From contig JAGAJQ010000054.1 of NCBI GenBank assembly GCA_017828955.1, forward strand, positions 1 to 38,570: DNA of 38,570 nt. The letters run 5' to 3'. This stretch comes from Oscillospiraceae bacterium. Its GTDB lineage: Bacteria > Bacillota > Clostridia > Oscillospirales > Ruminococcaceae. Of the stretch, positions 1-38,570 are shown one piece after another (within the stretch, counting starts at the first letter, position 1; every line of letters starts with the position of its first letter). The position numbers and the translations under genes were made by a program. Under the pieces are notes generated by a model. That model saw only the letters and a program-made list of their open reading frames with translations, had not been told where the DNA came from and made no database searches.

Positions 1-326
1 ATTTTATAGATAATCTTCCTGAATACGACATCGCAATGTATTGTCACAAGAAGATGAAGACAAACGAAGAAACTTCACTTGTAGCTTTAAAGGAAGCTCT
101 CCCCGTTTTAGAGAATATTTCCGAATGGACAGTTGATAATATTCACGAAGCACTTTTCGGACTTGTTGAGAAGCTCGGCGTTAAGAACGGCTACATTTTA
201 TGGCCCGTAAGAACAGCCGTTTCAGGAAAACAGTTCACACCCGGCGGTGCTGTTGAAATGTGTTATATTTTAGGCAAAGAAGATACTCTTGCAAGAATCA
301 AGAAGGGTATCGAAAAATTATCTTAA
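1..326 (+). CDS. gltX: Glutamate--tRNA ligase, C-terminal fragment (5' end outside the window)
   Basis: Frame is open from nt 3 with no stop before the listed ATG at 36, which is probably internal. The tail WPVRTAVSGKQFTPGGAVEMCYILGKEDTLARIKKGIEKL resembles the C-terminal domain of bacterial GltX. Confidence 0.7.
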   Translation, partial: FIDNLPEYDIAMYCHKKMKTNEETSLVALKEALPVLENISEWTVDNIHEALFGLVEKLGVKNGYILWPVRTAVSGKQFTPGGAVEMCYILGKEDTLARIKKGIEKLS

Positions 327-400
327 AAAAACACACAGTTATCACATAACGGCAATAAAATATTTAAGGTAACATTTTCTGCACTAAGGAGGCAGGACAG

Positions 401-1360
401 ATGATAGAAGTTAAAAACTTGAGTAAGCATTACGGCGACAAAAAAGCCGTCAATGACATTTCCTTTACTGTTGAGGACGGAATTATTTTGGGATTCTTAG
501 GCCCCAACGGCGCAGGAAAATCAACAACAATGAATATGCTGACAGGTTATCTTTCAGCAACAGGCGGACAGGCTTTAATCAATGGTATCGACATTTTAAA
601 AGATCCCATAAAAGCCAAGGAACAGATAGGATATCTTCCTGAAATTCCGCCCCTTTATCTTGATATGACAGTTAAGGAATATCTTGATTTTATCTATGAC
701 CTTAAAAAATGTAAATCACCCAGAGAAGAACATATCAAGCAGATATGCAAACTCGTTAAGATCACAGATGTTTACAACAGAATCATAAAGAACCTTTCAA
801 AAGGTTATAAGCAAAGAGTAGGGCTTGCGCAGGCACTTATCGGAAACCCACCCATACTCATTCTCGACGAACCAACTGTTGGTCTTGACCCTCAGCAGAT
901 TATTGACATCAGAAACCTTATCAAAAAGCTCGGTGAAAGACACACAGTTATCCTTTCATCACATATCCTTTCTGAAATTCAGGCTGTCTGCGATAAGATT
1001 GTCATTATAAATAAGGGACAGGTTGTAGCAGACGACACAGCAGAAAACATTTCAAAGTCTATTTCAGAAGACCATCGTCTTATCGTTCGTATCGACGGCA
1101 CAAAGGAAGAAAATATAAAACTTATCGAAGGTATTTCGGGTGTTACATCGGTTTCTGCTGATTTCGAAAGAGAACCCGGCGCATTCGAATATGTTATCGA
1201 AACAGACGGTGAAACAGATATCAGAAAGGCGCTTTTTGAAAGAGTTGCCGAAAAGAACCGTCATATCTTAGAACTTAAATCTGCAGAACTTACTCTCGAA
1301 GATATCTTCCTCAAAGTTACTGCGGGCGAAGATATTTCTGCAAAGGGAGGTAAAAAATAA
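401..1360 (+). CDS. ABC transporter ATP-binding protein (ABC-2/GldA-like)
   Basis: Walker A GPNGAGKST, ABC signature LSKGYKQR and Walker B ILILDEP. Strong RBS AAGGAGG upstream. Confidence 0.9.
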   Translation: MIEVKNLSKHYGDKKAVNDISFTVEDGIILGFLGPNGAGKSTTMNMLTGYLSATGGQALINGIDILKDPIKAKEQIGYLPEIPPLYLDMTVKEYLDFIYDLKKCKSPREEHIKQICKLVKITDVYNRIIKNLSKGYKQRVGLAQALIGNPPILILDEPTVGLDPQQIIDIRNLIKKLGERHTVILSSHILSEIQAVCDKIVIINKGQVVADDTAENISKSISEDHRLIVRIDGTKEENIKLIEGISGVTSVSADFEREPGAFEYVIETDGETDIRKALFERVAEKNRHILELKSAELTLEDIFLKVTAGEDISAKGGKK

Positions 1361-2064
1361 TGAAAGCGATTTTCAGAAGAGAACTTATTGCATATTTCAC
1401 ATCGCCTATTGTTTATGTTTATCTCGCGGTGTTCACATTTTTCTCGGGAGTTTTCTTTCAGGCAACCTGCCTTTATAACAGAACGACAAATATGGGCGGA
1501 ATTTACGACAATATGTTCTCGGTTCTTCTGTTCATAATTCCTATCCTTACAATGCGTCTTCTCAGTGAAGATAAAAAGCATAAGACAGACCAGTGTCTTT
1601 TAACAGCACCCGTAAGCCTTACAGGAATTGTTCTCGGAAAATTCTTCGCAGCGACAGTAGTATTCTGTGCGGGAATGCTCGTATTCTTCATCTACGCGCT
1701 TATGCTCTCTGTCTACGCAGCGGTAGAATGGCAGCTTGTTATCTGCTATACAGTCGGAATGGCTGTTCTCGGAATGGCATTCATTTCAGTAGGACTTTTC
1801 ATTTCATCATTAACAGAAAGCCAGATTGTTTCAGCGATAGGTTCATTCGCTTGTATGATAGTTATCTATATGATAGATATGCTTGCGTCATTTATTCCTA
1901 ACCAGACAATCGCATCAATGCTTTCATCACTTTCATTCCTTACAAAATTCTATGAATTCACATACGGAATAGTAAATATCTCAGCGATACTTTTCTTCAT
2001 AAGTTTTGCTGCGGTTATGAATTTCCTCACAGTGAAAGTTCTTGAAAAACGCCGTTGGGGCTAA
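1360..2064 (+). CDS. ABC-2 type transporter permease (GldF-like)
   Basis: The TAATG stop/start overlap with the ATPase gene suggests translational coupling. The protein has about six hydrophobic helices. Confidence 0.8.
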   Translation: MKAIFRRELIAYFTSPIVYVYLAVFTFFSGVFFQATCLYNRTTNMGGIYDNMFSVLLFIIPILTMRLLSEDKKHKTDQCLLTAPVSLTGIVLGKFFAATVVFCAGMLVFFIYALMLSVYAAVEWQLVICYTVGMAVLGMAFISVGLFISSLTESQIVSAIGSFACMIVIYMIDMLASFIPNQTIASMLSSLSFLTKFYEFTYGIVNISAILFFISFAAVMNFLTVKVLEKRRWG

Positions 2065-2094
2065 TAGGTAAGATCTGAAAGGAAGAATAATATT

Positions 2095-3564
2095 ATGAAT
2101 AAGAATTTTTTTAAGGAACAGCGTTTTAAATACGGCGCTATGTCAGTGGGAATGACCGTTCTCTTTATCCTTGCGGTTATTCTTTTAAATGTTGTTGTTT
2201 CAAAGATTGTCGAAAGAGCGGATATAAAGATAGACCTCACAAAAGAGCAGGTTTATGAAGTAACCGACCAGACAAAAGAATATCTCACAACACTCGATAA
2301 GGATATAAAGATTACTGTTTTTATGGAAGAAAGAGCGCTCAACGATATGGGTCTTGAAGGAAAATCCATCGTTGAAGTTTTAAATAAATATCAGCAGTAT
2401 TCAGACAAGATTACAATACAGTATGCAAATATCCAGACAAACCCCGAAATCTTCACACAGTACAGCAACCTCTATAAAGGCGACCTTTCAAACTACATCG
2501 CCGTTGTATCATGTGGAAACAAGATAAAGCCTCTTTCTCAGGGTGACCTTATCGACTATACAATAAACTCAGCAGGAACAATGGACTCTGCAAACACAAC
2601 AGAACAGGCGATAACATCTGCTATTATGAACGTTATCGACGATAAGGTAATAAAGGCAGCTATCTTAAACGGAAAGTCATATTTCTATATAACAGACCTT
2701 ACAGAAATGATGATAGCAAACGGTTATGAAATCGAAGAAGTTGACGTTACTATGGGAAAAATCCCCGAAGACGCAACAATGGTAATCCTCAACACACCCG
2801 TTACAGACCTTTCACCCGATATGGCTGATAAGCTCGAAGCTTTCCTCTATAACGACGGAAACTACGGCAGAACATTATTCTATATCGGTTGCTATAAGCA
2901 GGGCGAAATGACAAATGTCAACAACCTTCTCGCCGCTTATGGTCTTCAGGTTTCACCCGGAAGACTTTTAGACCTTGACACATCAAACCTTATGTCAACG
3001 GGAACATCTTACGCTATCCGTTCGTTTGAATATAACGACAGATATTCAGAAAACTTACAGAACAAGGATCTCCCTGTTCTTATGCCTACTCCTTCACCCC
3101 TTGAAGTTTTATGGGATGTAAAGGATACAAGAGAAACACAGGTTCTTCTTTCAACAGCGGATACAGGTGTTGTTATCCCCAACGATGCGGATACATCAAC
3201 TCTTGACCCCACAACTCTCGAAAGAAAGAAACAGCCCGTTATGGCAGTAGGTTCAAAGTATGACTCAATGAATGCTGTTGACAGAAAGGGAAGCCACGTT
3301 TTAGTTTTAACATCACCCGAAATGCTTATGGCACCTTTCTTTGATTATGCAACACTCAACAATGCTGAATATATCTTCGGTGCTGTAAATAAGCTCAACG
3401 GTAAGGAACAGTCAATCGTAATCGCTCCCAAGAGCCTTGCAGGAGATATGCTCGAAGCCAGCGACGCACAGACAGGCGTTATGTCAACTATTGCAACAAT
3501 CATCATTCCTCTCGCTATTGCAATAGCAGGTGTTGTTGTTTATATCAGAAGGAGACATAAATAA
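2095..3564 (+). CDS. GldG-like ABC-transporter auxiliary protein
   Basis: N- and C-terminal TM helices flank a large soluble domain. Its position directly after the ABC-2 ATPase and permease is typical of GldG-family genes. Confidence 0.65.
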   Translation: MNKNFFKEQRFKYGAMSVGMTVLFILAVILLNVVVSKIVERADIKIDLTKEQVYEVTDQTKEYLTTLDKDIKITVFMEERALNDMGLEGKSIVEVLNKYQQYSDKITIQYANIQTNPEIFTQYSNLYKGDLSNYIAVVSCGNKIKPLSQGDLIDYTINSAGTMDSANTTEQAITSAIMNVIDDKVIKAAILNGKSYFYITDLTEMMIANGYEIEEVDVTMGKIPEDATMVILNTPVTDLSPDMADKLEAFLYNDGNYGRTLFYIGCYKQGEMTNVNNLLAAYGLQVSPGRLLDLDTSNLMSTGTSYAIRSFEYNDRYSENLQNKDLPVLMPTPSPLEVLWDVKDTRETQVLLSTADTGVVIPNDADTSTLDPTTLERKKQPVMAVGSKYDSMNAVDRKGSHVLVLTSPEMLMAPFFDYATLNNAEYIFGAVNKLNGKEQSIVIAPKSLAGDMLEASDAQTGVMSTIATIIIPLAIAIAGVVVYIRRRHK

Positions 3565-5003
3565 TGGGTGCTAATATAAAAAAGATGTTAATAGGCGTTG
3601 TTGCCGCGATAGTTGTTCTTGCGGGACTTTTAATAGTCCTTATGCTGACAGAACCCAAGGACGAAAGCGGTAACCCCGCTACTACAACAACAGCCGAAGC
3701 GGTAACTTCAAAGCTTCTCTATGAAAAATCACCCGACTCGGTTACCTATTTAAAGGTTAAGAACGAAAAGGGAACATACGAAGTAGAAAGAACATCAAAG
3801 GGCCTTTCTGTAAAGGGTCTTGAGGGAAAAGAACTCTATCAGGCTTATCTTTCGGTTCTCGTTGAGAGAGCGTCAAGCCTTGTTTCACAGAAAGTCATCG
3901 AAGAGAACGCTTCCGACCTTTCAAAATACGGTCTTAAAAACCCAAAAACAAAGATTGAAGTAACATTCAAGAACGGAGATAAGAAAACTCTCCTTTTAGG
4001 AAACGATATTCCCCTTTCTGAATATGAAGCACTCTATTTCTGTTTTGAGGGCGAAAAGACAGTCCACGCCGTTTCAAAATCACCCCTTACAGTTTTTATG
4101 GGAATTTCAAAGGAAAACCTTTTAAGCCCCATAGTTACAAAGGTGCCTGACAGAGACAGCGAAGGCAAACTTCCCATTGTAAGAGAGATGATTATCGAAA
4201 GAAGCGATTTCCCCTATACAATAACAATGGCTTATGATGAAGATGAAGCTTTTGTCCTTACATCTCCCGTTGACCTTAAACTTACAGAAACGATAAAATA
4301 TATCCTTCCCAATGGTCTTTACGGAATTTCTGCTATCTCAGCAGTTCGTTATCCCGTTTCGGAAACTGACCTTGAAACAGCAGGTTTAAACGAACCATTT
4401 GCTACAATCACTATGAACAGCGACGCAGGCAAGGAAAAGATTTTTGTCGGAAACAAGGCGGTTTCAGCAAATGGAACAGAAAGCTATTTCGTTATGGTTG
4501 AGGGAAAAGAAGATATCATCTATTCAGTAAGTTCAGATGTTCTTCCCTGGATAAAGATTGATGTCGGCGATATCGCAGTAAGCTATGTTTATAAAGCAGT
4601 TGCCGATACAACAACCGATATCACAATAAAAACAAGAAATGTAAACGAAACGATAAAGAAATCGGGTAAGGTTTCTTCTGAAGAATTCAAGGCGACAAGA
4701 AACGGAAACGATATGCCCGTTTCAGATTTCAGAAGTCTTTTTGAATACCTCTTCAAATTCAGATTTGAAAGAATAGTAACAGATGATACAATTATCGGAG
4801 GTTTAACACCTTACGCTACTATAACAGTAAAATCCGAAGGAAACGGAACAGAAACACTCGAATTCTATGATGTAGGGAATAAGGAATCTGTTGTAACATA
4901 TAACGGCAAGGTTTCTTACTACTGCAGAACGTCATATATCGAAGTTCTCGAAAAGAATATAAAAAATCTTGATAACGGCGAAGAACTCGTTATGACATGG
5001 TAA
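3564..5003 (+). CDS. DUF4340-like membrane-anchored protein
   Basis: TAATG overlap with the preceding gene and a single N-terminal TM helix. The gene order ABC ATPase / permease / GldG / DUF4340 is a common conserved arrangement. Confidence 0.55.
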   Translation: MGANIKKMLIGVVAAIVVLAGLLIVLMLTEPKDESGNPATTTTAEAVTSKLLYEKSPDSVTYLKVKNEKGTYEVERTSKGLSVKGLEGKELYQAYLSVLVERASSLVSQKVIEENASDLSKYGLKNPKTKIEVTFKNGDKKTLLLGNDIPLSEYEALYFCFEGEKTVHAVSKSPLTVFMGISKENLLSPIVTKVPDRDSEGKLPIVREMIIERSDFPYTITMAYDEDEAFVLTSPVDLKLTETIKYILPNGLYGISAISAVRYPVSETDLETAGLNEPFATITMNSDAGKEKIFVGNKAVSANGTESYFVMVEGKEDIIYSVSSDVLPWIKIDVGDIAVSYVYKAVADTTTDITIKTRNVNETIKKSGKVSSEEFKATRNGNDMPVSDFRSLFEYLFKFRFERIVTDDTIIGGLTPYATITVKSEGNGTETLEFYDVGNKESVVTYNGKVSYYCRTSYIEVLEKNIKNLDNGEELVMTW

Positions 5004-5039
5004 AATCTTTTCAAAATAAAATTAAGGAGGATTACAGAA

Positions 5040-5315
5040 ATGTCTGATACAAACAAGGAAATTTTCTCATACAAGGGTTTTCCGCTTGTAAGAAAAAAGG
5101 ACGAAATCTACTACGGAAATATGTCTGATGACTTTGTTGTAATGATGCAGGTTATCGAAAAGAAAAAAGTCGGCGATGTAGAGGTTGCAACAAAAATCAA
5201 GCTCTATAAAATGTCAACCGACGAAAGCAAGAATCCTCTCGAAAGAGTAAGCAAGACAAGCGAAAAGGAAGGCCTTTATGCAGCGCTCGATGTTGCATAC
5301 GCATGGCTTTCATAA
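5040..5315 (+). CDS. Hypothetical small protein (91 aa)
   Basis: RBS AAGGAGG lies 8 nt upstream and a terminator follows. No recognisable domain. Confidence 0.5.
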   Translation: MSDTNKEIFSYKGFPLVRKKDEIYYGNMSDDFVVMMQVIEKKKVGDVEVATKIKLYKMSTDESKNPLERVSKTSEKEGLYAALDVAYAWLS

Positions 5316-5322
5316 TGAAAAC

Positions 5323-5352
5323 AAAAAATCCACCCTTATGGGTGGATTTTTC
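5323..5352. terminator. Bidirectional rho-independent terminator
   Basis: Stem ATCCACCC / GGGTGGAT with loop TTAT, an A-run on the left and a T-run on the right, between convergent genes. Confidence 0.7.
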
Positions 5353-5354
5353 TT

Positions 5355-5822
5355 TTAATACTTATAAGTTGTTTCGTGTTTAACATTTCCGTTGGCGTCA
5401 TACTCAGTTGATTTTACCATATTTCCGCTTGAATCGTATTCGTATATGATATAAAGCATAACAGCGCCCTTTTCGGTATACATCGTTGATTTCAACATAT
5501 TTCCGCTCATATCGTATTCGGTAATATCAGCAATCGAATGGTCAGCACGATATAAATATTCTTTTTTTACCGAATCCGTGTCGCCGTAATATTCGATTAT
5601 CACATAATGATCGACATCATCGAAAGCGTTTAACGAAGTATATTTTACTTCTCTGTCGAGAGCGTCATATTCGTGGATGATAGTATGAGGACTATAAGCC
5701 AGATCTTCTTCTTCTGTTCTGACAGAATTGACAACGGGAGGAACAACAGGTGGAGCACTTTCACACCCTGTTAAAGAAACAAGCATTGTGAAAACAAAAA
5801 GTATTCCGATAAGTTTTTTCAT
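5355..5822 (-). CDS. Lipoprotein with YD-like (Y-x-YD-x-x-GN) beta-hairpin repeats
   Basis: Signal peptide with lipobox LVSLTGC. Repeats such as EYDMSGNMLKSTMY, YEYDSSGNMVKSTEYDANGNV. Same repeat type as the T7SS-island paralogues. Confidence 0.75.
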   Translation of the reverse strand: MKKLIGILFVFTMLVSLTGCESAPPVVPPVVNSVRTEEEDLAYSPHTIIHEYDALDREVKYTSLNAFDDVDHYVIIEYYGDTDSVKKEYLYRADHSIADITEYDMSGNMLKSTMYTEKGAVMLYIIYEYDSSGNMVKSTEYDANGNVKHETTYKY

Positions 5823-6009
5823 TGTAAAAAAATCCCCCTTGTCTGTATTTTAGATGATTATATCATATCTTTTTCCATAAATCAATAGAGAAAAAACACC
5901 CATTATGGTAATGACCGCACAGAAGTAATTAAGGGTACCGAGCCACAAACTCAGGTACCCTTGATTGTTTATTAAAGATTGGCAAATGGGGACACCCCTT
6001 GGGTGATTT

Positions 6010-7761
6010 TTATCTCTTGTAAACTGCAACAAATATAAGTCCGCCTGCGAGAATCAGTATCGAGACTATGAAAAGAGCAAAACCGTTATTTCCGTTTTCA
6101 GTCGGAACATTTTCTGTATTCTGACCATTCATATCCTGCGGAAAATTCTGTCCGCTGTTTCCCATAGGGAACTGCCCCTCGCCCATATTCTGAGGGAACT
6201 GTCCTTCACCCATATTATCGGGGAACTGCTGTCCGTCGGGGCGTTGTGGTCGCTCGTTTTCAGAGAATTCTCCCTCAGGGAACTGTTGTCCGTCTGGCAT
6301 TTCTCCATCGGGTATCTGTGGAATTTCTCCCTCAGGGATTTCAGGCATTTCACCCATTTCATCGGGAACTTGTCCTTCAGGTCTGTAAGCAGGTAAACTC
6401 TCGAAATTTCCGCCCTTGCCGATATTCATCGTTCCCATTGAAGATAGGTTTATATTACTTGCGTCTATCAGTTTTTCCTCAGATGAAAGTTGTGATAAAA
6501 CGCTTTCTTTACGAAGATTGCAGAATTCTGTAAGTGTCTTTACTCCCTCTTTGTATTCCTCATATGTGCAGAATTTAGTAGGGTCTTTTTCGACATAAGA
6601 AGAAATAAGAGCGTCTGCTTCTGATATGATTTTTTCTGTGTCGATTTTCGATATGAAGTCGTAATAGAAATCATAATATTTTTGTTTATAGTTTTCATCC
6701 GAAAAGATAAAAGAAACCATTGGTCTGTCTGAAATATTTTCGTATTCGATAGAGTAATTCACCTGCGATGAGGCATTTCCACCGTTAAATCCACCGAAAG
6801 CGAGGTTATAATCCCAGGGGAGCATTGAAAGTTTTCCGTCATCTTCATAAAGATAATAGTTGTGGATCATATTGCCCGTATAACTGTCACCGTTGCAGAC
6901 AAAATTATGAACCGCAAAATATTTTATCAGTGAGTCTGTATCAGCGACCGATTCAATATCATCTTTTTCAGAAATTTTCTTTAAACATTCAATAAGTCTT
7001 TCTTTGTCACTATCTGTTATATCGGTTTTTGCGTTGTCAAAAATTTCAGAGTATGATGAAATTTCATCATCTGTATAAAGAAGTTTTACTGCATTGTTTC
7101 CGCCCGAATTCTTGTCACCCATAAAGTTCTGTCCGTTGCCTTTTCCGCCTGCCATTTCAGAAGTGTCGGGCTTATATAAATTTCCCGAAACAGAGCCGTA
7201 ATTTCTTATCAAAAAAGAATCCTCAACTGCCTCTAAAAGAAGATAAAGGCCGTGTTCTTCGCCGTTTATGGTAACAATCCCGTAACTGCATAAAGGAGCG
7301 TTTACCCCTGCTTCTCTCATCATTTCATAGGTGAGATAGTCTTTCATATATGTATTATCCTGAATAACATTATTGAGAACAAGCTTATCAAGACCGAAAT
7401 AATTCTTGCCCTCTTCATAATGGTCGAATTCTATCTTGAAACTGTATCTGTCACTGTCCATCGCGTGAACAGATGTCAGCGATGTATTTCCTTTTCCTCT
7501 TATAGCGACATTACCCATCGCTTTTCCATCTATAACAACCGAACATGATGTATATTTTTCAGAAAGACAACTGTCTAAAAACGCATCTTTATCGTCTAAG
7601 ACAATGTCTATATGATGGATTTTTGAAGTGTCGAAAATAAGGTCTTCATACTGCATATGAAATTCTTTTTCCGTTGTGAACCCTAAAAGAAGAAAAACAG
7701 AAACAAGAGAAAGGATAATAGCAAATATACCTATTTTTTCTATGTTTTTATTTGTTGACAT
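6010..7761 (-). CDS. CotH kinase-family protein with Pro/Gly/Gln/Glu-rich tail and C-terminal TM anchor
   Basis: N-terminal TM helix and a CotH-like core (LYLLLEAVEDSFL, GNLYKPD, HNYYLY). The tail has low-complexity repeats (PDGQQFPEGE, MGEGQFPQNMGEGQFP) followed by a hydrophobic anchor. Confidence 0.75.
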   Translation of the reverse strand: MSTNKNIEKIGIFAIILSLVSVFLLLGFTTEKEFHMQYEDLIFDTSKIHHIDIVLDDKDAFLDSCLSEKYTSCSVVIDGKAMGNVAIRGKGNTSLTSVHAMDSDRYSFKIEFDHYEEGKNYFGLDKLVLNNVIQDNTYMKDYLTYEMMREAGVNAPLCSYGIVTINGEEHGLYLLLEAVEDSFLIRNYGSVSGNLYKPDTSEMAGGKGNGQNFMGDKNSGGNNAVKLLYTDDEISSYSEIFDNAKTDITDSDKERLIECLKKISEKDDIESVADTDSLIKYFAVHNFVCNGDSYTGNMIHNYYLYEDDGKLSMLPWDYNLAFGGFNGGNASSQVNYSIEYENISDRPMVSFIFSDENYKQKYYDFYYDFISKIDTEKIISEADALISSYVEKDPTKFCTYEEYKEGVKTLTEFCNLRKESVLSQLSSEEKLIDASNINLSSMGTMNIGKGGNFESLPAYRPEGQVPDEMGEMPEIPEGEIPQIPDGEMPDGQQFPEGEFSENERPQRPDGQQFPDNMGEGQFPQNMGEGQFPMGNSGQNFPQDMNGQNTENVPTENGNNGFALFIVSILILAGGLIFVAVYKR

Positions 7762-7777
7762 ACTTTTTAATTTTCTC

Positions 7778-8449
7778 CTAGTTCATATATTCTCCGTTGT
7801 AACTTACGAGAACAGCACTTCTCACTCCCTCTTTTTCTGCGAGTTCGTTTATGAAATCCGTGTTGTCATCTTTAAGTCTGATTTCGATGTTTATTTCGAT
7901 TTCATCCTTTTCGACGGTTTTGCTTCTTATAATTGTTCTTTCGGTTTTTTCCTTTATAAAATCGGTGGCTTTCTTTTCAGCGTCTTTTCCGTCGCATCTT
8001 ATAACAACTATGTAAGGATGTGTATGTGATTTTCTGTTTACGAATAAAAGAAGAATTATTCCTATAACAACGCTTCCTATCAAAGCGAGGGGAATCATTC
8101 CCGCTGCGAGAACAATGCCTACTGCAATAGACCAGAAAAGAAACGCAATATCCAAAGGCTCTTTTATCGCCGCACGGAATCTTACTATTGAAAGCGCGCC
8201 GACCATACCGAGTGAGAGAACAACGTTGCTTGTTACAGCAAGGATAACAACCGTTGTAATCATAGTGAGTGCTATGAGTGTTACACCAAAACTTGATGAA
8301 TACATTACGCCCGAAAATGTCTTTTTGTAAACTAAAAATATAAACATTCCGAGTGCGAAAGCGAGGACTAAAGCTATAATCATATCTACTATGCTTACGC
8401 TTGTTATGCTGTCTAAAAAACCTGATTTGAAAATGTCGTTGAATGTCAT
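7778..8449 (-). CDS. DUF4956 domain membrane protein
   Basis: Multi-TM N-terminus with the signature LSLGMVGALSIVRFRAAIKEPLDIAFLFW. RBS AAGGAG. Confidence 0.75.
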   Translation of the reverse strand: MTFNDIFKSGFLDSITSVSIVDMIIALVLAFALGMFIFLVYKKTFSGVMYSSSFGVTLIALTMITTVVILAVTSNVVLSLGMVGALSIVRFRAAIKEPLDIAFLFWSIAVGIVLAAGMIPLALIGSVVIGIILLLFVNRKSHTHPYIVVIRCDGKDAEKKATDFIKEKTERTIIRSKTVEKDEIEINIEIRLKDDNTDFINELAEKEGVRSAVLVSYNGEYMN

Positions 8450-8461
8450 TATAAAAACTCC

Positions 8462-9133
8462 TTATCCGTAAATTCTTGATGCTGAATATTTTGAGAAAGA
8501 TGTTGTTCTTCTATCCGAAAGTCCCACAACGCCTTTTACTATATCGGGTAAAAAATTATCCCATTTTACTTCGAGTATCACAGGCGTTATAACAGGGACT
8601 GTAAGGCAGTCTGGATTTAAAAATCCCATAACATCATGCGTTTCTCTTATGTGATAATCAAGCGTTACTCTTACATTCGAGGCGGGGAAAGTAAACGCCT
8701 CTCTCTCATAATCGACTATGACTTTCGGCATAAGCCCTTCGGAACGTATTTTAAAATAAAGCTCTGAAAGAAGAGGTCGCTTATCATTTTCCGCCATAAA
8801 AGAATAGTCGCCCGAGAGAATTTTTTCTACTTCCTCAGAAGTCAGTGAGCAGCTCTGCTTCGTTCCGAGGTCGTTTATCTTTGATTTCTTTTCAAGATTT
8901 ATTTTCGAGGTGTCGCCGTTATAATATCTTATTCTGAACTTTTCACGCTTCGCCATACCGTTGAGTTTTTCACTCAGTGCTTTATCTGAAATGCTGTCAA
9001 AATAAAGGCTTCTTACAATATATCTTCCGCCCAGAGCGCTTTCATCGGGCCTTAAAACCGCCCTCGCGCGTTGCCTTACCGTAAGCATATCGGCATAGTT
9101 TATTTCGTGTTTGTATTCGTGTCGAAACTGCAT
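8462..9133 (-). CDS. VTC-domain polyphosphate polymerase-like protein (CYTH-like fold)
   Basis: N-terminus MQFRHEYKHEI and overall pattern are typical of bacterial VTC-domain proteins. It is the first gene of a VTC/DUF4956/CotH operon. RBS GAGGTG. Confidence 0.75.
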   Translation of the reverse strand: MQFRHEYKHEINYADMLTVRQRARAVLRPDESALGGRYIVRSLYFDSISDKALSEKLNGMAKREKFRIRYYNGDTSKINLEKKSKINDLGTKQSCSLTSEEVEKILSGDYSFMAENDKRPLLSELYFKIRSEGLMPKVIVDYEREAFTFPASNVRVTLDYHIRETHDVMGFLNPDCLTVPVITPVILEVKWDNFLPDIVKGVVGLSDRRTTSFSKYSASRIYG

Positions 9134-9457
9134 TTTATCACCTCTATTCCTATTAAATCATAAAGTGAGAATTTTTTCAAGAGAAATCAAAATATCACCT
9201 GTCTTTCGTGGCGGTACACCAGTACAGCGTCGTCGTGCTTCCTGGAAATACAGGCAATCTTTTTATTTCTGATTTTATTGTGGTTTGAAAACACTCAAGT
9301 GAGGTTTCCCACTAGTTTTTTATAATACCCCTTATTTTTTTGTATTACGTGAGAAAAAAGTGAAAGTTATGTGAGATAGCAAACTGTAATTTTGAATAAA
9401 CAGAAAAAAGATGTATTATAGAATATGACGAAATTATTGGGTGTAAAACATATTTTA

Positions 9458-9486
9458 TTGTAATTATTGTAAAAATGTGTTATCAT
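9458..9486 (+). promoter_or_regulatory. Putative sigma-A promoter of the chemoreceptor gene
   Basis: TTGTAA, 17-nt spacer, TATCAT with a TGT extended -10. Its position puts the listed GTG start at 9477 upstream of the transcription start. Confidence 0.4.
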
Positions 9487-9536
9487 TTAAGCGTCGGAAA
9501 ACTCATCTTTTTACATATAGAAAGGGCGGATATTTT

Positions 9537-11534
9537 ATGGGCTCAACCAAAAAGCTAGGTCTTACAAAGGCGATTATGATCTCCGTTGTGATAACAACAA
9601 CGGTAGCGCTTTTAATGCTCACGATAACAGGTTTCTTTACCTCATATTCAAAGGTTAAAGAGGGCATTTTTTCTACAACCGAACAGTCGCTTAACGTCTA
9701 TTCCGAAGAGGTAAACCAGTGGCTTACAAGACAGGCTGAATTCACAGCCGCGCAGGCAAATGCCGCAGGAAAACTCGGTGAAATCTCGGGCGGCCATCAG
9801 AATAACGACGCCTTTCTCGACAGCGTTATGCCCTTAAACGACGCGCTTCTCGATTGCTATACCGCTTACGAAGATGTAAGTCTTTATATGGCGGTAACAG
9901 ATACAACAACCCTCCCCGAAGGGTTTGACGCAACAACAAGAGGCTGGTATCAGGACGCCAAGAAGTCAAAAACAACAATCTTTACAGCGCCCTATATCGA
10001 CACAGCAACGGGCAGAATGATTATAACAGTTGCTTCTCCTCTTTATGAAAACGGAAAATTCGCAGGGGTTTTCGCTTGCGATATAACTCTCGACAGCGTT
10101 ATGCAGATTGTCGGCGAAATGAAGATAACAGAAAACGGCTACCCCGTTCTTATCGATAATGACGGGAACTTTATGATCCATGGAAACGAAGAATATAATC
10201 CTGCCGTTGCGGACGGAAACGCAGTTATAACTTCTTCTGCCGATATAGAAGGCGATTACTCAGCGGTTTTATCATCACTCTCAGAAGAGATCTATCTTGA
10301 TACACATAAGGACTATGACGGAAAGCAGAAATATTTTGCATTCACAAAGCTCCCCGTTTCGAACTGGTCAATGGGATATATTATGCCCGAAAGCGATATA
10401 AACAGCGGTCTTGTAGGGCTGGGCGTTACTTATGTTATCCTGTTTATCGTGTTCTTTGTTGTTGCAAACGCAGTTGTAATGCTCGTTATGAAAGCACAGA
10501 TGAAGCCTCTTAAAGAGATAAACGAAGTTGCTGAAAAAATCGCCGACGGAAACCTTTCCGCAAGATTTGATTATCGTTCCGATGACGAAATCGGCCAGTT
10601 ATGCGGAAACTTTATGGAATGTACAGAAATAACAAGGCACTACATTTCAGAAATCTCAGATAAGCTCGACAGACTTTCTAACGGCGATTTCACAGTAAAA
10701 ATCACAGAAGATTACAAAGGTGATTTCAGACCTATAAAGGAATCTCTTCTGAATATAACTGACTCTATGAGAAGAACTCTTGAACATATCGGAAACGCGT
10801 CTGTTCAGGTCAATATGGGTGCCGCGAGAATGGCTGAGTCTTCAACGGTTCTTGCACAGGGCGTTTCAAACCAGACAAACACAATTAAAAAGCTTACCGA
10901 CGATATGACATCTGTTATAGAACAGGTAAAGGAAACCGAACAGAGAACCTTCGCCGCACGTGAACTTGCAGGAAACGCAAAGAAAAAGATTGAAACAAGC
11001 AGTCTTGAAATGGATAAACTTCTTTCTGCTATGAACGAAATCTCAAATATGTCATCAGAAATCTCAAAGATTATGAAGACTATCGACGATATCGCTTTCC
11101 AGACAAATATCTTAGCGCTCAATGCTTCTGTTGAAGCTGCAAGAGCAGGCGAAGCAGGAAAGGGATTCACAGTTGTTGCCGAAGAAGTAAGAATGCTCGC
11201 AAGTAAATCTGCAGAAGCTGCAAAGCGTACATCAGATCTTCTTTCGCAGACAGAAATTGCTATCAATGAGGGCGTTCATCTTGCGGATTCAACCGCAAAG
11301 GCACTTTCAGATGCCGTTTCGGATACAGTAAGCGTTGATGAAAACATCATAAAGATTGCCGAAACAACAAAGAACGAAAGCGAATTTATGGATAATATCT
11401 TTACAAGCATAAACGCAATTTCGGGAATTGTTGAAACAACTTCCGACTCAGCACAGTCGGGTGCCGCATCAAGCGAAGAACTCAGCAGTCAGGCGACGAT
11501 TCTTTCACACCTTATTTCAGAATTCAAGATTTAA
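9537..11534 (+). CDS. Methyl-accepting chemotaxis protein (Cache-like sensor, HAMP, MCP signalling domain)
   Basis: Two TM helices flank a periplasmic Cache-like domain. The signalling hairpin is highly conserved ([37 protein letters not shown]). Start moved to the ATG at 9537 (MGSTKK) on RBS and promoter position. Confidence 0.9.
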
Positions 11535-11544
11535 TGACAAAAAC

Positions 11545-11581
11545 AAAATACGCTCTCTTTTAAAAAGAGAGCGTATTTTTT
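11545..11581. terminator. Bidirectional rho-independent terminator
   Basis: 16-bp stem AAAATACGCTCTCTTT / AAAGAGAGCGTATTTT with a T-run, between convergent genes. Confidence 0.75.
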
Positions 11582-11608
11582 ATATACCGATTGTAAGATC
11601 GGAAGTTA

Positions 11609-12937
11609 TCAATATTTCAATAAGTCTGAAGCTTCCGAAAATTCATCGGCAAGCCCTTCGTTCTTGATTGACATTCTTTCATACATGACTTCTTTTATAG
11701 AACCGTCAACTTCAATGAGAGTATTAAGAGTGTTGATATCCTCCATAGAAGCCGTTCCGCTGTTGTATTTATCGAGATAAGTGTCTATAACATTATCAAG
11801 AGTAGGTCGGAATGCCTGATTGTAATATACTATCGAACTCCAGTTATCCATATTTTTATCGAAGCCAGTTATTTTTCTGATAGTGTCTATTCCGTCGGCG
11901 ACAGTTTTAAGAGCCTTTGTTCCGGGTGTCATATCAAATACGGCATCCATAACCTTATCTCCTGCCCATTCCTTTGCATCCTTCATAACCATATCTGCTG
12001 TTTCAAAGAACTGGTCTGAATATTTTCTTTTGAGTTCAGATATAACCTGTTCAACGACAACAGGATTTTCAACCTGAGAAAATGCACTTTCAAGAGAGTC
12101 GAGATATTTAAGATTTTCCGAATAGTCATTCAAAAGATATTCGACAAATTCTGCACCTCTTTTTCCGTATTTCATAAACTTTCCGAGGTCATCCAGACCT
12201 ATTCCTGTCAGTTTAGATAATTCTTTCATCTCGCTGTCAGAAAGTTTTCCGCTTAAAAACAATTCGCCTATGTCCATTCCGTGATCTATAATATCTTTTC
12301 CGTCGTAAACGCTGTCAACGAAATCCTTATATCCACCGCTCAATATCTCATGTTGTCTGTGCTCGCATTCTTTCTGGATTGCAGAATGGATAACTTCCTT
12401 GATATGACCCACTTGAATTTCGTTAACCATATCTTTGCCTGTAATTGTATCCCATATTGAAACAACCATATTTTTGGTTTCATCCCAGGCATCATTGACA
12501 GCGGAACCGATAATGCTATGAGCGTTATAGTTTTTCTCTTTCCACATATCATAATTTTTATCATATTCTTTTCTGTTATAGAGATATGCGTCATATTTTG
12601 ATAATGTAGAAAATTCTTTTTCCGTTGCTTGTTCAAACATAGTGTTTATTGATTTTTTAACATTATATTCTGTTTCCGCAGTTTCGCCAATGCAAGCTCC
12701 GAGAATATCTCTGAGTTCAATTAATTCTTCTTTACATTTGACGAATTTATAAAGCTGTTCTAAAACCTCATCGTAGAAATGTCGTAAATTTTTATCCTGC
12801 ATCATATCACTGTGACATTCGAAGTTTGTGATAAGATTGACAGCAGTTGTTTTATGAGTTTCCTCAAGGTTTGATACGGATAAAGATAACTTATCTACCA
12901 TTGTGGACATAACTGTTGTATTCATTTTGTAAAGCAT
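11609..12937 (-). CDS. Hypothetical 442-aa soluble helical protein, last gene of the WXG operon (candidate T7SS substrate)
   Basis: RBS GGGGGA 6 nt upstream. No TM helix or signal peptide. Sits directly after two WXG100-size genes. LXG-like identity could not be established by eye. Confidence 0.6.
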   Translation of the reverse strand: MLYKMNTTVMSTMVDKLSLSVSNLEETHKTTAVNLITNFECHSDMMQDKNLRHFYDEVLEQLYKFVKCKEELIELRDILGACIGETAETEYNVKKSINTMFEQATEKEFSTLSKYDAYLYNRKEYDKNYDMWKEKNYNAHSIIGSAVNDAWDETKNMVVSIWDTITGKDMVNEIQVGHIKEVIHSAIQKECEHRQHEILSGGYKDFVDSVYDGKDIIDHGMDIGELFLSGKLSDSEMKELSKLTGIGLDDLGKFMKYGKRGAEFVEYLLNDYSENLKYLDSLESAFSQVENPVVVEQVISELKRKYSDQFFETADMVMKDAKEWAGDKVMDAVFDMTPGTKALKTVADGIDTIRKITGFDKNMDNWSSIVYYNQAFRPTLDNVIDTYLDKYNSGTASMEDINTLNTLIEVDGSIKEVMYERMSIKNEGLADEFSEASDLLKY

Positions 12938-12964
12938 ATTTTTTCCCCCTTTACATTATGATTG

Positions 12965-12984
12965 AAAAGGTCGGCTGACCTTTT
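12965..12984 (-). terminator. Intra-operon hairpin (possible attenuator after the WXG100 genes)
   Basis: AAAAGGTC / GACCTTTT stem with a 4-nt loop between the 107-aa gene and the 442-aa gene. Weak U-tract on the minus strand. Confidence 0.3.
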
Positions 12985-13010
12985 TCAGATAAACCGACCT
13001 CTATAAAAAA

Positions 13011-13334
13011 TCAGTTGTTGAACATTTTTGTTGTAGGAAGTCTGTCTACAGTACTTGTTGAATTGCTGTCTCCTTCTCTGTATAACTCTGCTGATGTTCT
13101 TAAATCCTGTATATGATTTGAAATATTATCGAGAGAAGCTGTGATTTCTCTTGTAACATTCTGATATTTGTCAACATAGTTTGTTCCTGACCGGCTCTTC
13201 CAGAAATCAGCGAGAGCGGTTACCTTTGATTTCATATCGCTCATAATAGCTTCCATTTCGTTCTTTTCTTTTTCAATCTGCGATGCTTTATTGTTTATTT
13301 CTTCAGTAGAAACTTTAATTACTAAATTACTCAT
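13011..13334 (-). CDS. WXG100-like small helical protein (107 aa)
   Basis: WXG100 size, a central FWKSRSG motif between two predicted helices, and adjacency to the esxA-like gene. C-terminal tail TTKMFNN. Confidence 0.65.
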   Translation of the reverse strand: MSNLVIKVSTEEINNKASQIEKEKNEMEAIMSDMKSKVTALADFWKSRSGTNYVDKYQNVTREITASLDNISNHIQDLRTSAELYREGDSNSTSTVDRLPTTKMFNN

Positions 13335-13368
13335 AATTCTGCGTCCTTTCGTTTATTTTATACTGGCA

Positions 13369-13662
13369 TTATCGGTTTGAATGAGTCTTTGCGTTCTTTA
13401 ATTCAGCTTCTTCATAAATCTGAACAGCTTTTAAAATCGCATCTTTGTATTCAATCATAAAGTTTGCAAGGCTGTTGTATTTGGGTTTGTCAGATGCAAA
13501 TGTTTTGTTGAAAGCTTCGTTTGCATTGCCGTCCCACATAGCGTCGAGCTCTGAGGCATACTGATAAAGTCTGTTTACAGAATTCTGCCAATCGCTGATT
13601 TTAGTATCGATTTCTTTTGCGATCTGTCTCATTTCCATTGGTCTGATTTCAAATTGTGCCAT
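13369..13662 (-). CDS. esxA: WXG100 family protein (EsxA-like, 97 aa)
   Basis: Canonical length and a central W-x-G motif (MWDGNA) in a helix-turn-helix layout. Strong RBS AAGGAG. Confidence 0.85.
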   Translation of the reverse strand: MAQFEIRPMEMRQIAKEIDTKISDWQNSVNRLYQYASELDAMWDGNANEAFNKTFASDKPKYNSLANFMIEYKDAILKAVQIYEEAELKNAKTHSNR

Positions 13663-13683
13663 AAAAACATCTCCTTATATAAT

Positions 13684-14646
13684 TTAATTATTTCCTATTA
13701 TAACCGCACCGTTCATATGCATATATCCATAATGCTGAAGGAATTCTTCAACCTGCATACCATGAACGGGAGCGTTGTCAACTGCTGCCATAGCGGACTC
13801 TAAAGAAAGGTCGTTTGCATAAAGTTTTGTTTCAAACCCTGCGCCCCAGGAATTATCATAGAATGTGATTTCGCCATCTTTATGTATTCCGTCTATAAAC
13901 ATTACGTGCCCATATTCTCCCGAGTCGAAAGAAACAACTATGTTTCGCAGTGGCTCTGTCTGATCCGACGCCATATATTCATTGATCATCTGTCTGAATC
14001 CGTCAACGCCCGTATATCTGTTTTCGGGTGCACCCGCGTAGTTATCAAACCATTGTCCTCCGCTTGTGTTTCCTACTGTTGCGAAGGGATAACCAAGCCC
14101 CTTTTTATGAAGACGGTACATAGTCGAGAATGTGCAGGACACCCAGCCTGATTCATCGTTGAATGGTGCAACAGCAGGATCGCCGCCTGAGGGGTCGTCC
14201 TGATAATAATATCCGCCTGCACCCGAATATCCGGTTGCTCCCGCAAGGCCTTGTGACGAATAATCCTTTGCCTTGTATCTGTCGATAACAGCATTTGAAG
14301 TCGGCGATGAAGCAGATGGTATTTTGGGTAATTTTGAAGCAAATGCTCCGAAAAGTCTTGAAGCTGCTTTATCTGCTTCGGTCATATTTATGATATATTG
14401 GTTTACTCTTTTTGATATTTCCTCAAGAGAATCAGATATATCTTTCAGTTCGCGAACAAGTTGGTTTATTTGTCTGCAATATTCTGCTGATGCCTGTGAT
14501 CTCCAAAACTCCTCTATTCGATGCGAAACTATATTCATACGTTCCGTTTCAGCGTTAATCTCAGCAGCTACTGTTCGTATCTCTTCCGAGAACCGCTGAG
14601 CCTCCATAGTATCAATAATGGCTTCCATTTGTTCTGAAAAATTCAT
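13684..14646 (-). CDS. WXG-like N-terminal domain fused to a CHAP/NlpC-P60-like peptidoglycan hydrolase domain
   Basis: The N-terminal ~100 aa is a helical hairpin with FWRSQASAEY, followed by a Gly/Ser/Tyr linker. The C-terminal domain has a Cys (WVSCTFSTMY), a His (YGHVMFIDG) and Asp-Asn (ITFYDNSW), spaced like a CHAP catalytic triad. Confidence 0.65.
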   Translation of the reverse strand: MNFSEQMEAIIDTMEAQRFSEEIRTVAAEINAETERMNIVSHRIEEFWRSQASAEYCRQINQLVRELKDISDSLEEISKRVNQYIINMTEADKAASRLFGAFASKLPKIPSASSPTSNAVIDRYKAKDYSSQGLAGATGYSGAGGYYYQDDPSGGDPAVAPFNDESGWVSCTFSTMYRLHKKGLGYPFATVGNTSGGQWFDNYAGAPENRYTGVDGFRQMINEYMASDQTEPLRNIVVSFDSGEYGHVMFIDGIHKDGEITFYDNSWGAGFETKLYANDLSLESAMAAVDNAPVHGMQVEEFLQHYGYMHMNGAVIIGNN

Positions 14647-14664
14647 TAAAATGTTCCACCTCCT

Positions 14665-15009
14665 TTAATTGCCAAACATTTTTTTGGTTGAAAAAACACT
14701 TTTCGGGATTATACCTTCTATTCCCTCAAAAATATTTGAATCGGCCGTTTCGTAGTCTATTCTTGACTGGATTATAAACTCTTTTTCTTTGTTCAGGTTA
14801 TTTTCAAGATTTAAAATCTTGTCTGATGTTTTGGCCGATTTTGAGTAATATTCTGCTTTGGCATCTGTGCCCCAATGACTTTCGTAATATTCTTTCAGAT
14901 TGTCATATTCTGATTCTAATTCTCCGATTTTTTCGGAAATTTCACCGAGCTTGTTTGCAACCTCTGTCATTACCTGAGGGTCAGAAATTATGTATTTCAG
15001 CATTTCCAT
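14665..15009 (-). CDS. WXG100-like small helical protein (114 aa)
   Basis: Central HWGTDAKAEY motif and helical heptad character. C-terminal tail TKKMFGN. RBS GAGGTG. Confidence 0.6.
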   Translation of the reverse strand: MEMLKYIISDPQVMTEVANKLGEISEKIGELESEYDNLKEYYESHWGTDAKAEYYSKSAKTSDKILNLENNLNKEKEFIIQSRIDYETADSNIFEGIEGIIPKSVFSTKKMFGN

Positions 15010-15025
15010 TTTCTATCATCACCTC

Positions 15026-15415
15026 TTATCTGGAGCCACCGCCGCCACCGCCGAAGCTTCCTTCTCCGCCGCCGCTGAAACTTATCTGCGATGAATAAGC
15101 AACTCTGTTTCTTACTTTTGCGAGAACTTGTTTCTCGCATTCTTCGTATCTTGATATAGCTTTGTTGAGAATGTCTATTTCACTTTCTATACGACAAATA
15201 ATCGATTCGAATTTACATTTGGTTTGTTCTAATCTGTAAATCTGAAGTTCTCCTGCCATACCCTGCCATACCGAAGAGAGAAGATTTTTCTGATTGACAA
15301 ATTCATCGCGCAGTTCAACAACTTCTTGATGCTTTTTATCTAAGGCTGATTTCATATCTTTGAGTTGTTCAACATCCCAATAGATTTCATCGGAAAATAA
15401 TAAAGGGTTATACAT
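15026..15415 (-). CDS. WXG100-like protein with Gly-rich C-terminal tail
   Basis: WQGMAG motif and a C-terminus GGGEGSFGGGGGGSR. The listed ATG at 15421 sits only 2 nt from the GGAG of the RBS, so the second in-frame ATG at 15415 is preferred. Confidence 0.6.
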   Translation of the reverse strand: MYNPLLFSDEIYWDVEQLKDMKSALDKKHQEVVELRDEFVNQKNLLSSVWQGMAGELQIYRLEQTKCKFESIICRIESEIDILNKAISRYEECEKQVLAKVRNRVAYSSQISFSGGGEGSFGGGGGGSR

Positions 15416-15458
15416 TGTCATCGCTCCTTTCTGTTCGTTTTCTATATTCTACATCAAA

Positions 15459-15487
15459 AAAATATGCTTGTGTTGATTTTCTGACAA
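15459..15487 (-). promoter_or_regulatory. Putative promoter of the WXG operon
   Basis: On the minus strand: TTGTCA, 17-nt spacer, TATTTT, about 35 nt upstream of the start codon. Confidence 0.3.
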
Positions 15488-15520
15488 ACAACCGATTTGA
15501 TGGGATAAAAGGTATCGCGA

Positions 15521-15574
15521 TGCATTTCAGGGCAGAAATCCTGCATTTCGTCAGGTTTTCAACAAATGCATTTT
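15521..15574. promoter_or_regulatory. Three phased direct repeats TGCATTTY (candidate LytTR-type activator site)
   Basis: TGCATTTC at 15521 and 15543, and TGCATTTT at 15567 (22- and 24-bp spacing). They lie in the divergent promoter region. An extended -10, TGATATGAT (15581-15589), follows on the plus strand. Confidence 0.3.
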
Positions 15575-15630
15575 AAAATGTGATATGATTGTGCTGTAAG
15601 ATACCTATTTATGTTAAAGGGGACATTTTT

Positions 15631-16542
15631 ATGCAGAAAAAATCAAAAATAATTATCATTTCGATAGTTTCGGCTATCCTTTTGATCGTCGGAGTTTTTA
15701 CCGCCATAGCGCTTACGGGCGCAGGGAATAATACAGAAAAAGTAACAACGGAAAAACTCTCTCTCGGACAGAAATTTCTTTTAGACCTCGAATATGACAA
15801 GGCTGTTGCGGAATTTCAGGCAGTTATTGATATCGAGCCTAAGAATGTTGACGCTTACATAGGCCTTGCGGATGCCTATATCGGAATGGGCGAAGAAGAA
15901 AAAGCCATTGAAACCCTCGAAAAAGGTCTTTCAGAGACAGGCGATGAAACTATCAGGGCGAAACTCGATGAGATGAAAAAGCCTGAGGAGACAACAGTGG
16001 AGGTTACTACAACACCCGAGGAGACGACAGCCAAAAAATCAGTCTGGCCGAGGAGGGAAGATCATAGCGATGGTTCTTATTCCATACTCGACCCCGATTC
16101 AAATGGAAATTTGATAATAAGTGATTACGAAGCTGACGGAACACTTTATCGTTATTCGATACACGAATACGATTACGATTCAAATGAGGAAAAAGTAAGT
16201 CGCTATAACCCCGATGGAACACTTAATAGTTATTCGATACACGAATACGATTCAAATGGGAATGAGATAAAAATGAGTTTTTACAACGGCGACGGAACAC
16301 TTGATGAGTATTGGATATCCGAATATGATTCAAATGGAAATAGGATAAAAGAAAGTTGGTACAACCCCGACGGAACACTTGATTATTACTCTATACACGA
16401 ATACGATTCAAATGGGAATGAGATAAAATCAAGTGATTACAACCCCGACGGAACACTTTTTTGTTATTCGATATCCGAATACGATTCAAATGGAAACAGG
16501 ATAAAAACAAGTCATTACTACCCCGACGGCACACCGATTTAA
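15631..16542 (+). CDS. Paralogue A: TM anchor + TPR module + Thr/Pro/Glu linker + YD-like repeats
   Basis: Start moved to MQKKSK (RBS AAAGGGGA), shared by all paralogues. TM helix IIIISIVSAILLIVGVFTAIALTG and TPR-like module KLSLGQKFLLDLEYDKAVAEFQAVIDIEPKNVDAYIGLADAYIGMGEEEKAIETLEKG. Five 26-aa repeats of the form EYDSNGNxIKxSxYNPDGTL. Confidence 0.85.
   Translation: MQKKSKIIIISIVSAILLIVGVFTAIALTGAGNNTEKVTTEKLSLGQKFLLDLEYDKAVAEFQAVIDIEPKNVDAYIGLADAYIGMGEEEKAIETLEKGLSETGDETIRAKLDEMKKPEETTVEVTTTPEETTAKKSVWPRREDHSDGSYSILDPDSNGNLIISDYEADGTLYRYSIHEYDYDSNEEKVSRYNPDGTLNSYSIHEYDSNGNEIKMSFYNGDGTLDEYWISEYDSNGNRIKESWYNPDGTLDYYSIHEYDSNGNEIKSSDYNPDGTLFCYSISEYDSNGNRIKTSHYYPDGTPI
16165..16539 (+). repeat. 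Intragenic tandem 78-bp (26-aa) repeats, about 5 units
   Basis: GAATA(C/T)GAT unit starts at 16165, 16243, 16321, 16399 and 16477, an exact 78-nt period. Confidence 0.85.
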
Positions 16543-16549
16543 CCCCAAC

Positions 16550-16580
16550 CCCCACACCATGCAGTGTGGGGATTTTTTTA
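16550..16580 (+). terminator. Rho-independent terminator
   Basis: CCCCACAC / GTGTGGGG stem with a 6-nt loop and a T7 run. Confidence 0.75.
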
Positions 16581-16584
16581 CCTA

Positions 16585-16724
16585 AAACAAACTGCGTAAC
16601 GATCTGCCTGCGCGGGCTCCGTGCCTGCATTTTGTCGGATATGCAGTCCTATCGTTACCGAGTCGCTTTTTAATTCCCACAAACAAACCCCGTAACGATC
16701 TGCCTGCACGGGCTCCGTGCCACC
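16585..16724. repeat. Two ~40-nt intergenic direct repeats, each with a GC-rich hairpin
   Basis: AAACAAACnnCGTAACGATCTGCCTGCrCGGGCTCCGTGCC occurs at about 16586 and 16681. Each copy has an internal GC(A/G)CGG-GCT-CCGTGC hairpin. An ATCGTTAC inverted copy lies between them. Confidence 0.55.
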
Positions 16725-16844
16725 TGTAACCAAATTGTAATAACTTTATGATAAACTGTAATCAATTTGTAATCGCATTGAAGTATAATGTATGGTATAA
16801 TCTGTAAAGGAGAAAAATTTTATTTTTTGGGGGAAGAAGAAAAA

Positions 16845-18173
16845 ATGAAAAAAATTATTATTGCAGTTCTCGCTTTAACACTCACATTCTCTATGACAGG
16901 ATGTTATAAACTGACAGAATTAAACCTTAATGAAAAAACAGAAACAACAACTACTATCATAGAGGGCGCTGATGTTCCTGACGGAGTTGTTATTACAGAG
17001 AATAAAGTCGACCTCGGCGATGGTGAATATCTTATAGAAGAACTCGACGAAAGAGGAAACCTTATCTGTAACAGATATTATTCTTCAGAGGACGTTCTTG
17101 AATATTATTCCACCTATGAATACAACGATATGGACCTTTGCACAAAAGAGATGCATTATGACGCAGAAGGAAACCTTGATATTTATTTTGAAACGGAATA
17201 TAACAACGACGGTTTTATAACAAAGAGAGCGACCTTTGAACCCAACGGAAGCTATCTTTCTTATGACCTATACGAATATGATGAAAATAATAACTGTATA
17301 AAAGAAATGAACTATAATGACGGCACAGAACTTTCATCATATCTGGTTTCGGAATATAATGAAATGAACCTTATTACAAAGACGGAACTTTTCAATCCCG
17401 ATGGAAGCAGTGTCTATACAGATACATATGAATATGACGAAAAAGGACAGCTTATAAAAGAAACTTATTACAACGGAAATAAAGAACTGACAGGCGAATG
17501 TGTATATAAATATGACGATGACGGGAATATTGTAAGCGAAATCCGCACCGATGAAAACGGAGAAAAGTATTTCGGATATTATGAAAGAAACGGAATATAT
17601 CTGGTTGAAACATGGGAGAATGAAGCCGGCGAAATTCTTTATAAATATGATTATGAAGACGGTGTTCTCAAAAGGGAATATTTTTACGAAAAAGGTGTTC
17701 TCACAAGTTATGAAGAACACATAGAAGAAAACGGAAATCACATTCTCATAAGAACATATGTTGATGAAACGGGAAATCCTACACAGTCAGAAACATACAA
17801 CGATTATGGCTATAAAGAAATCGAAGTATACTTTGATGAAATCGGCGAAGTAAAAGACTATTACACATATGAATACAACGGCGACTGGCTCATTGAAAGA
17901 CGCGATTATAAAAATGCAGCAGGCGATACATTATGGTTCGATACCTATGAATACGATGAAAATTTAAGACTTATAAAAGACAGTTGCTATTTCCCCGAAA
18001 GTGAGTTACAATCATATCAGGTTATGGAATACGACGGAAACGGAAACGAGGCAAAGCGTTCTGTATATAATGCCGACGGCACACTTCAGACATACCGCGA
18101 AATGCAGTATGACGATTATGGAAATCTCATTTCTTTCAAGGATTATAACGCCGACGGCACACCCATTTTTTAA
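16845..18173 (+). CDS. Lipoprotein with extended YD-like repeat domain (442 aa)
   Basis: Start moved to MKKIIIAVLALTLTFSMTGC (lipobox) after a GGGGGAAG RBS. Many YEYDxxGxLIKE / YNxDGT repeats. Confidence 0.8.
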   Translation: MKKIIIAVLALTLTFSMTGCYKLTELNLNEKTETTTTIIEGADVPDGVVITENKVDLGDGEYLIEELDERGNLICNRYYSSEDVLEYYSTYEYNDMDLCTKEMHYDAEGNLDIYFETEYNNDGFITKRATFEPNGSYLSYDLYEYDENNNCIKEMNYNDGTELSSYLVSEYNEMNLITKTELFNPDGSSVYTDTYEYDEKGQLIKETYYNGNKELTGECVYKYDDDGNIVSEIRTDENGEKYFGYYERNGIYLVETWENEAGEILYKYDYEDGVLKREYFYEKGVLTSYEEHIEENGNHILIRTYVDETGNPTQSETYNDYGYKEIEVYFDEIGEVKDYYTYEYNGDWLIERRDYKNAAGDTLWFDTYEYDENLRLIKDSCYFPESELQSYQVMEYDGNGNEAKRSVYNADGTLQTYREMQYDDYGNLISFKDYNADGTPIF

Positions 18174-18184
18174 GGAGAAATAAA

Positions 18185-18973
18185 ATGAAGAAATTCATGA
18201 CAGTATCCATAATTTTCGCAATGCTTCTGTCTTTAACGGCTTGTGAAAAAACGGAAGAAAAGCACAACGCAGAAACAACAACTGCTATAACAACAGAAGA
18301 AGTTGCTACAACGGCTGAAACAACTGCTGTGACAACGGAAGAAGTTACAACAACTTCCGAAGAAACTATAACAGTAGCGGAAGAAACAACGGTTGCAACG
18401 GCAGAAACAAACGTTGCGGTAACAACCGCAGCGACCACTGCCGAAAAGAAAGGCCCTAAAACAGAAAGAACCGATGATGAAAAAAACGGCGTATACTACA
18501 TAAAGGAATATGACGATAAGGGCCGTGAAATTGCGGCTTACGGATACCGTATGAAAGACGATTCGCTTATTGCTTACTATACAAAAAAGTATGACAGCAA
18601 TAATGGTTACGAGATGAAAGTCTATGACGGGAATAAGAAACTCACAGGGCATGAATTCCGTGATGCAAAAGACAACCTTGTGAGAGTAAATGTTTTTTCT
18701 ACAAACGGATATGTTCTTTATAAAAGAAACGATAACGGAAGACTTATAAAAGAAGAACATTATAATGAAAACGGAGGTCTTGTCAGTTACTGGACATATA
18801 CTCCCGATGAAAACAGCAAGACAGTAAAGGCGGAGTATTATGATGTTGCGGGAGCGTTTACATATTACTATTCGGGAACGATAAACGAAAGAGGACAGTA
18901 TATACTCAACAAAAAACACTCCGCTGACGGAACAATTATACAGGAACTGGCGCCCGGAGAACAATTTACTTAA
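18185..18973 (+). CDS. Lipoprotein: Thr/Glu-rich linker + YD-like repeats
   Basis: Lipobox LLSLTAC and a TTEEV-type linker. The junction KGPKTERTD is shared with paralogues B and D. Repeats such as KEYDDKGRE and KKYDSNNGY. Confidence 0.8.
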   Translation: MKKFMTVSIIFAMLLSLTACEKTEEKHNAETTTAITTEEVATTAETTAVTTEEVTTTSEETITVAEETTVATAETNVAVTTAATTAEKKGPKTERTDDEKNGVYYIKEYDDKGREIAAYGYRMKDDSLIAYYTKKYDSNNGYEMKVYDGNKKLTGHEFRDAKDNLVRVNVFSTNGYVLYKRNDNGRLIKEEHYNENGGLVSYWTYTPDENSKTVKAEYYDVAGAFTYYYSGTINERGQYILNKKHSADGTIIQELAPGEQFT

Positions 18974-18994
18974 TATAGAGTAAGGAAGACAGAT

Positions 18995-19741
18995 ATGAAA
19001 AAAACAGAAATTATAGTTATAGTAACAATAGTGGTTCTCGCAATAGCGGCGATTGTTGTAGGTATCTTCGCTTTTAAGGGAACGGAAGAAACATCTGCAC
19101 CCAAGGAAGATAAAATCGGGAATTTCTTCTCTGAACTTTTTGAGAAAAAGCCCGAAGATGAAGATGTTGACCCCATTGAACCCGTGGAAACAACAGAAGA
19201 ACCCGATGAAACAGAACCCGAACCCGAAGACGATGAACCTTATGGTGATATTGATGATTTCTTCGAATATGATGACAACGGAAATATAATAGAAGAAGAT
19301 TACGGTGATTATGTTTTAAGACACGAATATGATCACAAAAACCGTAAGATAAGAACTATCACATACGACGGAAAGGGCGATATCCAGTATTGGAGCGATT
19401 TTGAATACAAAGGCGACAGTGACAAGCCCTCAAGAAAAGAAACCAAAGATGCCAACGATGAACATATCTCAACAATTATATATGAATACGGAAGCGACGG
19501 TTCATATACCGAATCAAGCTATCTCCCCAATGGTATTCTTATGGATAAAACATATTTTGATAAATCGGGATTTATAGTAAGGGCAGAATATTATTATAAG
19601 AATTATATGGCTCAGCTTTATGAATTCGACCCCGAAACATACTGTGCAAAGCAGACTGATTATGACGAAGACGGAAATGTCATCTATTATGCCGAATACG
19701 ACGAAAACGGCGATCTTGTAAAAGAAGAAACATATGATTAA
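18995..19741 (+). CDS. TM-anchored protein: acidic Pro/Glu/Asp linker + YD-like repeats
   Basis: N-terminal TM helix IIVIVTIVVLAIAAIVVGIFAF. Repeats FEYDDNGNIIEE, YDEDGNVIYYAEYDENGDLVKEE. Confidence 0.8.
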   Translation: MKKTEIIVIVTIVVLAIAAIVVGIFAFKGTEETSAPKEDKIGNFFSELFEKKPEDEDVDPIEPVETTEEPDETEPEPEDDEPYGDIDDFFEYDDNGNIIEEDYGDYVLRHEYDHKNRKIRTITYDGKGDIQYWSDFEYKGDSDKPSRKETKDANDEHISTIIYEYGSDGSYTESSYLPNGILMDKTYFDKSGFIVRAEYYYKNYMAQLYEFDPETYCAKQTDYDEDGNVIYYAEYDENGDLVKEETYD

Positions 19742-19747
19742 GAAAAA

Positions 19748-19786
19748 ATCCACACTCCCACAGGAGTGTGGATTTTTGTTTTTTTC
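19748..19786 (+). terminator. Rho-independent terminator
   Basis: 11-bp stem ATCCACACTCC / GGAGTGTGGAT with a 4-nt loop and a long T-run. Confidence 0.8.
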
Positions 19787-19857
19787 GACACAATCTTTGC
19801 TGATTTTGCAAACTGACTGAAAAACAAAATAATATTCTGATAGAATATTTTTGTCGG

Positions 19858-20169
19858 CTACATCGTTTTAAGCAGATCAAGGATAAGATCCTGCTGTTCG
19901 ATAGTCAGTTTGTTCCAGTTGTCAAGCAGTTCACGTTGTCTGTCGGATATGACAACAGGCGAGTTGTCAAAGGCGAAAAATTCCGAAAGAGAGATGTGGA
20001 ATGCTTCACAAATATTTATGAGCGATGGGATGGAAGGATTGATGTTCTTTTTAAACCATGAAGAAATCGTGGTCTGAGCAATTCCCGATTCTTCTGAAAG
20101 ACGGTATTCTGTCCATCCGCGCTCATTCTTCAGTTGAAGAATACGCTCTAAAACGGTTATGACTACCAC
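19858..20169 (-). CDS. XRE-family (Cro/C1-type HTH) transcriptional regulator
   Basis: LKNERGWTEYRLSEESGIAQTTISSWFKK is a typical HTH_3 motif. The start is uncertain: the listed GTG abuts the GGGAG of the RBS and there is no in-frame ATG. Confidence 0.75.
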   Translation of the reverse strand: MVVITVLERILQLKNERGWTEYRLSEESGIAQTTISSWFKKNINPSIPSLINICEAFHISLSEFFAFDNSPVVISDRQRELLDNWNKLTIEQQDLILDLLKTM

Positions 20170-20175
20170 CTCCCG

Positions 20176-20193
20176 CGATATATGTCTATATCG
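20176..20193. promoter_or_regulatory. Perfect palindrome CGATATA-TGTC-TATATCG (candidate operator)
   Basis: 7-bp inverted arms immediately upstream of the XRE gene. ATACGATT 8-mers at 20202 and 20246 flank the plus-strand promoter. Confidence 0.35.
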
Positions 20194-20214
20194 TTAATTT
20201 TATACGATTTTTCG

Positions 20215-20243
20215 TTGACAGGTAATAATTAAAATAGTATAAT
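20215..20243 (+). promoter_or_regulatory. Near-consensus sigma-A promoter at the head of the long plus-strand T7SS operon
   Basis: TTGACA, exactly 17 nt, TATAAT, about 40 nt upstream of paralogue B. Confidence 0.55.
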
Positions 20244-20284
20244 AAATACGATTATACTCATTATATGGAAAGAGGCTTTTTATT

Positions 20285-21442
20285 ATGCAGAAAAAATCAA
20301 AAATAATCATAATTTCAATAGTTTCGGCAATTCTTTTAATTGTCGGAATTTTTACTGCCATAGCGCTGACGGGTGCGGATAATCCGACGCAGGCAGTTGC
20401 GACAGAAAAACTCTCTCTCGGACAGAAATTTCTTTTAGACCTCGAATACGACAAGGCCGTTGCGGAATTCACAGCAGTTATTGATATTGAGCCTAAGAAT
20501 GTTGACGCTTACATAGGCCTTGCTGATGCCTATATCGGAATGGGTGATGAAGAAAAAGCCATTGAAACCCTCGAAAAAGGTTTTATGGAAACAGGCGATG
20601 AAACTATCAGGGCGAAACTTGAAGAATTGAAAGCAACATTTAAAGGACCAAAAACAGAACGAACAGATTATAAAAATGGTTATTATCGTATAGATGAATA
20701 TGATTCAAACGGAAATTTGATAAAAAGGAGTTATTACGATACCAAAGGTGTTCTTGGAAATTATCGTATATATGAATATGATTCAAATGGAAATAAGATA
20801 AAAGAAAGTTGTTACAACAGAAATGAAACGACTTATTATACAAACGAATATGACTTGAATGGAAATTGTATAAAAATAAGTTACTACAAAATAAACGGGA
20901 TTCTTTGTTATATAGATGAGTATAATTTAAACGGAAAGTTGATAAAAAAGAGTTATTACAACGCCGATGGAACATATAGCTCGATACACGAATACGATTC
21001 AAACGGAATTTTGATAAAAAATAGTTATTACAACGCCGACGGAACGCTTGATTATATACTGGAATACGATTCAGACGGGAAATTGATAAGAGAAAACCAT
21101 TACAATGCCGACGGAATTTTTGATTGTATGCATGAATACGATTCGAAAGGTATTTTGATAAAAAGAAGTTGGTATAACCCCGATGGAACACTTATTGATT
21201 ATTACATATGCGAATGCAATTCAAATGGAAAATTGATAAAAGAAAACCATTACAATGCCGACGGGATTTTTGATTGTATATTGGAATACGATGTATATGG
21301 TAATGAAATAAAAAGAAGTTGGTATAACCCCGACGGAACGCTTATTGATTATTACACATACGAATACGATTCAGAGAGCCAACTTATAAAAGAAAATCAT
21401 TACGATGCCGACGGAACGCTTATCGAAGAATACACCTACTAA
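20285..21442 (+). CDS. Paralogue B: TM anchor + TPR module + YD-like repeats (no Thr-rich linker)
   Basis: The N-terminal ~110 aa is nearly identical to A, D and E. Junction KGPKTERTD, then about 11 repeats (EYDSNGNLIKRSYY, YNADGTLDYILEYDSDGKLIRENHY). Confidence 0.85.
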   Translation: MQKKSKIIIISIVSAILLIVGIFTAIALTGADNPTQAVATEKLSLGQKFLLDLEYDKAVAEFTAVIDIEPKNVDAYIGLADAYIGMGDEEKAIETLEKGFMETGDETIRAKLEELKATFKGPKTERTDYKNGYYRIDEYDSNGNLIKRSYYDTKGVLGNYRIYEYDSNGNKIKESCYNRNETTYYTNEYDLNGNCIKISYYKINGILCYIDEYNLNGKLIKKSYYNADGTYSSIHEYDSNGILIKNSYYNADGTLDYILEYDSDGKLIRENHYNADGIFDCMHEYDSKGILIKRSWYNPDGTLIDYYICECNSNGKLIKENHYNADGIFDCILEYDVYGNEIKRSWYNPDGTLIDYYTYEYDSESQLIKENHYDADGTLIEEYTY

Positions 21443-21460
21443 CCCAAGGAGGAAAATAAA

Positions 21461-22126
21461 ATGAAAACAAAAATCTTATGTTACATAATCGACGGAATAA
21501 TACTCATATCGCTTATTGCGGTATGGGTTTATGTTCTTTTAACAGAAATGCCCATGAAATCAATAATCGCGATAGCGCTTATCTCGCTTGTCCTCATAAT
21601 ACTCGGCGGAGTTGTTCTTTTTGTGGCGATGAGAAGTGAAAGCGGAGAAAAGTCTGTTAAAAAACAGGTTGAAGAAAAAGAAGAAGTTCCCGTTATCGAA
21701 AAGCCTGAACCTGTTACTAAAAACAACGACGATCCGGAAACTGATATTATGCTAAAAGAACCGACAACAGAGATCATACTTGACAAAGGGTCTGACAAAA
21801 CAGAAATCATTCCTCAGAAGAGAAGTTTTTATGTAAAACTTCAGGATAAGAACAACTCTGTAAAGACATATCAGACATATTTTGACACAGAGGCTATCAT
21901 CGGAAGACATGAAGGAAACTGCAATATTGTCCTTGCGGATGAAAAGAGCGTTTCAAGACGCCATTGCAGACTTTTTGTCGATAAGGACAGAATTATGGCG
22001 GAGGACTTAGGGTCTTCAAACAGAACTTATGTAAACGGAATTCAGGTTGAGGGACGTGCACTTGAAATAAAAAGCGGAGATGAACTCAGAATGGGCAGAG
22101 CGATATTTATTGTCACAATAAATTAA
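21461..22126 (+). CDS. Membrane-anchored FHA-domain protein
   Basis: Two N-terminal TM helices and an acidic linker containing TTEII and KTEII. The C-terminal FHA domain has canonical phosphothreonine-binding residues (IIGRHE, SVSRRH, SSNRTYVNG). Confidence 0.85.
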   Translation: MKTKILCYIIDGIILISLIAVWVYVLLTEMPMKSIIAIALISLVLIILGGVVLFVAMRSESGEKSVKKQVEEKEEVPVIEKPEPVTKNNDDPETDIMLKEPTTEIILDKGSDKTEIIPQKRSFYVKLQDKNNSVKTYQTYFDTEAIIGRHEGNCNIVLADEKSVSRRHCRLFVDKDRIMAEDLGSSNRTYVNGIQVEGRALEIKSGDELRMGRAIFIVTIN

Positions 22127-22139
22127 GGGAGAGAACTCT

Positions 22140-23624
22140 ATGAAATACTGTGAATATACAAATACAGGAATAATCCGAAGCGTCAATCAGGACAGCCTTC
22201 TTTCGCTCTCGATGAACGGCTCGGGGCTTTTTGTCGTTGCCGACGGAATGGGCGGACATATAGACGGAGAGATTGCCAGCAAGGCTGTTAAAAAGGCCTG
22301 TCAGAAATGGTGGAACACATCTTTTATGGAAAATTCAGATATGGATTTTCTTCTGGCGGTTGAAGAAATCAAGGCAGCGATTGAAATTGTCAACAAAAAT
22401 CTCATAAAGAAAATGGAAGGTACGGGAAAAATCTGCGGAACAACCGTTGCCGTTGTTTTCATTCATAACGGTGCTTATGCCGCTATGAATATAGGCGACA
22501 GCAGAATATATCTTTCGAATAAAAGAGGTGTGCGTAAAATTTCATTTGACCACACCTTGAATTCGTTTGAGGAGATAAAAAACACCGCTCTTTCTGAAAA
22601 GGATAAACTTACTCAGGCGATAGGTGTTAAAGAAGATCTCAGCTGGTACACGGCGACAGATACACTCAAAAACGACGAAAAATTCTTTATCTGCACAGAC
22701 GGTGTTTATAAATACACAGAAGAGGAAGACCTTTTTTCTGCAATAAAGAATTACTCAGAAGAGGAAGAGATAAAGAAGGAAATCGAAAAGCAGGTTATCT
22801 TAGGCGGTGCGCCTGATAACTTTTCTTTTATTGCAATAGATATGAGAAAAGAAAAAGCCTCGGTTTCAAGAAAGCCTCTTATCATCGTTTCGGCGATAGC
22901 GGTTGCACTTTTCGTTATATTCACAGTGATTTTTGCGGTTGCCGTTTCGGGAGATAAAGGAGAAAATATACAGACTGTTATGTCTGAAAAACTCTCCCTC
23001 GGTCAGAAATTTCTTTTAGACCTCGAATACGACAAGGCTGTTGCAGAATTCACAGCCGTTATTGATATCGAGCCTAAGAATGTCGACGCTTATATGGGGC
23101 TTGCTTCTGCTTATATCGGTATGGGTGAAAAGGATAAGGCTATTGAAACTCTCGAAAAGGGTCTTATGGAAACGGACGACGAAACTATCAGGGCAAAACT
23201 TATGGAACTCAAAACCCCCGAAGAAACAACAGCAGAGGTGACTACTACCCCCGAAGAAACAACCCCCGAGACTACAACAACCCCTGAGGAGACGACAACT
23301 GTTCCTGAAACGACAATGGTTGTAACTACACAAAAAGCAGCAACAATAAAAAAATTCGAATATGAAGATGAGGATATTATAAGTGAATTTGATTCAAATG
23401 GAAGAATAATAAAAAGAAGTATCTATAAGAAAGACGGAACACTTTTAGAATACGAAATATATGGATACGATTCATACGGGAATATGTCAGAAGGATATTT
23501 TTATAAAGCAGACGGAACACTTCTTCGTTATTTCAGAGAAAAATACGATGAGAACGGAAGGATTGTAGATGCGACTATTAAAGTTTTAGAAGGAACAGCA
23601 TCTCCAATGGGAATTGTGCAATAA
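22140..23624 (+). CDS. PP2C (PPM) Ser/Thr phosphatase fused via a TM helix to the paralogue TPR + linker + YD-like ectodomain
   Basis: PPM motifs NQDS, VVADGMGGH, GDSRIY and TDGV. TM helix LIIVSAIAVALFVIFTVIFAVAV. This is followed by KLSLGQKFLLDLEYDKAVAEFTAVIDIEPKNVDAYMGL, a TTTPEETT linker and FDSNGRIIKRSIY repeats. Confidence 0.85.
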   Translation: MKYCEYTNTGIIRSVNQDSLLSLSMNGSGLFVVADGMGGHIDGEIASKAVKKACQKWWNTSFMENSDMDFLLAVEEIKAAIEIVNKNLIKKMEGTGKICGTTVAVVFIHNGAYAAMNIGDSRIYLSNKRGVRKISFDHTLNSFEEIKNTALSEKDKLTQAIGVKEDLSWYTATDTLKNDEKFFICTDGVYKYTEEEDLFSAIKNYSEEEEIKKEIEKQVILGGAPDNFSFIAIDMRKEKASVSRKPLIIVSAIAVALFVIFTVIFAVAVSGDKGENIQTVMSEKLSLGQKFLLDLEYDKAVAEFTAVIDIEPKNVDAYMGLASAYIGMGEKDKAIETLEKGLMETDDETIRAKLMELKTPEETTAEVTTTPEETTPETTTTPEETTTVPETTMVVTTQKAATIKKFEYEDEDIISEFDSNGRIIKRSIYKKDGTLLEYEIYGYDSYGNMSEGYFYKADGTLLRYFREKYDENGRIVDATIKVLEGTASPMGIVQ

Positions 23625-23681
23625 TATCTGACAAAATATCCGAATCGGATAAAACCTACTAACCCACCATGGAGGAAGATT

Positions 23682-25898
23682 ATGTTTAAGCAAGGCGAAT
23701 TACTCAACGGAACATACAAGATAATCGAAAATATAGGCTCGGGCGGTGGCGGAGAAATCTATAAAGCCTATCATACACACCTCGATTGTTATGTTGCCGT
23801 TAAACTTATAAAGGATAACATCAAGGGAAAACTTGATGACAGGGCAGAAGCCGATATCCTCAAAAAAATAAAACATTCATATCTTCCTCAGGTTTATGAC
23901 TTTGTCATCACTGACGAGGGGGATGTCTATACGGTTATGGAATTCGTTGAGGGGATGTCTTTTTCAGAGCATCTCAAAAACGGAAAGACATTCACAAACG
24001 CACAGGTTATAAAATACGCAAAGCAGGCTTGTGAGGCACTTTCATACCTGCATACAAGAAAACCCGCTATTGTCCACAGTGATATCAAACCTGCGAATAT
24101 TATGCTTACTCCCGATGACAATATCTGCATAATAGACTTCAACATCTCGTCTGTACTCAGTGAAGGAGGAGCGTTTGCTGTCGGCAAAAGCGACGGATAT
24201 TCTCCCCCTGAGCAGTATGTAAAGAAGAACAAGACGGAAAAAGCAAAGACAGATAAAACATCAACAATAACAGAAACAGAAATCTTAGGCGAAACAGAAT
24301 TTGACAGTTTTGAAGAAGATACTTCGATAACAGTTACAACCATAACAGAAATCGAGGAGACAGAAGCTGTTACAGACATAGTAGGAGAAGAGAAAGAAGA
24401 AACTGATATCACTCCCGAAAAGAGCAGTAGTTTTGCCTCAAAGATGATAGTTTCAAAAGCGATTATTGATGAACGTTCAGATGTTTATGCCCTTGGCGCA
24501 ACACTTTATCATCTCATCAGCGGAAAAAGACCTGAAAAGTCGACAGATGGTGTTACTCCCATAAACAAACTCGATACAGAGGCAAGCTACGGACTTCGCT
24601 GTATCATTTCAAAGGCTATGGAAAATTCTCCGAAAAAGAGATATGCAAACGCAGGGGAGATGCTTATTGCCCTTGAAAATATTCACAGTATGGAAAAGCT
24701 ATATAAAAGCTTTACTTTAAGAAACCGCATAATCTATGCCCTTTTGATTTTGGGAACAGCCTTTTTCTCTGTTCTTGCCTTTATGGGATATAAGAGAATC
24801 GGAACAGAAAATGCCATGGCATATAAGGAGTATACAGAAAAGCTCGTCGTTTTAAGAGAAAAGGGCGACGAAAAGGGCTTTGAAGAAATCTATCAGAAGG
24901 CAGAGGCTATCTATAACGACAGACTCGATATCCATTTTCAGAAAGCACTCTTTCTTTTTGAAAAGGGTGAATATGATAACTGTCTTTCATATATGGATGA
25001 AATAATGAGAAATCATCCCGAATACACGGACGATGCCGAAATGGCGGACCTTTTATTCGTTCATGCAAACTGTTATTTTGAAAAAGAGGATTATTCTTCG
25101 GCTATCATAAAATACAAATCCGCGATAGATAAAAAATCGGATAACGGAGAATATTACCGCGACTATGCAATTTCTCTCGCGAGAACGGGCGAGCCGGACA
25201 AGGCTTCGGAAGTTCTGAAAAGGGCGACAGAACTCGGTCTTTCGGAAGAAAATATATGCCTCGTTGACGGCGAAATAGATTTTGTAAGAGGAAGATATGA
25301 AGAGGCTGAAAAATCGCTTTTGAAATGTATATCCGTTTCATCTGATGAATACATAAAACAGCGTGCGTATATTCTTATAAACAAGGTTTATTCAAAAACG
25401 GGCGAAACCGCAAAGAATACGGAAATTCTCGAAAAGGCTTTAAAGGAACTTCCCGAAGAAAGACTTTACAGCATATATGAGCTTCTTTCACAATGCTATC
25501 TTGATATGGGAAAAGAAACGGGTGAAAACGACTATTATCTCAAAGCCGTTGATATTTTTTCGGTTATGCAGAAAAAGGGTTTCGGCGGATACAGAGTTTC
25601 TGAAAATAAGGCTGTCGCTTATTATACAATAGGCGATTGCGAGTCGGCAAAGGCGGAACTGAATAAGATGAAAGAGGATTTCGGAGAAAATTATAGAACA
25701 GATATGTATCTCGCTTTCTGCGAACTTCGTGAAGAGTCTGAAAAAAGCAATAACAAGAGAGACTATTCGGATTTTCTCAAATATTACAATAACGCGAAAA
25801 GCCTTTATGAAAAAGAGGCAGAGGATGGTATGACCGATATGGAAATGCAGGTTCTCACGGACACATATCATCAGCTAAAAGAGGGCAACTGGTTTTAA
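23682..25898 (+). CDS. Membrane Hanks-type Ser/Thr protein kinase with C-terminal TPR-like domain
   Basis: G-loop GSGGGGEIYKA, VAVK lysine, catalytic loop HSDIKPANIML (non-RD), DFN and SPPE. A ~70-aa Thr/Glu-rich insert precedes SDVYALG. One TM helix (IIYALLILGTAFFSVLAFMGY), then ~370 aa of helical TPR-like repeats. Confidence 0.9.
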   Translation: MFKQGELLNGTYKIIENIGSGGGGEIYKAYHTHLDCYVAVKLIKDNIKGKLDDRAEADILKKIKHSYLPQVYDFVITDEGDVYTVMEFVEGMSFSEHLKNGKTFTNAQVIKYAKQACEALSYLHTRKPAIVHSDIKPANIMLTPDDNICIIDFNISSVLSEGGAFAVGKSDGYSPPEQYVKKNKTEKAKTDKTSTITETEILGETEFDSFEEDTSITVTTITEIEETEAVTDIVGEEKEETDITPEKSSSFASKMIVSKAIIDERSDVYALGATLYHLISGKRPEKSTDGVTPINKLDTEASYGLRCIISKAMENSPKKRYANAGEMLIALENIHSMEKLYKSFTLRNRIIYALLILGTAFFSVLAFMGYKRIGTENAMAYKEYTEKLVVLREKGDEKGFEEIYQKAEAIYNDRLDIHFQKALFLFEKGEYDNCLSYMDEIMRNHPEYTDDAEMADLLFVHANCYFEKEDYSSAIIKYKSAIDKKSDNGEYYRDYAISLARTGEPDKASEVLKRATELGLSEENICLVDGEIDFVRGRYEEAEKSLLKCISVSSDEYIKQRAYILINKVYSKTGETAKNTEILEKALKELPEERLYSIYELLSQCYLDMGKETGENDYYLKAVDIFSVMQKKGFGGYRVSENKAVAYYTIGDCESAKAELNKMKEDFGENYRTDMYLAFCELREESEKSNNKRDYSDFLKYYNNAKSLYEKEAEDGMTDMEMQVLTDTYHQLKEGNWF

Positions 25899-25910
25899 GG
25901 AGTTTTAGAT

Positions 25911-26066
25911 ATGATTGAATTTATAAAGAATCTTTCTGTCGGCGAGCTTATGTTCTATGGCGGAATTTCAGGCGCAGGGCTTTGCGTTATCGCGATGATA
26001 GTGGGAATTCCCCTTACAAACCTCGGCAAAAAGCAGGTTAAGAACAAAATAGACAAGGAGTATTAA
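25911..26066 (+). CDS. Small membrane protein (51 aa), absent from the ORF track
   Basis: RBS AAGGAG 8 nt upstream of the ATG. Sequence MIEFIKNLSVGELMFYGGISGAGLCVIAMIVGIPLTNLGKKQVKNKIDKEY has one TM helix and a basic tail. It exactly fills the gap between the kinase gene and paralogue D. Confidence 0.5.
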   Translation: MIEFIKNLSVGELMFYGGISGAGLCVIAMIVGIPLTNLGKKQVKNKIDKEY

Positions 26067-26069
26067 ACT

Positions 26070-27176
26070 ATGCAGAAGAAATCAAAAATAATTATCATTT
26101 CGATAGTTTCGGCTATCCTTTTGATCGTCGGAGTTTTTACTGCCATATCACTTACGGGTGCAGGAAATAATACAGAAAAAGTAACAACGGAAAAACTCTC
26201 TCTCGGGCAGAAATTTTTACTCGACCTTGAATACGACAAGGCCGTTGCGGAATTTCAGGCAGTTATTGATATCGAGCCTAAGAATGTTGACGCTTACATA
26301 GGGCTTGCGGATGCCTATATCGGAATGGGCGAAGAAGAAAAGGCAATAGAAACTCTCGAAAAAGGTTTTATGGAAACAGGCGATGAAACTATCAGGGCGA
26401 AACTCGATGAGATTAAAGAGGTTGAGGAGACGACAGCGGAGGTTACTACTACTCCCGAGGTGACGACAACTCCGCCTGAAACGACAACAGAGGAGGTAAC
26501 GACAACACCTGAGGTTACGACTACTCCCGAGGTTACTACAACACCCGAGGTGACAACAACTGAGGAAATAACTACAACTCCCGAGGTTACTACAACCCTA
26601 AAAGGTCCGAGAACGGAGAGGGTAGATTTTGATGACGGAAGTTATCTGATTCACGAATATGACAAAGATGGTCAGTGTTTAAAAGAAACAGTATATTATT
26701 CAAATGGCGAATCCTATGGAGAAGCCACTAACGGCTTAACTGGTTGGTGGAATAATAAGAAAAATGAAACAGTTGAATACCGGTTTATTCATTTTAATAA
26801 ATGGATACGCGAGTTTGATTCAAATGGAAATATGATAAAAGTAAGTTATTACAACGCCGACGGAACGCTTAGTTATTACTATATAAACGAATACGATTCA
26901 AATGGAAATAGGATAAAAGAAAGTAGTTACAACGGCGACGGAACACTTATAGTTATATTAGAATACGATTCAAATGGAAATAGGATAAAAGACAGTTGGT
27001 ACCACTCCGACGGAACACTTTATAATTACTCTATACACGAATACGATTCAAATGGAAATAGGATAAAAGAAAGTTGGTACACCCCCGACGGAACACTTTA
27101 TTTGATATCCGAATACGATTCAAATGGAAATAGGATAAAAGAAAGTTGGTACAACCCCGACGGAACACCGATGTAA
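26070..27176 (+). CDS. Paralogue D: TM anchor + TPR module + long PEVTTT linker + YD-like repeats
   Basis: The N-terminal module is by eye about 90% identical in nucleotides to paralogue A. Junction KGPRTERVD, then repeats EYDSNGNRIKESWY. Confidence 0.85.
   Translation: MQKKSKIIIISIVSAILLIVGVFTAISLTGAGNNTEKVTTEKLSLGQKFLLDLEYDKAVAEFQAVIDIEPKNVDAYIGLADAYIGMGEEEKAIETLEKGFMETGDETIRAKLDEIKEVEETTAEVTTTPEVTTTPPETTTEEVTTTPEVTTTPEVTTTPEVTTTEEITTTPEVTTTLKGPRTERVDFDDGSYLIHEYDKDGQCLKETVYYSNGESYGEATNGLTGWWNNKKNETVEYRFIHFNKWIREFDSNGNMIKVSYYNADGTLSYYYINEYDSNGNRIKESSYNGDGTLIVILEYDSNGNRIKDSWYHSDGTLYNYSIHEYDSNGNRIKESWYTPDGTLYLISEYDSNGNRIKESWYNPDGTPM
26421..26598 (+). repeat. Thr/Pro/Glu/Val low-complexity tandem repeat (PEVTTT units)
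   Basis: EVTTTPEVTTTPPETTTEEVTTTPEVTTTPEVTTTPEVTTTEEITTTPEVTTT, encoded by degenerate 18-nt units. Confidence 0.8.
26811..27173 (+). repeat. Intragenic tandem 72/78-bp repeats, about 5 units
   Basis: Unit starts at 26811, 26889, 26961, 27039 and 27111. The string GAATACGATTCAAATGGAAATAGGATAAAAGA recurs four times, at the last four unit starts. Confidence 0.85.
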
Positions 27177-27202
27177 AAATCCCCGAAAGGACTTGAAAAA
27201 TT

Positions 27203-30200
27203 ATGGCATATATATTTTATTTCAACTTCAAAGAAAATGTTTATGAATACCCGTTGCCTGCTGTCAACAACAGGGTCATAAGCATTGATATATCTGAATT
27301 CTCATCGGAAAAAGGCGTTATAAATCTTGAAATCTTTGACGGCGTATGGAAACTCCTCCCCTCAGAAGATTTCAACTTCTCAGTGAACAACTCAATAATA
27401 ACAGAGAAGAAAATCGAAGACGGCGACAAAATCACAGCGAAGAAAAAACGCGGGGAACTCACCTTTATGATTTTTGCGCTCAAAGCCTCTGAAAACACAA
27501 GCGTATACAGAAAATGGTCGCTCGAAGGGGTAAACAGGGTTACTGTCGGTATGGATGAAAACTGCGATATCGTTTATAAAGAACAGTTTGTCAGCCATAA
27601 ACACGCAACTATCGAAAGAAAAGGCTCGGGCTTTTTCCTTACAGACAATTCAACAAACGGAACATTTTTAAATGGCTCGAAAATATCGGGCGAAACCCCT
27701 CTTTCTATCTTTGACACAATATACATACTGGGTCTTAAAATAATCTTTTTAGGCGAATATATAGCAACAAACAAGATTTTGGAACTCGGCGTTTCGCTTA
27801 CTGAAATATGCGATATAAACAATGATTATGAGCCTTATGAGGATGAATCCGACTTTTCTCGTTCACCGAGAAGAATAGAGCCTCTCGATGAAGAAGTAAT
27901 TGAGATAGAATCCCCTCCCTCACAGCATAAGGCTTCGAGTCAGCCTCTTATTTTCATAATAGGCCCTTCGGTAACAATGCCACTGCCGATTATGATTTCT
28001 GTCATCATAAATATGATGTCATCGGGCAACACATCAAATCCGCTTATGTATTTAGGAACGGTAATTTCCGTTGTATGTTCGGGATTCATAGGCGCGGGTT
28101 GGGCACTCGCACATCAGTTTTATAACAAGAAGACAGTTAAAAAACAGGAAGAAGCAAGAGTAAAGGCATATGGCGAATATATTGCCAAAAACGAAAATCT
28201 TCTCTCTGAAAAACAGGATAAGAACAAGCGTATTATAGATGAACAGTTTTTATCCTCAGATAAACTTATGAAAAAGGTTTTCAAGGATAAGACTTTTTTA
28301 TGGAACAGAAATATAAACCACGCCGATTTCTCGAAAATCCGTTTCGGAACAGGCTCTGTAAAACTTCCTAACGGAATATCTGTTCCCAAGGAAAGATTTT
28401 CTATGAATGACGACACCCTTGCCGACAAGCCGAGAGAGCTTTTCGACCGTTACAACACAATGGAAGACTGCGCATATACCGCAAGACTCAACGACAGCAA
28501 GATATGGGGCGTTATCGGTGAATATAAGAATGTTATGAATATCGTCAATAACATCGCCGTTCAGCTTTCGGCGCTCCATAGTTATAGCGATATCAAGATA
28601 GCGATTCTCTGTAAAGAAAACGAAAAGGAAAAATATCTCTGGATGAAGTGGCTTCCTCATATATTCTCATCCGACAGAAAAGTAAGAATGTTCGGATGCG
28701 ACAGCAACTCTGTAAAGAATGTATGCAATTTCCTCGGCGGAGAACTCCGTTCAAGAGAGGAGAATGCAGAGGGTGCATTATCAAGGGATTTAAGATTTCT
28801 CCCTCATTATTTCGTTATCTGCACAGACAAGTCCATCCTTGAAAAGAACAGTCTTTCAAAATACATAATGAATAATTCCGAGCTCGGTTTTACATTCATT
28901 CTTGCATACGAAAAGATGGACAAACTCCCCAATGAATGTAAGGTCATCATACAGCATGACGAAACATACAGCGGAATATATTCGCTTTCATCAACTATCG
29001 ACGAAACAAACTCTGTAAATTTCGATAACGTTGATGTAAAATACGCAGAAAAATATGCAAGAGCAATAAGCGGACTTTATCTTACAGAATTCACACAGGG
29101 CGAAATCCCCGCTTCTATCGATTATCTCGATATGCTCGGCATAGGAAAATTCGAACAATGGAACCTTATCAGAAAATACAAGGAAAACCGTTCTTATGAA
29201 AGTCTTGCTTCGTTTATAGGAATAGGAACAGGTAACCGCCCCGTTGTTCTTGATATCAGCGAAAAGATGCATGGTCCTCATGGTCTTATTGCGGGAACAA
29301 CAGGCTCGGGTAAGAGTGAAACAATACAGACATTTATTCTTTCGCTTATTTTAAATTACAGCCCCGATGAAGTTGCGTTTATCCTTATTGACTATAAGGG
29401 TGGAGGAATGGCAGCCGCTTTTGAAGGAATACCTCACCTTGCGGGAATTATCACAAACCTCGGCGGAGATACAGGCGAGGGTGAGATTGACGAAAACCTT
29501 ACAAGACGTGCACTTATCTCGATAAAGAGTGAAATAAAGAGAAGACAGCAGATTTTCAACCGCTATAAAGTAAACCATATAAACCAGTATATAAAGATGT
29601 ACAGAGGCGGTGCTGTCAGCGAAGCATTACCCCATTTGATTATTATATCGGACGAATTTGCAGAACTTAAACACAAACAGCCTGAATTCATCAAAGAACT
29701 TGTCAGCGTTGCCAGAGTAGGAAGAAGCCTCGGCGTTCATCTTATACTTGCAACACAGAAACCTTCGGGGGTTGTCGATGAAGAAATCTGGAGTAACTCA
29801 CGTTTCAAAATCTGTCTTAAAGTTCAGGACAAGCAGGACAGTATAGGAATGCTCAAACGCCCCGAGGCAGCATATCTTGTCAATACGGGACGCGCTTATA
29901 TGCAGATAGGAAACGATGAGATTTTTGATATGTTCCAGTCGGGATATTCGGGTGCTGAATATATGCCGACAGATGAATTTGTTTCTTCAAAGGATAAGGA
30001 AGTCATTATGATTGATATCGACGGAACATATCTTGAAGAAAACACAATGACAGGAAAAGGAAATCAGACAGGTATCTCACAGCTTAAAGCGGGTATTGAT
30101 TATGTAATAAATGTTTCGGCAATGAGTGGTTTCAAACCGACAAGAAAACTTTGGAATGAATGTCTGCCTTCGCTTATCGGTCTTGATAAACTTGATGTTT

Positions 30201-31798
30201 CGGGCATTGATTTTAAAAGCGGGCTCATCTCCTGCTATGGTATCATTGATAACCCTGAAAAACAGTCACAGTATCCTGCTGTCGTTGATGTTTCAAAGAC
30301 ATCTCATATACTTGTTTCAGGTATGTCAGGCTCAGGAAAATCAACATTCTTACAGACAATGGTATATTCTCTTGTTTCAAGATATACTCCCGATGAAATA
30401 CAGTTCTACTTCATAGATTTTTCAAGCAGAACAACAAGAAAATTTGAAAAGCTTCCTCATTGCGGAGGAGTTGTTTTCCAGGAACACAACGAACTCATAG
30501 AAAGACTTTTCAGACTTCTTGAAAACGAATGTGATGAAAGAAGAAGAATTTTCGATAAGGCAGATGCGGGAAGTTTCGGTGAATATACAAAGAAGAATAA
30601 AATGCCTATGATACTTGTTGTAATCGACAATTATGCAGGTTTTTCAGAAGGGTATCCCGAACTTGCAGAAAAACTCGCAGGGTTTTCAAGAGACTGCCTT
30701 AAATACGGCATCCAGCTTGTTATTTCAGCGAATAATACAAACGATGTGAAATACAAGACAATGCAGAATATCGGATATAAAATCGCACTCCGCCTTTCAG
30801 ACCGTTATGGATATAACGAAATACTCGGTGGTGCGCCCGAATTCACACCTTCAAAATATGCAGGCCGTGGTCTTGTAAAAGAAGACGGTATTTTAGAATT
30901 CCAGACAGCTGTTCCGTTTGAAATCGAAGATGAAACAGAACGTTCTGAAAAGATGATAAAGGAATTTTCAGATATCGCAAAGAAATACAAGAAACACACT
31001 CCCGCAAAGAGAATTCCGTCTATCCCCAGGGATGAAATATATGCTGATTTCTATGAAAAGAATAAGGCGGATGGTATGATTCCTTTAGGATACGATACAA
31101 ACGATATCTCACCTCTTTCTCTTTCGAGACGTGATACATTCTGTCTTGCTGTCGGTGCTTCTGAAGAAAAGAGTATATCGCTTATGTTCAGTAACTTCAC
31201 TTACTGTGCGAAACAGTCGGGCGCTGTTGTATGGTATTTTAAAACATCGACAGATATGCTCTGTAAACCTGAATATGTCGACAGGGTTTATACAAAGACA
31301 AAAATCGAAGATTTTCTTAAAGCCTTGCAGAAAGAGTTTGAAACTGCATCTGAAATAAGAGGGAAATATAAGGATTCTATGAGTGTAAACGAGATGGAAA
31401 CAAAGGTTGTCGAAGAAAAGAAGATGCTCTATATCTTTATTGATAATATGGCAGAATTTTGTAAGATAATATATAATCCCAAAAATGAATATCCGCTTAA
31501 TAATATTGTTGAGGAGACATTCAGATATGGCGAAAAGAGAGGGGTAACCTTTATAGTTGGCTTCGGAACTGATAGCTATATCGACGCTATACACAGCACA
31601 GCCTGCAGGAATTTCCTCTTTAATAAGACAATTCTTCATATCGGCGGACATCTTGATCAGCAGAAACTTTATTCTTCATCATTGCCTTATAATATCCAGA
31701 ACAGACCTCTTGATTTACAGACAGGCTATTTCTTCAACGGAACAACCGAAAGACAGATATTCATACCATTGTCCGAACGAGGTGAAAACGATGCTTGA
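27203..31798 (+). CDS. essC: T7SS FtsK/SpoIIIE-family ATPase EssC (N-terminal FHA region, 2 TM helices, 3 ATPase domains)
   Basis: FHA-like segment VTVGMDENCDIVYKEQFVSHKHATIE...STNGTFLNG and two TM helices. D1 has GTTGSGKSE and IIISDEFAEL. D2 has GMSGSGKST and VVIDNYA. D3 has the degenerate P-loop GASEEKS. The 1531-aa length is typical of EssC/YukB. Confidence 0.9.
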   Translation: MAYIFYFNFKENVYEYPLPAVNNRVISIDISEFSSEKGVINLEIFDGVWKLLPSEDFNFSVNNSIITEKKIEDGDKITAKKKRGELTFMIFALKASENTSVYRKWSLEGVNRVTVGMDENCDIVYKEQFVSHKHATIERKGSGFFLTDNSTNGTFLNGSKISGETPLSIFDTIYILGLKIIFLGEYIATNKILELGVSLTEICDINNDYEPYEDESDFSRSPRRIEPLDEEVIEIESPPSQHKASSQPLIFIIGPSVTMPLPIMISVIINMMSSGNTSNPLMYLGTVISVVCSGFIGAGWALAHQFYNKKTVKKQEEARVKAYGEYIAKNENLLSEKQDKNKRIIDEQFLSSDKLMKKVFKDKTFLWNRNINHADFSKIRFGTGSVKLPNGISVPKERFSMNDDTLADKPRELFDRYNTMEDCAYTARLNDSKIWGVIGEYKNVMNIVNNIAVQLSALHSYSDIKIAILCKENEKEKYLWMKWLPHIFSSDRKVRMFGCDSNSVKNVCNFLGGELRSREENAEGALSRDLRFLPHYFVICTDKSILEKNSLSKYIMNNSELGFTFILAYEKMDKLPNECKVIIQHDETYSGIYSLSSTIDETNSVNFDNVDVKYAEKYARAISGLYLTEFTQGEIPASIDYLDMLGIGKFEQWNLIRKYKENRSYESLASFIGIGTGNRPVVLDISEKMHGPHGLIAGTTGSGKSETIQTFILSLILNYSPDEVAFILIDYKGGGMAAAFEGIPHLAGIITNLGGDTGEGEIDENLTRRALISIKSEIKRRQQIFNRYKVNHINQYIKMYRGGAVSEALPHLIIISDEFAELKHKQPEFIKELVSVARVGRSLGVHLILATQKPSGVVDEEIWSNSRFKICLKVQDKQDSIGMLKRPEAAYLVNTGRAYMQIGNDEIFDMFQSGYSGAEYMPTDEFVSSKDKEVIMIDIDGTYLEENTMTGKGNQTGISQLKAGIDYVINVSAMSGFKPTRKLWNECLPSLIGLDKLDVSGIDFKSGLISCYGIIDNPEKQSQYPAVVDVSKTSHILVSGMSGSGKSTFLQTMVYSLVSRYTPDEIQFYFIDFSSRTTRKFEKLPHCGGVVFQEHNELIERLFRLLENECDERRRIFDKADAGSFGEYTKKNKMPMILVVIDNYAGFSEGYPELAEKLAGFSRDCLKYGIQLVISANNTNDVKYKTMQNIGYKIALRLSDRYGYNEILGGAPEFTPSKYAGRGLVKEDGILEFQTAVPFEIEDETERSEKMIKEFSDIAKKYKKHTPAKRIPSIPRDEIYADFYEKNKADGMIPLGYDTNDISPLSLSRRDTFCLAVGASEEKSISLMFSNFTYCAKQSGAVVWYFKTSTDMLCKPEYVDRVYTKTKIEDFLKALQKEFETASEIRGKYKDSMSVNEMETKVVEEKKMLYIFIDNMAEFCKIIYNPKNEYPLNNIVEETFRYGEKRGVTFIVGFGTDSYIDAIHSTACRNFLFNKTILHIGGHLDQQKLYSSSLPYNIQNRPLDLQTGYFFNGTTERQIFIPLSERGENDA

Positions 31799-32522
31799 TG
31801 TTTATATCTATGACGCGGATATTTCAAGGCATACTACTGTTCAGAGCTATTGTTTCAGATTTTTTATGAGGAAAAATCTGACATCCGAAATAAAACTCAT
31901 AACAGCCGACGCTATGGAAGCAGGCAGAGTTTTTTCAGAAGAGGAGAAGCAATCTGTTTTTATAATAAGCTGTGATGAATATTCCGATTATCTTATAAAA
32001 TCTATGAGAAAAGGGAATGCCGAAAATTATCTGATAATTGTTGCAAACGATTTTGATGATATTCTTAAATATCTGAAACCCGGTCATAAACCATCAGGAT
32101 TTATATTAAGACCTATGAAACCCTATGACATAGAAAAACTTATGGGAGATATAATTTCGGATTATAAATCGAAAAAAGAAAAGCAGGAGTTTGATTGTTT
32201 TGTTTTCAAGATGAAGTCAACGGAATACAGCATTCCGTTTGACTCGATAATATCCTTTGAAAGCGGAAACAAGAAAATAAAACTGAAAACCGCCGAAAAG
32301 GAATATTCCTTTTACAGCACATTCGATGATATACAGAACACCCTCCCCGATGGGTTTATAAGGGTGCATAAAAGCTATATCATCAATATGGCGCATATAA
32401 AAGAAATTCATTATGCCGATTCTGAAATTATTTTAAGCGGTGGAACAAGCGTTTATTTTTCAAGGACATACCGCAGTGTTGTCAGAGAACTTTTCAACAT
32501 AAACGCAGAAACAGTCTCATAG
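31791..32522 (+). CDS. LytTR-family DNA-binding protein with atypical receiver-like N-terminal domain
   Basis: ATG at 31791 follows RBS GAGGTGA and overlaps the essC stop (ATGCTTGA). The listed start at 31557 lies inside essC. The C-terminal LytTR motif is FIRVHKSYIINMAHIKEI. The N-terminal domain has VYIYDAD and VFIISCD but lacks the conserved receiver Thr/Ser and Lys (LIIVAN, FILRP). Confidence 0.75.
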   Translation: MLDVYIYDADISRHTTVQSYCFRFFMRKNLTSEIKLITADAMEAGRVFSEEEKQSVFIISCDEYSDYLIKSMRKGNAENYLIIVANDFDDILKYLKPGHKPSGFILRPMKPYDIEKLMGDIISDYKSKKEKQEFDCFVFKMKSTEYSIPFDSIISFESGNKKIKLKTAEKEYSFYSTFDDIQNTLPDGFIRVHKSYIINMAHIKEIHYADSEIILSGGTSVYFSRTYRSVVRELFNINAETVS

Positions 32523-32534
32523 GAGGAAATTTAT

Positions 32535-32792
32535 ATGACAAAGATACTTGTTGAAATAAATTGCCCCTCAACTGCAAGAAACTATGAATTCTGGATTTCA
32601 AAGCAGATGATTGTAAAGGACGTTATAAAAATCTGCAAAGAAGAAATCTGTATGACAGAGGGCAATAAGAAGATTTTCAACGATAACGAAAATATGGTGC
32701 TTTTTTCACAGAGGCTCCGTATTCCGCTTAATGAAAACTATACCGCAACCGAAGCGGGAATCATAAGCGGAGATAAACTTATGATTGTTTAA
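32535..32792 (+). CDS. esaB: YukD/EsaB-like ubiquitin-fold T7SS protein (85 aa)
   Basis: Size, a beta-grasp-like pattern (KILVEINCP, YEFWISKQMIVKDV, ISGDKLMIV at the C-terminus) and position beside essC. RBS AGGAGG. Confidence 0.65.
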   Translation: MTKILVEINCPSTARNYEFWISKQMIVKDVIKICKEEICMTEGNKKIFNDNENMVLFSQRLRIPLNENYTATEAGIISGDKLMIV

Positions 32793-32806
32793 AGAGGACG
32801 AATTTT

Positions 32807-33652
32807 ATGCAGAAAAAATCAAAAATAATCATAATTTCGGTAGTTTCGGCAATTCTTTTAGTTGTAGGAGTTTTTACCGCCATAGCACTCACAGGTAAGG
32901 GAAACAGCATTGAAAAAGAGGTCGGCGAAAAGCTCTCTCTCGGGCAGAAATTCTTGCTTGACCTCGAATACGACAAGGCCGTTGCGGAATTTCAGGCAGT
33001 TATTGATATCGAGCCTAAGAATGTTGACGCTTATATAGGCCTTGCTGATGCCTATATCGGCATGGGCGAAGAAGAAAAGGCAATAGAAACCCTCGAAAAA
33101 GGTTTTATGGAGACAGGCGATGAAAAGATTCAGGCGAAACTCGAAGAGATGAAAACCCCCGAAGAAACAACCGCAGAGGTAACCACAACACCCGAGGAGA
33201 CGACAACTGTTCCTGAAACTACAACAACAGTTGCGACGACAGCCAAAAAATCAGGCTGGACAGAGAGGAAAGATTATAGCGATGGTTCTTATCGGATAAT
33301 CGAATACGATTCGGACGGGCATATGATAAAATCAAGTTATTACAACGCTGACGGAACGCTTAATTATTACTATATAAACGAATACGATTCAAAAGGAATT
33401 TTGATAAAAAATAGTTTTTACAATGCCGACGGCATACTTGATTGCTATTATACTTATGAATATTATTCCTATCCTGGCAAATACAAAAAAGCATATAAAT
33501 ATCTTCCTGACGGAACACTTGACAGTTATTCTTTATTTGAATATTATGAATCCGGTTACATCAAAAAACAGACATGGTATTACCAATCGGGTGGCGAAGG
33601 CTGGCATGATTGGGAAGACGGAGAAGCCATGTGGGCTCATGCGATTTGGTAA
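32807..33652 (+). CDS. Paralogue E: TM anchor + TPR module + Thr-rich linker + YD-like repeats
   Basis: Same MQKKSKIIIIS start and TPR module. Repeats EYDSDGHMIKSSYYNADGTL. The divergent Trp-rich C-terminus is WYYQSGGEGWHDWEDGEAMWAHAIW. Confidence 0.85.
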   Translation: MQKKSKIIIISVVSAILLVVGVFTAIALTGKGNSIEKEVGEKLSLGQKFLLDLEYDKAVAEFQAVIDIEPKNVDAYIGLADAYIGMGEEEKAIETLEKGFMETGDEKIQAKLEEMKTPEETTAEVTTTPEETTTVPETTTTVATTAKKSGWTERKDYSDGSYRIIEYDSDGHMIKSSYYNADGTLNYYYINEYDSKGILIKNSFYNADGILDCYYTYEYYSYPGKYKKAYKYLPDGTLDSYSLFEYYESGYIKKQTWYYQSGGEGWHDWEDGEAMWAHAIW

Positions 33653-33667
33653 TTTTTGGATTTTCAT

Positions 33668-33705
33668 AAAAAGGACATCTTTTTTAAGATGTCCTTTTTA
33701 TTTTA
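33668..33705. terminator. Bidirectional rho-independent terminator
   Basis: 12-bp stem AAAAAGGACATC / GATGTCCTTTTT with an 8-nt loop and flanking A/T runs, between convergent operons. Confidence 0.75.
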
Positions 33706-33707
33706 TC

Positions 33708-35048
33708 TTATTTACAACCCATTAAAACGCTCGCAGAGAAAATTCCGTTTTCTGCGTTTGCGGAATAAGAACCGTAATATTTTTCGGCGATGTTTTTGAC
33801 GATGTTCGTTCCTAGTCCGTGAAGGAGTTTATCCTTTTTCTGAGTTGTAAGTTTCTTGGCTTTTTCTTCATCAAGACAAGAGTTTTCACAACAGATAGCG
33901 ATAGTTCCCTTCTTGCAGACGCAGTTGAGCGTTATCTTCTTTTCACCTTCTGCTATGCGTTCACATTCTTCGATAGCGTTGTCAAGTAAATTTGTGAAAA
34001 CCGAAACGATATCCATAGAGTCGATATCTATTTTTTCGGGCAAGTTTATTGATGTTTCAAAAGTAATGCCCTTTTCCTTGGCGATTGTTTCTTTACTTGA
34101 AACCGCAGCGTTTACTATGTTGTTTTCACAGTATTCGATTTTCTTTACATCATAAGAAGATGTCATTTCGCTGACATATTTTTTAAATCCCTCGGTGTCG
34201 TTGTTTTCAGAAAGGATACGAAGCGCCTGAATGTGATTTTTTATGTCGTGGTTCATTTTTCTTATCGTCTGCTGATTTTTTTCAAGAGAAGCGTAATAGT
34301 CAAACTGCAACTGAGTCTGCTTTTTTAAAAATTCCTTTTCACGCTTATAGTTCGAACTTAAAACCGTACTGAAAAGAATGGTATAAAGTATCATAAGGGG
34401 AATAAGCATTGTATAGAATATTGTCGGATATTTAAATTCGCCTGTCATAGAAAAATCATTGATAAACATAATTACAAATCCGGGGATTTCTATGAGAACG
34501 AAAACTATCGAGAAAATCATCGAAAAAGCAATTGGCGGATGATATCTTCTGAAAAGAACAGGACCCGCAAGATAAAGGGGAAGAAGAAATCCTGTCCAGT
34601 CGATAAGTTTTCTGAATATCCATTCCGCGATTACAACGCTTTGGGAATAATTATCTGATGAAAGAATAAATTCCCGAACACCCGTTGCGTCATAACAGAA
34701 TGAAATTATTGTCGAGATAGTTGTTGTTGCAAAGGCAACGAGAAAATAGAATGAAAAATATCTCCATTTGTCTTCGTTGTAGTTTATGGATGTATAGATG
34801 TAAACCATAGCATAAAATGCAAACGATAAAATAAGCATTACATATATGTCAACATTATATCCGTCGGTTGTAATCAATCCTTTGAAGATATTTCCGATGA
34901 ATTTTATAGTGAAGAAAACAGGCAGAAGAATTTTTGAAAATTTCTTCGGCGGAATGGCAATCATTATTGAAAGAAATTCAATAATGGTCGTAAGAAAAAT
35001 CTCTACTATATAAAAAATGTCACTCGTATTGTTGTAAGGTGTAAACAT
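33708..35048 (-). CDS. AgrC/LytS-type (HPK10-like) sensor histidine kinase
   Basis: Six to seven N-terminal TM helices, H-box MNHDIKNHIQALR, N-box FTNLLDNAIEE and G-box GLGTNIVKNIAEKY. Start moved from the listed TTG at 35081 to the ATG at 35048, which has RBS AGAGGGG and follows the regulator's stop codon. Confidence 0.8.
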   Translation of the reverse strand: MFTPYNNTSDIFYIVEIFLTTIIEFLSIMIAIPPKKFSKILLPVFFTIKFIGNIFKGLITTDGYNVDIYVMLILSFAFYAMVYIYTSINYNEDKWRYFSFYFLVAFATTTISTIISFCYDATGVREFILSSDNYSQSVVIAEWIFRKLIDWTGFLLPLYLAGPVLFRRYHPPIAFSMIFSIVFVLIEIPGFVIMFINDFSMTGEFKYPTIFYTMLIPLMILYTILFSTVLSSNYKREKEFLKKQTQLQFDYYASLEKNQQTIRKMNHDIKNHIQALRILSENNDTEGFKKYVSEMTSSYDVKKIEYCENNIVNAAVSSKETIAKEKGITFETSINLPEKIDIDSMDIVSVFTNLLDNAIEECERIAEGEKKITLNCVCKKGTIAICCENSCLDEEKAKKLTTQKKDKLLHGLGTNIVKNIAEKYYGSYSANAENGIFSASVLMGCK

Positions 35049-35052
35049 TTTA

Positions 35053-38570: not shown

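Follow-up and report, generated by a model that had tools for sequence, protein, structure and literature searches.

Type VII secretion in the Firmicutes (T7SSb) has a core of EsxA, EsaA, EssA, EsaB/YukD, EssB/YukC and EssC. Variants without these membrane proteins were published in 2024 as T7SSc–j, the first report of kinase-linked systems (PMC11217815). Several of them encode a transmembrane (TM) Ser/Thr kinase together with a PPM phosphatase, FHA proteins or small TM proteins; the T7SSj kinase has a TPR tail, and T7SSi includes a LytTR protein. The same study also draws a comparison with type VI threonine phosphorylation (PMC11217815).

Here we analyze a stretch of 38,570 nt from Oscillospiraceae bacterium, a Ruminococcus-like gut bacterium (GCA_017828955.1, contig JAGAJQ010000054.1, positions 1–38,570, forward strand; hereafter the window), which is all of that genome that is visible. 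An island at 11609–33652 encodes EssC, a YukD-family protein, five WXG-type proteins, a kinase, a phosphatase, an FHA protein, a TM peptide, a LytTR protein and a set of TM-TPR-DUF2963 proteins. The universal T7SS core (EssC ATPase, YukD-like protein and WXG100 proteins) is present, and the locus is a real type VII secretion gene cluster without EsaA, EssA and EssB. Every gene named in a preliminary description of the island was recovered in place in the open reading frame (ORF) listing. We consider it probable that this is a complete locus of the kinase-associated class (PMC11217815) and represents a lineage and layout without a name as yet.

EssC and the YukD-family protein

27203..31798, plus strand: EssC/TsxC FtsK-SpoIIIE ATPase, 1531 aa, N-terminal FHA, two TM segments (TIGR03928)
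32535..32792, plus strand: YukD/EsaB-family ubiquitin-like protein (TsxB), 85 aa (orthologue profile; NCBIfam YukD weak)

The 1531-aa protein, earlier taken for an FHA-FtsK/SpoIIIE ATPase, indeed scores 1066.7 bits against NCBIfam TIGR03928 (cut-off 778.4) and contains an FHA domain (residues 113–175) and two FtsK_SpoIIIE stretches by Pfam, with Walker A motifs at 701 and 1043. In the FHA domain, Met takes the place of the GR-motif Arg, a position at which most relatives have K, C or S, making it possible that EssC itself does not bind phosphothreonine.

The 85-aa ORF has no Pfam match, and the NCBIfam YukD model hits it only at E = 0.082. A profile made from this ORF and six orthologues finds ORFs of 81–91 aa a short way 3′ of essC in 69–79 loci. 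Thirty of these were sampled, and 21 match Pfam YukD (best E 2.4e-9), in line with the YukD-like character first ascribed to the window ORF.

The WXG operon

15026..15421, minus strand: WXG-type protein, 131 aa, WQG at residue 52, Gly-rich C-terminus (locus-family profile E 7.3e-13)
14665..15009, minus strand: WXG-type protein, 114 aa, tail ...FSTKKMFGN (locus-family WXG profile E 8.5e-14)
13684..14646, minus strand: N-terminal WXG-type domain plus C-terminal CHAP peptidoglycan hydrolase, 320 aa (Pfam CHAP)
13369..13662, minus strand: EsxA-like WXG100 protein, 97 aa, WDG at residue 43 (Pfam E 2.6e-10; TIGR03930)
13011..13334, minus strand: WXG100 protein, 107 aa, tail ...LPTTKMFNN (Pfam WXG100 E 3.4e-13; TIGR03930)
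11609..12937, minus strand: soluble all-helical protein, 442 aa, encoded at the end of the operon; possible secreted substrate or partner

This operon runs from 15421 to 11609 on the minus strand. The preliminary description had it as a divergent operon of five WXG-type genes; all five are there, but one encodes a WXG-CHAP fusion, and a sixth gene, for the 442-aa protein, had not been listed. Two of the five WXG-type proteins (107 and 97 aa) exceed the Pfam threshold, the 97-aa protein also passing the TIGR03930 cut-off with 54.9 bits. The other three are sub-threshold for WXG100 (26.6 bits for the fusion, 23 for the 114-aa and 19.3 for the 131-aa protein). All five give E values of 1e-11 to 1e-23 with a WXG profile derived from the related loci. 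Two WXG proteins per locus carry conserved C-terminal tails; the tail motif of the 107-aa protein is common to several loci, and the Gly-rich class of the 131-aa protein is likewise found again elsewhere. In the 320-aa fusion, the CHAP domain scores 30.3 bits (cut-off 26), with Cys171 and His247 present, and CHAP is retained in a 309-aa orthologue (locus L091; related loci are given L numbers). The 442-aa protein has no Pfam or NCBIfam family and no TM segment, and only five homologues were found; its gene ends the same operon in a Ruminococcus sp. relative too. An AF2 model of this protein consists entirely of helices, but it is not usable because its pLDDT is 46.

Kinase, phosphatase, FHA protein and TM peptide

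21461..22126, plus strand: 2TM-FHA protein, TsxJ-like, 221 aa (FHA E 8.2e-18; NCBIfam FhaB/FipA E 3.4e-13)
22140..23624, plus strand: PP2C-TM-TPR-DUF2963 phosphatase, TsxF-like, 494 aa (PP2C_2 E 4.6e-14; Stp1/IreP E 1.2e-39)
23682..25898, plus strand: Ser/Thr kinase-TM-extracellular TPR, TsxD-like, 738 aa (Pkinase E 4.3e-38; TPR families)
25911..26066, plus strand: single-TM peptide with MFYGG motif, TsxH/K-like, 51 aa (TM residues 13–31)

Pfam, NCBIfam and TM prediction bear out the original identification of these four genes, as well as that of the LytTR protein and the four TM-TPR paralogues considered below. The 2TM-FHA protein (TM 9–27 and 35–53) has the canonical phosphothreonine-binding motif (GR148, SRRH165, SSNRT185) and does not match Pfam DUF6382. 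Motif inspection indicates that the catalytic motifs of both the kinase (TM 350–368) and the PP2C (TM 247–265; DGMGGH35, GDSR119, TDG186) are intact. Unlike TsxF, the PP2C is membrane-anchored and has a surface module. The predicted topology places both enzymes in the cytoplasm and the TPR domains outside the cell. The 51-aa peptide always follows the kinase directly in L001, L002, L004 and L005, and its MFYGG motif also occurs in the N-termini of the 147–189 aa post-kinase proteins of T7SSe-like loci.

TM-TPR-X surface proteins

15631..16542, plus strand: TM-TPR-DUF2963 protein, 303 aa, own transcription unit (TPR_19, DUF2963; TM 7–25)
16788..19741, plus strand: three YD-like genes, for a 461-aa lipoprotein, a 262-aa lipoprotein and a 248-aa TM protein (weak RHS_repeat, MORN_2; lipoprotein-type N-termini)
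20285..21442, plus strand: TM-TPR-DUF2963 protein, 385 aa (DUF2963 E 1.1e-40 over 7 stretches, TPR_19; TM 7–25)
26070..27176, plus strand: TM-TPR-(PT-rich linker)-DUF2963 protein, 368 aa (DUF2963 E 1.8e-29, TPR_19; TM 7–25)
32807..33652, plus strand: TM-TPR-DUF2963 protein, 281 aa, last gene of the core operon (TPR_19, DUF2963)

Four stand-alone genes encode TM-TPR-DUF2963 proteins. A terminator (16550–16571) follows the 303-aa gene, a second (19744–19777) the trio of further YD-like paralogues, which has similar genes in L002 and L064, and a hairpin (33666–33701) the 281-aa gene.

The TM-TPR-DUF2963 paralogues and the YD-like lipoproteins could be neither components nor sensors of the secretion machine but polymorphic adhesins of the surface, or proteins of the cell wall, whose genes simply accompany the T7SS locus or are co-regulated with it. 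Relatives differ freely in the outer domain (DUF2963, LRR, beta-propeller, PASTA with WG repeats, or transglutaminase), the copies are recent duplicates (85–93% nucleotide identity over a 300-nt module), one copy forms its own transcription unit, and a further DUF2963 ORF lies outside the island at 5355–5822. However, the TPR module occurs 4–5 times per locus in 6/6 loci of the EssC clade of the window (28 ORFs), and again in other EssC clades (L014, L016, L050, L053, L055, L064, L081). Three of the window copies belong to the core operon, where two directly border the essC-LytTR-yukD block. The PP2C carries a fused copy of the module, to which the kinase ectodomain is related. We regard independent surface proteins as somewhat unlikely.

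Regulation of the locus

20215..20243, plus strand: core-operon promoter, sigma-70 consensus TTGACA-17-TATAAT (12/12 consensus positions match)
31791..32522, plus strand: LytTR protein, 243 aa, atypical receiver-like N-domain, TsiN-like (LytTR E 4e-22)
15520..15589, plus strand: candidate LytTR operator and promoter (three MTGCATTTY direct repeats, at 15520, 15541 and 15566)
19858..20169, minus strand: XRE-type HTH regulator, 103 aa (Pfam HTH_3; same place in L001 and L088)
33708..35760, minus strand: AgrC-like GHKL histidine kinase (457 aa) and receiver-LytTR regulator (235 aa) (Pfam; possible link to the locus)

The start of the 243-aa LytTR gene overlaps the essC stop codon, and the gene is kept directly after essC in relatives; in the alignment of the window clade, the acceptor Asp is not conserved. 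An extended −10 element, TGATATGAT, lies 33 nt after the second MTGCATTTY box. The box pair was found in 0/100 shuffles, and the geometry box-N13-box-N33-TATAAT recurs upstream of the WXG operons of L004, L058 and L087; no LytTR boxes were seen in the intergenic regions of the closest relative. Relative to the published subtypes, this candidate operator and the conserved, polymorphic TM-TPR-X family are additions. In the Ruminococcus sp. relative, the GHKL kinase/LytTR regulator pair separates the core operon from the WXG operon; it is possibly tied to the locus.

Placement of the EssC lineage

Over its N-terminal 680 aa, EssC is 26–27% identical to TsiC, TseC, TsfC and TsjC, which share 24–31% with one another; these reference sequences, copied out of a machine-read PDF, comprise the N-terminal part alone, and errors in them are possible. 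On these figures, the window clade appears as distant from each named subtype as those subtypes are from one another. The clade is monophyletic in 100/100 bootstraps, as is the T7SSi clade. TsiC is its nearest reference in 55/100 replicates, the deep branches of the EssC tree being weakly supported.

Could the locus be a diverged member of T7SSj, T7SSe or T7SSi, such that the 2024 classification suffices? Components A, B, C, D and F, a J-like FHA protein and a K/H-like peptide are held in common with T7SSe/j, the TPR-tailed kinase resembles TsjD, the LytTR protein recalls TsiN of the subtype with the nearest EssC, and the peptide motif recurs after the kinase in T7SSe-like loci. Yet the EssC identities to each reference are at the between-subtype level, whereas EssC of T7SSe-like loci is 38–70% identical to TseC and that of T7SSi-like loci 39–40% to TsiC. 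There is no large TsxI-like Ig protein (EssC is the only ORF >750 aa in the window), the FHA protein lacks DUF6382, and nothing like TsiG or TsiM was seen among the island ORFs. The TM-TPR-X family is not described by Garrett et al. 2024 (PMC11217815), and the taxa of the window clade are absent from that paper and from the available parts of its supplements (PMC11217815). We consider membership in one of these subtypes improbable. This exact component set and EssC clade are not among subtypes a–j. The architecture had initially been called apparently undescribed, which holds for this set and clade but not for kinase-linked variants in general, published in 2024 as T7SSc–j.

Absence of T7SSb membrane proteins and conservation in relatives

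EssB/YukC, EsaA/YueB and EssA gave no match among the island ORFs (Pfam and NCBIfam, E ≤ 0.1) or in the window flanks (Pfam, E ≤ 0.001), and the relatives that were examined show none of them within 10 kb of their essC. The gene set is syntenic beside essC at 42–81% EssC identity, in MAGs labelled Ruminococcus, Oscillospiraceae and Provencibacterium. Within the six loci of the window clade, the kinase, PP2C, extra FHA protein and TPR module are each present in 6/6, and the LytTR protein and 51-aa peptide in 5/6. Because the set is syntenic in relatives, its co-occurrence is not due to chance. The layout is common in gut Clostridia. The preliminary description, which held that EsaA, EssA and EssB are missing and would have been undone by finding them or by a gene set not conserved next to essC, stands on both counts.

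That this is an ordinary T7SSb is highly improbable. On that reading, EssB, EsaA and EssA would be encoded at another site of the genome, with the kinase, phosphatase and FHA genes as general envelope-signalling neighbours. In its favour, only 38.6 kb of the genome is covered, EssC passes the T7SSb-trained NCBIfam EssC model, and the PP2C and PASTA-kinase pair of L007 could be a housekeeping pair. However, differently labelled MAGs keep the kinase, PP2C, FHA protein and TM peptide next to essC, the N-terminal region of EssC is only 23% identical to S. aureus EssC (87 bits), and T7SSc genomes, the one subtype for which this check is given, have no T7SSa or T7SSb parts elsewhere (PMC11217815).

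A proposed model for gated secretion

The kinase, phosphatase, FHA protein, TM peptide, LytTR protein and TPR proteins may be structural "missing parts" of the machine, as the preliminary description proposed. Secretion is probably gated by threonine phosphorylation, in a scheme that parallels type VI PpkA/PppA/Fha. The kinase, with the topology of the EssB pseudokinase, would phosphorylate threonines in some part of the machine. These phosphothreonines would be bound by the canonical FHA domain in the 2TM-FHA protein, and possibly also by the degenerate one of EssC, so that the EssC channel is assembled or switched on; the PP2C would reset the switch. TM-TPR-X proteins might use their common TPR module to dock on the TPR ectodomains that the kinase and phosphatase expose, passing surface signals to the switch, a role suggested by co-occurrence and the common module. 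The LytTR protein would drive transcription from the TGCATTTY direct repeats, and the exported cargo would comprise two WXG heterodimers, the WXG-CHAP cell-wall hydrolase and the 442-aa helical protein.

Comparison with known systems

With T7SSe/j, the locus has in common an FHA-bearing EssC-type ATPase, a YukD-like protein and at least two WXG100 proteins. Both also have a Ser/Thr kinase that spans the membrane and exposes its C-terminal domain outside the cell (TPR in TsjD), along with a PPM phosphatase, an FHA protein separate from EssC and a small protein with one TM segment, and both lack EssB, EsaA and EssA. The locus differs in having no large Sec-dependent Ig-like TsxI, in its 2TM-FHA protein (VWA-FHA in more distant relatives), in a membrane-anchored phosphatase with a surface TPR-DUF2963 module, in a LytTR gene coupled to essC, in its four to five TM-TPR-X proteins, and in an EssC outside both clades.

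T7SSi (Vallitalea) likewise has an FHA-bearing EssC, a YukD-like protein and a LytTR-type protein, TsiN, and is nearest by EssC N-terminal similarity. However, it has an EspG-like TsiG, a P-loop TsiM and no true kinase/phosphatase/FHA set, and the window EssC is 27% identical to its counterpart, versus 39–40% for real T7SSi-like loci.

With T7SSb (Staphylococcus aureus, Bacillus subtilis), the locus shares an EssC with an N-terminal FHA region, EsxA-type WXG100 and EsaB/YukD proteins, and a CHAP cell-wall hydrolase tied to secretion, as is EssH of S. aureus. EssB, EsaA and EssA are absent, a catalytically intact kinase takes the place of the EssB pseudokinase, and CHAP is fused to a WXG domain, whereas the T7SSb CHAP protein is exported by Sec.

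The PpkA/PppA/Fha module of type VI secretion similarly sets a membrane kinase, a PP2C and an FHA protein inside a secretion cluster and serves as a model for post-translational gating; the machine is unrelated and the cell here is Gram-positive, making the likeness one of functional analogy rather than membership.

Organization of the locus

Judging by hairpins that resemble terminators and by a single perfect sigma-70 promoter, the region comprises five transcription units, listed here with DUF2963 marking the outer domain of surface proteins that carry a TM helix and a TPR module (more generally, TM-TPR-X).

15421->11609, minus strand: unit 1, WXG operon, encoding WXG-type proteins of 131, 114, 320, 97 and 107 aa and a 442-aa helical protein
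15631-16542: unit 2, a single TM-TPR-DUF2963 gene, as a separate unit
16788-19741: unit 3, three lipoprotein/TM genes with YD-like repeats
(-): unit 4, small XRE regulator
20285-33652: unit 5, core operon, in the order TM-TPR-DUF2963; 2TM-FHA; PP2C-TM-TPR-DUF2963; Ser/Thr kinase-TM-TPR; 51-aa TM peptide; TM-TPR-DUF2963; EssC; LytTR; 85-aa protein; TM-TPR-DUF2963

All genes named in the preliminary description were recovered by ORF listing and family scans. Based on hydropathy, with which the membrane anchors agree, the kinase, PP2C and FHA domains are predicted to be intracellular and all TPR modules extracellular. No RNA families were found in the window with Rfam.

Outside the island, 6 kb upstream, lies a 155-aa ORF with DUF2963/RHS repeats (5355-5822, minus strand). 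Genes for a CotH kinase-like protein (583 aa), a DUF4956 protein (223 aa) and a VTC domain protein (223 aa) at 6010-9133 (minus strand) appear unrelated to the T7SS. An ABC transporter set, comprising an ATPase, an ABC-2 permease, an ABC_transp_aux/DUF7088 protein and a DUF4340 protein, occupies 401-5003 (plus strand).

Absence of T7SSb membrane components and conservation of the gene set

This T7SSb-like island had been described as lacking EssB, EsaA and EssA, and our searches bear this out for every window ORF and for the 10 kb on either side of essC in relatives. Neither Pfam nor NCBIfam gave an EssB/YukC match in these regions, and a catalytically intact kinase with the topology of the EssB pseudokinase is present in its place. 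There was likewise no EsaA/YueB match in the window, where no ORF besides EssC exceeds 750 aa. For EssA, sequence profiles, which a very diverged EssA might escape, gave no match at E ≤ 0.1 in the locus or E ≤ 0.001 in its flanks.

EssC homologues make up at least 83 protein clusters (37–96% identical to the window EssC, nearly all across most of its length). Among the matches listed, the closest loci come from a Ruminococcus sp.-labelled MAG (81%) and an Oscillospiraceae MAG (69%); the latter relative was seen also in a pig gut metagenome. The broad EssC group follows at 42–47% identity. Searching genome contigs with an EssC profile yielded, among the matches listed, loci of 30–40% identity and no Clostridium T7SSj loci.

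The genes interleaved with essC are kept beside it in relatives whose EssC is 81, 69, 46, 43 and 42% identical. In all five, the kinase gene is directly followed by that of a small TM peptide, and near essC there are also genes for a PP2C and an FHA protein, for TM-TPR and YukD-like proteins and for four or five WXG proteins; except in the 43% relative, essC is followed by a LytTR gene. A profile matrix of the window clade, i.e. the six loci grouped with the window EssC, recovered the kinase, PP2C, extra FHA protein and TPR module (28 ORFs) in 6/6 and LytTR and the peptide in 5/6. In the Ruminococcus relative, a six-gene WXG operon is intact as a block. Since the gene set is conserved near essC and no EssB, EsaA or EssA was seen, neither overlooked homologues nor a loss of the neighbourhood in relatives speaks against the preliminary description. 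Its observation thus stands, and its interpretation is supported in part.

The secretion core

EssC scores 1066.7 bits on TIGR03928 (cut-off 778.4). Its FHA domain (residues 113-175) lacks the Arg of the GR motif, which is replaced by Met in the window and, in the majority of the clade, by K, C or S; SxxH and the Asn are retained (residues 115-152). Because this Arg is missing, the EssC FHA domain, unlike the 2TM-FHA protein, may not be a phosphothreonine binder.

Only two of the five WXG-type proteins, those of 97 and 107 aa, pass the Pfam threshold for WXG100, and these also exceed the TIGR03930 cut-off. With a WXG profile made from the proteins of related loci, all five give matches (E 1e-11 to 1e-23). 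In the 320-aa protein a WXG domain is fused to CHAP, and the catalytic Cys and His are present. In S. aureus, the CHAP hydrolase EssH is reported to open the cell's own wall; by analogy, the WXG-CHAP protein may open the wall of its producer, or may attack neighbouring cells. As for the 442-aa protein, a role as an LXG toxin has no support from Pfam or from a neighbouring immunity gene, and its structure model, made from a 5-sequence alignment, reached a pLDDT of 46.

In each locus, the extreme C-termini of two WXG proteins share the motif L-[S/P]-x-x-[D/K]-hydrophobic-[F/I/V], with tails such as ...LPTTKMFNN, ...FSTKKMFGN, ...LSTNDIF and ...LSSDVIV. In the window the genes concerned are 13011-13334 and 14665-15009 (minus strand), and the tail was also seen among WXG ORFs of ten essC-bearing loci of other genomes (L002, L004-L007, L014, L024, L058, L064 and L087). 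A third WXG protein in each locus has a Gly-rich tail. The presence of two tailed proteins per locus suggests two heterodimeric pairs, and it is plausible that the tail serves as an export signal on one partner of each.

The 85-aa protein belongs to the YukD family, an assignment made by family membership. Alone it has no significant match (NCBIfam YukD, E 0.082). A profile made from this protein plus six orthologues identifies an 81–91 aa ORF just 3′ of essC in 69–79 loci, and Pfam YukD matches 21 of 30 sampled small ORFs in the post-essC position. The assignment rests on these family profiles because the single-sequence structure model was unusable (pLDDT 49) and a profile search of the PDB gave only weak ubiquitin-like/YukD matches (E 0.05–0.5).

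Kinase, phosphatase, FHA protein and surface proteins

The kinase consists of a Pkinase domain, a TM helix at residues 350-368 and a TPR region. PP2C, which matches PP2C_2 and Stp1/IreP, is membrane-anchored through fusion to a TM-TPR-DUF2963 module. Catalytic motifs are intact in both enzymes. The 2TM-FHA protein has a complete GR/SxxH/N phosphothreonine motif and, in place of DUF6382, which was not detected in it, two N-terminal TM helices. At two loci with 42–46% EssC identity (L004 21307-22815, L005 22751-24238), the separate FHA protein is a VWA-FHA fusion of ~500 aa, which recalls TscE, the vWA component of T7SSc. Like proteins of 147–189 aa in T7SSe-like loci, the 51-aa peptide comes after the kinase and carries an MFYGG-TM motif; it may correspond to one of the small single-TM proteins of T7SSe, TseH or TseK.

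A 300-nt TM+TPR module occurs five times in the window:

15630-15929
20284-20583
22865-23164
26069-26368
32806-33105

Nucleotide identity is 85–93% among the four stand-alone genes and 66% for the copy in the PP2C gene, and the DUF2963 parts consist of 78-nt tandem units, which points to recent duplication or gene conversion. The module is related to the kinase ectodomain and is found in other EssC clades too. In relatives, the outer domain is LRR, beta-propeller, PASTA plus WG repeats, YD shell or transglutaminase.

Regulators and a candidate operator

The LytTR protein (243 aa, 31791-32522; LytTR E 4e-22) is encoded by a gene that overlaps essC by 8 nt, its start codon running into the essC stop. 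Its N-terminal domain is receiver-like. As the phospho-acceptor Asp, present in Lachnospiraceae relatives, is not conserved in the window clade, this essC-coupled protein looks like a pseudo-receiver. We found a candidate operator for it, and a pair of regulatory genes flanking the core operon:

15520-15589, plus strand: candidate LytTR operator, three TGCATTTY direct repeats with spacing of 21 and 25 bp
L004 17483-17550; L058 16747-16814; L087 16662-16729: same geometry upstream of WXG operons
33708-35760, minus strand: AgrC-like GHKL histidine kinase and receiver-LytTR regulator
L088 21703-23763; L091 5354-7414: same AgrC-like/LytTR pair

The candidate operator sits in the divergent promoter region, facing the first TM-TPR-DUF2963 gene. 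Not even one TGCATTTY box pair arose in 100 shuffles. Its geometry is box-N13-box-N33-TATAAT, with the –10 element exactly 33 nt past the proximal box, and in all four loci with this arrangement (the window, L004, L058 and L087) a LytTR gene is found next to essC. When the search was relaxed to TGCATTT pairs, the result was noisy (29 pairs in 1.8 Mb), and we retained only the exact pair together with the box-to-minus-10 geometry.

In the Ruminococcus sp. relative, an AgrC-like/LytTR pair lies between the core and WXG operons. The position of this pair beside the operons, both there and in the window, suggests that regulation has a second input, possibly of the quorum type. Adjoining the pair in the window is a gene for a 403-aa BTAD-domain transcriptional activator (35849-37060, minus strand), whose C-terminal half has no family assigned to it.

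Possible mechanism and implications

From the gene inventory and synteny observed here, we infer that the most likely scheme is a kinase–phosphatase switch read by the 2TM-FHA protein, which would assemble or activate EssC. Signals would reach the switch from surface TM-TPR-X proteins, with the LytTR protein controlling transcription. A phosphorylation switch of this kind, if real, would explain how these bacteria time the firing of a system implicated in interbacterial competition.

A more specific proposal, which we consider rather unlikely, is a contact- or ligand-sensing T7SS in which interchangeable TM-TPR-X receptors (X being YD/DUF2963, LRR, beta-propeller, PASTA or transglutaminase) dock via their common juxtamembrane TPR module onto the TPR-bearing kinase and phosphatase. 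Binding at the surface would lead to threonine phosphorylation, EssC would be gated through the FHA proteins, and the pseudo-receiver LytTR would tune the WXG and surface-protein genes from its dedicated operator. If this is true, type VII secretion would have a novel sensory front end that is widespread among gut Clostridia.

Several features are directly testable: the catalytically intact kinase that stands where T7SSb has the EssB pseudokinase, the canonical FHA partner, the TPR docking module on polymorphic surface proteins, the candidate LytTR operator and the WXG tail, which may be an export signal. The system is nonetheless not a new kind.

Comparison with named T7SS subtypes

Type VII secretion in Firmicutes is known almost wholly from the T7SSb of S. 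aureus and B. subtilis. T7SSc-j were defined from a RefSeq survey by Garrett, Higginson and Palmer (2024, PMC11217815), in which several subtypes lack the T7SSb membrane proteins. Their components include a TM Ser/Thr kinase (D) and a PPM phosphatase (F) as well as an FHA protein (J) and small TM proteins (H, K); TsjD ends in a TPR tail, and a LytTR protein occurs in T7SSi. Control by threonine phosphorylation was proposed in the same paper, which also drew an analogy to type VI secretion. Because that survey describes kinase-linked variants and phosphorylation control, the general idea was already known, and the claim that the architecture is undescribed holds only in that its component set and EssC clade match no named subtype. 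The window-clade taxa are absent from the survey's main text and from part of its supplements, and literature searches found no later-named subtypes or accounts of this clade. To the same extent, the survey, which is limited to RefSeq, does not reach the uncultured Oscillospiraceae, Ruminococcus and Lachnospiraceae lineages of gut and rumen, in which the additional, well-conserved layout described here is common.

We compared the window EssC with reference EssC-type ATPases (TsxC, where x is the subtype), represented by the N-terminal ~620–640 residues, partial and machine-read from the PDF of Figure S2 of PMC11217815. Over this N-terminal part, identity is 27.5% to TsiC, 26.7% to TsfC, 26.0% to TsjC, 25.9% to TseC and 23.0% to S. 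aureus EssC, the references being 23–31% identical to one another. Against the machine-read TsjC reference, the window EssC scores 136 bits, the lowest value for the four FHA-bearing variants (e, f, i and j). The T7SSj comparison rests on these transcribed N-terminal sequences since the PDF-derived TsjC fragment retrieved no authentic TsjC. Among the matches listed, T7SSe-like loci (Neobacillus, Bacillus, Paenibacillus) are 38–70% identical to TseC, and two T7SSi-like loci (L015, L018) are 39–40% identical to TsiC. Neighbour-joining of EssC (Poisson distance, 100 bootstraps) recovered the T7SSi clade and the window clade as monophyletic in 100/100 replicates each, and T7SSe and the window fell into separate clades. 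The reference nearest to the window clade was TsiC in 55/100 replicates and TsjC in 0/100.

The component sets differ as well. With T7SSb the window shares EssC with an FHA region, WXG100 proteins and YukD, but not EssB, EsaA or EssA. Like T7SSi, where the gene for the regulator TsiN adjoins the ATPase gene, it has a LytTR gene beside essC; neither TsiG (EspG-like) nor TsiM (P-loop, C-terminal TM) was detected by sequence, which may miss an EspG-like fold, and the sole Pfam P-loop protein of the locus is EssC. A TsjD-type TM kinase with C-terminal TPR is present, a domain-level match to T7SSj. TsxI of T7SSj and T7SSe, a large Sec-signal Ig-like protein with a C-terminal TM, is missing from the window and its clade relatives. 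TsxJ combines DUF6382 with a C-terminal FHA, whereas the window FHA protein is without DUF6382. The PPM phosphatase TsxF has a counterpart, but TsxF is cytoplasmic and the window PP2C is anchored in the membrane by its TM-TPR-DUF2963 part. Judged by these sequence comparisons, the locus is a conserved, widespread and as yet unnamed variant of the kinase-linked T7SS, with a component set that fits no named subtype.

Follow-up and report, generated by a model that had tools for sequence, protein, structure and literature searches.

A predicted type VII-secreted, CHAP-like wall hydrolase with two co-varying WXG100-like partners in a gut Oscillospiraceae bacterium

Introduction

How do substrates of a type VII secretion system (T7SS) cross a Gram-positive cell wall, and can a wall-cutting enzyme itself be one of those substrates? 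This question is raised by a locus of a gut Oscillospiraceae bacterium in which genes for two small helical proteins precede a gene for a 320-amino acid (aa) protein that joins a WXG100-like hairpin to a CHAP-like domain. The original prediction for this locus offered two roles for the protein: that of a secreted effector that degrades the cell wall, or that of an enzyme remodelling the wall for the apparatus. To our knowledge, EssH is the sole characterised T7SS wall helper, and it is confined to staphylococci. In Staphylococcus aureus, this CHAP peptidoglycan hydrolase is needed for T7SSb secretion, yet it is exported by Sec (PMC13059805). A 2026 paper still counts the passage of substrates through the thick Gram-positive wall among the open questions (PMC13492133), and a 2024 catalogue of kinase/phosphatase-type T7SSs mentions no such wall-hydrolase component (PMC11217815).

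Results

The triad opens a predicted six-gene operon

We analyzed a stretch of 38,570 nucleotides (nt), referred to here as the window. Open reading frames (ORFs) of 131, 114 and 320 aa lie on its minus strand in that 5'->3' order, confirming the gene order first proposed (with 129 or 131 aa for the first protein). The same order is kept in four related loci, so the arrangement is unlikely to be due to chance. The triad forms the 5' half of what ribosome-binding sites, short gaps and an end terminator predict to be a single operon of six genes (15421->11609, minus strand). The remainder comprises genes for WXG100 proteins of 97 and 107 aa, followed by a strain-variable sixth gene whose product has 442 aa. 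The three genes are separated by gaps of 16 nt and 18 nt, and a ribosome-binding site precedes each of them. For smallA, the first gene, a second ATG at 15415 is better spaced from the AGGAG than the start at 15421, and gives 129 aa. Across the whole window, a local WXG100 profile identifies exactly five WXG100-like ORFs (E 5e-20 to 2e-8), all of them within the operon. Its features are as follows.

15459..15487, minus strand: promoter-like site upstream of the operon (consensus scan 9/12, weak by itself)
15026..15421, minus strand: smallA, 131 aa (129 aa from the ATG at 15415), WXG100-like (sub-threshold Pfam match, local profile)
14665..15009, minus strand: smallB, 114 aa, WXG100-like (sub-threshold Pfam WXG100 match, local profile)
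14360..15421, minus strand: hypervariable targeting module, consisting of smallA, smallB and the hairpin (drop in nucleotide identity)
13684-14646, minus strand: 320-aa hairpin::CHAP-like protein (ORF, Pfam)
14353..14646, minus strand: EsxA-like hairpin of the 320-aa protein, aa 1-98 (Pfam, TIGR03930, AF2, Foldseek)
14161..14352, minus strand: linker of the 320-aa protein, aa 99-162 (pLDDT 30-50)
13687..14160, minus strand: divergent CHAP-like papain-fold domain, aa 163-320 (Pfam, AF2, Foldseek, invariant residues)
13369..13662, minus strand: core WXG100 protein, 97 aa, with a W-D-G motif, EsxA/TsxA1-like (Pfam, TIGR03930)
13011..13334, minus strand: core WXG100 protein, 107 aa, TsxA2-like, candidate signal-bearing (Pfam, TIGR03930, tail)
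12950..12999, minus strand: stem-loop followed by UUUUC, between genes 5 and 6 (RNA fold -20.2 kcal/mol, z -3.57)
11609..12937, minus strand: slot-6 protein, 442 aa, without a Pfam or NCBIfam family
11545..11579, minus strand: intrinsic terminator closing the operon, 16-bp stem and T-run (predicted from sequence)

Measured by sliding nucleotide identity, related strains share 98-100% identity over the intergenic DNA around the promoter-like site (about 15469-15601). The stem-loop between genes 5 and 6 is possibly an attenuator or partial terminator. In the one metatranscriptome examined for transcription of the operon, only spurious matches of 24 nt were found.

Both core WXG100 proteins score above the family cut-offs, the 97-aa protein with 40.9 bits in Pfam and 54.9 bits for TIGR03930, and the 107-aa protein with 50.1 and 46.0 bits, respectively. 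The slot-6 protein consists of a helical N-terminus beginning MLYKMN and an orphan C-terminal region of ~340 aa; we detected no Pfam or NCBIfam family and no solved relative for it, and its homologues fall into only five clusters. In relatives, this type of N-terminus is fused to a second CHAP-like domain. Slot 6 of the syntenic locus L003 encodes such a fusion (CHAP-like paralogue P0011), and that of L001 contains a truncated remnant. The slot-6 protein is probably a second, polymorphic T7SS substrate.

The 320-aa protein begins with an EsxA-like hairpin

AF2 models the N-terminus of the 320-aa protein as two helices (residues 3-47 and 51-98) that overlay EsxA structures in Foldseek with a target TM of 0.8-0.85 and a probability of 1.0, in agreement with the WXG-like hairpin originally described. 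Sequence profiles place the same region just short of family membership: it scores 26.6 bits against WXG100 PF06013 (residues 18-92; cut-off 27.3) and 30.3 bits against TIGR03930 (cut-off 44.85). One relative (P0017) exceeds the WXG100 threshold with 29.5 bits, and six orthologues of the 320-aa protein have precomputed PF06013 assignments. The turn, W48-R-S50, reads WxS rather than WxG, and both W48 and S50 are invariant. The hairpin is WXG100-sized, and the LXG domain PF04740 gave no match to the protein at E<=1 in Pfam; a distant relative (P0022) shows a weak LXG match of 19.3 bits, below the threshold of 26.5.

The linker that follows is low in complexity and predicted to be disordered, and contains a conserved I-D-R-Y-K-A-K-D-Y-S motif, with columns V120-S130 invariant. 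Neither a Sec signal peptide nor a transmembrane (TM) segment was found by sequence in the 320-aa protein; a hydrophobic segment separates the hairpin from the catalytic domain in about 9 of 58 family members. The sole member without a helical N-terminus, P0033, instead carries a Sec signal peptide and a Ricin-B lectin. This substitution indicates that the CHAP-like domain works outside the cell and that the hairpin occupies the place of a needed export signal.

The C-terminal domain is a putative, divergent CHAP-like enzyme

The CHAP-like C-terminus proposed at the outset was recovered by Pfam, with the 320-aa protein matching PF05257 over residues 165-263 (30.3 bits for the whole protein and 31.3 for the domain alone; gathering threshold [GA] 26). 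Among 32 family members, 20 match CHAP at E<=0.1 and one matches Peptidase_C39; the most distant relatives fall below the CHAP GA, at 17-24 bits. Three residues (Cys171, His247 and Asp264) stay the same in all, or in at least 90%, of these 32 sequences, which share ~30% identity. Cys171 opens a helix (171-181), His247 lies on a strand (246-254) and Asp264 lies by another (259-263); their codons on the minus strand are at 14134-14136, 13906-13908 and 13855-13857. A Cys/His/Asn triad had been proposed, of which the first two residues stand. The third is most likely Asp264, which aligns with the catalytic Glu of the solved CHAP domain 2LRJ, rather than Asn; Asn163 is a possible oxyanion-hole residue.

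Because the full-length AF2 model was poor in its C-terminal half (pLDDT 64), with Foldseek matches mostly from the hairpin, the domain was re-modelled alone with a deeper alignment, giving a pLDDT of 82.6 and a pTM of 0.83. In the PDB and BFVD, Foldseek ranks CHAP amidases and lysins (5T1Q, 4OLK, 4CSH, 4CGK) and phage amidases as its best neighbours, though these CHAP matches are weak (E 1e-3 to 0.1, TM 0.3-0.4). Other neighbours include the papain-like toxins CdiA-CT (8SSK), 9L5U and Tse1, as well as the ComA C39 peptidase domain (5XE9); we found no literature on 8SSK. Searching PDB sequences with the whole protein returned only a marginal CHAP match (2LRJ, E 0.14), and a profile of the 32-sequence family matched no solved structure there, so the fold assignment rests on Pfam and Foldseek. 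The domain appears to represent a divergent subfamily of CHAP domains, hardly linked by sequence profiles to solved CHAP structures, and we infer that it is a cysteine amidase or endopeptidase acting on peptidoglycan.

Two small proposed partners and a shared C-terminal tail

SmallA is a helical hairpin protein with a W-Q-G motif and a Gly-rich C-terminus, and smallB has H-W-G at its predicted turn. Their Pfam WXG100 matches are sub-threshold (smallA, E 1.4e-3, 19.3 bits; smallB, E 9.6e-5, 23.0 bits); smallA also matches TIGR03930 (E 1.1e-4), and the local WXG100 profile recognizes both (E 2e-8 and 7e-10, respectively), as expected from the initial description of the two genes as WXG-like. The triad had also been likened to Lap1/Lap2 systems. 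The layout of two small upstream partners supports the comparison, but neither protein belongs to those families: Pfam and NCBIfam gave no matches of smallA or smallB to DUF3130, TIGR04197 (Lap1) or DUF3958 (Lap2), so the likeness is a functional analogy only. No FxxxD motif was seen by eye in either protein. Membership in the Lap1/Lap2, LXG, DUF4176 and EspG-like chaperone families was rejected, with no matches in the window.

SmallB ends in the eight residues STKKMFGN (14668-14691), and the 107-aa WXG100 protein has the C-terminal tail PTTKMFNN (13014-13037). A tail of the form S/T-T-K-x-M-F-x-N is common to these two proteins in five loci and is unique among the 258 ORFs of the window. In locus L010 the tail is altered in parallel, with both proteins ending in GLSADNIFV. 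This common tail is a candidate export signal, and we propose that smallA serves as partner 1 of the hairpin and smallB as its signal-bearing partner 2.

The proposed targeting module is hypervariable

Across related loci, smallA, smallB and the hairpin diverge together, with amino-acid identities of 27-52%, whereas the CHAP domain (74-99%) and the WXG100 pair (70-97%) are conserved. Nucleotide identity over the module (14360..15421) is 40-60%, versus 85-100% in the flanks; taken more broadly, the flanks of the variable block are 74-100% identical. The borders are sharp: one coincides with the start codon of smallA, the other with the point where helix 2 of the hairpin ends. Between proteins, the identity of the hairpin does not follow that of the CHAP domain, and the variable block is saturated at ~50% nucleotide identity. 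Together, smallA, smallB and the hairpin have the appearance of a hypervariable, recombining block.

Genomic context and family distribution

The window also encodes a T7SS cluster, on the opposite strand and ~5 kb from the operon.

21461-22126, plus strand: FHA protein (Pfam)
22140-23624, plus strand: PP2C phosphatase-TPR protein (Pfam)
23682-25898, plus strand: Ser/Thr kinase-TPR protein (Pfam)
27203..31798, plus strand: EssC/TsxC-type FtsK/SpoIIIE ATPase with an N-terminal FHA domain (Pfam FtsK_SpoIIIE 204 bits, FHA 56 bits)
32535..32792, plus strand: YukD/EsaB-like ubiquitin-fold component, 85 aa (tblastn to an L010 ORF, 39% identity, E 3.7e-15)

EssC, located ~12 kb from the CHAP-like gene, is the presumed exporter of the 320-aa protein. 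It shares 44% identity with its L010 counterpart; in that locus, a cassette of small genes and a CHAP-like gene comes directly after essC. The 85-aa ORF of L010 (8803-9060) looks YukD/ubiquitin-like by sequence and has no recorded Pfam hit. Genes for FHA, PP2C-TPR and kinase-TPR proteins are typical of kinase-type T7SS variants (compare T7SSe and T7SSj, PMC11217815). Pfam scans of the larger ORFs in the window detected no homologues of EsaA, EssA or EssB.

The CHAP-like family is rare, with ~55 clusters among 1.84 billion representatives. Scanning metagenome contigs yielded two fragments of ~1.4 kb, with no usable context, and scanning genome contigs yielded two MAGs only. In 13 of 14 loci, WXG100 genes adjoin the CHAP-like gene, usually inside EssC/YukD/PP2C/kinase clusters; at the sole exception, a Sec signal peptide takes the place of the hairpin. 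The order WXG100, CHAP-like, WXG100, WXG100, PP2C is found in four loci. A full-length EssC is encoded within 10 kb of the CHAP-like gene in seven other loci, and a contig end cuts the gene in another (L016), leaving only the EssC C-terminal part; three related loci have no EssC within this distance. Elsewhere, the CHAP-like domain is fused to LXG-like, lipase, Ricin-lectin and other N-termini.

Beside the CHAP-like genes of the loci read, we saw no immunity-like ORF, whether lipoprotein or membrane protein, and the genes next downstream of the 320-aa gene encode the WXG100 pair rather than an immunity protein. Divergent TM-TPR-DUF2963 genes, considered as immunity candidates, are present in the window and in L001/L002; they were rejected as a conserved link on account of their absence from L004 and the distant loci.

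Discussion

The reading we favour, with a probability of roughly 0.45, is that the 320-aa protein is a T7SS-exported wall hydrolase with two co-evolving partners that mainly serves its own system's passage through the wall. In this model, the protein would be a substrate of the T7SS encoded in the window. Its EsxA-like hairpin and the two WXG100-like partners would assemble in the cytoplasm as a helical bundle, which the smallB tail (S-T-K-K-M-F-G-N) would dock on the EssC ATPase. Export would then take the linker and the CHAP-like enzyme (Cys171-His247-Asp264) outside the membrane. There, the enzyme may cut peptidoglycan, locally opening the producer's own wall for the T7SS and its substrates, with action on neighbouring cells as a possible second use.

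The core of the original prediction, a hairpin::CHAP-like fusion with two small helical partners and one or the other wall-related role, is supported by the domain content and fold class, the conserved catalytic residues, the synteny in 13 of 14 loci, the co-variation of the module and the common tail. From there, we infer complex formation, EssC-dependent export, a peptidoglycan substrate and action in cis rather than in trans. As to which role applies, the genomic context leans toward the apparatus: the fixed position by the WXG100 pair, the core-cluster location in distant relatives and the lack of an adjacent immunity gene suggest wall opening in cis, and we consider this more likely than an immunity-paired toxin. 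Several observations run against this best explanation. Three related loci lack a nearby EssC, and the operon itself lies off the T7SS cluster; the CHAP-like domain, swapped into slot 6 of L003 and joined to varied N-termini, behaves like toxin "warheads"; and its structural matches to CHAP are weak, with papain-like toxins among the neighbours.

A somewhat unlikely alternative is that the protein is an antibacterial bacteriolysin, a T7SS-exported CHAP-like hydrolase that lyses or weakens neighbouring Gram-positive cells. Allelic diversification is typical of conflict systems, and the domain's use as a swappable C-terminus in slot 6 (L003 versus the window and L004) and in fusions with LXG-like, Ricin-lectin and lipase modules fits such a role. 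There are also precedents: TelC acts on a wall precursor, envelope-hydrolase T7SS toxins with two partners are known from EatA/TapA1/TapA2, and NlpC/P60 payloads are predicted in Mycobacterium abscessus (PMC13444075). However, an immunity gene accompanies EatA, TelC and each of the predicted actinobacterial wall toxins, and none was seen in the loci read here; a conserved enzyme with a variable trafficking part is the reverse of polymorphic toxins; and the gene keeps its position in core clusters across relatives only ~30% identical. The producer of a bacteriolysin might be guarded by the chemistry of its own wall or by a factor encoded elsewhere, and the choice of targets might lie with the variable helical module.

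The hypervariable module is not accounted for by a housekeeping model. We entertain as rather doubtful the idea that the module also acts after secretion as a determinant of specificity or identity, and that the CHAP-like family is the missing wall-crossing component of kinase-type T7SSs. This would be an "inverse polymorphic" system, in which a constant wall-cutting enzyme is combined with a recombining three-part helical module, the specificity of which may decide the place at which the enzyme acts or the cell whose wall it cuts. Alternatively, variation in the module could allow escape from recognition by phage, host or competitors.

It is improbable, in our assessment, that the protein is instead a T7SS-associated protease cleaving proteins outside the membrane, for example in processing T7 substrates, or a proteolytic toxin; stabilisation of the apparatus, as by the mycosin MycP in T7SSa, is a variant of this idea. 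The papain-like protease toxins and ComA C39 among the Foldseek neighbours (8SSK, 9L5U, 5XE9) would suit a protease, conservation in core clusters would suit a machine component, and the members with a hydrophobic segment (~9 of 58) could be membrane-anchored, outward-facing peptidases like MycP. Nevertheless, CHAP is the only consistent Pfam family (20 of 32 members, versus 1 of 32 for Peptidase_C39), the best PDB and viral structural matches are peptidoglycan amidases and lysins, and the carbohydrate-binding Ricin-B lectin of the Sec-exported relative suits a substrate in the glycan wall. Finally, it is very improbable that the protein escapes T7SS export altogether, its hairpin being a coiled-coil oligomerisation or regulatory domain, its enzyme cytoplasmic or released by lysis and the adjoining WXG100 genes unrelated substrates: T7SS export is itself predicted, essC lies beyond 10 kb in three related loci and the hairpin scores just under the WXG100 threshold (26.6 versus 27.3), but the EsxA overlay, the P0017 score, the PF06013 assignments of six orthologues, the adjoining WXG100 genes in 13 of 14 loci, the Sec signal replacing the hairpin in the one exception and the tail in common with a core WXG100 protein all argue against this.

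For gut Clostridia, the cassette suggests a solution other than the Sec-exported EssH, namely a peptidoglycan hydrolase that would travel through the T7SS as one of its substrates; it is conserved within recently described T7SS clusters of the kinase/phosphatase type. In its host, a gut Oscillospiraceae bacterium, it is a candidate for cargo passage through the wall or for attack on neighbours. The catalytic Cys and the common C-terminal tail offer testable handles, and the natural allelic sets of the targeting module provide material for studying partner specificity. Should the bacteriolysin reading prove true, this would be the first peptidoglycan-hydrolase effector of a Bacillota T7SS that we have found described, and one without a linked immunity gene.

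Comparison with known systems

A close functional parallel is EssH, likewise a CHAP-type Cys/His hydrolase with a genetic link to a T7SS locus. It is non-lytic, comes without an immunity partner and enables both the apparatus (EsaA) and substrates to pass through the wall (PMC13059805), which is the role we favour here. Whereas the 320-aa protein has no signal peptide and carries a hairpin accompanied by two partner genes, EssH is equipped with a Sec signal peptide and does not count among the T7 substrates. We detected no sequence relationship between the two beyond the CHAP superfamily, and the host system here is a kinase/phosphatase-type T7SS variant.

Papain-fold peptidoglycan amidases of the NlpC/P60-CHAP superfamily are also delivered by the T6SS (Tse1/Tae). 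These enzymes act in the Gram-negative periplasm, always come with periplasmic immunity proteins and have no helical hairpin, and the structural similarity of Tse1 to our CHAP-like model is very low (probability 0.13). FlgJ joins a flagellar rod cap to a muramidase, and T3SSs and T4SSs have dedicated lytic enzymes. The 320-aa enzyme would follow a FlgJ-like logic, in which a wall-cutter linked to a substrate-like domain leaves through the very machine for which it opens the way. This is analogy only, as fold, secretion system and envelope type are unrelated.

EatA-TapA1-TapA2-EatI of M. abscessus ESX-4 is an exported envelope-polymer enzyme with a helical N-terminus and two upstream partners (PMC13444075). 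It belongs to a T7SSa of Actinomycetota, and EatA is an endo-D-arabinanase glycoside hydrolase, whereas the enzyme here is CHAP-like. EatA has been demonstrated to kill, and the gene for its inhibitor, the secreted lipoprotein EatI, lies downstream; the cassette here has no inhibitor gene and a core-cluster position.

Similar in layout are TelC/TelD-Lap1-Lap2 of Streptococcus intermedius and EsaD-EsxB/C/D of S. aureus, in which a substrate with a helical N-terminus follows two or three small helical proteins. The small proteins make up a composite targeting signal, with the export motif on one of them (FxxxD on Lap1); the layout here is the same, with the tail motif on smallB. An LXG domain spans ~200 aa, compared with the ~100-aa WXG100-type hairpin of the 320-aa protein, and the C-terminal tail is different. 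LXG systems further differ from this one in that here there is no immunity gene, and it is the enzyme that is constant and the targeting module that varies.

Gene layout of the CHAP-like operon

The original prediction placed two small helical partner genes ahead of a fusion between a WXG hairpin and a CHAP domain. Three tightly spaced minus-strand ORFs, running from 15421 to 13684, bear out this gene order, and the operon extends beyond this triad to include two bona fide WXG100 genes and a 442-aa gene.

15026-15421, minus strand: smallA, ORF of 131 aa (129 aa from a better-spaced ATG at 15415)
14665-15009, minus strand: smallB, ORF of 114 aa
13684-14646, minus strand: CHAP-like gene, ORF of 320 aa
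13369-13662, minus strand: 97-aa WXG100 gene (WXG100 match, 40.9 bits)
13011-13334, minus strand: 107-aa WXG100 gene (WXG100 match, 50.1 bits)
12950-12999, minus strand: stem-loop followed by UUUUC in the gap between the 107-aa and 442-aa genes (-20.2 kcal/mol, z -3.6)
11609-12937, minus strand: 442-aa gene (slot 6), ORF 3' of the stem-loop
11545-11579, minus strand: strong terminator after the 442-aa gene, ending the operon

The stem-loop may dampen read-through to the sixth gene, which is polymorphic. Immediately downstream of the operon, at 6010-9133 on the minus strand, lies a trio encoding a CotH kinase (583 aa), a DUF4956 protein (223 aa), and a VTC-domain protein (223 aa). The same trio also trails the cassette in L003, a related locus, and the two regions are thus syntenic.

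A WXG100 hairpin joined to a divergent CHAP-like domain

Pfam detects CHAP on residues 165-263 of the 320-aa protein above the gathering score (30.3 versus 26 bits), and a WXG100 hairpin on residues 18-92 just below threshold (26.6 versus 27.3 bits), in agreement with a likewise sub-threshold match to NCBIfam TIGR03930. In the full-length AlphaFold2 (AF2) model, the hairpin is confidently predicted as helices 3-47 and 51-98, and it superposes on EsxA crystal structures (target TM 0.8-0.85, probability 1.0). The predicted fusion is therefore upheld by the ORFs, the CHAP score, and the WXG100 profiles. The two small partners are also WXG100-like, with weak Pfam matches (E 1e-3 for smallA and 1e-4 for smallB) that strengthen with a local WXG100 profile (2e-8 and 7e-10); that profile found no WXG100-like ORF outside the operon in the 38.5-kb window. 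The suggested kinship to Lap1 and Lap2 did not hold, as neither protein belongs to these families in Pfam or NCBIfam.

Modeled alone with 32 relatives, the C-terminal domain reached a pLDDT of 82.6 and a pTM of 0.83 (AF2). Its nearest PDB neighbors are CHAP enzymes (S. aureus amidase 5T1Q, LysGH15, LysK, and PcsB), and its nearest viral-model neighbors are phage N-acetylmuramoyl-L-alanine amidases and CHAP lysins; all of these similarities score weakly (E 1e-3 to 0.1, TM 0.3-0.4), and the hits also include a number of papain-like toxins. A profile of the CHAP-like family found no solved structure by sequence. Pfam CHAP matches 20 of the 32 family members at E<=0.1, and no other papain family in Pfam matches them consistently. 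Conservation of Cys171, His247, and Asp264 across the family is complete or at least 90%, and the residue that aligns with Asp264 in 2LRJ, a CHAP domain, is the catalytic Glu. We conclude that the C-terminal domain is a divergent CHAP-like subfamily; we consider its fold class very probable and infer its enzymatic substrate. The otherwise disordered linker contains an invariant motif, V-x-D-R-Y-K-A-K-x-Y-S (14255-14293, residues 120-130), at whose position distant relatives have '[RK]Y.LP[DE]Y' or 'LP[DE]WAK'. It could act as a propeptide, bind the wall, or provide a processing site.

The proposed targeting block diverges as one unit

Between the window and three related loci, three elements diverge jointly: smallA (39-50% identity), smallB (35-52%), and the hairpin (27-49%). 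The CHAP part remains conserved at 74-99% identity, and the WXG100 pair at 70-97%. The promoter region is 98-100% identical in nucleotide sequence among the window, L001, and L003; identity drops to 40-60% precisely at the smallA start codon and is back at 85-100% where hairpin helix 2 ends, delimiting a hypervariable block at ~14360-15421 (minus strand). The 11 orthologues fall into at least six hairpin allele classes, whose distribution is shuffled with respect to enzyme lineage, and hairpin and CHAP identities are discordant between proteins, as in the three pairs below.

Identity of hairpin and CHAP parts between family proteins
P0006 and P0010: hairpin 96%, CHAP 77%
P0002 and P0008: hairpin 97%, CHAP 81%
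P0005 and P0006: hairpin 30%, CHAP 98%

This discordance and the sharp borders indicate that the block is exchanged by recombination. A physical complex of smallA, smallB, and the hairpin would best explain why the three pieces vary as one unit, in support of the triad originally proposed.

Despite lying in the variable block, the final eight codons of smallB (STKKMFGN, 14668-14691, minus strand) are conserved, and they resemble the tail of the 107-aa WXG100 protein (PTTKMFNN, 13014-13037, minus strand). None of the window's 258 ORFs other than these two carries this tail.

C-terminal tails of smallB and the 107-aa WXG100 protein, or their counterparts
Window: STKKMFGN; TTKMFNN
L001: STANMFRN; TTKMFNN
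L003: STANMFKN; TTKMFNN
L004: STKNMFNN; TTKMFNN
L010 (EssC 44% identical): GLSADNIFV; GLSADNIFV

This shared tail is a candidate export signal specific to the system. On the model of the C-terminal signals that one partner in Esx pairs carries, and of FxxxD on Lap1, we propose that it may dock to EssC; smallB would then serve the hydrolase as the 107-aa protein serves the core pair.

The type VII system of the window

A T7SS cluster of the kinase/phosphatase type is encoded on the strand opposite the cassette.

20285-33652, plus strand: T7SS cluster
21461-22126, plus strand: FHA protein
22140-23624, plus strand: PP2C-TPR phosphatase
23682-25898, plus strand: Ser/Thr kinase with TPR C-terminus
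27203-31798, plus strand: EssC-like ATPase with FHA
31557-32522, plus strand: LytTR regulator ORF, whose true start is probably later because the ORF overlaps essC
32535-32792, plus strand: YukD-like ORF
5355-5822, minus strand, and 15589-16542, 16788-18173, 18185-18973, 18995-19741, 20285-21442, 26070-27176, and 32807-33652, plus strand: paralogous surface proteins

Pfam scans of the larger ORFs in the window detected no EsaA, EssA, or EssB homologues. The genes of the eight surface paralogues are interspersed among those of the T7SS. All eight proteins have a TM anchor or a lipoprotein signal at the N-terminus, together with DUF2963/YD-like repeats, and often also a TPR region with a nearly identical N-terminal ~115 aa. 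They may be parts that span the wall, act as adhesins, or constitute an immunity array. A divergently oriented TPR gene also neighbors the cassette in L001 and L002, and not in L004.

Family distribution and genomic context

The family is rare. A word-indexed search of 5.8 billion proteins returned 10 orthologues only (57-96% identity), and an exhaustive HMMER search over 1.84 billion representatives gave 139 matches, about 45 of them with the catalytic domain and the others plain WXG100 proteins. The relatives with a name come from MAGs assigned to Oscillospiraceae (sheep rectum) and to Ruminococcus; DNA matches derive from gut, bovine-gut, and faecal metagenomes, as well as one sediment sample and several unspecified metagenomes. 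The N-termini in the family include WXG100-type hairpins, other helical hairpins, and helical regions with a hydrophobic segment after them; one matches LXG weakly, and one is a lipase.

Across 14 non-redundant loci, WXG100 genes directly adjoin the CHAP-like gene in 13. Full-length EssC is encoded less than 10 kb away in seven loci and ~12 kb away in the window; L016 retains its C-terminal part alone, where the contig end cuts the gene. Four loci share a fixed order (EssC, 255 aa, YukD, WXG100, CHAP-like, WXG100, WXG100, PP2C), with a kinase gene next in the three contigs that reach that point. One NCBI MAG contig (L005, 8001-10528) has two CHAP-like genes within one T7SS cluster: P0018 (363 aa), with a TM segment and followed by a DUF4176 chaperone-like gene, and a second gene whose product has a WXG100 hairpin and is the same as P0017 (293 aa). 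In L006 (380-11698), a six-gene module (WXG100 of 99 aa, then about 210, 103, 130, 157, and 330 aa) occurs three times; the CHAP-like gene interrupts the middle copy and lies upstream of YukD/PP2C/FHA genes.

The sole exception to the WXG100 adjacency, P0033, has a Sec signal peptide and a Ricin-B lectin in place of the helical N-terminus, and its gene is surrounded by those of other secreted surface proteins. This natural swap indicates that the catalytic domain acts extracellularly, with the hairpin occupying the place where an export signal is needed.

In every locus, the slot 6 product starts with a helical N-terminus of the form 'M[LS]YKMN', but the C-termini differ: the window and L004 have an orphan region of ~340 aa, L003 (11683-12618) has a second CHAP-like paralogue (P0011), and L001 (11693-12241) has a truncated remnant ending just past the catalytic-Cys motif. 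This is the classical polymorphic-effector pattern, and the presence of P0011 in this slot indicates that swappable cargo is a further use of the CHAP-like domain.

Role of the enzyme

We conclude, with a probability of roughly 0.8, that the operon encodes a CHAP-like enzyme exported by the T7SS and targeted by two WXG100-like partners that co-evolve. Regarding its role, we tentatively favor, at a little under even odds, an EssH-like enzyme that serves its own apparatus in cis. The gene holds a fixed position beside the core WXG100 pair, it is conserved inside core clusters though relatives are only ~30% identical, and the enzyme itself is strongly conserved. Membrane-anchorable variants exist in the family, and the lack of a detected EsaA-type wall-spanning component among the window's larger ORFs (Pfam) also favors this role. 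So does the lack of any apparent immunity gene, of the kind that accompanies TelC (TipC) and EatA (EatI): no immunity-like gene was seen 3' of the CHAP-like genes in the loci read, where the next gene is in most cases a WXG100, PP2C, or housekeeping gene.

An antibacterial, bacteriolytic role is the less probable reading. It would fit the domain's occurrence in the polymorphic slot and its fusions with LXG-like, lectin, and lipase modules, as well as the conflict-like diversification of the targeting block. There is also a 2026 precedent for a T7-secreted envelope hydrolase toxin with two partners, and the same study predicts NlpC/P60 payloads (PMC13444075). We consider it improbable that the enzyme cleaves proteins, whether in a MycP-like manner or as a toxin, and very improbable that it is not exported.

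Comparison with known systems

The literature that we searched contains no description of a CHAP domain combined with helical partners in one family conserved within kinase-type T7SS clusters of Clostridia, of the inverse polymorphism in which the targeting block varies and the enzyme is constant, or of a tail motif common to smallB and the 107-aa WXG100 protein. Already known are T7SS-linked CHAP hydrolases (EssH) and targeting by helical partners (Lap, Esx, and Tap). The T7SS of the window, a case in Oscillospiraceae, resembles the T7SSe/T7SSj variants cataloged by Garrett, Higginson and Palmer (PMC11217815), who do not mention a CHAP or peptidoglycan hydrolase component among the parts of these systems.

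Follow-up and report, generated by a model that had tools for sequence, protein, structure and literature searches.

The window, the 38,570-nt stretch of DNA analysed here, comes from an uncultured Oscillospiraceae-like lineage of gut Clostridia and carries a locus that resembles a T7SSj-type type VII secretion system (T7SS; Table 1). Four of its ORFs, the paralogues A to D, all begin with MQKKSKIIIIS, and they bracket and punctuate the secretion operon as a first-pass annotation had described, with B before the FHA gene, C before essC and D after the YukD-like gene. These three copies are packed within the core operon: the FHA gene begins 18 nt after the end of B, essC begins 26 nt after the end of C, and D starts 14 nt past the YukD-like gene. 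Copy A is transcribed divergently from the WXG100/LXG operon and is followed directly by an intrinsic terminator and then by L1; a terminator also lies 3′ of D. The TPR handle of A-D is absent from L1, L2 and L3. Synteny of the locus is kept in genomes R, X and S.

Table 1. Features of the locus; positions are counted from the first letter of the window.
Feature	Position	Strand	Composition and context
WXG100-family genes and LXG-like CHAP-domain toxin	13011..15421	-	toxin at 13684-14646; divergent from A
Paralogue A	15631..16542	+	handle 15631-15975, 34-aa linker, 6 DUF2963 units
L1	16788..18173	+	lipoprotein or TM-anchored; degenerate YD-like repeats
L2	18185..18973	+	as L1
L3	18995..19741	+	as L1
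Paralogue B	20285..21442	+	handle 20285-20629, 18-aa linker, 10 DUF2963 units
Membrane FHA-domain protein	21461..22126	+	hydrophobic segments N-terminal, FHA domain C-terminal
Receptor-type PP2C phosphatase (P)	22140..23624	+	PP2C domain, own TM segment, TPR module (core 22989-23213)
Ser/Thr kinase, TsjD-like	23682..25898	+	TM segment and C-terminal multi-TPR domain (predicted extracytoplasmic)
51-aa single-TM ORF	25911..26066	+	between kinase gene and C; candidate TsjK-like component
Paralogue C	26070..27176	+	handle 26070-26414, 76-aa T/P/E linker, 6 DUF2963 units
EssC/TsxC FtsK-type ATPase	27203..31798	+	FHA domain at N-terminus
YukD-like small protein	32535..32792	+	weak full-length Pfam YukD match; post-essC synteny in related genomes
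Paralogue D	32807..33652	+	handle 32807-33151, 46-aa linker, 3 DUF2963 units, Trp-rich tail

T7SSj comprises a TPR kinase, a PPM phosphatase and FHA proteins, and phosphorylation control has been proposed for it (Garrett, Higginson & Palmer 2024, PMC11217815). [quoted passage not shown] The TsjA feature is present as Pfam WXG100 matches at 13011-13334 and 13369-13662 and weaker ones at 14665-15009, and the TsjC feature as an FHA domain in the first 366 aa (E = 3.7e-16) together with FtsK_SpoIIE domains. The TsjB candidate matches Pfam YukD weakly (E = 0.035; 15.3 bits, cut-off 27) though over its full length, and it keeps its place 3′ of essC in X, S and others. Also shared with T7SSj are a TPR-domain membrane kinase (TsjD; Pkinase E = 4e-38, with TPR_12, TPR_19 and TPR_14 at residues 417-555), a PPM phosphatase (TsjF; PP2C_2, E = 4.6e-14), a separate FHA protein (FHA domain E = 8e-18, hydrophobic N-terminus) and LXG-type substrates with WXG100-like partners (PMC11217815). 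The small single-TM ORF upstream of C, which has one hydrophobic helix and is also kept in genome R, is a candidate TsjK. The phosphatase differs in being a membrane protein, fused here to a TM segment, an outer TPR handle and repeats. Furthermore, the FHA protein has no Pfam match to the DUF6382 of TsjJ even at E<=5, no ORF or Pfam match for a TsjI-like large Sec-secreted Ig-repeat protein occurs anywhere in the window, and the host is not a Clostridium. Proteins combining a TM anchor, TPRs and an ectodomain, as A-D do, are not described in the T7SSj account (PMC11217815).

Each of A-D starts with a TM anchor and two TPRs with their capping helix; a Thr/Pro/Glu linker then leads to the YD-like beta-hairpin units of the DUF2963 type, 3-10 per protein. 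The anchor is predicted to be an N-in single-pass TM helix (with a lipobox in some relatives), the near-consensus TPR pair and its capping helix to lie juxtamembrane, and the Thr/Pro/Glu-rich linker to be disordered. The ectodomain is exchangeable and consists, in this locus, of RHS/YD-like DUF2963 hairpins in an open sheet. Pfam TPR_19 is matched in A-D and in P with 40-43 bits (cut-off 25), and PDB consensus-TPR designs match the handle with E-values of 1e-36 to 1e-9. The AF2 model has a TM helix at residues 9-27, five helices at 34-116 and disorder at 119-137; its five-helix TPR part aligns to CTPR by Foldseek with an rmsd of about 2 Å over 79 residues, and a 13-strand hairpin sheet is modelled with a pLDDT of 95-98. 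DUF2963 (PF11178) scores 71.8, 137.2, 101.3 and 29.2 bits in A, B, C and D, respectively, against a gathering threshold of 22.6, and 19.1 bits, below that cut-off, in P. Linker length (18-76 aa), repeat number and C-terminal tails differ among the copies, as noted at first. The ectodomains, then called diversified, do vary in unit number and tail but are not unrelated, since all are made of the same 26-aa unit with 70-82% nucleotide identity between genes.

Several known repeat proteins resemble this ectodomain. Foldseek matches the sheet to the YD sheets of Rhs, Tc and teneurin proteins, the RHS/YD repeats of PF05593, and to OspA-type single-layer sheets. In the comparison with Rhs/YD toxins, E-values are 6e-8, yet TM-scores reach at most 0.28. 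A-D differ from Rhs/YD toxins in that a sheet of only 3-10 units would stay open instead of closing into an Rhs shell, and in having no Rhs plug, aspartyl autoprotease or toxin tip; Pfam detects no toxin or protease domain in any of the four. The DUF2963 or 'Scorpion hairpin' proteins of phytoplasmas (bioRxiv 10.1101/2025.07.14.664665) share the sheet of approximately 26-residue beta-hairpins, a repeat number that varies among paralogues and an N-terminal helical part, and PF11178 is above its curated cut-off in A-D. Those proteins, however, are secreted effectors of Mollicutes, whereas A-D are membrane-tethered proteins of Clostridia.

Homology among A-D begins with the ATG itself and continues ungapped over 345 nt, and the DNA upstream is unrelated. 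The earlier observation of a common 5′ block of about 330 nt at roughly 90% identity is partly confirmed and holds with corrections: the block is real, but with pairwise identities of 83-93% it is not near-identical, and A and D differ at 55 of 345 nt rather than at about 25. A 23-mer from the block occurs five times in the window, against none expected from shuffles. To the four paralogues then recognized must be added a fifth, overlooked copy of the TPR module within the PP2C gene, whose 225 nt match A-D with 79-86% identity and which is followed by a T/P/E linker and degenerate DUF2963-like repeats. In other genomes, the outer TPR part of the phosphatase is a separate gene directly 3′ of PP2C.

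Strong purifying selection acts on the handle, with a dN/dS of about 0.1 among A-D. Synonymous divergence is substantial (dS: TPR part 0.27-0.60, TM part 0.19-1.4; pS 0.22-0.41), and homogenisation of the handle in the window is old and episodic rather than recent. While pS is similar in handle and repeat units, pN is about 5-fold higher in the repeats (0.23-0.24 versus 0.03-0.05); constraint therefore accounts for most of the contrast between handle and ectodomain in the window. These values are what would be seen in an ordinary paralogue family, in which old duplicates keep their N-terminus by purifying selection alone and neither conversion nor recombination plays a role.

Comparison among genomes argues against such a family. 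In a tree of the 225-nt TPR cores from only four syntenic genomes (W, R, X and S, all MAGs), the cores cluster by genome with support of 100% for X and 98.6% for S, and clades by position receive 0%. Third positions alone return the same genome clusters (X 89%, S 98%). In X and S, the copy fused to the phosphatase falls with the other cores of its own genome. W_P and R_P have remained orthologous and group by position, as ordinary paralogues would, and the TM region of the PP2C gene keeps its position-specific grouping. This grouping of TPR copies by genome, with the phosphatase copy included and third positions in agreement, indicates concerted evolution. Codon usage predicts a same-codon fraction of 0.45-0.48 for any genome pair, whereas copies of one genome actually have 0.70-0.75 of their codons in common, and copies from different genomes among W, X and S 0.52-0.59; the excess within genomes excludes codon bias as the cause of the clustering. 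Within-genome pS is 0.14-0.5, compared with 0.58-0.70 (saturated) for flanking single-copy genes of W versus X or S, and a Sawyer-type permutation test finds a mosaic pattern among A-D (global P=0.007). The handle is homogenised across all copies within a genome by occasional short gene-conversion tracts, which include the TPR of the phosphatase and not its TM segment. It is implausible that separate duplications refilled the same five syntenic slots, including the slot within the phosphatase gene, and the recombinant allele described below also speaks against selection on old duplicates alone, which is quite unlikely as an explanation.

The ectodomains are exchanged as cassettes. In related strains, handles that are 80-96% identical bear at least five unrelated C-terminal domain types, and the loci P0016, P0019, P0020, P0026, P0036 and P0073 join the same handle to all-alpha, DUF5050, LRR or other domains. 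Copy A and its counterpart A′ share 90% identity up to and including nt 377; from there to the stop codon they cannot be aligned, and past it the terminator is conserved. In the gene at P0028, nt 1-180 are of X type (93-98%), and from nt 240 the sequence is 95-100% identical to a W-lineage allele; this allele arose by recent recombination between lineages, and the breakpoint lies within the TPR. The handle is the 5′ homology arm for ectodomain cassette replacement between strains and lineages. Both mechanisms that the first-pass annotation had posed as alternatives, gene conversion and a recombination cassette system, are thus directly supported, and neither uniform divergence along the genes nor a genome-wide scatter of the family without T7SS linkage was found.

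Polymorphic cassette systems such as CdiA-CT, Rhs-CT and LXG toxins likewise have a conserved N-terminal homology arm and C-terminal domains that are replaced by recombination, also between lineages. A-D differ from these in being Sec-type membrane-anchored proteins and not T7SS substrates, and in that their conserved part spans only about 115 aa and undergoes homogenisation among the five copies of the genome as well. None of the ectodomains matches a toxin family, and a cognate immunity gene was not detected; directly 3′ lie a terminator and then L1 (A), the FHA gene (B), essC (C) and a terminator (D).

T7SS loci often contain sets of paralogous immunity genes whose products are membrane proteins or lipoproteins (TipC, EsaG). 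A-D might themselves be extracytoplasmic immunity proteins, or orphan immunity arrays, that protect from T7SS toxins attacking the cell wall, LXG-CHAP for example, and they would be polymorphic because the toxins are. The divergent arrangement of copy A and the LXG-CHAP operon in W, R and L079/L080 and the variation of ectodomains between strains would suit such a role. However, the copies lie between core genes (FHA, kinase, EssC, YukD) rather than 3′ of toxins, in slots conserved across genera, and one is fused to the PP2C phosphatase. The ectodomain at position A is wholly different among strains (DUF2963, all-alpha alt1, alt2) while the CHAP toxin operon is conserved, and A′ is kept where the toxin block is missing. 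Transmembrane regulators of the FecR-like and LuxR/sigma-70-r4 types carry DUF2963 repeats as well, a sensor-type use of the repeat. An immunity function is unlikely on this evidence.

The handle family is widespread in Clostridia and is not specific to this locus as had been proposed; A-D belong to a Clostridia-wide family of membrane-tethered extracytoplasmic proteins. The suggested tie to the secretion machine stands as linkage, not as an absolute rule. Genes for STK, PP2C, FHA, EssC or WXG proteins lie in the flanks at 34 of 70 related places, with handle genes directly 3′ of STK (7), PP2C (4), YukD (3) and FHA (2), and a Ser/Thr kinase is the commonest neighbour in related genomes. The remaining 36 loci, half of the more distant family members, have no T7SS or kinase neighbour within the flanks; distant matches are less specific because the handle TPR is close to the consensus TPR. 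A T7SS-less haplotype found in at least four assemblies keeps A′-L1-L2-L3 in the same chromosomal neighbourhood, beside an MCP gene 98.9% identical to that of the window, but neither the WXG/LXG block nor any part of the HTH-to-D block. A T7SS at this locus is therefore no requirement for copy A, and the linkage is strong without being absolute.

This haplotype and the 36 unlinked loci would also be expected of surface adhesins or wall-associated proteins functionally independent of the T7SS, whose island was inserted into, or recruited, a pre-existing adhesin locus, and LRR, DUF5050 and YD-like domains typically serve in binding. Yet B, C and D sit inside the variable T7SS block and are lost along with it, many genera have the module fused to PP2C or beside it, and beside the TPR kinase, and linkage of about 50% would be far above chance for a locus covering about 1% of a genome, which makes independence from the T7SS very improbable. 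At the other extreme, A-D could be structural, envelope-spanning parts of the apparatus analogous to EsaA/TsxI, with the TPR assembling them and the T/P-rich linker crossing the wall. The co-operonic position of B, C and D with core genes, the disordered linker and the missing TsjI-like protein are consistent with this. One would not expect core parts, however, to take on unrelated folds in closely related strains; copy number and ectodomain type vary too, and copy A is kept without a T7SS; a structural role is distinctly improbable.

The probable reading is a modular membrane-TPR family with a conversion-homogenised handle and swapped ectodomains, with a putative sensor or adaptor role for the T7SS kinase-phosphatase switch. 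The handle may be an interaction module, as first suggested: five proteins would keep the module identical since all of them dock to the same outer-face partner. The most parsimonious candidate, a guess, is the kinase/phosphatase signalling complex, or else the handle proteins themselves. A-D could serve as interchangeable sensor or adhesin/adaptor subunits that pass cell-surface cues to the Thr-phosphorylation switch controlling secretion. Five proteins including the phosphatase display one TPR module, kept uniform per genome, and ectodomains are traded between strains; the locus is a natural, clear-cut case of conversion restricted to a module that a signalling enzyme has in common with its putative partners. 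Should the functional inference be wrong, a well-documented modular surface-protein family with handle-mediated cassette exchange would remain.

A more specific and only tentative proposal is that the handle is the docking module of an exchangeable extracellular sensor array gating the phosphorylation-controlled T7SS, with the ectodomains choosing the trigger cue. The receptor-type kinase and phosphatase would share an outer-face TPR platform with the handle proteins, gene conversion would keep each subunit compatible with the common partner, and the surface cue or target cell that triggers firing would depend on the type of ectodomain (YD-like sheets, LRR, propeller, helical). Kinase, phosphatase and FHA genes in the recently named T7SS subtypes have so far been a genomic hint only, and the locus gives concrete candidates for the missing input layer, that is, when and against whom Gram-positive T7SS fire. 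Such an array would be a Gram-positive counterpart of the T6SS Thr-phosphorylation pathway of Pseudomonas aeruginosa, TagQRST-PpkA-PppA-Fha1. In both, a secretion machine is encoded with a membrane kinase, a PP2C phosphatase and an FHA protein, and accessory envelope proteins are proposed to relay surface cues to the kinase; a threonine-phosphorylation case in the T6SS of A. tumefaciens is cited in PMC11217815. The present locus, whose function is conjectural, differs in its Gram-positive envelope and in the lack of any sequence relation of its accessory proteins to Tag proteins. These accessory proteins also share a module with the phosphatase and bear exchangeable ectodomains.

The four ORFs A, B, C and D of the window all begin with MQKKSKIIIIS, as the first-pass annotation had noted, and share a 5′ handle that encodes a TM anchor and a module of two TPRs. 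In a nucleotide alignment that included 150 nt upstream, homology among the four begins at the ATG and runs ungapped for 345 nt, with no similarity 5′ of the ATG. The shared block, first put at about 330 nt and about 90% identity, is real, but pairwise identity spans 83–93%, with A and C the closest pair, and A and D differ at 55 positions over the 345-nt block rather than at the roughly 25 counted by eye. One 23-mer of the block has five matches in the window vs. 0 in 100 shuffles. The fifth match falls inside the PP2C phosphatase gene, where residues 283–357 of the protein form a further TPR copy (P) with 79–86% nucleotide identity to A–D; the TM segment of this protein is unrelated to theirs. 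Beyond the handle, the proteins differ as initially described in linkers (18–76 aa), repeat number (3–10 units) and C-termini, with a Trp-rich tail unique to D. The ectodomains had also been called diversified; repeat number and substitutions do vary, but the same 26-aa unit is used throughout, with 70–82% DNA identity between genes. The A–D ectodomains differ mainly in repeat number and amino-acid substitutions, and not in kind.

Handle genes and other features of the window
Feature	Coordinates	Strand	Description
Repeat protein	5355-5822	-	DUF2963/YD-like lipoprotein/TM protein without TPR handle; outside the T7SS locus, adjoins a CotH-DUF4956-VTC operon
Neighbours of CHAP toxin gene	13011-13662, 14665-15421, 11609-12937		three or four WXG100-like genes and a 442-aa protein without Pfam match
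CHAP toxin gene	13684-14646	-	LXG/WXG100-like N-terminus fused to CHAP peptidoglycan-hydrolase domain
A	15631-16542	+	handle gene
Repeat proteins	16788-19741		DUF2963/YD-like lipoproteins/TM proteins without TPR handle
B	20285-21442	+	handle gene
PP2C phosphatase gene (copy P)	22140-23624	+	PP2C, TM segment, outer TPR, T/P/E linker, YD-like repeats
51-aa ORF	25911-26066	+	one hydrophobic helix; between kinase gene and C; kept upstream of the C copy in genome R
C	26070-27176	+	handle gene
Orphan LytTR protein	31791-32522	+	between essC and YukD-like gene; overlaps essC stop
D	32807-33652	+	handle gene
Flanking regulators	33708-37060	-	agr-like GHKL histidine kinase, LytTR response regulator, BTAD regulator

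Pfam places TPR_19 and related models at residues 54–110 of the handle proteins and DUF2963 (PF11178) on the repeats, well above cut-off in A–C and above cut-off in D, with weaker RHS_repeat and MORN_2 matches also present. In the AF2 model of A (mean pLDDT 86), a TM helix at residues 9–27 is followed by five helices at 34–116 that make up two TPRs and a capping helix, by a disordered Thr/Pro/Glu linker at 119–137, and by a 13-strand β-hairpin sheet (pLDDT 95–98). By both PDB sequence search and Foldseek, the TPR part closely resembles consensus-TPR designs; such designs were all that the PDB sequence search returned, with no match for the repeats. Foldseek neighbours of the sheet are the YD repeats of Rhs proteins, Tc toxins and teneurins as well as OspA-like single-layer sheets, at low TM-scores, and the A ectodomain is therefore predicted to be an open YD-like sheet without an Rhs shell. 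Membership of A–D among the Rhs toxins was rejected, since Pfam, Foldseek of the AF2 model and the repeat count speak against it. Earlier descriptions of DUF2963 are limited to phytoplasma effectors, in which it is the 26-residue 'Scorpion hairpin' (bioRxiv 10.1101/2025.07.14.664665). The Lys-rich N-termini, the cytoplasmic PP2C domain that precedes the TM segment in the fused copy, and the lipoboxes found in relatives suggest that the TPRs and everything C-terminal of them lie outside the membrane.

This module architecture comes with strong constraint on the handle, where dN/dS among A–D is about 0.1, with dS of 0.27–0.60 in the TPR part and 0.19–1.4 in the TM part. The cores of the repeat units show a pS of about 0.5, comparable to that of the handle, but a pN of 0.23–0.24 vs. 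0.03–0.05 in the handle. Because pS is similar and pN unequal, the contrast between conserved handle and diverged ectodomain mostly reflects unequal constraint rather than a recent homogenisation limited to the 5′ end.

Comparison across genomes adds a second process. With one genome per species scanned, the TPR module is encoded at 72 loci; the window (genome W) shares synteny, and copies in the same slots, with three other genomes (R, X and S). Neighbour-joining of 17 TPR cores (225 nt each) from these four genomes sorts them by genome: all five X copies, that of the phosphatase among them, cluster at 100% support (89% from third positions alone) and all three S copies at 98.6% (98% from third positions alone), while clades by position receive 0% support. 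Mean pS of TPR copies is 0.43 within genomes vs. 0.60 between positional orthologues; for flanking single-copy genes it is 0.58–0.70, and thus saturated, between W and X or S, and 0.14–0.26 between W and R. Codon bias was rejected as the cause of this clustering, since codon usage predicts a same-codon fraction of 0.45–0.48 for any genome pair, whereas the observed fraction is 0.70–0.75 within genomes and 0.52–0.59 between W, X and S. The TM region of the phosphatase is position-specific and its TPR follows the genome, which confines the conversion tracts to the TPR. Within the window, a Sawyer-type permutation test finds A–D to be mosaic (global P=0.007; A–C P=0.007; B–C P=0.0007). Gene conversion thus occurs among all copies of a genome, phosphatase TPR included, and the concerted evolution that the first-pass annotation had offered as one explanation is upheld by the clustering, the codon-usage control and the mosaic test, although pS and pN assign the contrast along the genes mostly to constraint. 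Conversion of the TPR is episodic; the phosphatase copies W_P and R_P remain together as orthologues (99.8%), and the slot-C copy of R is an outlier.

The other explanation offered, a swap of variable surface domains on a common handle, is also supported. Of the 241 homologues of A, 21 match C with at least 80% identity in the TPR core, and these carry unrelated domains: DUF2963 repeats, an all-α domain family, DUF5050, LRR, or one further unassigned domain. The all-α family has no Pfam or PDB match and no significant Foldseek match except over the TPR part. In the related strain L074, slot A aligns with the window at 90% identity over a stretch that starts 156 nt upstream of the gene and ends at nt 377; the rest of the gene, to the stop codon, cannot be aligned, and about 91% identity resumes in the terminator and in L1, the adjacent repeat gene. 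The gene for P0028 shows 93–98% identity to the resident X-type handle over nt 1–180, and 95–100% identity to the W-lineage allele from about nt 240 to its end, despite synonymous saturation of core genes between the lineages. The allele was imported recently, and its breakpoint lies within the TPR. The handle therefore serves as a recombination arm for ectodomain replacement. A non-DUF2963 ectodomain without Pfam match occupies slot D in genome S (S_D, L006 9956–10591) and in an X-type strain (P0036), so slot D too is subject to cassette replacement.

The window comes from a metagenome assembly of an uncultured Clostridia (Oscillospiraceae-like). Its minus strand carries WXG100 genes and the LXG-like CHAP toxin; on the plus strand, A is followed by three repeat lipoproteins (L1–L3) and then by a tightly packed run of B, an FHA protein, the PP2C-TM-TPR-repeat protein, a kinase with TM segment and TPR domain, the 51-aa TM ORF, C, EssC (with FHA), LytTR, a YukD-like protein and D. 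This order agrees with the earlier placement of handle genes before the FHA gene, before essC and after yukD. Most of the components listed for T7SSj have a counterpart in the locus, though it has no TsjI-like protein and no DUF6382 domain; TM-TPR proteins are not mentioned in the T7SSj paper (Garrett, Higginson & Palmer 2024, PMC11217815). The 51-aa ORF may be a TsjK-like component, and the CHAP gene with its WXG100-like neighbours is likely a T7SS toxin module. The LytTR and agr-like HK/RR genes, together with AgrB, which lies with a 47-aa ORF beside the HK/RR pair on related contig L079 (1006–1729), suggest quorum-type transcriptional control. The PP2C phosphatase has the domain order of a receptor-type membrane protein and is partnered with a receptor-type kinase encoded at 23682–25898, likewise with an outer TPR domain; the kinase ectodomain spans about residues 366–738.

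Linkage to kinase/phosphatase/FHA-type T7SS is strong but incomplete. T7SS or kinase-type genes lie within the flanks at 34 of 70 distinct places (STK 26, EssC 15, PP2C 14, FHA 10, WXG/LXG 8, YukD 4), and the linked fraction drops with distance from the query. The gene directly before the handle gene is a kinase in seven cases, PP2C in four, YukD in three and FHA in two; handle genes directly after PP2C (L012, L030, L047, L068) mean that the two are separate, adjacent neighbours in several genera and fused in the window. More distant members join the TPR module to Zn-ribbon or other cytoplasmic heads and to LRR, RCC1 or other outer domains. The claim of a locus-specific family is not upheld, since the family is widespread in Clostridia; the tie to the secretion machine is seen at the linked places but not at the other 36, and copy A persists in a T7SS-less haplotype found in several assemblies (L074–L076, L078). 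This haplotype sits among the same chromosomal genes, with an MCP gene 98.9% identical to that of the window, and retains A′ (its slot-A copy), L1–L3 and HK/RR, but lacks window 11542–15474 (WXG/LXG block) and 19783–33695 (the whole HTH-to-D block); in addition, its ABC-transporter and BTAD flanks differ from those of the window by rearrangement. The T7SS blocks, B, P, C and D included, thus vary in their presence, and copy A can occur without them. Handle-mediated deletion was rejected as the origin of this haplotype, because the junctions lie in TGACAAA microhomology and terminator T-runs, and not in handle copies.

Broader searches varied in reach. A word-indexed protein search with the handle alone was too insensitive (5 matches), and a handle-alignment profile run against a 1.84-billion representative library gave 191,283 matches swamped by generic multi-TPR proteins, useful only for tandem-module relatives and PP2C-fused members. 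An exact 23-mer scan of metagenome contigs gave no match, and a protein-pattern scan of them with very specific 8-mers matched 336 stretches, of which tblastn confirmed 0, an outcome that points to a technical limit more than to real absence.

Five outer-face proteins with one identically kept module would be expected to share a common partner. This partner may be the T7SS phospho-switch, since the phosphatase fusion and kinase adjacency point there, and the ectodomains would be variable surfaces for sensing or adhesion. Taken together, the PP2C fusion, the conserved slots and the cassette variability fit this explanation better than plain paralogy, immunity proteins, a structural conduit or unrelated adhesins. 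The T7SS subtype, TPRs and DUF2963/YD hairpins are each already known; no description of this T7SS-linked handle family, of its concerted evolution with the phosphatase, or of handle-mediated ectodomain exchange was found in the literature.

Both halves of these proteins also occur in other arrangements. Relatives with six to seven tandem copies of the entire 75-aa TPR module after the TM anchor (L049, L062, P0126–P0130; about 700–800 aa) indicate that this module is a repeatable unit by itself. Handle-less repeat proteins in the window (Table) indicate that the repeat family is broader than the handle family. In metagenomic proteins, DUF2963 ectodomains are fused to FecR-like (P0023, P0035, P0040) and CsgD/LuxR-type (LuxR/sigma70_r4; P0056, P0064, P0084) transmembrane regulators, which would fit an extracellular-sensing role for the repeats.

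Follow-up and report, generated by a model that had tools for sequence, protein, structure and literature searches.

Regulation of type VII secretion systems (T7SS) through threonine phosphorylation has been considered previously. Garrett, Higginson & Palmer (2024; PMC11217815) reported membrane-bound kinases (TsxD), phosphatases of the PPM type (TsxF), and free-standing FHA proteins (TsxJ) in T7SSc-j and named the analogy with T6SS threonine phosphorylation outright. The FHA phosphothreonine (pThr) motifs GR, SxxH, and NG are found in 98-100% of TseC/TsjC members, and T7SSi has no kinase component according to Table S1 of the same study (PMC11217815). In T7SSb the FHA domain of EssC is degenerate, and the contact between EssB and FHA is phospho-independent. 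Experimental evidence for kinase/phosphatase/FHA control of Esx comes from the actinobacterium Schaalia (PMC13622651, a 2026 preprint). Thus, the idea of such a phospho-switch, which an earlier note on the DNA analyzed here treated as not described for T7SSb, had been put forward in 2024 for T7SSc-j, and a pathway of this kind acting on Esx was reported in 2026.

The window analyzed here, a stretch of 38,570 nt from an Oscillospiraceae bacterium (GCA_017828955.1 JAGAJQ010000054.1:1-38570), contains genes for an FHA protein, a PP2C phosphatase, and a kinase as three intact, consecutive open reading frames (21461-25898). These genes belong to one predicted transcription unit (20285-33652, plus strand) that also includes essC, a LytTR regulator gene, and a YukD/EsaB-like gene. 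A promoter-like site (TTGACA-17-TATAAT, 12/12 consensus; 20215..20243, plus strand) lies 5' of the operon, and strong terminators are found at 33666..33701 (plus strand; a hairpin of 16 pairs with a T run) and at 19744-19777. Intergenic spacing across the operon is 12 to 57 nt, the sole exception being a gap of 171 nt that contains a 51-aa open reading frame. The promoter, terminators, and short gaps support the earlier proposal that the triad and essC share an operon. The triad is also upstream of an FHA-bearing EssC, as had been proposed, but not immediately so, because genes for a 51-aa transmembrane (TM) protein and a TPR-DUF2963 protein intervene between the kinase gene and essC. An Agr-like histidine kinase/response regulator pair is encoded on the opposite strand shortly 3' of the operon.

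The earlier description of the triad as a membrane FHA protein with GR, SxxH, and N residues, a membrane PP2C, and a membrane kinase was borne out for each protein. The membrane-anchored FHA protein (21461..22126; 221 aa) has two hydrophobic TM segments at its N terminus and a Pfam FHA domain at aa 146-212 (E=8e-18) with the canonical pThr-binding residues G148-R149, S165-x-x-H168, N187, and N192-G193. The linker contains T94, T103, and T114 within T[ED]I[IM] motifs; there was no general enrichment of T[ED][hydrophobic]2 motifs ahead of FHA domains across loci. The phosphatase (22140..23624; 494 aa) matched a Stp1/IreP-type PP2C profile aligned over its full length (E=1e-39) and has the motifs RSVNQD(13-18), DGMGGH(35-40), GDSR(119), TDG(186), and DN(226) within a cytoplasmic catalytic domain (aa 7-233). 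A single TM helix (~aa 245-270) links this PP2C/PPM domain to an ectodomain comprised of a TPR unit, a Thr/Pro-rich linker, and DUF2963 repeats.

The third member of the triad is a Hanks-type Ser/Thr kinase (23682..25898; 738 aa; Pkinase E=4e-38) with a G-loop, K41, E56, H132-S-D134, N139, and D152-F-N154. The activity of the kinase is assumed, because it is a non-RD kinase (HSD) in which DFN replaces DFG. One TM helix (~aa 348-371) separates the cytoplasmic catalytic domain from an extracytoplasmic C-terminal TPR solenoid. In an AF2 model (mean pLDDT 80.7) the kinase domain is well folded, a T/E-rich insert (aa 181-260) is disordered, and the TPR solenoid is present. The top fold matches of the model were Staphylococcus aureus PknB and Mycobacterium tuberculosis PknA (TM-score ~0.8 on target). 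The kinase lacks the PASTA ectodomain of the PrkC/Stk1-PrpC/Stp1 housekeeping pair: NF033483 covered only the kinase domain (147 bits versus a cutoff of 450), and the ectodomain is TPR. Judging from their residues and motifs, the FHA protein, the PP2C, and the kinase all look catalytically or functionally intact.

The operon also encodes several small or repeat-containing membrane proteins. A 51-aa single-TM micro-protein gene (25911..26066), which was absent from the earlier note, lies directly 3' of the kinase gene, an order found in 63 of 76 related loci. The micro-protein is probably the equivalent of TsxK/TsxH. The first gene of the operon (20285..21442) encodes a signal-anchor TM segment, one TPR unit, and DUF2963 repeats, and it belongs to a paralogue family with further TM-TPR-DUF2963 members between the kinase gene and essC (26070..27176) and at the end of the operon (32807..33652).

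The EssC/TsxC ATPase (27203..31798) scored 1066.7 bits with the NCBIfam EssC model TIGR03928 (cutoff, 778.4), has Walker A motifs at 698 and 1040, and has Bacillus subtilis YukB as its best solved relative in the PDB (E=5e-133). Its FHA domain (aa 113-175) retains S131-x-x-H134 and STNG150-153 but has G116-M117 instead of GR. The conserved phosphate-contacting Arg is lacking, as it is in all LytTR-linked relatives that were examined. Therefore, the presence of an FHA domain on EssC is a weak argument that EssC itself reads pThr, and it may not do so; from the residues present, pThr is more likely to be read by the standalone FHA protein.

EssC belongs to a large LytTR-linked clade found in metagenome-assembled genomes (MAGs) of Lachnospiraceae, Oscillospiraceae, and other Clostridia, and its nearest described relative appears to be T7SSi (~27% identity). 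Among described representatives, whose sequences were taken from OCR text of Fig. S2 of Garrett 2024, the EssC N terminus scored best with TsiC (206 bits), by a small margin over TseC (177 bits) and TsfC (170 bits); the score with TsjC was 136 bits. In a neighbor-joining tree TsiC was the nearest reference to the whole clade. True T7SSe-type (Big_2-linked) loci score 342-478 bits against TseC, versus only 177 bits for the window EssC.

Other T7SS genes accompany essC. The start of the LytTR gene (31791..32522; LytTR E=6e-22) overlaps the essC stop, and its product, a TsiN-like regulator with a diverged receiver domain, belongs to a family whose profile matched full-length ComE (E=3e-15) and, weakly, receiver domains. 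The next gene (32535..32792) encodes a YukD/EsaB-like ubiquitin-fold protein (TsxB) of 85 aa; 15 of 16 members of its family match Pfam YukD (best E=5e-11), and the window copy does so at only E=0.035. On the minus strand are two WXG100 proteins above the NCBIfam cutoff (TIGR03930; 13369..13662 and 13011..13334), two small WXG100-like helper genes below it (14665..15421), and a candidate T7SS effector that joins a WXG100-like N terminus to a CHAP peptidoglycan hydrolase domain (13684..14646).

As in T7SSb (EssA, EssB, EssC, EsaA, EsaB, EsxA), the window has a Firmicutes-type EssC, a YukD-like protein, and WXG100 proteins. However, Pfam and NCBIfam scans of those open reading frames of the island (11609-37676) that are 85 aa or longer gave no EssA, EssB, or EsaA, although these could lie beyond the 38.5-kb window, and an active-looking kinase occupies the position of the EssB pseudokinase. 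Thus, the T7SSb assignment made earlier was not upheld. As in T7SSi of Vallitalea (TsiB, TsiC, TsiG, TsiM, TsiN), genes for a LytTR/CheY-like regulator and a YukD-like protein accompany essC, and the N-terminal EssC FHA domain has incomplete pThr motifs. In contrast to T7SSi, the window and many members of its clade, which comes from Clostridia MAGs rather than Vallitalea, have a Hanks kinase adjoining essC. A PP2C and an FHA protein with canonical residues are further additions in the window. No island open reading frame matched the ParA-like/P-loop TsiM, and no EspG-like TsiG was identified at the sequence level. T7SSj and T7SSe share with the window a membrane kinase (with TPR at the C terminus in TsjD as well), a phosphatase of the PPM type, an FHA protein encoded on its own, a small protein with one TM segment (TsjK), a YukD-like protein, WXG100 pairs, and the proposal of the same phospho-regulation. 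However, the island has no large Big_2/Ig-like envelope protein (TsxI/TsjI), the PP2C is membrane anchored with an ectodomain, the EssC FHA domain differs as described above, and a domain scan found no DUF6382 in the short, two-TM FHA protein, unlike TsjJ, which is DUF6382 plus FHA.

More distant pathways follow a similar logic. In the T6SS pathway (PpkA/PppA/Fha1; TssL in Agrobacterium) a TM Hanks kinase, a PP2C, and an FHA reader are likewise found inside a secretion cluster, but the machine here is a T7SS and domain-profile scans matched no Tss families, so the analogy is one of logic only. Furthermore, the FHA protein and PP2C are membrane tethered here, and the kinase ectodomain is TPR rather than vWA. 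In the Esr pathway of Actinomycetales (PMC13622651) a kinase and a phosphatase set how an FHA output protein is phosphorylated on threonine within a disordered segment, thereby controlling Esx/T7SS. That pathway is actinobacterial, the window has none of its MoxR, vWA, and beta-propeller sensor proteins, and the demonstrated output of Esr1 is transcriptional. vWA-FHA proteins are present in Clostridia relatives of the locus.

The layout of the locus is not due to chance, because it is repeated in another Clostridia genome (L004; identical gene order, kinase identity 68%) and because many metagenome loci have its components around a related essC. Two strains at 98% have the same gene order. Among 31 EssC-anchored loci with long flanks, 29 had a LytTR gene directly 3' of essC and 28 had WXG100 genes. 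The same kinase family was present in 18 and weaker kinases in 6 more; a separate FHA protein was encoded in 22, and at least one of kinase, FHA, and PP2C in 26. The low number with PP2C (6 of 31) is partly an effect of flank length, because PP2C genes often lie beyond the WXG genes. We consider it somewhat probable that the triad is a reversible threonine-phosphorylation module that in this lineage is dedicated to a T7SS of a non-canonical kind. The secretion system served would consist of EssC, the LytTR regulator, the YukD-like protein, and WXG100 substrates, without EssA/EssB/EsaA.

Several alternatives to such a dedicated module deserve consideration. In E. faecalis (IreK) and Schaalia (Esr1; PMC13622651), the kinase control of T7SS that is known acts on transcription, and the kinase and PP2C might tune the orphan ComE/AgrA-like LytTR regulator to switch T7SS and WXG operon expression, either directly, by Ser/Thr phosphorylation of its atypical receiver domain, or via the FHA protein. 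This would be consistent with the position of the LytTR gene in the long-flank relatives, with an acidic pocket that is not conserved in the regulator, and with the lack of a cognate histidine kinase in the operon. However, the downstream Agr-like pair could serve the regulator, and a membrane-tethered FHA protein together with an FHA-bearing EssC better matches assembly control. We therefore regard the transcriptional explanation as rather unlikely, although the two kinds of output are not mutually exclusive. It is also conceivable that the kinase serves chiefly as a structural core component in place of the EssB pseudokinase, contacting the N-terminal FHA region of EssC, and that phosphotransfer is dispensable for secretion. 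The absence of EssB, EsaA, and EssA from the window, an EssB-like topology such as Garrett et al. remarked on for TscD (PMC11217815), and an EssC FHA domain that is degenerate as in T7SSb would fit this role. Yet all of the catalytic residues of the kinase are invariant in 25 homologues (37-80% identity), and without phosphotransfer it would be hard to explain why a PP2C that looks active and an FHA reader with canonical residues are encoded alongside, making a mainly structural kinase very improbable.

The distribution of the kinase bears on whether the genes might instead constitute a portable cassette for envelope sensing (kinase, micro-TM protein, TM-TPR proteins, FHA protein, and PP2C) that serves cell-surface structures generically. 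If so, adjacency to essC would reflect clustering of surface or competition genes, and the cassette would act on the DUF2963/TPR surface proteins or on some other process in the envelope. The earlier note had called for co-occurrence statistics: in 80 genomes the kinase family was beside T7SS genes in 22, beside Tad-pilus genes in 18, and beside neither within the flank in 40, and T7SS- and Tad-linked members interleave in the kinase tree. At Tad loci (TadB/C, prepilin peptidase, DUF5702) in at least 14 genomes the kinase family was found with the same micro-TM partner as here, DUF6382-FHA, and PP2C; the micro-protein, of 40-60 aa, always accompanied the kinase at Tad loci. Within the window, the three TM-TPR-DUF2963 proteins share their ectodomain type with the PP2C, which would also suit a cassette of this kind. 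The finding that the earlier note itself named as telling against its reading, a generic module unlinked to essC, was therefore obtained in part, because the kinase family is often at Tad loci or at neither. However, numerous "neither" loci are on short contigs, the triad in this lineage shares a transcription unit with essC-lytTR-yukD, and EssC-anchored loci mostly carry signaling genes and in our sampling never Tad genes. A generic cassette thus appears quite unlikely for this locus.

In the dedicated T7SS module that we favor, an envelope or cell-contact cue would reach the kinase via its TPR ectodomain, and the TM-TPR proteins from the same operon, as well as the 51-aa TM protein, may be involved. 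The kinase would phosphorylate threonines in disordered segments, candidates being T199 and T231 in its own T/E-rich insert and T103 and T114 in the FHA protein linker. Binding of the FHA domain to these pThr sites would recruit or stabilize the EssC machine at the membrane, and the PP2C would undo this phosphorylation-dependent recruitment. The kinase probably also stands in structurally for the EssB pseudokinase found in T7SSb, and the embedded LytTR regulator may contribute a transcriptional output.

The earlier suggestion of a phospho-switch equivalent to that of the T6SS finds support in the intact triad and in the kinase, FHA, or PP2C genes at most EssC-anchored loci, but the lack of the EssC FHA Arg and a kinase family that is not T7SS specific weaken a strict equivalence. 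T6SS-like threonine-phosphorylation control of the T7SS is, by analogy, a reasonable reading because the triad is functional looking and predicted to be cotranscribed with essC, and because such genes are kept near related essC genes. The module itself is real, and a putative phospho-regulatory function for it is plausible. The kinase/phosphatase/FHA layout and its comparison with the T6SS were published in 2024 (PMC11217815); the idea is thus not new, and the arrangement in this Oscillospiraceae bacterium is a variant of it.

The FHA, PP2C, and kinase genes singled out in the earlier note are three consecutive intact open reading frames on the plus strand (21461-22126, 22140-23624, and 23682-25898), and their proposed placement in one operon with essC was borne out. 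Gaps between genes from 20285 to 33652 are 12 to 57 nt, except for 171 nt after the kinase gene; a perfect sigma-70-type consensus promoter is located at 20215-20243, and strong terminator hairpins are found on either side of the unit, at 19744-19777 and 33666-33701. The 171-nt gap contains an unannotated ORF overlooked in the earlier note (25911-26066, plus strand), which encodes a 51-amino-acid protein with a single transmembrane (TM) helix, referred to here as micro-TM. The predicted transcription unit runs in the order TM-TPR-DUF2963, FHA, PP2C, kinase, micro-TM, a second TM-TPR-DUF2963, essC, a LytTR regulator, an 85-amino-acid gene, and a third TM-TPR-DUF2963. Neither Rfam nor tRNA scans found a match in the window.

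The 85-amino-acid protein is a member of the YukD/EsaB family. A single-sequence PDB search gave no match, and the assignment comes from the family profile, whose top PDB match is YukD, and from a Pfam scan of its homologues, 15 of 16 of which matched YukD (best E = 5e-11). Between essC and yukD lies the gene for a ComE/AgrA-like regulator (31791-32522, plus strand; real start at approximately 31791, overlapping the essC stop) with a diverged receiver in which the acidic pocket is not conserved. At the level of its protein family, the match to ComE spans the full length (E = 3e-15), and that to receiver domains is weak. No cognate histidine kinase was found in the operon. Directly 3' of the operon, the minus strand encodes an Agr-like two-component pair, made up of a polytopic GHKL histidine kinase with a receiver-LytTR regulator, as well as a BTAD-type regulator (33708-35760 and 35849-37060); the pair is also kept in near-identical strains.

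The window contains five copies of a 300-nt module that encodes one TPR unit behind a signal-anchor TM helix (15630-15929, 20284-20583, 22865-23164, 26069-26368, and 32806-33105). Four are 85 to 93% identical in DNA and each heads a TM-TPR-DUF2963 gene; the fifth (66%) forms the PP2C ectodomain. The length of the DUF2963 array varies between near-identical strains (loci L084 and L085), with PP2C proteins of 494 versus 536 amino acids and one TM-TPR-DUF2963 paralogue of 368 amino acids versus 449 or 475 in L084 and L085.

The putative substrates are encoded apart from the operon, in a minus-strand cluster (15421-11609) in which two WXG100 proteins score above the NCBIfam cutoff and two WXG-like proteins are weaker. 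A further gene, with small WXG-like genes on its flanks, joins a WXG100-like N terminus to a CHAP (peptidoglycan hydrolase) domain (13684-14646, minus strand). Its product is probably a cell wall-degrading effector exported by the T7SS (type VII secretion system); no immunity gene for it was identified. A protein of 440 to 470 amino acids with no family match recurs, with weak likeness (28 to 46 bits), in related T7SS loci, where its neighbor is either the kinase or a WXG100 pair (window 11609-12937, minus strand; locus L001, 12633-14048; locus L088, 19623-20927). A Pfam scan of the 442-amino-acid window gene and the unassigned genes of the related locus L010 revealed no informative family, the sole match being a zinc ribbon on a 573-amino-acid protein. 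At 6010-9133 (minus strand), DUF4956 and VTC-domain genes adjoin the gene for a CotH-family kinase that has a TM helix and a tail rich in Pro, Gln, and Glu; this cluster is unrelated to the triad.

All three triad proteins retain the residues expected for function. The FHA domain of the standalone protein has the full set of canonical phosphothreonine-binding residues (G148-R149, S165-R-R-H168, N187, and N192-G193). The PP2C (494 amino acids) matches the Stp1/IreP-type PP2C profile from end to end (E = 1e-39), with the PPM motifs RSVNQD, DGMGGH, GDSR, TDG, and DN all found, and continues C-terminally through one TM helix and a TPR unit to a Thr/Pro-rich linker followed by DUF2963 repeats. The kinase (738 amino acids) is Hanks type (Pkinase E = 4e-38), and its motifs (G-loop, K41, E56, H132-S-D134, N139, and D152-F-N154) do not vary across 25 aligned homologues with 37 to 80% identity. 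The family is non-RD, with HSD in place of HRD and an invariant DFN in place of DFG (amino acids 132 to 154), and has a disordered T/E-rich insert of approximately 80 amino acids between an APE-like motif (SPPE) and helix F. An AlphaFold2 model of the kinase (mean pLDDT 80.7) predicts a well-folded kinase domain, the disordered insert (amino acids 181 to 260), a long TM helix, and a TPR solenoid that is entirely helical and modeled with confidence. The best Foldseek matches of the model were Staphylococcus aureus PknB, Mycobacterium tuberculosis PknA, and consensus TPR proteins.

With 1067 bits, EssC (27203-31798) clears the cutoff of the NCBIfam EssC model, which is 778. The FHA domain that the earlier note had assigned to it is present (amino acids 113 to 175) but degenerate, reading V-G116-M117 ... 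S131-H-K-H134 ... S-T-N-G153. In canonical FHA domains the Arg of the GR motif contacts the phosphate. This Arg is gone from the window EssC and from every LytTR-linked EssC examined, in which the motif reads GS, GK, GT, or GM, while SxxH and NG are retained. In a published table, GR is retained in 98 to 100% of EssCs for the kinase-bearing subtypes (PMC11217815). Judged from these motifs, the standalone FHA protein, which keeps all of them, is the more credible phosphothreonine reader, because the Arg is missing from the FHA domain of EssC.

More than 3000 homologues of the kinase were found, and full-length ones with 36 to 41% identity came from Ruminococcus, Lachnospiraceae, Oscillospiraceae, and Herbinix. 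A kinase-anchored scan with one genome per species, in which ORFs were annotated by phmmer with window and locus proteins, gave 80 loci, mostly from Clostridia metagenome-assembled genomes. Three contexts emerged. In context A the order is EssC-YukD-WXG-WXG-Big_2 protein-vWA/FHA-kinase. Context B, in which the kinase precedes EssC-LytTR-YukD-WXG with a vWA-FHA protein and PP2C nearby, includes the window and locus L004 from an uncultured Clostridia bacterium, which has the same gene order and a kinase with 68% identity. In context C, Tad-pilus genes (TadB/C, DUF5702, and prepilin peptidase) precede DUF6382/FHA, PP2C, and kinase genes. Among the 80 loci, 22 were T7SS linked, 18 were Tad linked, and 40 had neither within the flank; for the 38 with full 10-kb flanks the numbers were 13, 8, and 17. 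T7SS- and Tad-linked kinases were intermixed in a neighbor-joining (NJ) tree, with nearest-neighbor agreement in context for 28 of 41. A 40- to 60-amino-acid single-TM protein followed the kinase in 63 of 76 loci from all contexts, those with Tad pili included, and has the form G-x-x-M-F-Y-G-G-I, a TM segment, and a Lys/Arg-rich tail. These three contexts, the interleaved tree, and the recurrence of the small partner demonstrate that the kinase signaling cassette is modular and not intrinsically part of a T7SS.

The Tad/Flp pilus genes, including an A24 prepilin peptidase, lie directly upstream of the kinase family, DUF6382/FHA, and PP2C genes in loci L003, L009, L016, L018, L031, L036, L059, L060, L062, L066, L071, L072, and L082 (kinase at approximately 10001 in most). 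No paper on Ser/Thr-kinase control of Tad pili in Clostridia was found. Among cultivable relatives (Ventrimonas faecis, Lachnoanaerobaculum sanguinis, and Blautia spp.; loci L009, L035, and L024/L065), essC lay within the flank at L035 only. Another locus (L078, 2185-12160; uncultured Ruminococcus) carries four tandem kinases of this family, with no T7SS or Tad genes within 10 kb.

The assignment of the system to T7SSb did not hold: none of EssA, EssB, and EsaA was found among the island ORFs, and therefore by gene content this is not T7SSb. Garrett, Higginson, and Palmer (microLife 2024, PMC11217815) defined T7SSc to T7SSj, whose components include membrane kinases (TsxD; TsjD has a TPR C terminus), PPM phosphatases (TsxF), separate FHA proteins (TsxJ), and small single-TM proteins (TsxK/H), and proposed phosphorylation-based regulation, citing the T6SS threonine phosphorylation pathway. 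In Schaalia odontolytica, a kinase/phosphatase pathway was found experimentally to phosphorylate Thr in a disordered region of an FHA protein and controls Esx (September 2026 preprint, PMC13622651). Thus, a phospho-switch for a T7SS, which the earlier note did not know as a described T7SSb feature, is a published concept. Our literature search turned up no experiments on a kinase from any T7SSc-j system, and nothing relevant to T7SS-linked kinases in Zhang et al. 2012 (polymorphic toxins).

Reference TsxC N termini (610 to 680 residues), taken from OCR text of Fig. S2, were compared with EssCs by BLAST. The context A EssCs matched TseC clearly (342 to 478 bits, 34 to 41% identity), which identifies context A as T7SSe. 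The window EssC had its highest score against TsiC (206 bits, 27% identity), followed by TseC (177 bits), TsfC (170 bits), TsjC (136 bits), TsdC (135 bits), and S. aureus EssC (86 bits). In a crude NJ tree with these OCR-derived references, all LytTR-linked EssCs, that of the window included, formed one large clade beside TsiC and apart from the TseC/TsdC and TsjC/TsfC groups. This proximity and the TsiN-like LytTR gene make T7SSi the nearest described type. Four points speak against its being a plain T7SSi: the distance is large, T7SSi is listed without a kinase (PMC11217815), TsiM and TsiG were not found in the window, and the kinase present resembles TsjD. T7SSj was considered for the TPR kinase and rejected on gene content, the motifs in the FHA domain of EssC, and the similarity of EssC.

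An alignment of the EssC N-terminal region served as the seed for a metagenome scan, which recovered 80 loci, 31 of them with long flanks. Within the flank, a LytTR gene was present in 29 of the 31 loci, WXG100 genes in 28, a separate FHA protein in 22, this kinase family in 18 (with weaker kinase matches in 6 more), and Tad genes in none. PP2C was counted in 6, a number that is too low because the gene is often beyond the flank, past the WXG genes. At least one of kinase, FHA, and PP2C was found in 26. These counts demonstrate that the linkage of Thr phosphorylation genes to LytTR-type essC is real and conserved, and the position of the regulator between essC and yukD is kept throughout the EssC clade. 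Several arrangements occur, of which the tight block of FHA, PP2C, and kinase genes directly upstream of essC is one.

The kinase insert contains TEIL (T199) and TDIV (T231), and the FHA protein linker contains TDIM (T94), TEII (T103), and TEII (T114); T103 and T114 are kept in L004. Sites of the form pT-x-x-hydrophobic would suit the established peptide preferences of FHA domains. Kinase inserts carry the T[ED]-hydrophobic-hydrophobic motif at approximately 20 times the density of the remaining protein. A general role for it in FHA docking was dropped: at least one copy occurs in only 13 of 48 genome kinases, and there was no enrichment ahead of the FHA domains of 153 FHA proteins (0.21 versus 0.23 per 100 amino acids). 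Therefore, T103/T114 and T199/T231 (window and L004) are treated as a local lead, as candidate phospho-sites predicted from sequence.

For this module, the domains and their topology, the intactness of catalytic and binding residues, cotranscription signals, and conserved linkage are established, and the phospho-switch interpretation of the earlier note is plausible. The TPR ectodomain of the kinase would sense an envelope or contact cue, possibly assisted by the TM-TPR proteins and micro-TM. The kinase would then phosphorylate Thr in disordered segments of itself, of the FHA protein, or of both; the membrane-tethered FHA domain would read these marks and promote EssC assembly or activity, and the PP2C would reset the system. 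We consider such a switch dedicated to the T7SS to be probable, and it overlaps with the other readings. A transcriptional branch may come from the LytTR regulator; that the output is purely transcriptional we judge unlikely. Co-occurrence cuts both ways for the suggestion that the triad is an incidental, generic envelope module: at least one triad gene accompanies most of the essC loci, but the kinase is T7SS linked at just 22 of the 80 kinase loci. We regard this suggestion as quite unlikely.

The kinase may also take the structural place of EssB. A mainly structural kinase seems very unlikely; its catalytic motifs are intact. The Foldseek matches, mostly kinases and TPR proteins, say nothing on likeness to EssB. 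A broader scheme, rather doubtful as a whole, is that the kinase, its 40- to 60-amino-acid TM partner, and the TM-TPR proteins form a portable envelope-sensing cassette that gut and rumen Clostridia have repeatedly plugged into T7SSs and Tad pili, two nanomachines with no relation to each other. An active kinase would then occupy the place of the EssB pseudokinase in the unnamed LytTR-linked clade, and in T7SSb the EssB-EssC(FHA) contact, which does not depend on phosphorylation, would be a degenerate remnant of an ancestral phospho-switch.

With phospho-control already in the literature, what is new here is incremental: kinase, PP2C, and FHA genes do occur in a widespread LytTR-linked clade nearest T7SSi, a kinase and micro-TM cassette is common to T7SS and Tad-pilus loci, a membrane-anchored PP2C is fused to a TPR-DUF2963 ectodomain, and the FHA protein is a short one with two TM helices. 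How Bacillota regulate their T7SSs is poorly understood, and this clade, large and common in gut and rumen Clostridia, is barely sampled in the published classification, in which its nearest relative is listed as kinase free. The compact, predicted cotranscribed set of FHA, PP2C, kinase, micro-TM, EssC, LytTR, and YukD genes is suited to asking whether Thr phosphorylation acts as a gate on assembly, on transcription, or on both. That Tad-pilus loci share this kinase family suggests that these bacteria have a general means of coupling surface sensing to envelope machines.

Follow-up and report, generated by a model that had tools for sequence, protein, structure and literature searches.

The window analysed here, the whole stretch of 38,570 nucleotides from an Oscillospiraceae bacterium (contig JAGAJQ010000054.1), contains a gene for a PP2C phosphatase whose product, beyond a transmembrane (TM) helix, carries a TPR-linker-repeat tail like those of a family of surface proteins encoded around it. 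The first-pass annotation of this DNA regarded the tail as a domain-level copy of the paralogue ectodomain, and proposed that the phosphatase senses, or competes for, the same external ligand or partner as the paralogues. The question raised by this locus is which parts of the tail are common to the phosphatase and the paralogues, and what such a tail may do on a phosphatase.

The phosphatase and its locus

The open reading frame of the phosphatase is uninterrupted and encodes 494 amino acid residues, and a Shine-Dalgarno sequence, AAGGGAGAG, was found 5' of its start codon. The catalytic domain was matched by Pfam PP2C_2 (PF13672; residues 14-213, 52.9 bits against a cutoff of 24) and PF00481 (35.6 bits against a cutoff of 20.3), and the NCBIfam Stp1-type PPM model covered residues 7-233 (model positions 2-231 of 232, E = 1.2e-39). 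The PPM motifs are complete (RxxNQD at residue 13, here RSVNQD; DGMGG at 35; GTT at 100; GDSR at 119; TDGV at 186; DNFS at 226), and the metal-binding and catalytic motifs (RxxxD, DGxGG, GDSR, DG and DN) are unchanged across six orthologues. The Stp1/IreP equivalog model NF033484 was matched over its full length at 136.3 bits, below its cutoff of 230 bits, indicating the fold and class of Stp1/IreP, yet no Stp1/IreP orthologue. Named homologues in GenBank are MBE6838982.1 (Ruminococcus sp.) and MGN0653713.1 (Oscillospiraceae bacterium).

The TM segment has a Kyte-Doolittle peak of 3.12, with a K/R-rich inner flank (MRKEKASVSRK) and an acidic outer flank. The phosphatase has no N-terminal signal peptide, and its single TM helix is followed by a folded C-terminal part of 224 residues. 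The sequence KPLIIVSAIA in the helix is kept among the PP2C orthologues, unlike the anchors of the paralogues. The receptor-type (PstP-like) layout is a prediction from hydropathy, flank charges, the missing signal peptide and the modelled C-terminal fold; together with the paralogue-like order of anchor and TPR, these features agree with the first-pass annotation, which had placed the TPR-repeat part outside the cell. Its order of PPM domain, TM helix, TPR, linker and repeats was likewise borne out by the intact reading frame, the Pfam and NCBIfam matches, hydropathy and AlphaFold2. Judging from the sequence, positions 22140..23624 encode an intact PPM/PP2C Ser/Thr phosphatase of predicted bitopic topology (Table 1). 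We also considered a separate paralogue-like protein starting at the internal Met235, and rejected it: the sequence upstream of this codon was found to lack a Shine-Dalgarno sequence, and two orthologues (P0005 and P0006) do not conserve the Met.

Table 1. Features of the phosphatase gene and its neighbours, in positions of the window
Feature	Position	Strand	Evidence
Paralogue, anchor-TPR-linker-repeats	15631..16542	+	
Paralogue, anchor-TPR-DUF2963 repeats, directly 5' of the FHA gene	20285..21442	+	DUF2963 137 bits
FHA protein, two TM segments, 221 aa	21461..22126	+	Pfam FHA 65 bits; TM segments
Whole gene, PPM/PP2C phosphatase-TM helix-TPR-linker-beta-hairpin repeats	22140..23624	+	Intact ORF; Pfam and NCBIfam matches
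PPM catalytic domain, predicted cytoplasmic, aa 7-233	22158..22838	+	NCBIfam Stp1_PP2C match; motifs
Single TM helix, predicted N-in/C-out, aa ~246-270	22875..22949	+	Hydropathy; flank charges
75-aa TPR handle common to the paralogues, aa 283-357	22986..23210	+	Identity to four paralogues; TPR_19
Thr/Pro/Glu-rich disordered linker, aa ~362-397	23223..23330	+	pLDDT <50; sequence TTTPEETTPETTTTPEETTTVPETT
Strain-variable cassette: linker end, repeats, stop codon, 3' remnant	23317..23653	+	Synteny break against L004
~3.5 beta-hairpin repeats (DUF2963/YD-like), aa ~402-482	23343..23585	+	AlphaFold2; weak DUF2963 and DUF3836 matches; Foldseek
Hanks-type Ser/Thr kinase-TM-TPR-rich ectodomain	23682..25898	+	Pkinase 131.7 bits; TPR_12/TPR_19; TM aa 348-371
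51-aa single-TM protein	25911..26066	+	ORF
Paralogue directly 5' of EssC	26070..27176	+	DUF2963 101 bits; TPR_19
EssC-type T7SS ATPase, N-terminal FHA domain	27203..31798	+	T7_EssCb_Firm; FHA
YukD/EsaB-like protein, 85 aa	32535..32792	+	PF08817 YukD positions 2-76 of 76, E 0.035 (weak)
Paralogue after the YukD-like gene	32807..33652	+	

The phosphatase gene lies in a tightly packed gene string that belongs to a variant type VII secretion system (T7SS) with a kinase/phosphatase/FHA threonine-phosphorylation module. The EssC protein scored 1066.7 bits with the NCBIfam model T7_EssCb_Firm (cutoff 778.4) and 56 bits with FHA; WXG100 genes and a WXG-CHAP effector gene lie near the gene string, and a LytTR gene lies within it. 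The phosphatase is thus clustered with an EssC-type ATPase, WXG100 proteins, a Hanks kinase and an FHA protein, the company that marks a T7SS-associated PPM phosphatase (TsxF). The standalone FHA protein had its best match with the FhaB/FipA model, and no DUF6382 match was found in its 221 residues. The FHA domain of EssC reads GM where the phosphate-binding motif has GR, so that EssC may not read phosphothreonine. Neither a match to the YukC domain nor, among the ORFs, a large Ig-like TsxI/TsjI protein was found in the window.

The gene order paralogue-FHA-PP2C-Ser/Thr kinase-51-aa TM protein-paralogue-EssC-LytTR-YukD-like-paralogue is repeated on some 40 contigs, which represent three lineages (L001-3, L004-6, L091 and L092; 21, 18 and further contigs from ENA, JGI, NCBI and Logan), all of them assemblies of uncultured metagenomes. 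In all syntenic loci the FHA gene is directly 5' of the phosphatase gene, the position of the YukD-like gene is conserved, and the 51-aa gene occupies the equivalent site in L001, L004-6 and L091. Orthologues with the full architecture of the phosphatase are P0002-P0006. This distribution bears on the assembly or frameshift artefact of two adjacent genes that the first-pass annotation named as a refutation; PP2C and paralogue genes could have been joined by misassembly over a repeat or by a sequencing frameshift. The locus is rich in near-identical repeats and the present allele has a frameshift-like truncation at its 3' end, as such an error would predict, but assemblies made independently, drawn from several sources and three lineages, show the same fused reading frame and synteny (55-100% identity), and the junction (TM and juxtamembrane segment) is orthologue-specific and conserved. 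Moreover, between the TPR copy and any one paralogue 14-21% of nucleotides differ, mostly at synonymous sites, and the copy is therefore not a collapsed repeat. We regard an artefact as scarcely credible, and as refuted for the fusion itself.

Farther relatives, at 35-42% identity, have a TM helix followed by a short TPR-like or other tail and adjoin FHA and/or kinase genes. T7SS markers (EssC, WXG100 or DUF4176) accompany three of them (P0023, P0016 and P0146), while P0030, on a 12-kb contig free of such markers, has kinase and FHA neighbours. P0135 and P0146 (35-37% identity) still have a short TPR-like segment, and in some distant relatives the TM helix is followed by unrelated tails of low complexity, either acidic or rich in Thr. 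The survey of PPM architectures among relatives, which the first-pass annotation had recommended, has thus found the fusion to recur, with a TM helix and a predicted outside tail in the distant T7SS relatives. In the literature on DUF2963 and on T7SS in Ruminococcus, we found nothing on the architecture of the phosphatase.

A TPR handle evolving in concert with the paralogues

The surface proteins of this locus form a family in which a 75-aa TPR handle is joined to a Thr/Pro/Glu linker and a variable head. On the phosphatase, the handle was matched by TPR_19 (42.1 bits against 25) and TPR_8 (26.3 bits against 25.7), and it is 85-89% identical in amino acids and 79-86% in nucleotides to the handles of the four TM-TPR paralogues (starting at 15631, 20285, 26070 and 32807), a likeness that the sequences place far above chance. 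AlphaFold2 modelled the segment as four helices (pLDDT ~90), which superpose on consensus TPR designs in Foldseek with an rmsd of 2.1-2.3 Å over 73 residues. The TPR-rich ectodomain of the adjacent kinase was considered as a further copy of the handle and rejected, its BLASTP match having an E-value of only 0.018 over 34 residues.

In a neighbor-joining (NJ) bootstrap analysis, the TPR modules grouped by genome in 999 of 1000 replicates and by orthology in 1, and the grouping held at third codon positions. Identity at third positions was 56-68% to paralogues of the same genome vs 43% to the orthologue. The closest relative of the phosphatase module is that of paralogue 20285 (86% nucleotide identity, NJ sister). 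The phosphatase-type signature AYMGLASAY also occurs on paralogues elsewhere (P0007 and P0009), and orthologous heads ride on genome-specific handles (P0021 vs P0025). With dN/dS of the module at 0.06-0.10, these patterns argue that the handle is held near-identical to the paralogues of its own genome by gene conversion together with purifying selection. We think independent fusions in each lineage a less likely alternative to gene conversion: orthologues conserve both the TM and juxtamembrane segment and the place of the gene, and only the TPR groups by genome. The locus is thus a clean natural case of concerted evolution confined to one module of a multidomain gene.

Near-identity maintained by conversion and purifying selection fits one partner common to the TPR modules. 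Gene conversion alone could hold the modules alike without a common function, but a dN/dS near 0.1 points to constraint. The same evidence bears on the possibility that only membrane anchoring near the kinase and EssC has been selected, with a tail that has no signalling or docking role and is kept uniform by gene conversion with similar sequences at a distance of 2-3 kb. Gene conversion at synonymous sites, a head that is replaceable and, in the present allele, truncated (see below), and the unrelated acidic or Thr-rich tails of distant relatives are all as expected of a passive tether. Strong purifying selection on the TPR is not, nor is its retention in all three lineages, with a TPR-like segment even in P0135 and P0146, nor the folded head of 100-240 residues in every orthologue; we consider a passive tether rather improbable.

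The exchangeable head and the proposed role of the tail

Beyond the handle, the resemblance to the paralogues is weaker. The TTTPEETT linker of the phosphatase resembles the paralogue linkers in kind (repeat family D7), and the repeats of the phosphatase are in register with those of the paralogues (repeat family D3), at only about 60-70% nucleotide identity. The head was modelled by AlphaFold2 as seven beta-strands, or about 3.5 hairpins, with pLDDT ~90. The repeats scored 19.1 bits with DUF2963 (PF11178; E = 8.5e-4), under the gathering threshold of 22.6, and the RHS_repeat profile (PF05593) found no match in the phosphatase and a borderline one in paralogue 20285 (22.3 bits against 22). Foldseek matched the hairpins with the Rhs shells of Tse5, teneurin and Tc toxins (E = 1.8e-4 to 2e-3), and placed them equally on the single-layer beta-sheets of TarM/SdgB and OspA. 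In these models the repeats are YD-like in fold only, and 3.5 hairpins are too few for a closed Rhs shell.

The head also differs between strains. Synteny with L004 runs at 93.6% identity to position 23316, breaks, and resumes at 96.9% from 23654; between alleles whose first 357 residues match at 99-100%, the C-terminal part is 35-41% identical. The distal repeat cassette has evidently been exchanged between strains that have a 99-100% identical PP2C-TM-TPR body. As a donor for the head cassette of the present allele, the best match within the window reaches only 62-70% nucleotide identity. The last repeat of this allele is cut off by a frameshift or deletion, and the ancestral ...NGN...TY* end is legible in another frame at about 23585-23660. 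A short and 3'-truncated head suggests that the head is dispensable, at least in the present allele. Among the paralogues, the one next to EssC likewise has a conserved position and a C-terminal head that differs between genomes (a beta-propeller in L091), and the heads include unrelated folds (besides this beta-propeller, an alpha/beta domain in P0021/P0025).

Of the first-pass description, the near-copy of the ectodomain therefore stands for the TPR and not for the distal repeats, and the 'three or four YD-like repeats' stand as about 3.5 modelled hairpins with Foldseek matches, without an RHS_repeat match and with DUF2963 below its cutoff. A ligand or partner in common with the paralogues fits the TPR module; the repeats differ from those of the paralogues and are replaced between otherwise 99-100% identical strains, so that the 'same ligand' holds at most for the TPR.

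The reading that we favour, tentatively and with somewhat less than even confidence, is that of an off-switch phosphatase of the T7SS, docked by the shared TPR handle and bearing a strain-variable head at its tip. The catalytic domain would face the cytoplasm and would remove the Thr phosphates that the adjacent kinase places on targets recognised by the FHA protein and perhaps by EssC, thereby switching off T7SS assembly or firing. The handle would serve for docking, by binding a partner that all family members share; this partner might be the family members themselves, mutually, the TPR ectodomain of the kinase or an envelope part of the T7SS. Such docking would hold the phosphatase at the envelope assembly of the paralogues, with the strain-variable beta-hairpin head touching the wall or the exterior.

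A true sensor, whose ectodomain binds, or competes for, the external ligand of the paralogues and thereby switches phosphatase activity, is conceivable but unlikely; dephosphorylation would then be under direct control of the cell surface. The ectodomain is that of the paralogue family, with a handle 85-89% identical; a folded head is kept by orthologues in every lineage; the adjacent kinase is likewise of receptor type; and it is the phosphatase that has the variable heads, the kinase ectodomain being conserved from strain to strain (96.9% nucleotide identity). Set against these points are the repeats, which are unlike those of the paralogues (~60-70% of nucleotides) and vary among strains (35-41% of amino acids), making one common ligand unlikely except via the TPR, and the truncation of the head in the present allele. 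In addition, we know of no way in which a single-pass PPM phosphatase would relay the occupancy of its ectodomain, PstP (PMC3052367) being a precedent for the architecture only.

A bolder proposal, which we hold to be quite doubtful, is that the phosphatase and not the kinase is the variable receptor of a T7SS firing switch: its strain-specific head would recognise a surface cue, namely a neighbour cell, a wall fragment or an incoming effector, and by its shared handle it would change places with the paralogues on the envelope complex of kinase and T7SS. Ligand binding or displacement would then lift the off-switch, so that contact-dependent secretion starts with a specificity at the level of strains, and gene conversion would keep the handles fit for one docking site while the heads diversify. 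Very improbable, in our judgement, is a decoy or immunity sensor, in which the paralogues would serve at the surface in immunity to, or recognition of, T7SS effectors that act on the wall, such as the CHAP toxin of this locus, and the phosphatase would bear one such head, so as to detect an incoming effector or a neighbour and release firing in a tit-for-tat response. The many polymorphic surface-anchored paralogues around a T7SS with a WXG-CHAP effector, the strain-specific cassettes and weak matches to MORN_2, a repeat type of the YwqK immunity family, are in keeping with such a role. The paralogues, however, do not adjoin the CHAP gene and their heads include unrelated folds; the proposal is purely analogical, and the pairing of effector and immunity protein is unsupported.

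Comparison with known systems

In PstP of Mycobacterium tuberculosis, a cytoplasmic PPM domain of about 237 residues is linked through a juxtamembrane segment and a single TM helix to about 190 residues of extracellular domain (PMC3052367). With this precedent, and with a TM helix and predicted outside tail in other T7SS relatives, the first-pass view that extracellular sensor domains are uncommon on bacterial PP2C phosphatases was overstated. Common to both are the order of cytoplasmic PPM domain, TM helix and extracellular part, for the phosphatase here as predicted, and a gene beside those for FHA proteins and receptor-type Hanks kinases (fhaA-fhaB-pstP-...-pknA-pknB). On the other hand, the ectodomains are unrelated, and actinobacterial PstP-like proteins are about 29% identical to the phosphatase over the catalytic domain only, which leaves orthology to PstP unsupported. 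PstP acts in cell-wall growth and division, and not with a secretion system. We know of no paralogue family with its ectodomain and of no cassette exchange.

How a Gram-positive T7SS decides to fire is, to our knowledge, largely unknown. In the H1-T6SS of Pseudomonas aeruginosa, a receptor kinase (PpkA), a PP2C phosphatase (PppA) and an FHA reader (Fha1) gate contact-dependent firing of secretion; PppA is soluble and cytoplasmic, and the surface is sensed via the kinase and TagQRST, not via the phosphatase. The kinase-PP2C-FHA gating logic is alike in the two cases, although the secretion system and the phylum are different. An Agrobacterium analogue of the T6SS threonine-phosphorylation pathway is cited in a survey of variant T7SS loci (PMC11217815).

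The heads recall the DUF2963 'Scorpion' proteins of phytoplasmas, in which repeats of about 26 residues form stacked beta-hairpins and the repeat number varies among paralogues (bioRxiv 10.1101/2025.07.14.664665), and the paralogues in the window match DUF2963 at 101-137 bits. The 'Scorpion' proteins, with their alpha-helical tails, are effectors that Mollicutes secrete, whereas the heads here are borne on membrane-anchored TPR handles in a T7SS of Clostridia. The EssB/YukC pseudokinase of T7SSb, a bitopic component with a cytoplasmic signalling-type domain, a TM helix and an extracellular domain, interacts with the FHA domains of EssC (PMC11217815); the comparison suits the neighbouring active kinase, not the phosphatase.

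Close parallels are found in the variant T7SS loci, which according to the same survey often contain kinases, PPM phosphatases and FHA proteins (Garrett, Higginson & Palmer 2024, PMC11217815). As in the loci with TsxF (T7SSc/e/f/j) treated there, a PPM phosphatase is encoded here with a membrane Hanks kinase, an FHA protein, EssC, WXG100 and a YukD-like protein. In T7SSj, the kinase has a TPR ectodomain and there is a small single-TM component (PMC11217815); the kinase here, with its TPR ectodomain, is like TsjD, and a small single-TM protein is present in both. Differences from the TsxF loci are the absence of a large Ig-like TsxI from the window and an FHA protein that is short and without DUF6382. 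The authors of the survey describe TscF as cytoplasmic and list TseF and TsfF as 'ND' for TM helices (PMC11217815). Compared with TscF, TseF and TsfF, soluble by that account, the phosphatase here is predicted to be membrane-anchored, with a 224-aa ectodomain.

Kinase, phosphatase and FHA genes have been noticed only recently in variant T7SS loci, and the phosphatase here is receptor-like, unlike the soluble TscF, TseF and TsfF. It also has a docking-type TPR in common with polymorphic surface proteins interleaved among core T7SS genes. If the handle docks all members at one site, three matters become testable: the coupling of the cell surface to T7SS phosphoregulation, the reason for the many surface paralogues, and the role of the ectodomain of bitopic PPM phosphatases, that of PstP included.

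Architecture and recurrence of the phosphatase

The phosphatase gene has a good ribosome-binding site (AAGGGAGAG), 13 nt past the stop of the upstream FHA gene. Residues 7-233 of the protein were assigned to PPM/PP2C by profile (PF13672, 52.9 bits; cutoff 24). The Stp1-type model of NCBIfam was matched from end to end (E = 1.2e-39), with a score below its equivalog cutoff. The catalytic motifs (RSVNQD, DGMGG, GTT, GDSR, TDGV and DNFS) are complete. A single strongly hydrophobic helix at about residues 246-270, with a K/R-rich N-flank (MRKEKASVSRK) and an acidic C-flank, is followed by the TPR stretch named in the first-pass annotation (residues 283-357; TPR_19, 42 bits; hereafter the handle), then a Thr/Pro/Glu linker, and finally short repeats that match DUF2963 weakly (the head). 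The predicted topology is N-in/C-out. An AlphaFold2 model of residues 272-494, based on an alignment of 26 family members, shows a disordered linker between four TPR helices and seven beta-strands, with pLDDT of about 90 in both helices and strands. In Foldseek searches, the helices matched consensus TPR designs (rmsd about 2.2 Å) and the strands matched Rhs/teneurin YD shells and single-layer beta-sheets (TarM/SdgB, OspA). The reading frame, profile matches, motifs and model bear out the architecture first proposed, and the description of the repeats as 'YD-like' holds for the fold but not for Pfam membership.

Among 5.8 billion proteins searched for homologues, five further clusters combine PP2C, TM helix, TPR and repeats: P0002 (80% identity to the window protein, 18 contigs), P0003 (78%), P0004 (75%), P0005 (63%; Ruminococcus sp., GenBank MBE6838982.1, 21 contigs) and P0006 (55%; Oscillospiraceae, MGN0653713.1). 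The conserved order on the contigs is HTH (minus strand), paralogue, 2TM-FHA, PP2C, kinase-TM-TPR, 51-aa TM protein, paralogue, EssC, LytTR, 85-aa protein and paralogue. This recurrence with one gene order excludes an artefactual fusion, and the fusion to a paralogue-type ectodomain, as originally claimed, is real and conserved. The GenBank names of such proteins go no further than 'tetratricopeptide repeat protein' or 'PP2C domain-containing protein'. An exhaustive HMMER scan with residues 1-360 against 1.84 billion 50%-identity representatives yielded one representative for the phosphatase clade and two shorter distant proteins, P0135 and P0146 (35-37% identity), matching across PP2C, TM helix and a TPR-like segment; P0146 is flanked by vWA-FHA and kinase genes. 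The phosphatase is a real, conserved, bitopic PPM within a T7SS kinase/FHA module.

Homogenised handles and exchanged heads

The four paralogues of the window, surface proteins each with a signal anchor (MQKKSKIII...), the same TPR module, a linker of the same kind and DUF2963 repeats, form the family to which the phosphatase ectodomain belongs. Over 75 codons, the phosphatase TPR has 85-89% amino acid and 79-86% nucleotide identity to theirs, with 19-26 synonymous and 8-11 non-synonymous codon changes; it is a diverged copy under selection rather than a collapsed repeat. The downstream repeats have only about 60-70% nucleotide identity.

We compared the five handles of the window with the four of L001, a locus from another species whose PP2C catalytic domain is 73% identical in amino acids. 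Third-codon-position identity of the PP2C TPR to own-genome paralogues was 56-68% in the window and 60-68% in L001, whereas that between the two PP2C orthologues was 43%. In NJ trees, from all sites and from third positions alone, all TPR copies split by genome in 999 of 1000 bootstraps, and the two phosphatase copies came together in 1 of 1000; four residues were genome-diagnostic across all copies and one was phosphatase-diagnostic. The phosphatase-type signature AYMGLASAY is present in some paralogues of related assemblies (P0007, P0009), and P0021 and P0025 carry orthologous non-repeat heads on genome-specific handles. The tree, signatures and head/handle combinations indicate that the phosphatase TPR evolves together with the paralogue handles as part of one exchanging pool, with handles homogenised within each genome. 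The converted tract begins past the membrane, since the TM helix and the adjoining juxtamembrane stretch (KPLIIVSAIA...) are specific to the orthologues. The tail might alternatively be a passive tether with hitch-hiking gene conversion, but the low dN/dS of the TPR copies (0.06-0.11 throughout) and the retention of a TPR deep in the phylogeny argue against this.

The window and the related contig L004 come from the same species: their flanks are 94-97% identical in nucleotides, and the two contigs are almost equally long. Their alignment reaches 23316, breaks and restarts at 23654. Over residues 1-357, identity among the window protein, P0002 and P0003 is 99-100%; beyond these residues it is 35-41%. 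The kinase gene is conserved between the two strains. P0003, P0004 and P0005 have a common head (49-57% identity), probably the ancestral form. The shortest head is that of the window; a frameshift or deletion has truncated its last repeat, and the ancestral last repeat with its TY* end (...NGNCAIISDKISESDKTY*) is readable in another frame just 3' of the stop. The paralogue upstream of EssC is also variable, with repeat-number variants (449 vs 475 aa) and, in L091, a beta-propeller head. The phosphatase head is a swappable cassette, exchanged on a handle that is homogenised and constrained. The earlier proposal of the same ligand for phosphatase and paralogues can apply to the handle only, not to the exchanged head. 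We suggest that the handle would be a common docking module, bringing the phosphatase into the envelope assembly that the paralogues occupy; by analogy, the ectodomain could alternatively be an immunity or decoy sensor.

The paralogues have conserved N-terminal TM-TPR handles and highly diverse C-terminal heads (DUF2963 arrays that vary in length, a beta-propeller, an unknown alpha/beta domain; P0021/P0025 and the table give examples). The handle-bearing proteins are a polymorphic surface-protein family interleaved with core T7SS genes. Further YD-like/DUF2963-type repeat proteins are without the handle: two with lipoprotein-type signal peptides (…TGC, …LTAC), one TM-anchored and one small. 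The 75-aa TPR unit (…NVDAYxGLADAYxGxGDxxKAI…) is a widespread building block, since large membrane-anchored proteins of 700-2100 aa (P0127 and many matches of the HMMER scan) contain 6-14 copies of it in tandem; in P0127, the only one examined over its whole length, the sequence C-terminal to the copies is non-repeat.

The type VII secretion locus

A variant type VII secretion locus that includes a Thr-phosphorylation module occupies 11609-33652 of the window (core 20285-32792). The core comprises 2TM-FHA, PPM, a Hanks kinase with a TPR ectodomain, a 51-aa TM protein, EssC (1066.7 bits against a curated T7SS cutoff of 778.4), a LytTR-only protein and a YukD-like protein (85 aa; match full-length but weak), with WXG100 genes nearby. 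The kinase motifs are intact (Gly-loop, VAVK, HSDIKPAN, DFN). The standalone FHA protein keeps its GR, SRRH and N motifs, whereas the FHA domain of EssC (residues ~106-175) keeps SxxH and NG and has GM in place of the phosphate-binding GR, likewise in L001; the phospho-Thr reader may be the standalone protein rather than EssC. The phosphatase would be the off-switch for kinase-made phospho-Thr marks that the FHA protein would read.

The LytTR-only protein, which has no receiver domain, overlaps or abuts the EssC end in all related loci, distant ones included, and could be a component or a regulator conserved in this kind of T7SS. The AgrC-like kinase/LytTR pair may regulate the locus in a quorum-type manner. 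A putative T7SS effector operon (13011-15421, minus strand) is made up of a WXG-CHAP fusion and three WXG100-like genes.

Features of the window and of related loci
Feature	Position	Strand	Remark
Handle-less repeat protein	5355-5822	-	155 aa, far upstream
CotH kinase, DUF4956, VTC-domain trio	6010-9133	-	polyphosphate-related cluster
dCache-HAMP methyl-accepting chemotaxis protein	9477-11534		adjoins trio
442-aa ORF	11609-12937	-	no annotation obtainable; adjoins effector operon
WXG100	13011-13334	-	
WXG-CHAP fusion	13684-14646	-	WXG100-like N-terminus, peptidoglycan hydrolase
Two small WXG-like proteins	14665-15009, 15026-15421	-	
Paralogues	15631-16542, 20285-21442, 26070-27176, 32807-33652		diverse heads
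Handle-less repeat proteins	16788-18173, 18185-18973, 18995-19741		
Standalone FHA protein	21461-22126		
Phosphatase	22140-23624	+	494 aa, no interruption
Truncated last repeat	23585-23660		
EssC	27203-31798		
LytTR-only protein	31791-32522		L001 20077-20808; L087 3000-3704; L089 1804-2499
AgrC-like GHKL histidine kinase (multi-TM N-terminus), LytTR response regulator, BTAD-domain regulator	33708-35760, 35849-37060	-	kinase and response regulator immediately past last paralogue, then BTAD-domain regulator
Head-diversity example, L091	15767-17122		

Comparison with known systems

In more distant phosphatase homologues (P0016, P0023 and P0030; 37-42% identity), there is likewise a TM helix, and the tail behind it is acidic, Thr-rich or helical. 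The loci of P0016 and P0023 are of the EssC/LytTR/WXG100/vWA-FHA kind, and the P0023 contig carries kinase genes as well. P0030 adjoins a kinase, a vWA-FHA protein and an FHA-ABC protein; no T7SS marker was found on its 12-kb contig. Because these homologues share the TM helix and such neighbours, membrane anchoring is common to the whole branch of kinase/FHA-linked PPMs, mostly T7SS-associated.

Receptor-type PPMs are known; PstP has a catalytic domain of 237 aa and, besides its TM helix, an ectodomain of 191 aa (PMC3052367). PPMs linked to T7SS are already known as well (PMC11217815). In the literature searched, no published description was found of a membrane-anchored T7SS PPM whose ectodomain comes from a polymorphic surface family encoded in the locus, nor was one found of module-restricted concerted evolution or strain-level head exchange in such a PPM. 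Garrett, Higginson and Palmer describe T7SSc-j, with kinases, PPM phosphatases and FHA proteins as recurring components; TscF is described as cytoplasmic, and TseF and TsfF are tabulated without a TM helix (PMC11217815). Their T7SSj has a TPR-ectodomain kinase and a small single-TM protein (PMC11217815). The window locus resembles the T7SSj of Garrett et al. 2024 (PMC11217815), but differs from it in being without a large Ig-like TsxI and in its short FHA protein, which is without DUF6382.

Follow-up and report, generated by a model that had tools for sequence, protein, structure and literature searches.

A TsxD-type membrane Hanks kinase, probably active, encoded with a membrane PP2C and an FHA protein in an essC operon of an Oscillospiraceae bacterium

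The locus studied here raises the question of what a membrane Ser/Thr kinase does in an operon that encodes the secretion ATPase EssC and in which EssB is not found. It lies in a stretch of 38,570 nucleotides from an Oscillospiraceae bacterium (assembly GCA_017828955.1, contig JAGAJQ010000054.1, positions 1 to 38,570 of the forward strand), referred to below as the window. An initial annotation of the kinase gene had proposed that its product has the topology of EssB, may occupy the EssB position while retaining phosphotransfer chemistry, and would link the pseudokinases of type VII secretion systems (T7SSs) to active Hanks kinases. The gene is part of a 10-gene operon with gaps of 3 to 57 nt between the genes, which encode, in order, a TM-TPR protein, an FHA protein with two TM helices, a membrane PP2C, the kinase, a 51-aa TM protein, a second TM-TPR protein, EssC, a LytTR protein, a YukD-like protein and a third TM-TPR protein. 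A terminator with a 15-bp stem (19744-19777) lies upstream of the operon promoter, and another with a 16-bp stem (33666-33701) follows the last gene. The features of the locus are as follows.

20215..20243, + strand: sigma-70-type promoter 5' of the operon, TTGACA-17-TATAAT, 12/12 consensus
20285..21442, + strand: first operon gene, surface protein with an N-terminal TM helix, TPR and DUF2963 repeats (Pfam)
21461..22126, + strand: FHA protein, 221 aa, two TM helices (Pfam FHA, 8e-18; TM scan; motifs)
22140..23624, + strand: PP2C (PPM) phosphatase, 494 aa (Pfam PP2C_2, 4.6e-14)
23682..25898, + strand: membrane Ser/Thr kinase, TsxD-type, 738 aa (ORF; Pfam; AlphaFold2)
25911..26066, + strand: 51-aa single-TM protein, directly 3' of the kinase gene (ORF and TM scan)
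26070..27176, + strand: paralogue with TM helix, TPR and DUF2963 repeats (Pfam; repeat family D2)
27203..31798, + strand: EssC/TsxC ATPase, 1531 aa, N-terminal FHA domains (TIGR03928)
31791..32522, + strand: LytTR-domain regulator, 243 aa, overlapping the end of essC (Pfam LytTR, 6e-22)
32535..32792, + strand: YukD/EsaB-like (TsxB) ubiquitin-fold candidate, 85 aa (weak PF08817 match; hhalign)
32807..33652, + strand: last operon gene, paralogue with TM helix, TPR and DUF2963 repeats
13011..15421, - strand: five WXG100-family genes (Pfam WXG100 and CHAP)

The essC gene product scored 1066.7 bits with TIGR03928, for which the cutoff is 778.4, indicating a genuine EssC. Its FHA2 domain retains SxxH and NG, with G-M where G-R is expected; G-R was present in 5 of 19 related EssCs. 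Since the Arg that binds phosphate is missing from FHA2, direct pThr-dependent docking on this EssC is doubtful. In the 221-aa protein, the FHA domain retains GR, SxxH and Asn, and no DUF6382 match was obtained at E <= 1. The phosphatase matched the NCBIfam Stp1/IreP family at 1.2e-39, under the cutoff of that model, and has a TM helix at approximately aa 245-270 and an extracytoplasmic segment with TPR and DUF2963-like sequence.

The 85-aa YukD-like candidate matched PF08817 over its full length but weakly (E = 0.035); hhalign aligned it with small ORFs of related loci at a probability of 97.9%, and one of these ORFs matches the YukD family PF08817 at 5.8e-8. The members of the WXG100 cluster are located at 13011-13334, 13369-13662, 13684-14646 (a WXG100-CHAP fusion), 14665-15009 and 15026-15421, and they likely represent TsxA, Lap proteins and an effector. 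A module of 300 nt encoding a TM helix and TPR occurs in five copies in the window, four in full-length ORFs and a fifth, weaker one within the PP2C gene. Related TM-TPR-repeat proteins were found at 42 of 80 kinase loci, and the product of the first operon gene is a candidate sensor or partner of the kinase. The 51-aa TM gene was also called in the related loci L081, L084 and L085, and an ORF of 49 aa is found at that place in L082; homologous small TM ORFs lie directly 3' of the kinase gene at about 12 of the 80 loci.

The kinase gene starts with ATG closely preceded by a ribosome-binding site of the GGAGG type. The architecture reported initially, a kinase domain, one TM helix and a TPR-like ectodomain of about 370 aa, was borne out by Pfam, hydropathy and the AlphaFold2 model:

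23715..24686, + strand: cytoplasmic Hanks-type kinase domain, approximately aa 12-335 (invariant motif residues; PDB and Foldseek matches)
24726..24788, + strand: single TM helix, approximately aa 349-369 (hydropathy scan; helix 334-394 unbroken in the model)
24804..25895, + strand: extracytoplasmic all-helical TPR domain, approximately aa 375-738, about 365 aa (Pfam TPR families; model)

Pfam Pkinase PF00069 matched residues 12-252 at 131.7 bits (cutoff 31.7; E = 4.3e-38), and several TPR families (TPR_12, TPR_19, TPR_14 and others) matched the C-terminal half at residues 417-555 or thereabouts. The AlphaFold2 model, with a mean pLDDT of 80.8, shows a confident kinase fold, a long membrane-crossing helix (334-394) and all-helical C-terminal repeats, the TPR domain reaching a pLDDT of about 90 or higher.

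All of the catalytic elements noted initially (the G-loop, the VAVK lysine, the HSD aspartate of a non-RD kinase, the DFN aspartate and SPPE) were found and were invariant in an alignment of 31 full-length kinase homologues with 37-98% identity. The G-loop reads G19-S-G-G-G-G24, the VAVK lysine is K41, the alpha-C Glu is E56, the catalytic loop is H132-S-D134-I-K-P-A-N139 (non-RD), and D152-F-N154 and S174-P-P-E177 follow. Invariant residues include G19, G21, G22, G24, K41, E56, H132, D134, K136, N139, D152, F153, N154, P176 and E177, as well as the C-terminal W737. This indicates that the motifs are under selection and are not chance matches. Two deviations from the canonical motifs are present, HSD for HRD and DFN for DFG, of which DFN is family-wide. 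With the Gly of DFG replaced by Asn and HRD by HSD, we infer activity from conservation only, and the kinase is probably catalytically active.

The absence of EssB, on which the initial proposal depended, was confirmed within the window by profile models: no tested window ORF matched PF10140 or the NCBIfam models for EssB (TIGR03926), EssA and EsaA, and none of these three proteins was found in the EssC-centred loci L081-L083 either. The kinase has the topology of EssB in that it is bitopic, has a cytoplasmic kinase fold and is encoded with essC. A specific relationship between the two proteins was rejected on the results of Pfam, NCBIfam, hhalign and Foldseek against the PDB, all of which were negative. 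PF10140 did not match either half of the kinase at E <= 10, no EssB model was among the NCBIfam matches of the kinase, and hhalign of the kinase-family profile against the Staphylococcus aureus EssB domain (validated with 4ANN) gave a probability of 0.4%. EssB/YukC was absent from the best 60 sequence and the best 50 fold matches, among which PknB, PknA, StkP and PknG were the closest. The closest PDB kinases by sequence were PknB (4e-36), S. aureus PknB, StkP and PknA, and Foldseek against the PDB matched PknA with a TM-score of 0.78. By sequence and by fold, the kinase domain groups with PknB/PknA. Its motifs are intact and conserved, whereas the EssB pseudokinase is defined by degraded catalytic motifs. 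The comparison with EssB/YukC and PknB/PrkC structures that had been suggested initially returned PknB/PknA-type matches and no EssB among the best 60 and 50, and the proposed link between T7SS pseudokinases and active Hanks kinases found no support from the EssB profile, hhalign or the fold. No evidence connects the kinase with the emergence of the EssB pseudokinase.

The synteny of the kinase was analyzed in 10-kb neighborhoods of 80 species-level loci; here and in the motif analysis below, counts are inflated by sequence relatedness. EssC was located within 10 kb of the kinase at 21-22 of the 80 loci, and strict T7SS markers were found at 26. FHA proteins were present near the kinase at 37 loci and PP2C at 24; DUF6382-FHA proteins accompanied it at 31 loci and vWA-TM-FHA proteins at 15, the latter type having no member in the window. 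A LytTR gene followed EssC at 16 loci. Viewed from EssC, each of the three homologues that were looked up (81, 46 and 34% identity) has next to it, within 10 kb, a gene for such a kinase with TM helix and TPR domain; a LytTR gene and an ORF of about 85 aa also adjoin it. L081 shows the gene order of the window and L084 is the same locus; a 243-aa gene was called at the LytTR position in both. Loci of this type are widespread among Lachnospiraceae, Oscillospiraceae and Erysipelotrichaceae of the gut and rumen, and some of the carriers are cultured, with Holdemania massiliensis and Lachnoanaerobaculum sanguinis as cultivable examples.

At 17 of the 80 loci, the kinase gene is the last gene of a Tad-pilus operon, in the order T2SSF, TadE, DUF5702, TadE, prepilin peptidase, TM-TPR-WG, DUF6382-FHA and kinase, and no EssC was seen within 10 kb. 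This indicates that control of a T7SS is not the sole role of the kinase family. A T7SS-specific kinase clade was considered and rejected, as the neighbor-joining tree interleaves T7-linked, Tad-linked and unclassified members. The occurrence of the family in Tad operons favors a portable Thr-phosphorylation cassette (kinase, PP2C and FHA protein) over a dedicated substitute for EssB. The initial observations on the gene are therefore confirmed and their interpretation is supported in part: an EssB-less EssC operon, a bitopic topology and a conserved active site are in keeping with a kinase that sits in the EssB position with phosphotransfer chemistry, and the Tad-operon members argue against a role as replacement of EssB. 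Of the pair of observations that together had been named in advance as contrary to the proposal, grouping with PknB-type kinases was found, with PknB, PknA and StkP as the closest relatives; the other, a lack of linkage to essC elsewhere, was not, given the recurrent EssC neighbors.

The kinase domain also contains an insert between SPPE and the alpha-F helix, which the initial annotation had overlooked:

24222..24458, + strand: disordered Thr/Glu-rich insert, aa 181-259, about 80 residues (pLDDT < 35)

The insert carries the motifs TETEIL and TDIV, candidates for phosphorylation and for FHA docking. Its length in the kinase homologues varies from 20 to 265 aa, and tandem DKTELL, GTVLLN or DRTEIL units were found inside the inserts. 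Across the kinase family, T-x-[LIV]-[LIVMF] was observed 147 times in the inserts, compared with 21.9 +/- 4.5 times in shuffled sequences, when counted with sequence anchors; alignment columns under-count, as the insert is misaligned. The corresponding Ser motif, S-x-[LIV]-[LIVMF], was not enriched (13 versus 16.9 in shuffles). The insert of the window kinase itself has only 2 strict Thr motifs, with a shuffle mean of 0.25.

In the window, the strict Thr motif occurs twice in the kinase insert and three times within 24 residues of the FHA-protein linker. Three other copies are isolated, one at aa 580 in the TPR domain of the kinase, one at aa 199 of o461 and one in the TM helix at the N terminus of o248, and the motif scan found none in the 1531-aa EssC and none in the PP2C. 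Of 13 FHA proteins inspected at related loci, which were mainly from the DUF6382-FHA cluster, 10 have acidic x-T[VE][LI][LI] motifs, in most cases 10-25 residues N-terminal of the FHA domain. The motif is not universal, the insert being merely 20 aa long in some homologues, and no covariation of the exact Thr 4-mer between the kinase and its FHA partner was detected in 33 pairs. The Thr-specific enrichment of T-x-[LIV]-[LIVMF] in the kinase insert, together with T[ED]I[MIL] in the FHA-protein linker, is possibly a new observation, and these motifs may serve as FHA docking sites.

These results suggest, with somewhat better than even confidence, that the gene product is a probably active membrane Hanks kinase of the TsxD type, which is associated with the T7SS and forms, with the upstream membrane PP2C and the membrane-anchored FHA protein, a Thr-phosphorylation switch for the downstream EssC machine. 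A signal would be received by the TPR ectodomain of the kinase, perhaps together with the paralogous TM-TPR surface proteins. The kinase would then phosphorylate acidic T-[ED/V]-[LIV]-[LIVM] motifs, both within the disordered insert that separates its alpha-EF and alpha-F and within the FHA-protein linker, sites to which the Thr-specific motif enrichment points. The FHA domain of the 221-aa protein could read the phosphothreonine, as perhaps could, more weakly, the Arg-less FHA2 of EssC; this would alter how the secretion complex assembles or works, or would signal via the LytTR regulator. This step is drawn by analogy with PpkA/PppA/Fha1 of the type VI secretion system (T6SS), with GarA/OdhI and with the Esr-Esx pathway (PMC13622651). 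The PP2C would reset the switch. The model is concrete: a secretion ATPase would be under the control of defined Thr motifs in two disordered segments, a single FHA domain competent for pThr and a single PP2C in the membrane. Its confirmation would reveal how interbacterial weapons, or pili, are turned on and off in commensal Firmicutes.

Other readings of the locus differ in where they place the kinase. It might belong to a general regulatory cassette for envelope machines, in which the kinase and an FHA protein, with PP2C at some loci, control transcription of the host operon, be it T7SS or Tad, and the kinase remains outside the secretion apparatus. We regard this as somewhat unlikely. The position of the kinase at the end of Tad operons, the LytTR gene after essC at 16 loci and in L081-L083, through which the output would pass here, and the transcriptional output of the Esr pathway in Actinomycetales (PMC13622651) are consistent with it. 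However, Pfam recognized no receiver or FHA domain in the LytTR protein that would link it to phosphothreonine, EssC carries FHA domains of its own, and the FHA partner is anchored in the membrane beside the machine; in addition, the EssC of Tad-linked loci may sit more than 10 kb away. A structural substitute for EssB, in which a membrane dimer of the kinase would act as a core scaffold holding EssC via its FHA domains as EssB/YukC does, with catalysis secondary or dispensable, is unlikely; such a protein could correspond to EssB in its ancestral, active form. The bitopic topology that it has in common with EssB, in which the kinase fold is N-terminal and the ectodomain helical, the location of the kinase gene two genes 5' of essC in one operon, the lack of EssB, EssA and EsaA in the window and in L081-L083, and the EssB/TraF-like bitopic models of TsxD (PMC13037476) speak for this substitute. 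It is weakened by an undetectable sequence relationship to EssB, by best sequence and fold matches (60 and 50) that are active kinases without EssB/YukC, by Tad operons with the same family and no EssC within 10 kb, and by the interspersed T7- and Tad-linked members of the tree, and an EssB may be encoded elsewhere in the genome; the strict conservation of catalytic residues indicates that catalysis matters.

The remaining two readings concern the activity and the origin of the kinase domain. That DFN and HSD, both present and the former family-wide, abolish phosphotransfer and leave a scaffold only is very improbable, because no variation was seen in the G-loop, the Lys, the Glu of alpha-C, the catalytic Asp and Asn or the Asp that binds Mg, and a cognate PP2C and FHA domains that are pThr-competent by their motifs are co-encoded. 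Non-RD kinases are commonly active. It is hardly credible that the protein is a housekeeping PrkC/PknB-type cell-wall kinase merely adjoining a T7SS locus. PknB, PknA and StkP are its closest solved relatives and a PP2C gene lies immediately 5', as in prkC-prpC pairs, but the gene is within the essC operon, T7SS/Tad synteny recurs in dozens of species and PASTA repeats are absent. The PASTA-kinase model NF033483 reached 147 bits (cutoff 450) and covered residues 5-185 only, within the kinase domain, and the PASTA-kinase reading was rejected on this score.

The favored reading, a phosphorylation switch with a TsxD-type kinase, has published precedent. T7SS membrane kinases of the TsxD type, with an EssB-like topology and an intact active site, were described by Garrett, Higginson and Palmer in 2024 (PMC11217815), who also suggested phosphoregulation of T7SSd/e/j. 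The comparison of these kinases with EssB is likewise in print (PMC11217815) and was repeated by Kuhlmann et al. in 2026, whose TsxD kinase models have an EssB/TraF-like bitopic arrangement (PMC13037476). The window gene therefore adds an example to a known kind, within a gene set that differs somewhat, and is not a new discovery. Like TsxD, it encodes a cytoplasmic N-terminal domain, one TM helix, a helical ectodomain and a conserved active site, and it is accompanied by TsxC (EssC) and WXG100 genes and by no EssB in the window. The kinase-TM-helical ectodomain arrangement is that of TsxD in T7SSc, d, e and j, and especially of TsjD, which has a TPR C-terminus (PMC11217815), as does the kinase. 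An FHA-bearing EssC, a PPM phosphatase (TsxF), an FHA protein (TsxJ), WXG100 proteins, a YukD-like protein and the absence of EssB are further likenesses. The differences are a phosphatase that is membrane-anchored with an ectodomain, an FHA protein with two TM helices and no DUF6382, a LytTR gene after essC, and no large Ig-like TsxI gene in the window, in which, EssC aside, the longest ORF is at most 738 aa.

Placement in T7SSe or T7SSj was rejected. The window EssC is not TsjC- or TseC-like, and the N-termini of all representative TsxCs, which were rebuilt from OCR text of Fig. S2 of Garrett et al. for BLAST, were only 21-27% identical to it, TsiC being the nearest (27% over the N-terminal 630 aa; 206 bits, versus 129 bits for TsjC). 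A database search with the OCR-derived TsjC gave no match, and the Holdemania EssC WP_020225064 is absent from the lists of Garrett et al. (PMC11217815). The GR motif is conserved at about 100% in TsdC, TseC and TsjC, with GR/SxxH/NG at 100/100/100% in TsjC (PMC11217815); it is lost in the EssC clade of the window, so that the full set of a TsjC-type EssC is not present. The window likewise contains neither TsjI, the large Ig-like envelope protein, nor TsjJ with DUF6382 and FHA. T7SSi of Vallitalea (TsiB, TsiC, TsiG, TsiM and TsiN) has the representative EssC that is nearest to that of the window, at only 27% identity, and resembles the locus in poor pThr motifs in the EssC FHA domain, a LytTR regulator (TsiN), a YukD-like protein (TsiB) and WXG100 genes at variable positions. 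In contrast to the locus, T7SSi was described without a TsxD kinase, a PPM phosphatase and a separate FHA protein (PMC11217815); no gene resembling TsiG or TsiM was identified in the locus.

The gene set of the window possibly fits none of the published subtypes T7SSc-j. Tentatively, and with more doubt than confidence, it may represent a new T7SS subtype, carried by Clostridia and Erysipelotrichaceae of the gut and rumen, in which a kinase with TPR, a PP2C in the membrane and an FHA protein anchored by TM helices are combined with a T7SSi-nearest EssC and with LytTR and YukD-like genes. In such a subtype, tandem acidic T-[EV]-[LI]-[LI] motifs in the C-lobe insert of the kinase and in the FHA-protein linker would constitute a multisite pThr code for FHA domains, TM-TPR paralogues with diversified repeat ectodomains would be interchangeable sensors, and the cassette would also have been recruited to Tad pili. 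To our knowledge, knowledge of T7SS variants beyond those of mycobacteria, staphylococci and Bacillus comes solely from genomics, and that of their kinases from sequence.

EssB/YukC of T7SSb (PDB 4ANN, 2YNQ and 6Z0F) resembles the kinase in its bitopic topology, kinase-like fold, helical ectodomain and essC operon, and it binds the FHA domains of EssC (Tassinari 2022, as cited in PMC11217815). Its VAIK, HRD, DFG and G-loop are degraded (LDMR, YTFVLAPD and TRG; PMC12599244), whereas those of the kinase are intact.

The T6SS pathway, which Garrett et al. (PMC11217815) also cite, resembles the locus in that a secretion-system cluster encodes a Hanks kinase of the membrane together with a PP2C and an FHA protein. 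In PpkA/PppA/Fha1 and in TssL-Fha of Agrobacterium tumefaciens, secretion is activated when the FHA protein is recruited to a phosphothreonine of a membrane component. The machine is a different one, the hosts are diderm and the kinase ectodomain is not TPR; we know of no Thr-repeat insert described in the kinase lobe of a T6SS kinase. The Esr threat-sensing pathway of Actinomycetales belongs to another phylum and differs by MoxR, vWA, transglutaminase and beta-propeller filament sensors. It is Esx-linked, and Thr phosphorylation of its FHA output protein was demonstrated experimentally (bioRxiv 2026, PMC13622651). As in the window, it comprises a kinase/phosphatase pair, an FHA protein with Thr in a disordered pre-FHA region and diversified surface sensor proteins, and it is integrated into Esx operons (PMC13622651).

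The ORF at 23682-25898 (+) encodes a protein of 738 aa. Pfam Pkinase matched residues 12-252 (E = 4.3e-38), several Pfam TPR families matched the C-terminal half, and a single hydrophobic segment was found at residues about 349-369. The kinase motifs found were G19-S-G-G-G-G24, VAVK with K41, H132-S-D134-IKPAN139, D152-F-N154 and S174-PPE177. The window protein was aligned with 30 full-length homologues (37-98% identity); residues G19, G21, G22, G24, K41, E56, H132, D134, K136, N139, D152, F153, N154, P176 and E177 were invariant, so the active site is under purifying selection. DFN instead of DFG was a family-wide trait in this alignment. The AlphaFold2 model built from the same alignment (mean pLDDT 80.8) predicted the kinase fold with confidence, an unbroken membrane-crossing helix at residues 334-394 and a confident all-helical repeat domain extending to the C-terminus. 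The pLDDT was below 35 for residues 181-259, which are inserted between SPPE (APE) and the alpha-F helix. The features reported in the initial annotation, namely the ORF, every listed motif, the TM helix and the TPR half, are thus real by Pfam, the hydrophobic segment, the alignment and AlphaFold2.

The kinase gene lies in an operon of ten plus-strand genes with gaps of 3-57 nt.

Features of the operon and of the WXG100 cluster in the window
13011-15421 (-), five WXG100-family genes, one with a CHAP fusion (Pfam)
19744-19777, terminator with a 15-bp stem, ending the unit that precedes the operon
20215-20243 (+), perfect promoter TTGACA-17-TATAAT before the operon
20285-21442 (+), protein with TM helix, TPR and DUF2963 repeats
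21461-22126 (+), 221-aa FHA protein with two TM helices
22140-23624 (+), PP2C phosphatase; TM helix plus an ectodomain of TPR/DUF2963-like type
23682-25898 (+), kinase
25911-26066 (+), 51-aa single-TM protein, immediately 3' of the kinase gene
26070-27176 (+), second TM-TPR-DUF2963 paralogue
27203-31798 (+), EssC (1066.7 bits with TIGR03928, whose cutoff is 778.4)
31791-32522 (+), LytTR-domain protein, overlapping the end of essC
32535-32792 (+), 85-aa YukD-like ORF
32807-33652 (+), third TM-TPR-DUF2963 paralogue
33666-33701, terminator with a 16-bp stem at the operon end

The 85-aa ORF aligned over its full length with small ORFs of related loci (hhalign probability 97.9%), one of which matched Pfam YukD (PF08817) at 5.8e-8. 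Models of EssB/YukC, EssA and EsaA gave no match among the window ORFs tested, and the description of the locus as lacking EssB was upheld to that extent.

Five copies of a 300-nt module, which codes for a TM helix and one TPR unit (EKLSLGQKFLLDLEYDKAVAEF...), share 66-93% DNA identity (15630-15929, 20284-20583, 22865-23164, 26069-26368 and 32806-33105). Four copies start paralogous TM-TPR-DUF2963 surface proteins, and the fifth is internal to the PP2C gene and encodes the beginning of the ectodomain. In relatives, the C-terminal repeats are exchanged for WG, LRR, PASTA or beta-propeller domains; these may serve as exchangeable sensors or as cassettes for recombination. The PP2C protein, the product of 26070-27176 and other TM-TPR paralogues carry long Thr/Pro/Glu-rich linkers (TTTPEVTTTPE...) between the TPR unit and the C-terminal DUF2963/YD-like repeats, and these linkers resemble cell-wall-spanning stalks.

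The WXG100-CHAP protein (13684-14646, minus strand, 320 aa) begins with a WXG100-like domain and ends with a CHAP peptidoglycan-hydrolase domain, and its gene is surrounded by the four small WXG100 genes. It is likely a cell-wall-degrading T7SS effector with Lap-like partners. Immediately downstream of the cluster, a 442-aa ORF (11609-12937, minus strand) without a TM segment or a match in Pfam or NCBIfam may encode an effector or accessory protein. Adjoining the T7SS operon, the region 33708-37060 (-) encodes an AgrC-like GHKL histidine kinase (HATPase_c_5), a LytTR response regulator and a BTAD-domain protein. These may place transcription of the locus under quorum-type control. An XRE-type HTH gene (19858-20169, minus strand) lies shortly upstream of the operon promoter. 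The cluster of CotH kinase, DUF4956 and VTC-domain genes at 6010-9133 (-) appears unconnected with the kinase locus.

The initial annotation suggested that the kinase links the EssB pseudokinases to active Hanks kinases. In a search of the kinase-family profile against PDB sequences, the best matches besides designed TPR proteins were M. tuberculosis PknB (4e-36), S. aureus PknB, StkP and PknA. Foldseek matches of the kinase model in the PDB included PknG, in which a kinase is likewise combined with TPR, numerous active eukaryotic kinases and PknA (TM-score 0.78 on the target); none of the best 50 was EssB/YukC. PF10140 matched neither half of the kinase, even at E <= 10, and hhalign of the family profile with the S. 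aureus EssB domain (213 of 215 residues identical to PDB 4ANN) gave a probability of 0.4%. The evolutionary bridge is therefore unsupported, and there is no indication of a specific tie between the kinase and EssB. The two proteins have topology and genomic position in common. The domain is that of an ordinary Hanks kinase. A reading as a PASTA kinase was rejected, since PASTA repeats are absent and the NCBIfam PASTA-kinase model covered the kinase domain alone, reaching 147 bits where the cutoff is 450.

The kinase family is large, with more than 3000 proteins at E <= 1e-10. Among the matches listed, the full-length ones were about 720-740 aa with 34-41% identity and came from Lachnospiraceae, Oscillospiraceae, Ruminococcus, Herbinix and other Clostridia. 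The exact window kinase was recorded in one metagenome scaffold, in the same operon. Scanning a single genome for each species gave 481 relatives, and 80 loci were kept. Their neighbouring ORFs were clustered without bias and then annotated with Pfam.

Families neighbouring the kinase (number of the 80 loci)
TM-TPR-repeat proteins, 42
DUF6382-FHA proteins (TsxJ), 31
TM-TPR-WG proteins, 24
WXG100, 21
EssC (neighbour clustering), 20
LytTR, 16
vWA-TM-FHA, 15
YukD, 9
Small TM ORF immediately after the kinase, the position of the 51-aa ORF, about 12

At the position of the 51-aa ORF, a gene was called in L081 (an EssC-homologue locus), L084 (the same locus as the window) and L085 (a further locus), and a 49-aa ORF was present in L082 (another EssC-homologue locus). 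No family could be assigned to the 51-aa protein, which may be a small subunit in the membrane, like TsxH or TsxK.

Linkage of the kinase to essC was recurrent. EssC was encoded on the same strand within 10 kb of the kinase in 21-22 of the 80 loci, and the strict T7SS markers (EssC, WXG100 or YukD) were present in 26. All three EssC homologues examined (81, 46 and 34% identity) had a kinase-TM-TPR gene within 10 kb, a LytTR gene immediately 3' of essC and an ORF of about 83-85 aa. The characteristic Pfam families of EssB, EssA and EsaA were absent from the precomputed annotation of the called genes in these three loci, and the gene order of the window was that of L081. The 34%-identity homologue is from the cultured Holdemania massiliensis, a possible experimental model. 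Beside the EssC-LytTR-YukD-like core, its locus (HE998568.1) has two genes for kinases, of which one includes a TPR domain. Complete genomes of Lachnoanaerobaculum sanguinis JCM 36186, Blautia luti and Ventrimonas faecis likewise contain the locus.

Tad-pilus genes (T2SSF, TadE, DUF5702, A24 prepilin peptidase) were found in 17 other loci of the 80. The kinase and its DUF6382-FHA partner were located at or near the downstream end of these Tad-type operons, whose layout was T2SSF, TadE, DUF5702, TadE, A24 peptidase, TM-TPR-WG, FHA, kinase. The four loci inspected (L056, L028, L015 and L063) ended in the order TM-TPR-WG, DUF6382-FHA, then kinase; two had an extra gene between the last two, and two had a small TM ORF immediately 3' of the kinase. 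No EssC was found within the 10-kb flanks of Tad-linked kinases, and a neighbour-joining tree mixed T7-linked with Tad-linked kinases. The kinase cassette is evidently portable, since Tad-pilus operons also contain this kinase family and the DUF6382-FHA partner, with PP2C in some loci.

The disordered kinase insert varied from 20 to 265 aa across the family and frequently contained tandem units such as DKTELL, DRTEIL, GTVLLN and DQTVPDRF. The insert was 30 aa or longer in 71 homologues, and in these inserts T-x-[LIV]-[LIVMF] occurred 147 times, compared with 21.9 +/- 4.5 (maximum 37) in composition-preserving shuffles, the counts not being independent since the sequences are related. The Ser version was not enriched (13 versus 16.9 in shuffles), and the stricter T[ED][LIVMF][LIVMF] was observed 116 times versus 5.1 expected. 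FHA domains recognise Thr specifically, with a hydrophobic residue at +3. The strict motif was present twice in the window kinase insert (TETEIL, TDIV) and three times within 24 residues of the FHA-protein linker (ETDIML, TTEIIL, KTEIIP). It was absent from the 1531-aa EssC and from PP2C, and the remaining occurrences in the window were solitary, one each in the kinase TPR domain, the ORF o461 and the TM helix of the ORF o248. One or two copies of an acidic x-T[VE][LI][LI] were found in 10 of 13 inspected FHA proteins of related loci, most of them from the DUF6382-FHA cluster, mostly 10-25 residues before the FHA domain and including relatives with a short kinase insert. The motif was not universal in the kinase family, the window alone holds few copies, and no exact covariation between kinases and FHA partners was found. 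The FHA domain of the window protein retains GR, SRRH and Asn. From the enrichment and placement of the motifs and the intact FHA residues, we propose that the motifs are acceptor sites of the kinase and ligands of FHA. The phospho-Thr/FHA contact would be either intramolecular, as in GarA/OdhI, or a bridge. The best reading is that the TsxD-type kinase, with PP2C and the FHA protein, constitutes a threonine-phosphorylation switch for the T7SS.

T7SSc-j were defined by Garrett, Higginson and Palmer in 2024 from EssC phylogeny and gene content (PMC11217815). In these variants TsxC is EssC and TsxD the kinase. Membrane Ser/Thr kinases (TsxD) were described for T7SSc, d, e and j, with a TPR C-terminus noted for TsjD, and are accompanied by PPM phosphatases (TsxF) and DUF6382-FHA proteins (TsxJ); by analogy with T6SS, phosphorylation may govern assembly (PMC11217815). 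TsxD models were again set beside EssB and TraF by Kuhlmann et al. in 2026 (PMC13037476). The proposal that a catalytically competent kinase takes the place of EssB is reasonable, but since TsxD kinases had already been described and compared with EssB, the idea itself was already published (PMC11217815). In an actinomycete, Esx is under an experimentally shown kinase/phosphatase/FHA pathway, whose phosphorylated Thr lies in a disordered region before the FHA domain (2026 preprint, PMC13622651).

The window EssC was compared by BLAST with TsxC representatives rebuilt, with some errors, from the OCR text of Fig. S2 of PMC11217815 (N-terminal ~610-680 aa for those with FHA; ~410-420 aa for TscC, TsgC and TshC). 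The scores were 206 bits for TsiC (27% identity), 173 for TseC, 169 for TsfC, 136 for TsdC, 129 for TsjC and 87 for S. aureus EssC; on these alignments it is near none of the rebuilt representatives. The Holdemania EssC (WP_020225064) is absent from the accession lists of PMC11217815. FHA2 of the window EssC retains SxxH and NG and has Met for the GR arginine; Arg was found there in only 5 of 19 related EssCs, compared with 98-100% GR in TsdC, TseC and TsjC (PMC11217815). By the published subtype criteria, BLAST and gene content make the window system look like a further T7SS variant. Modestly new aspects are the gene set, the Thr-repeat insert with matching FHA-protein motifs, the membrane-anchored phosphatase and the Tad association of the kinase family. 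Unlike published subtypes with TsxI, it has no large Ig-like TsxI gene within the window. In contrast to the published TsxF and TsxJ, its phosphatase is membrane-anchored and its FHA protein has two TM helices and lacks DUF6382. Whereas a LytTR regulator was reported for the kinase-less T7SSi only, the window joins LytTR to D, F and J-like components.
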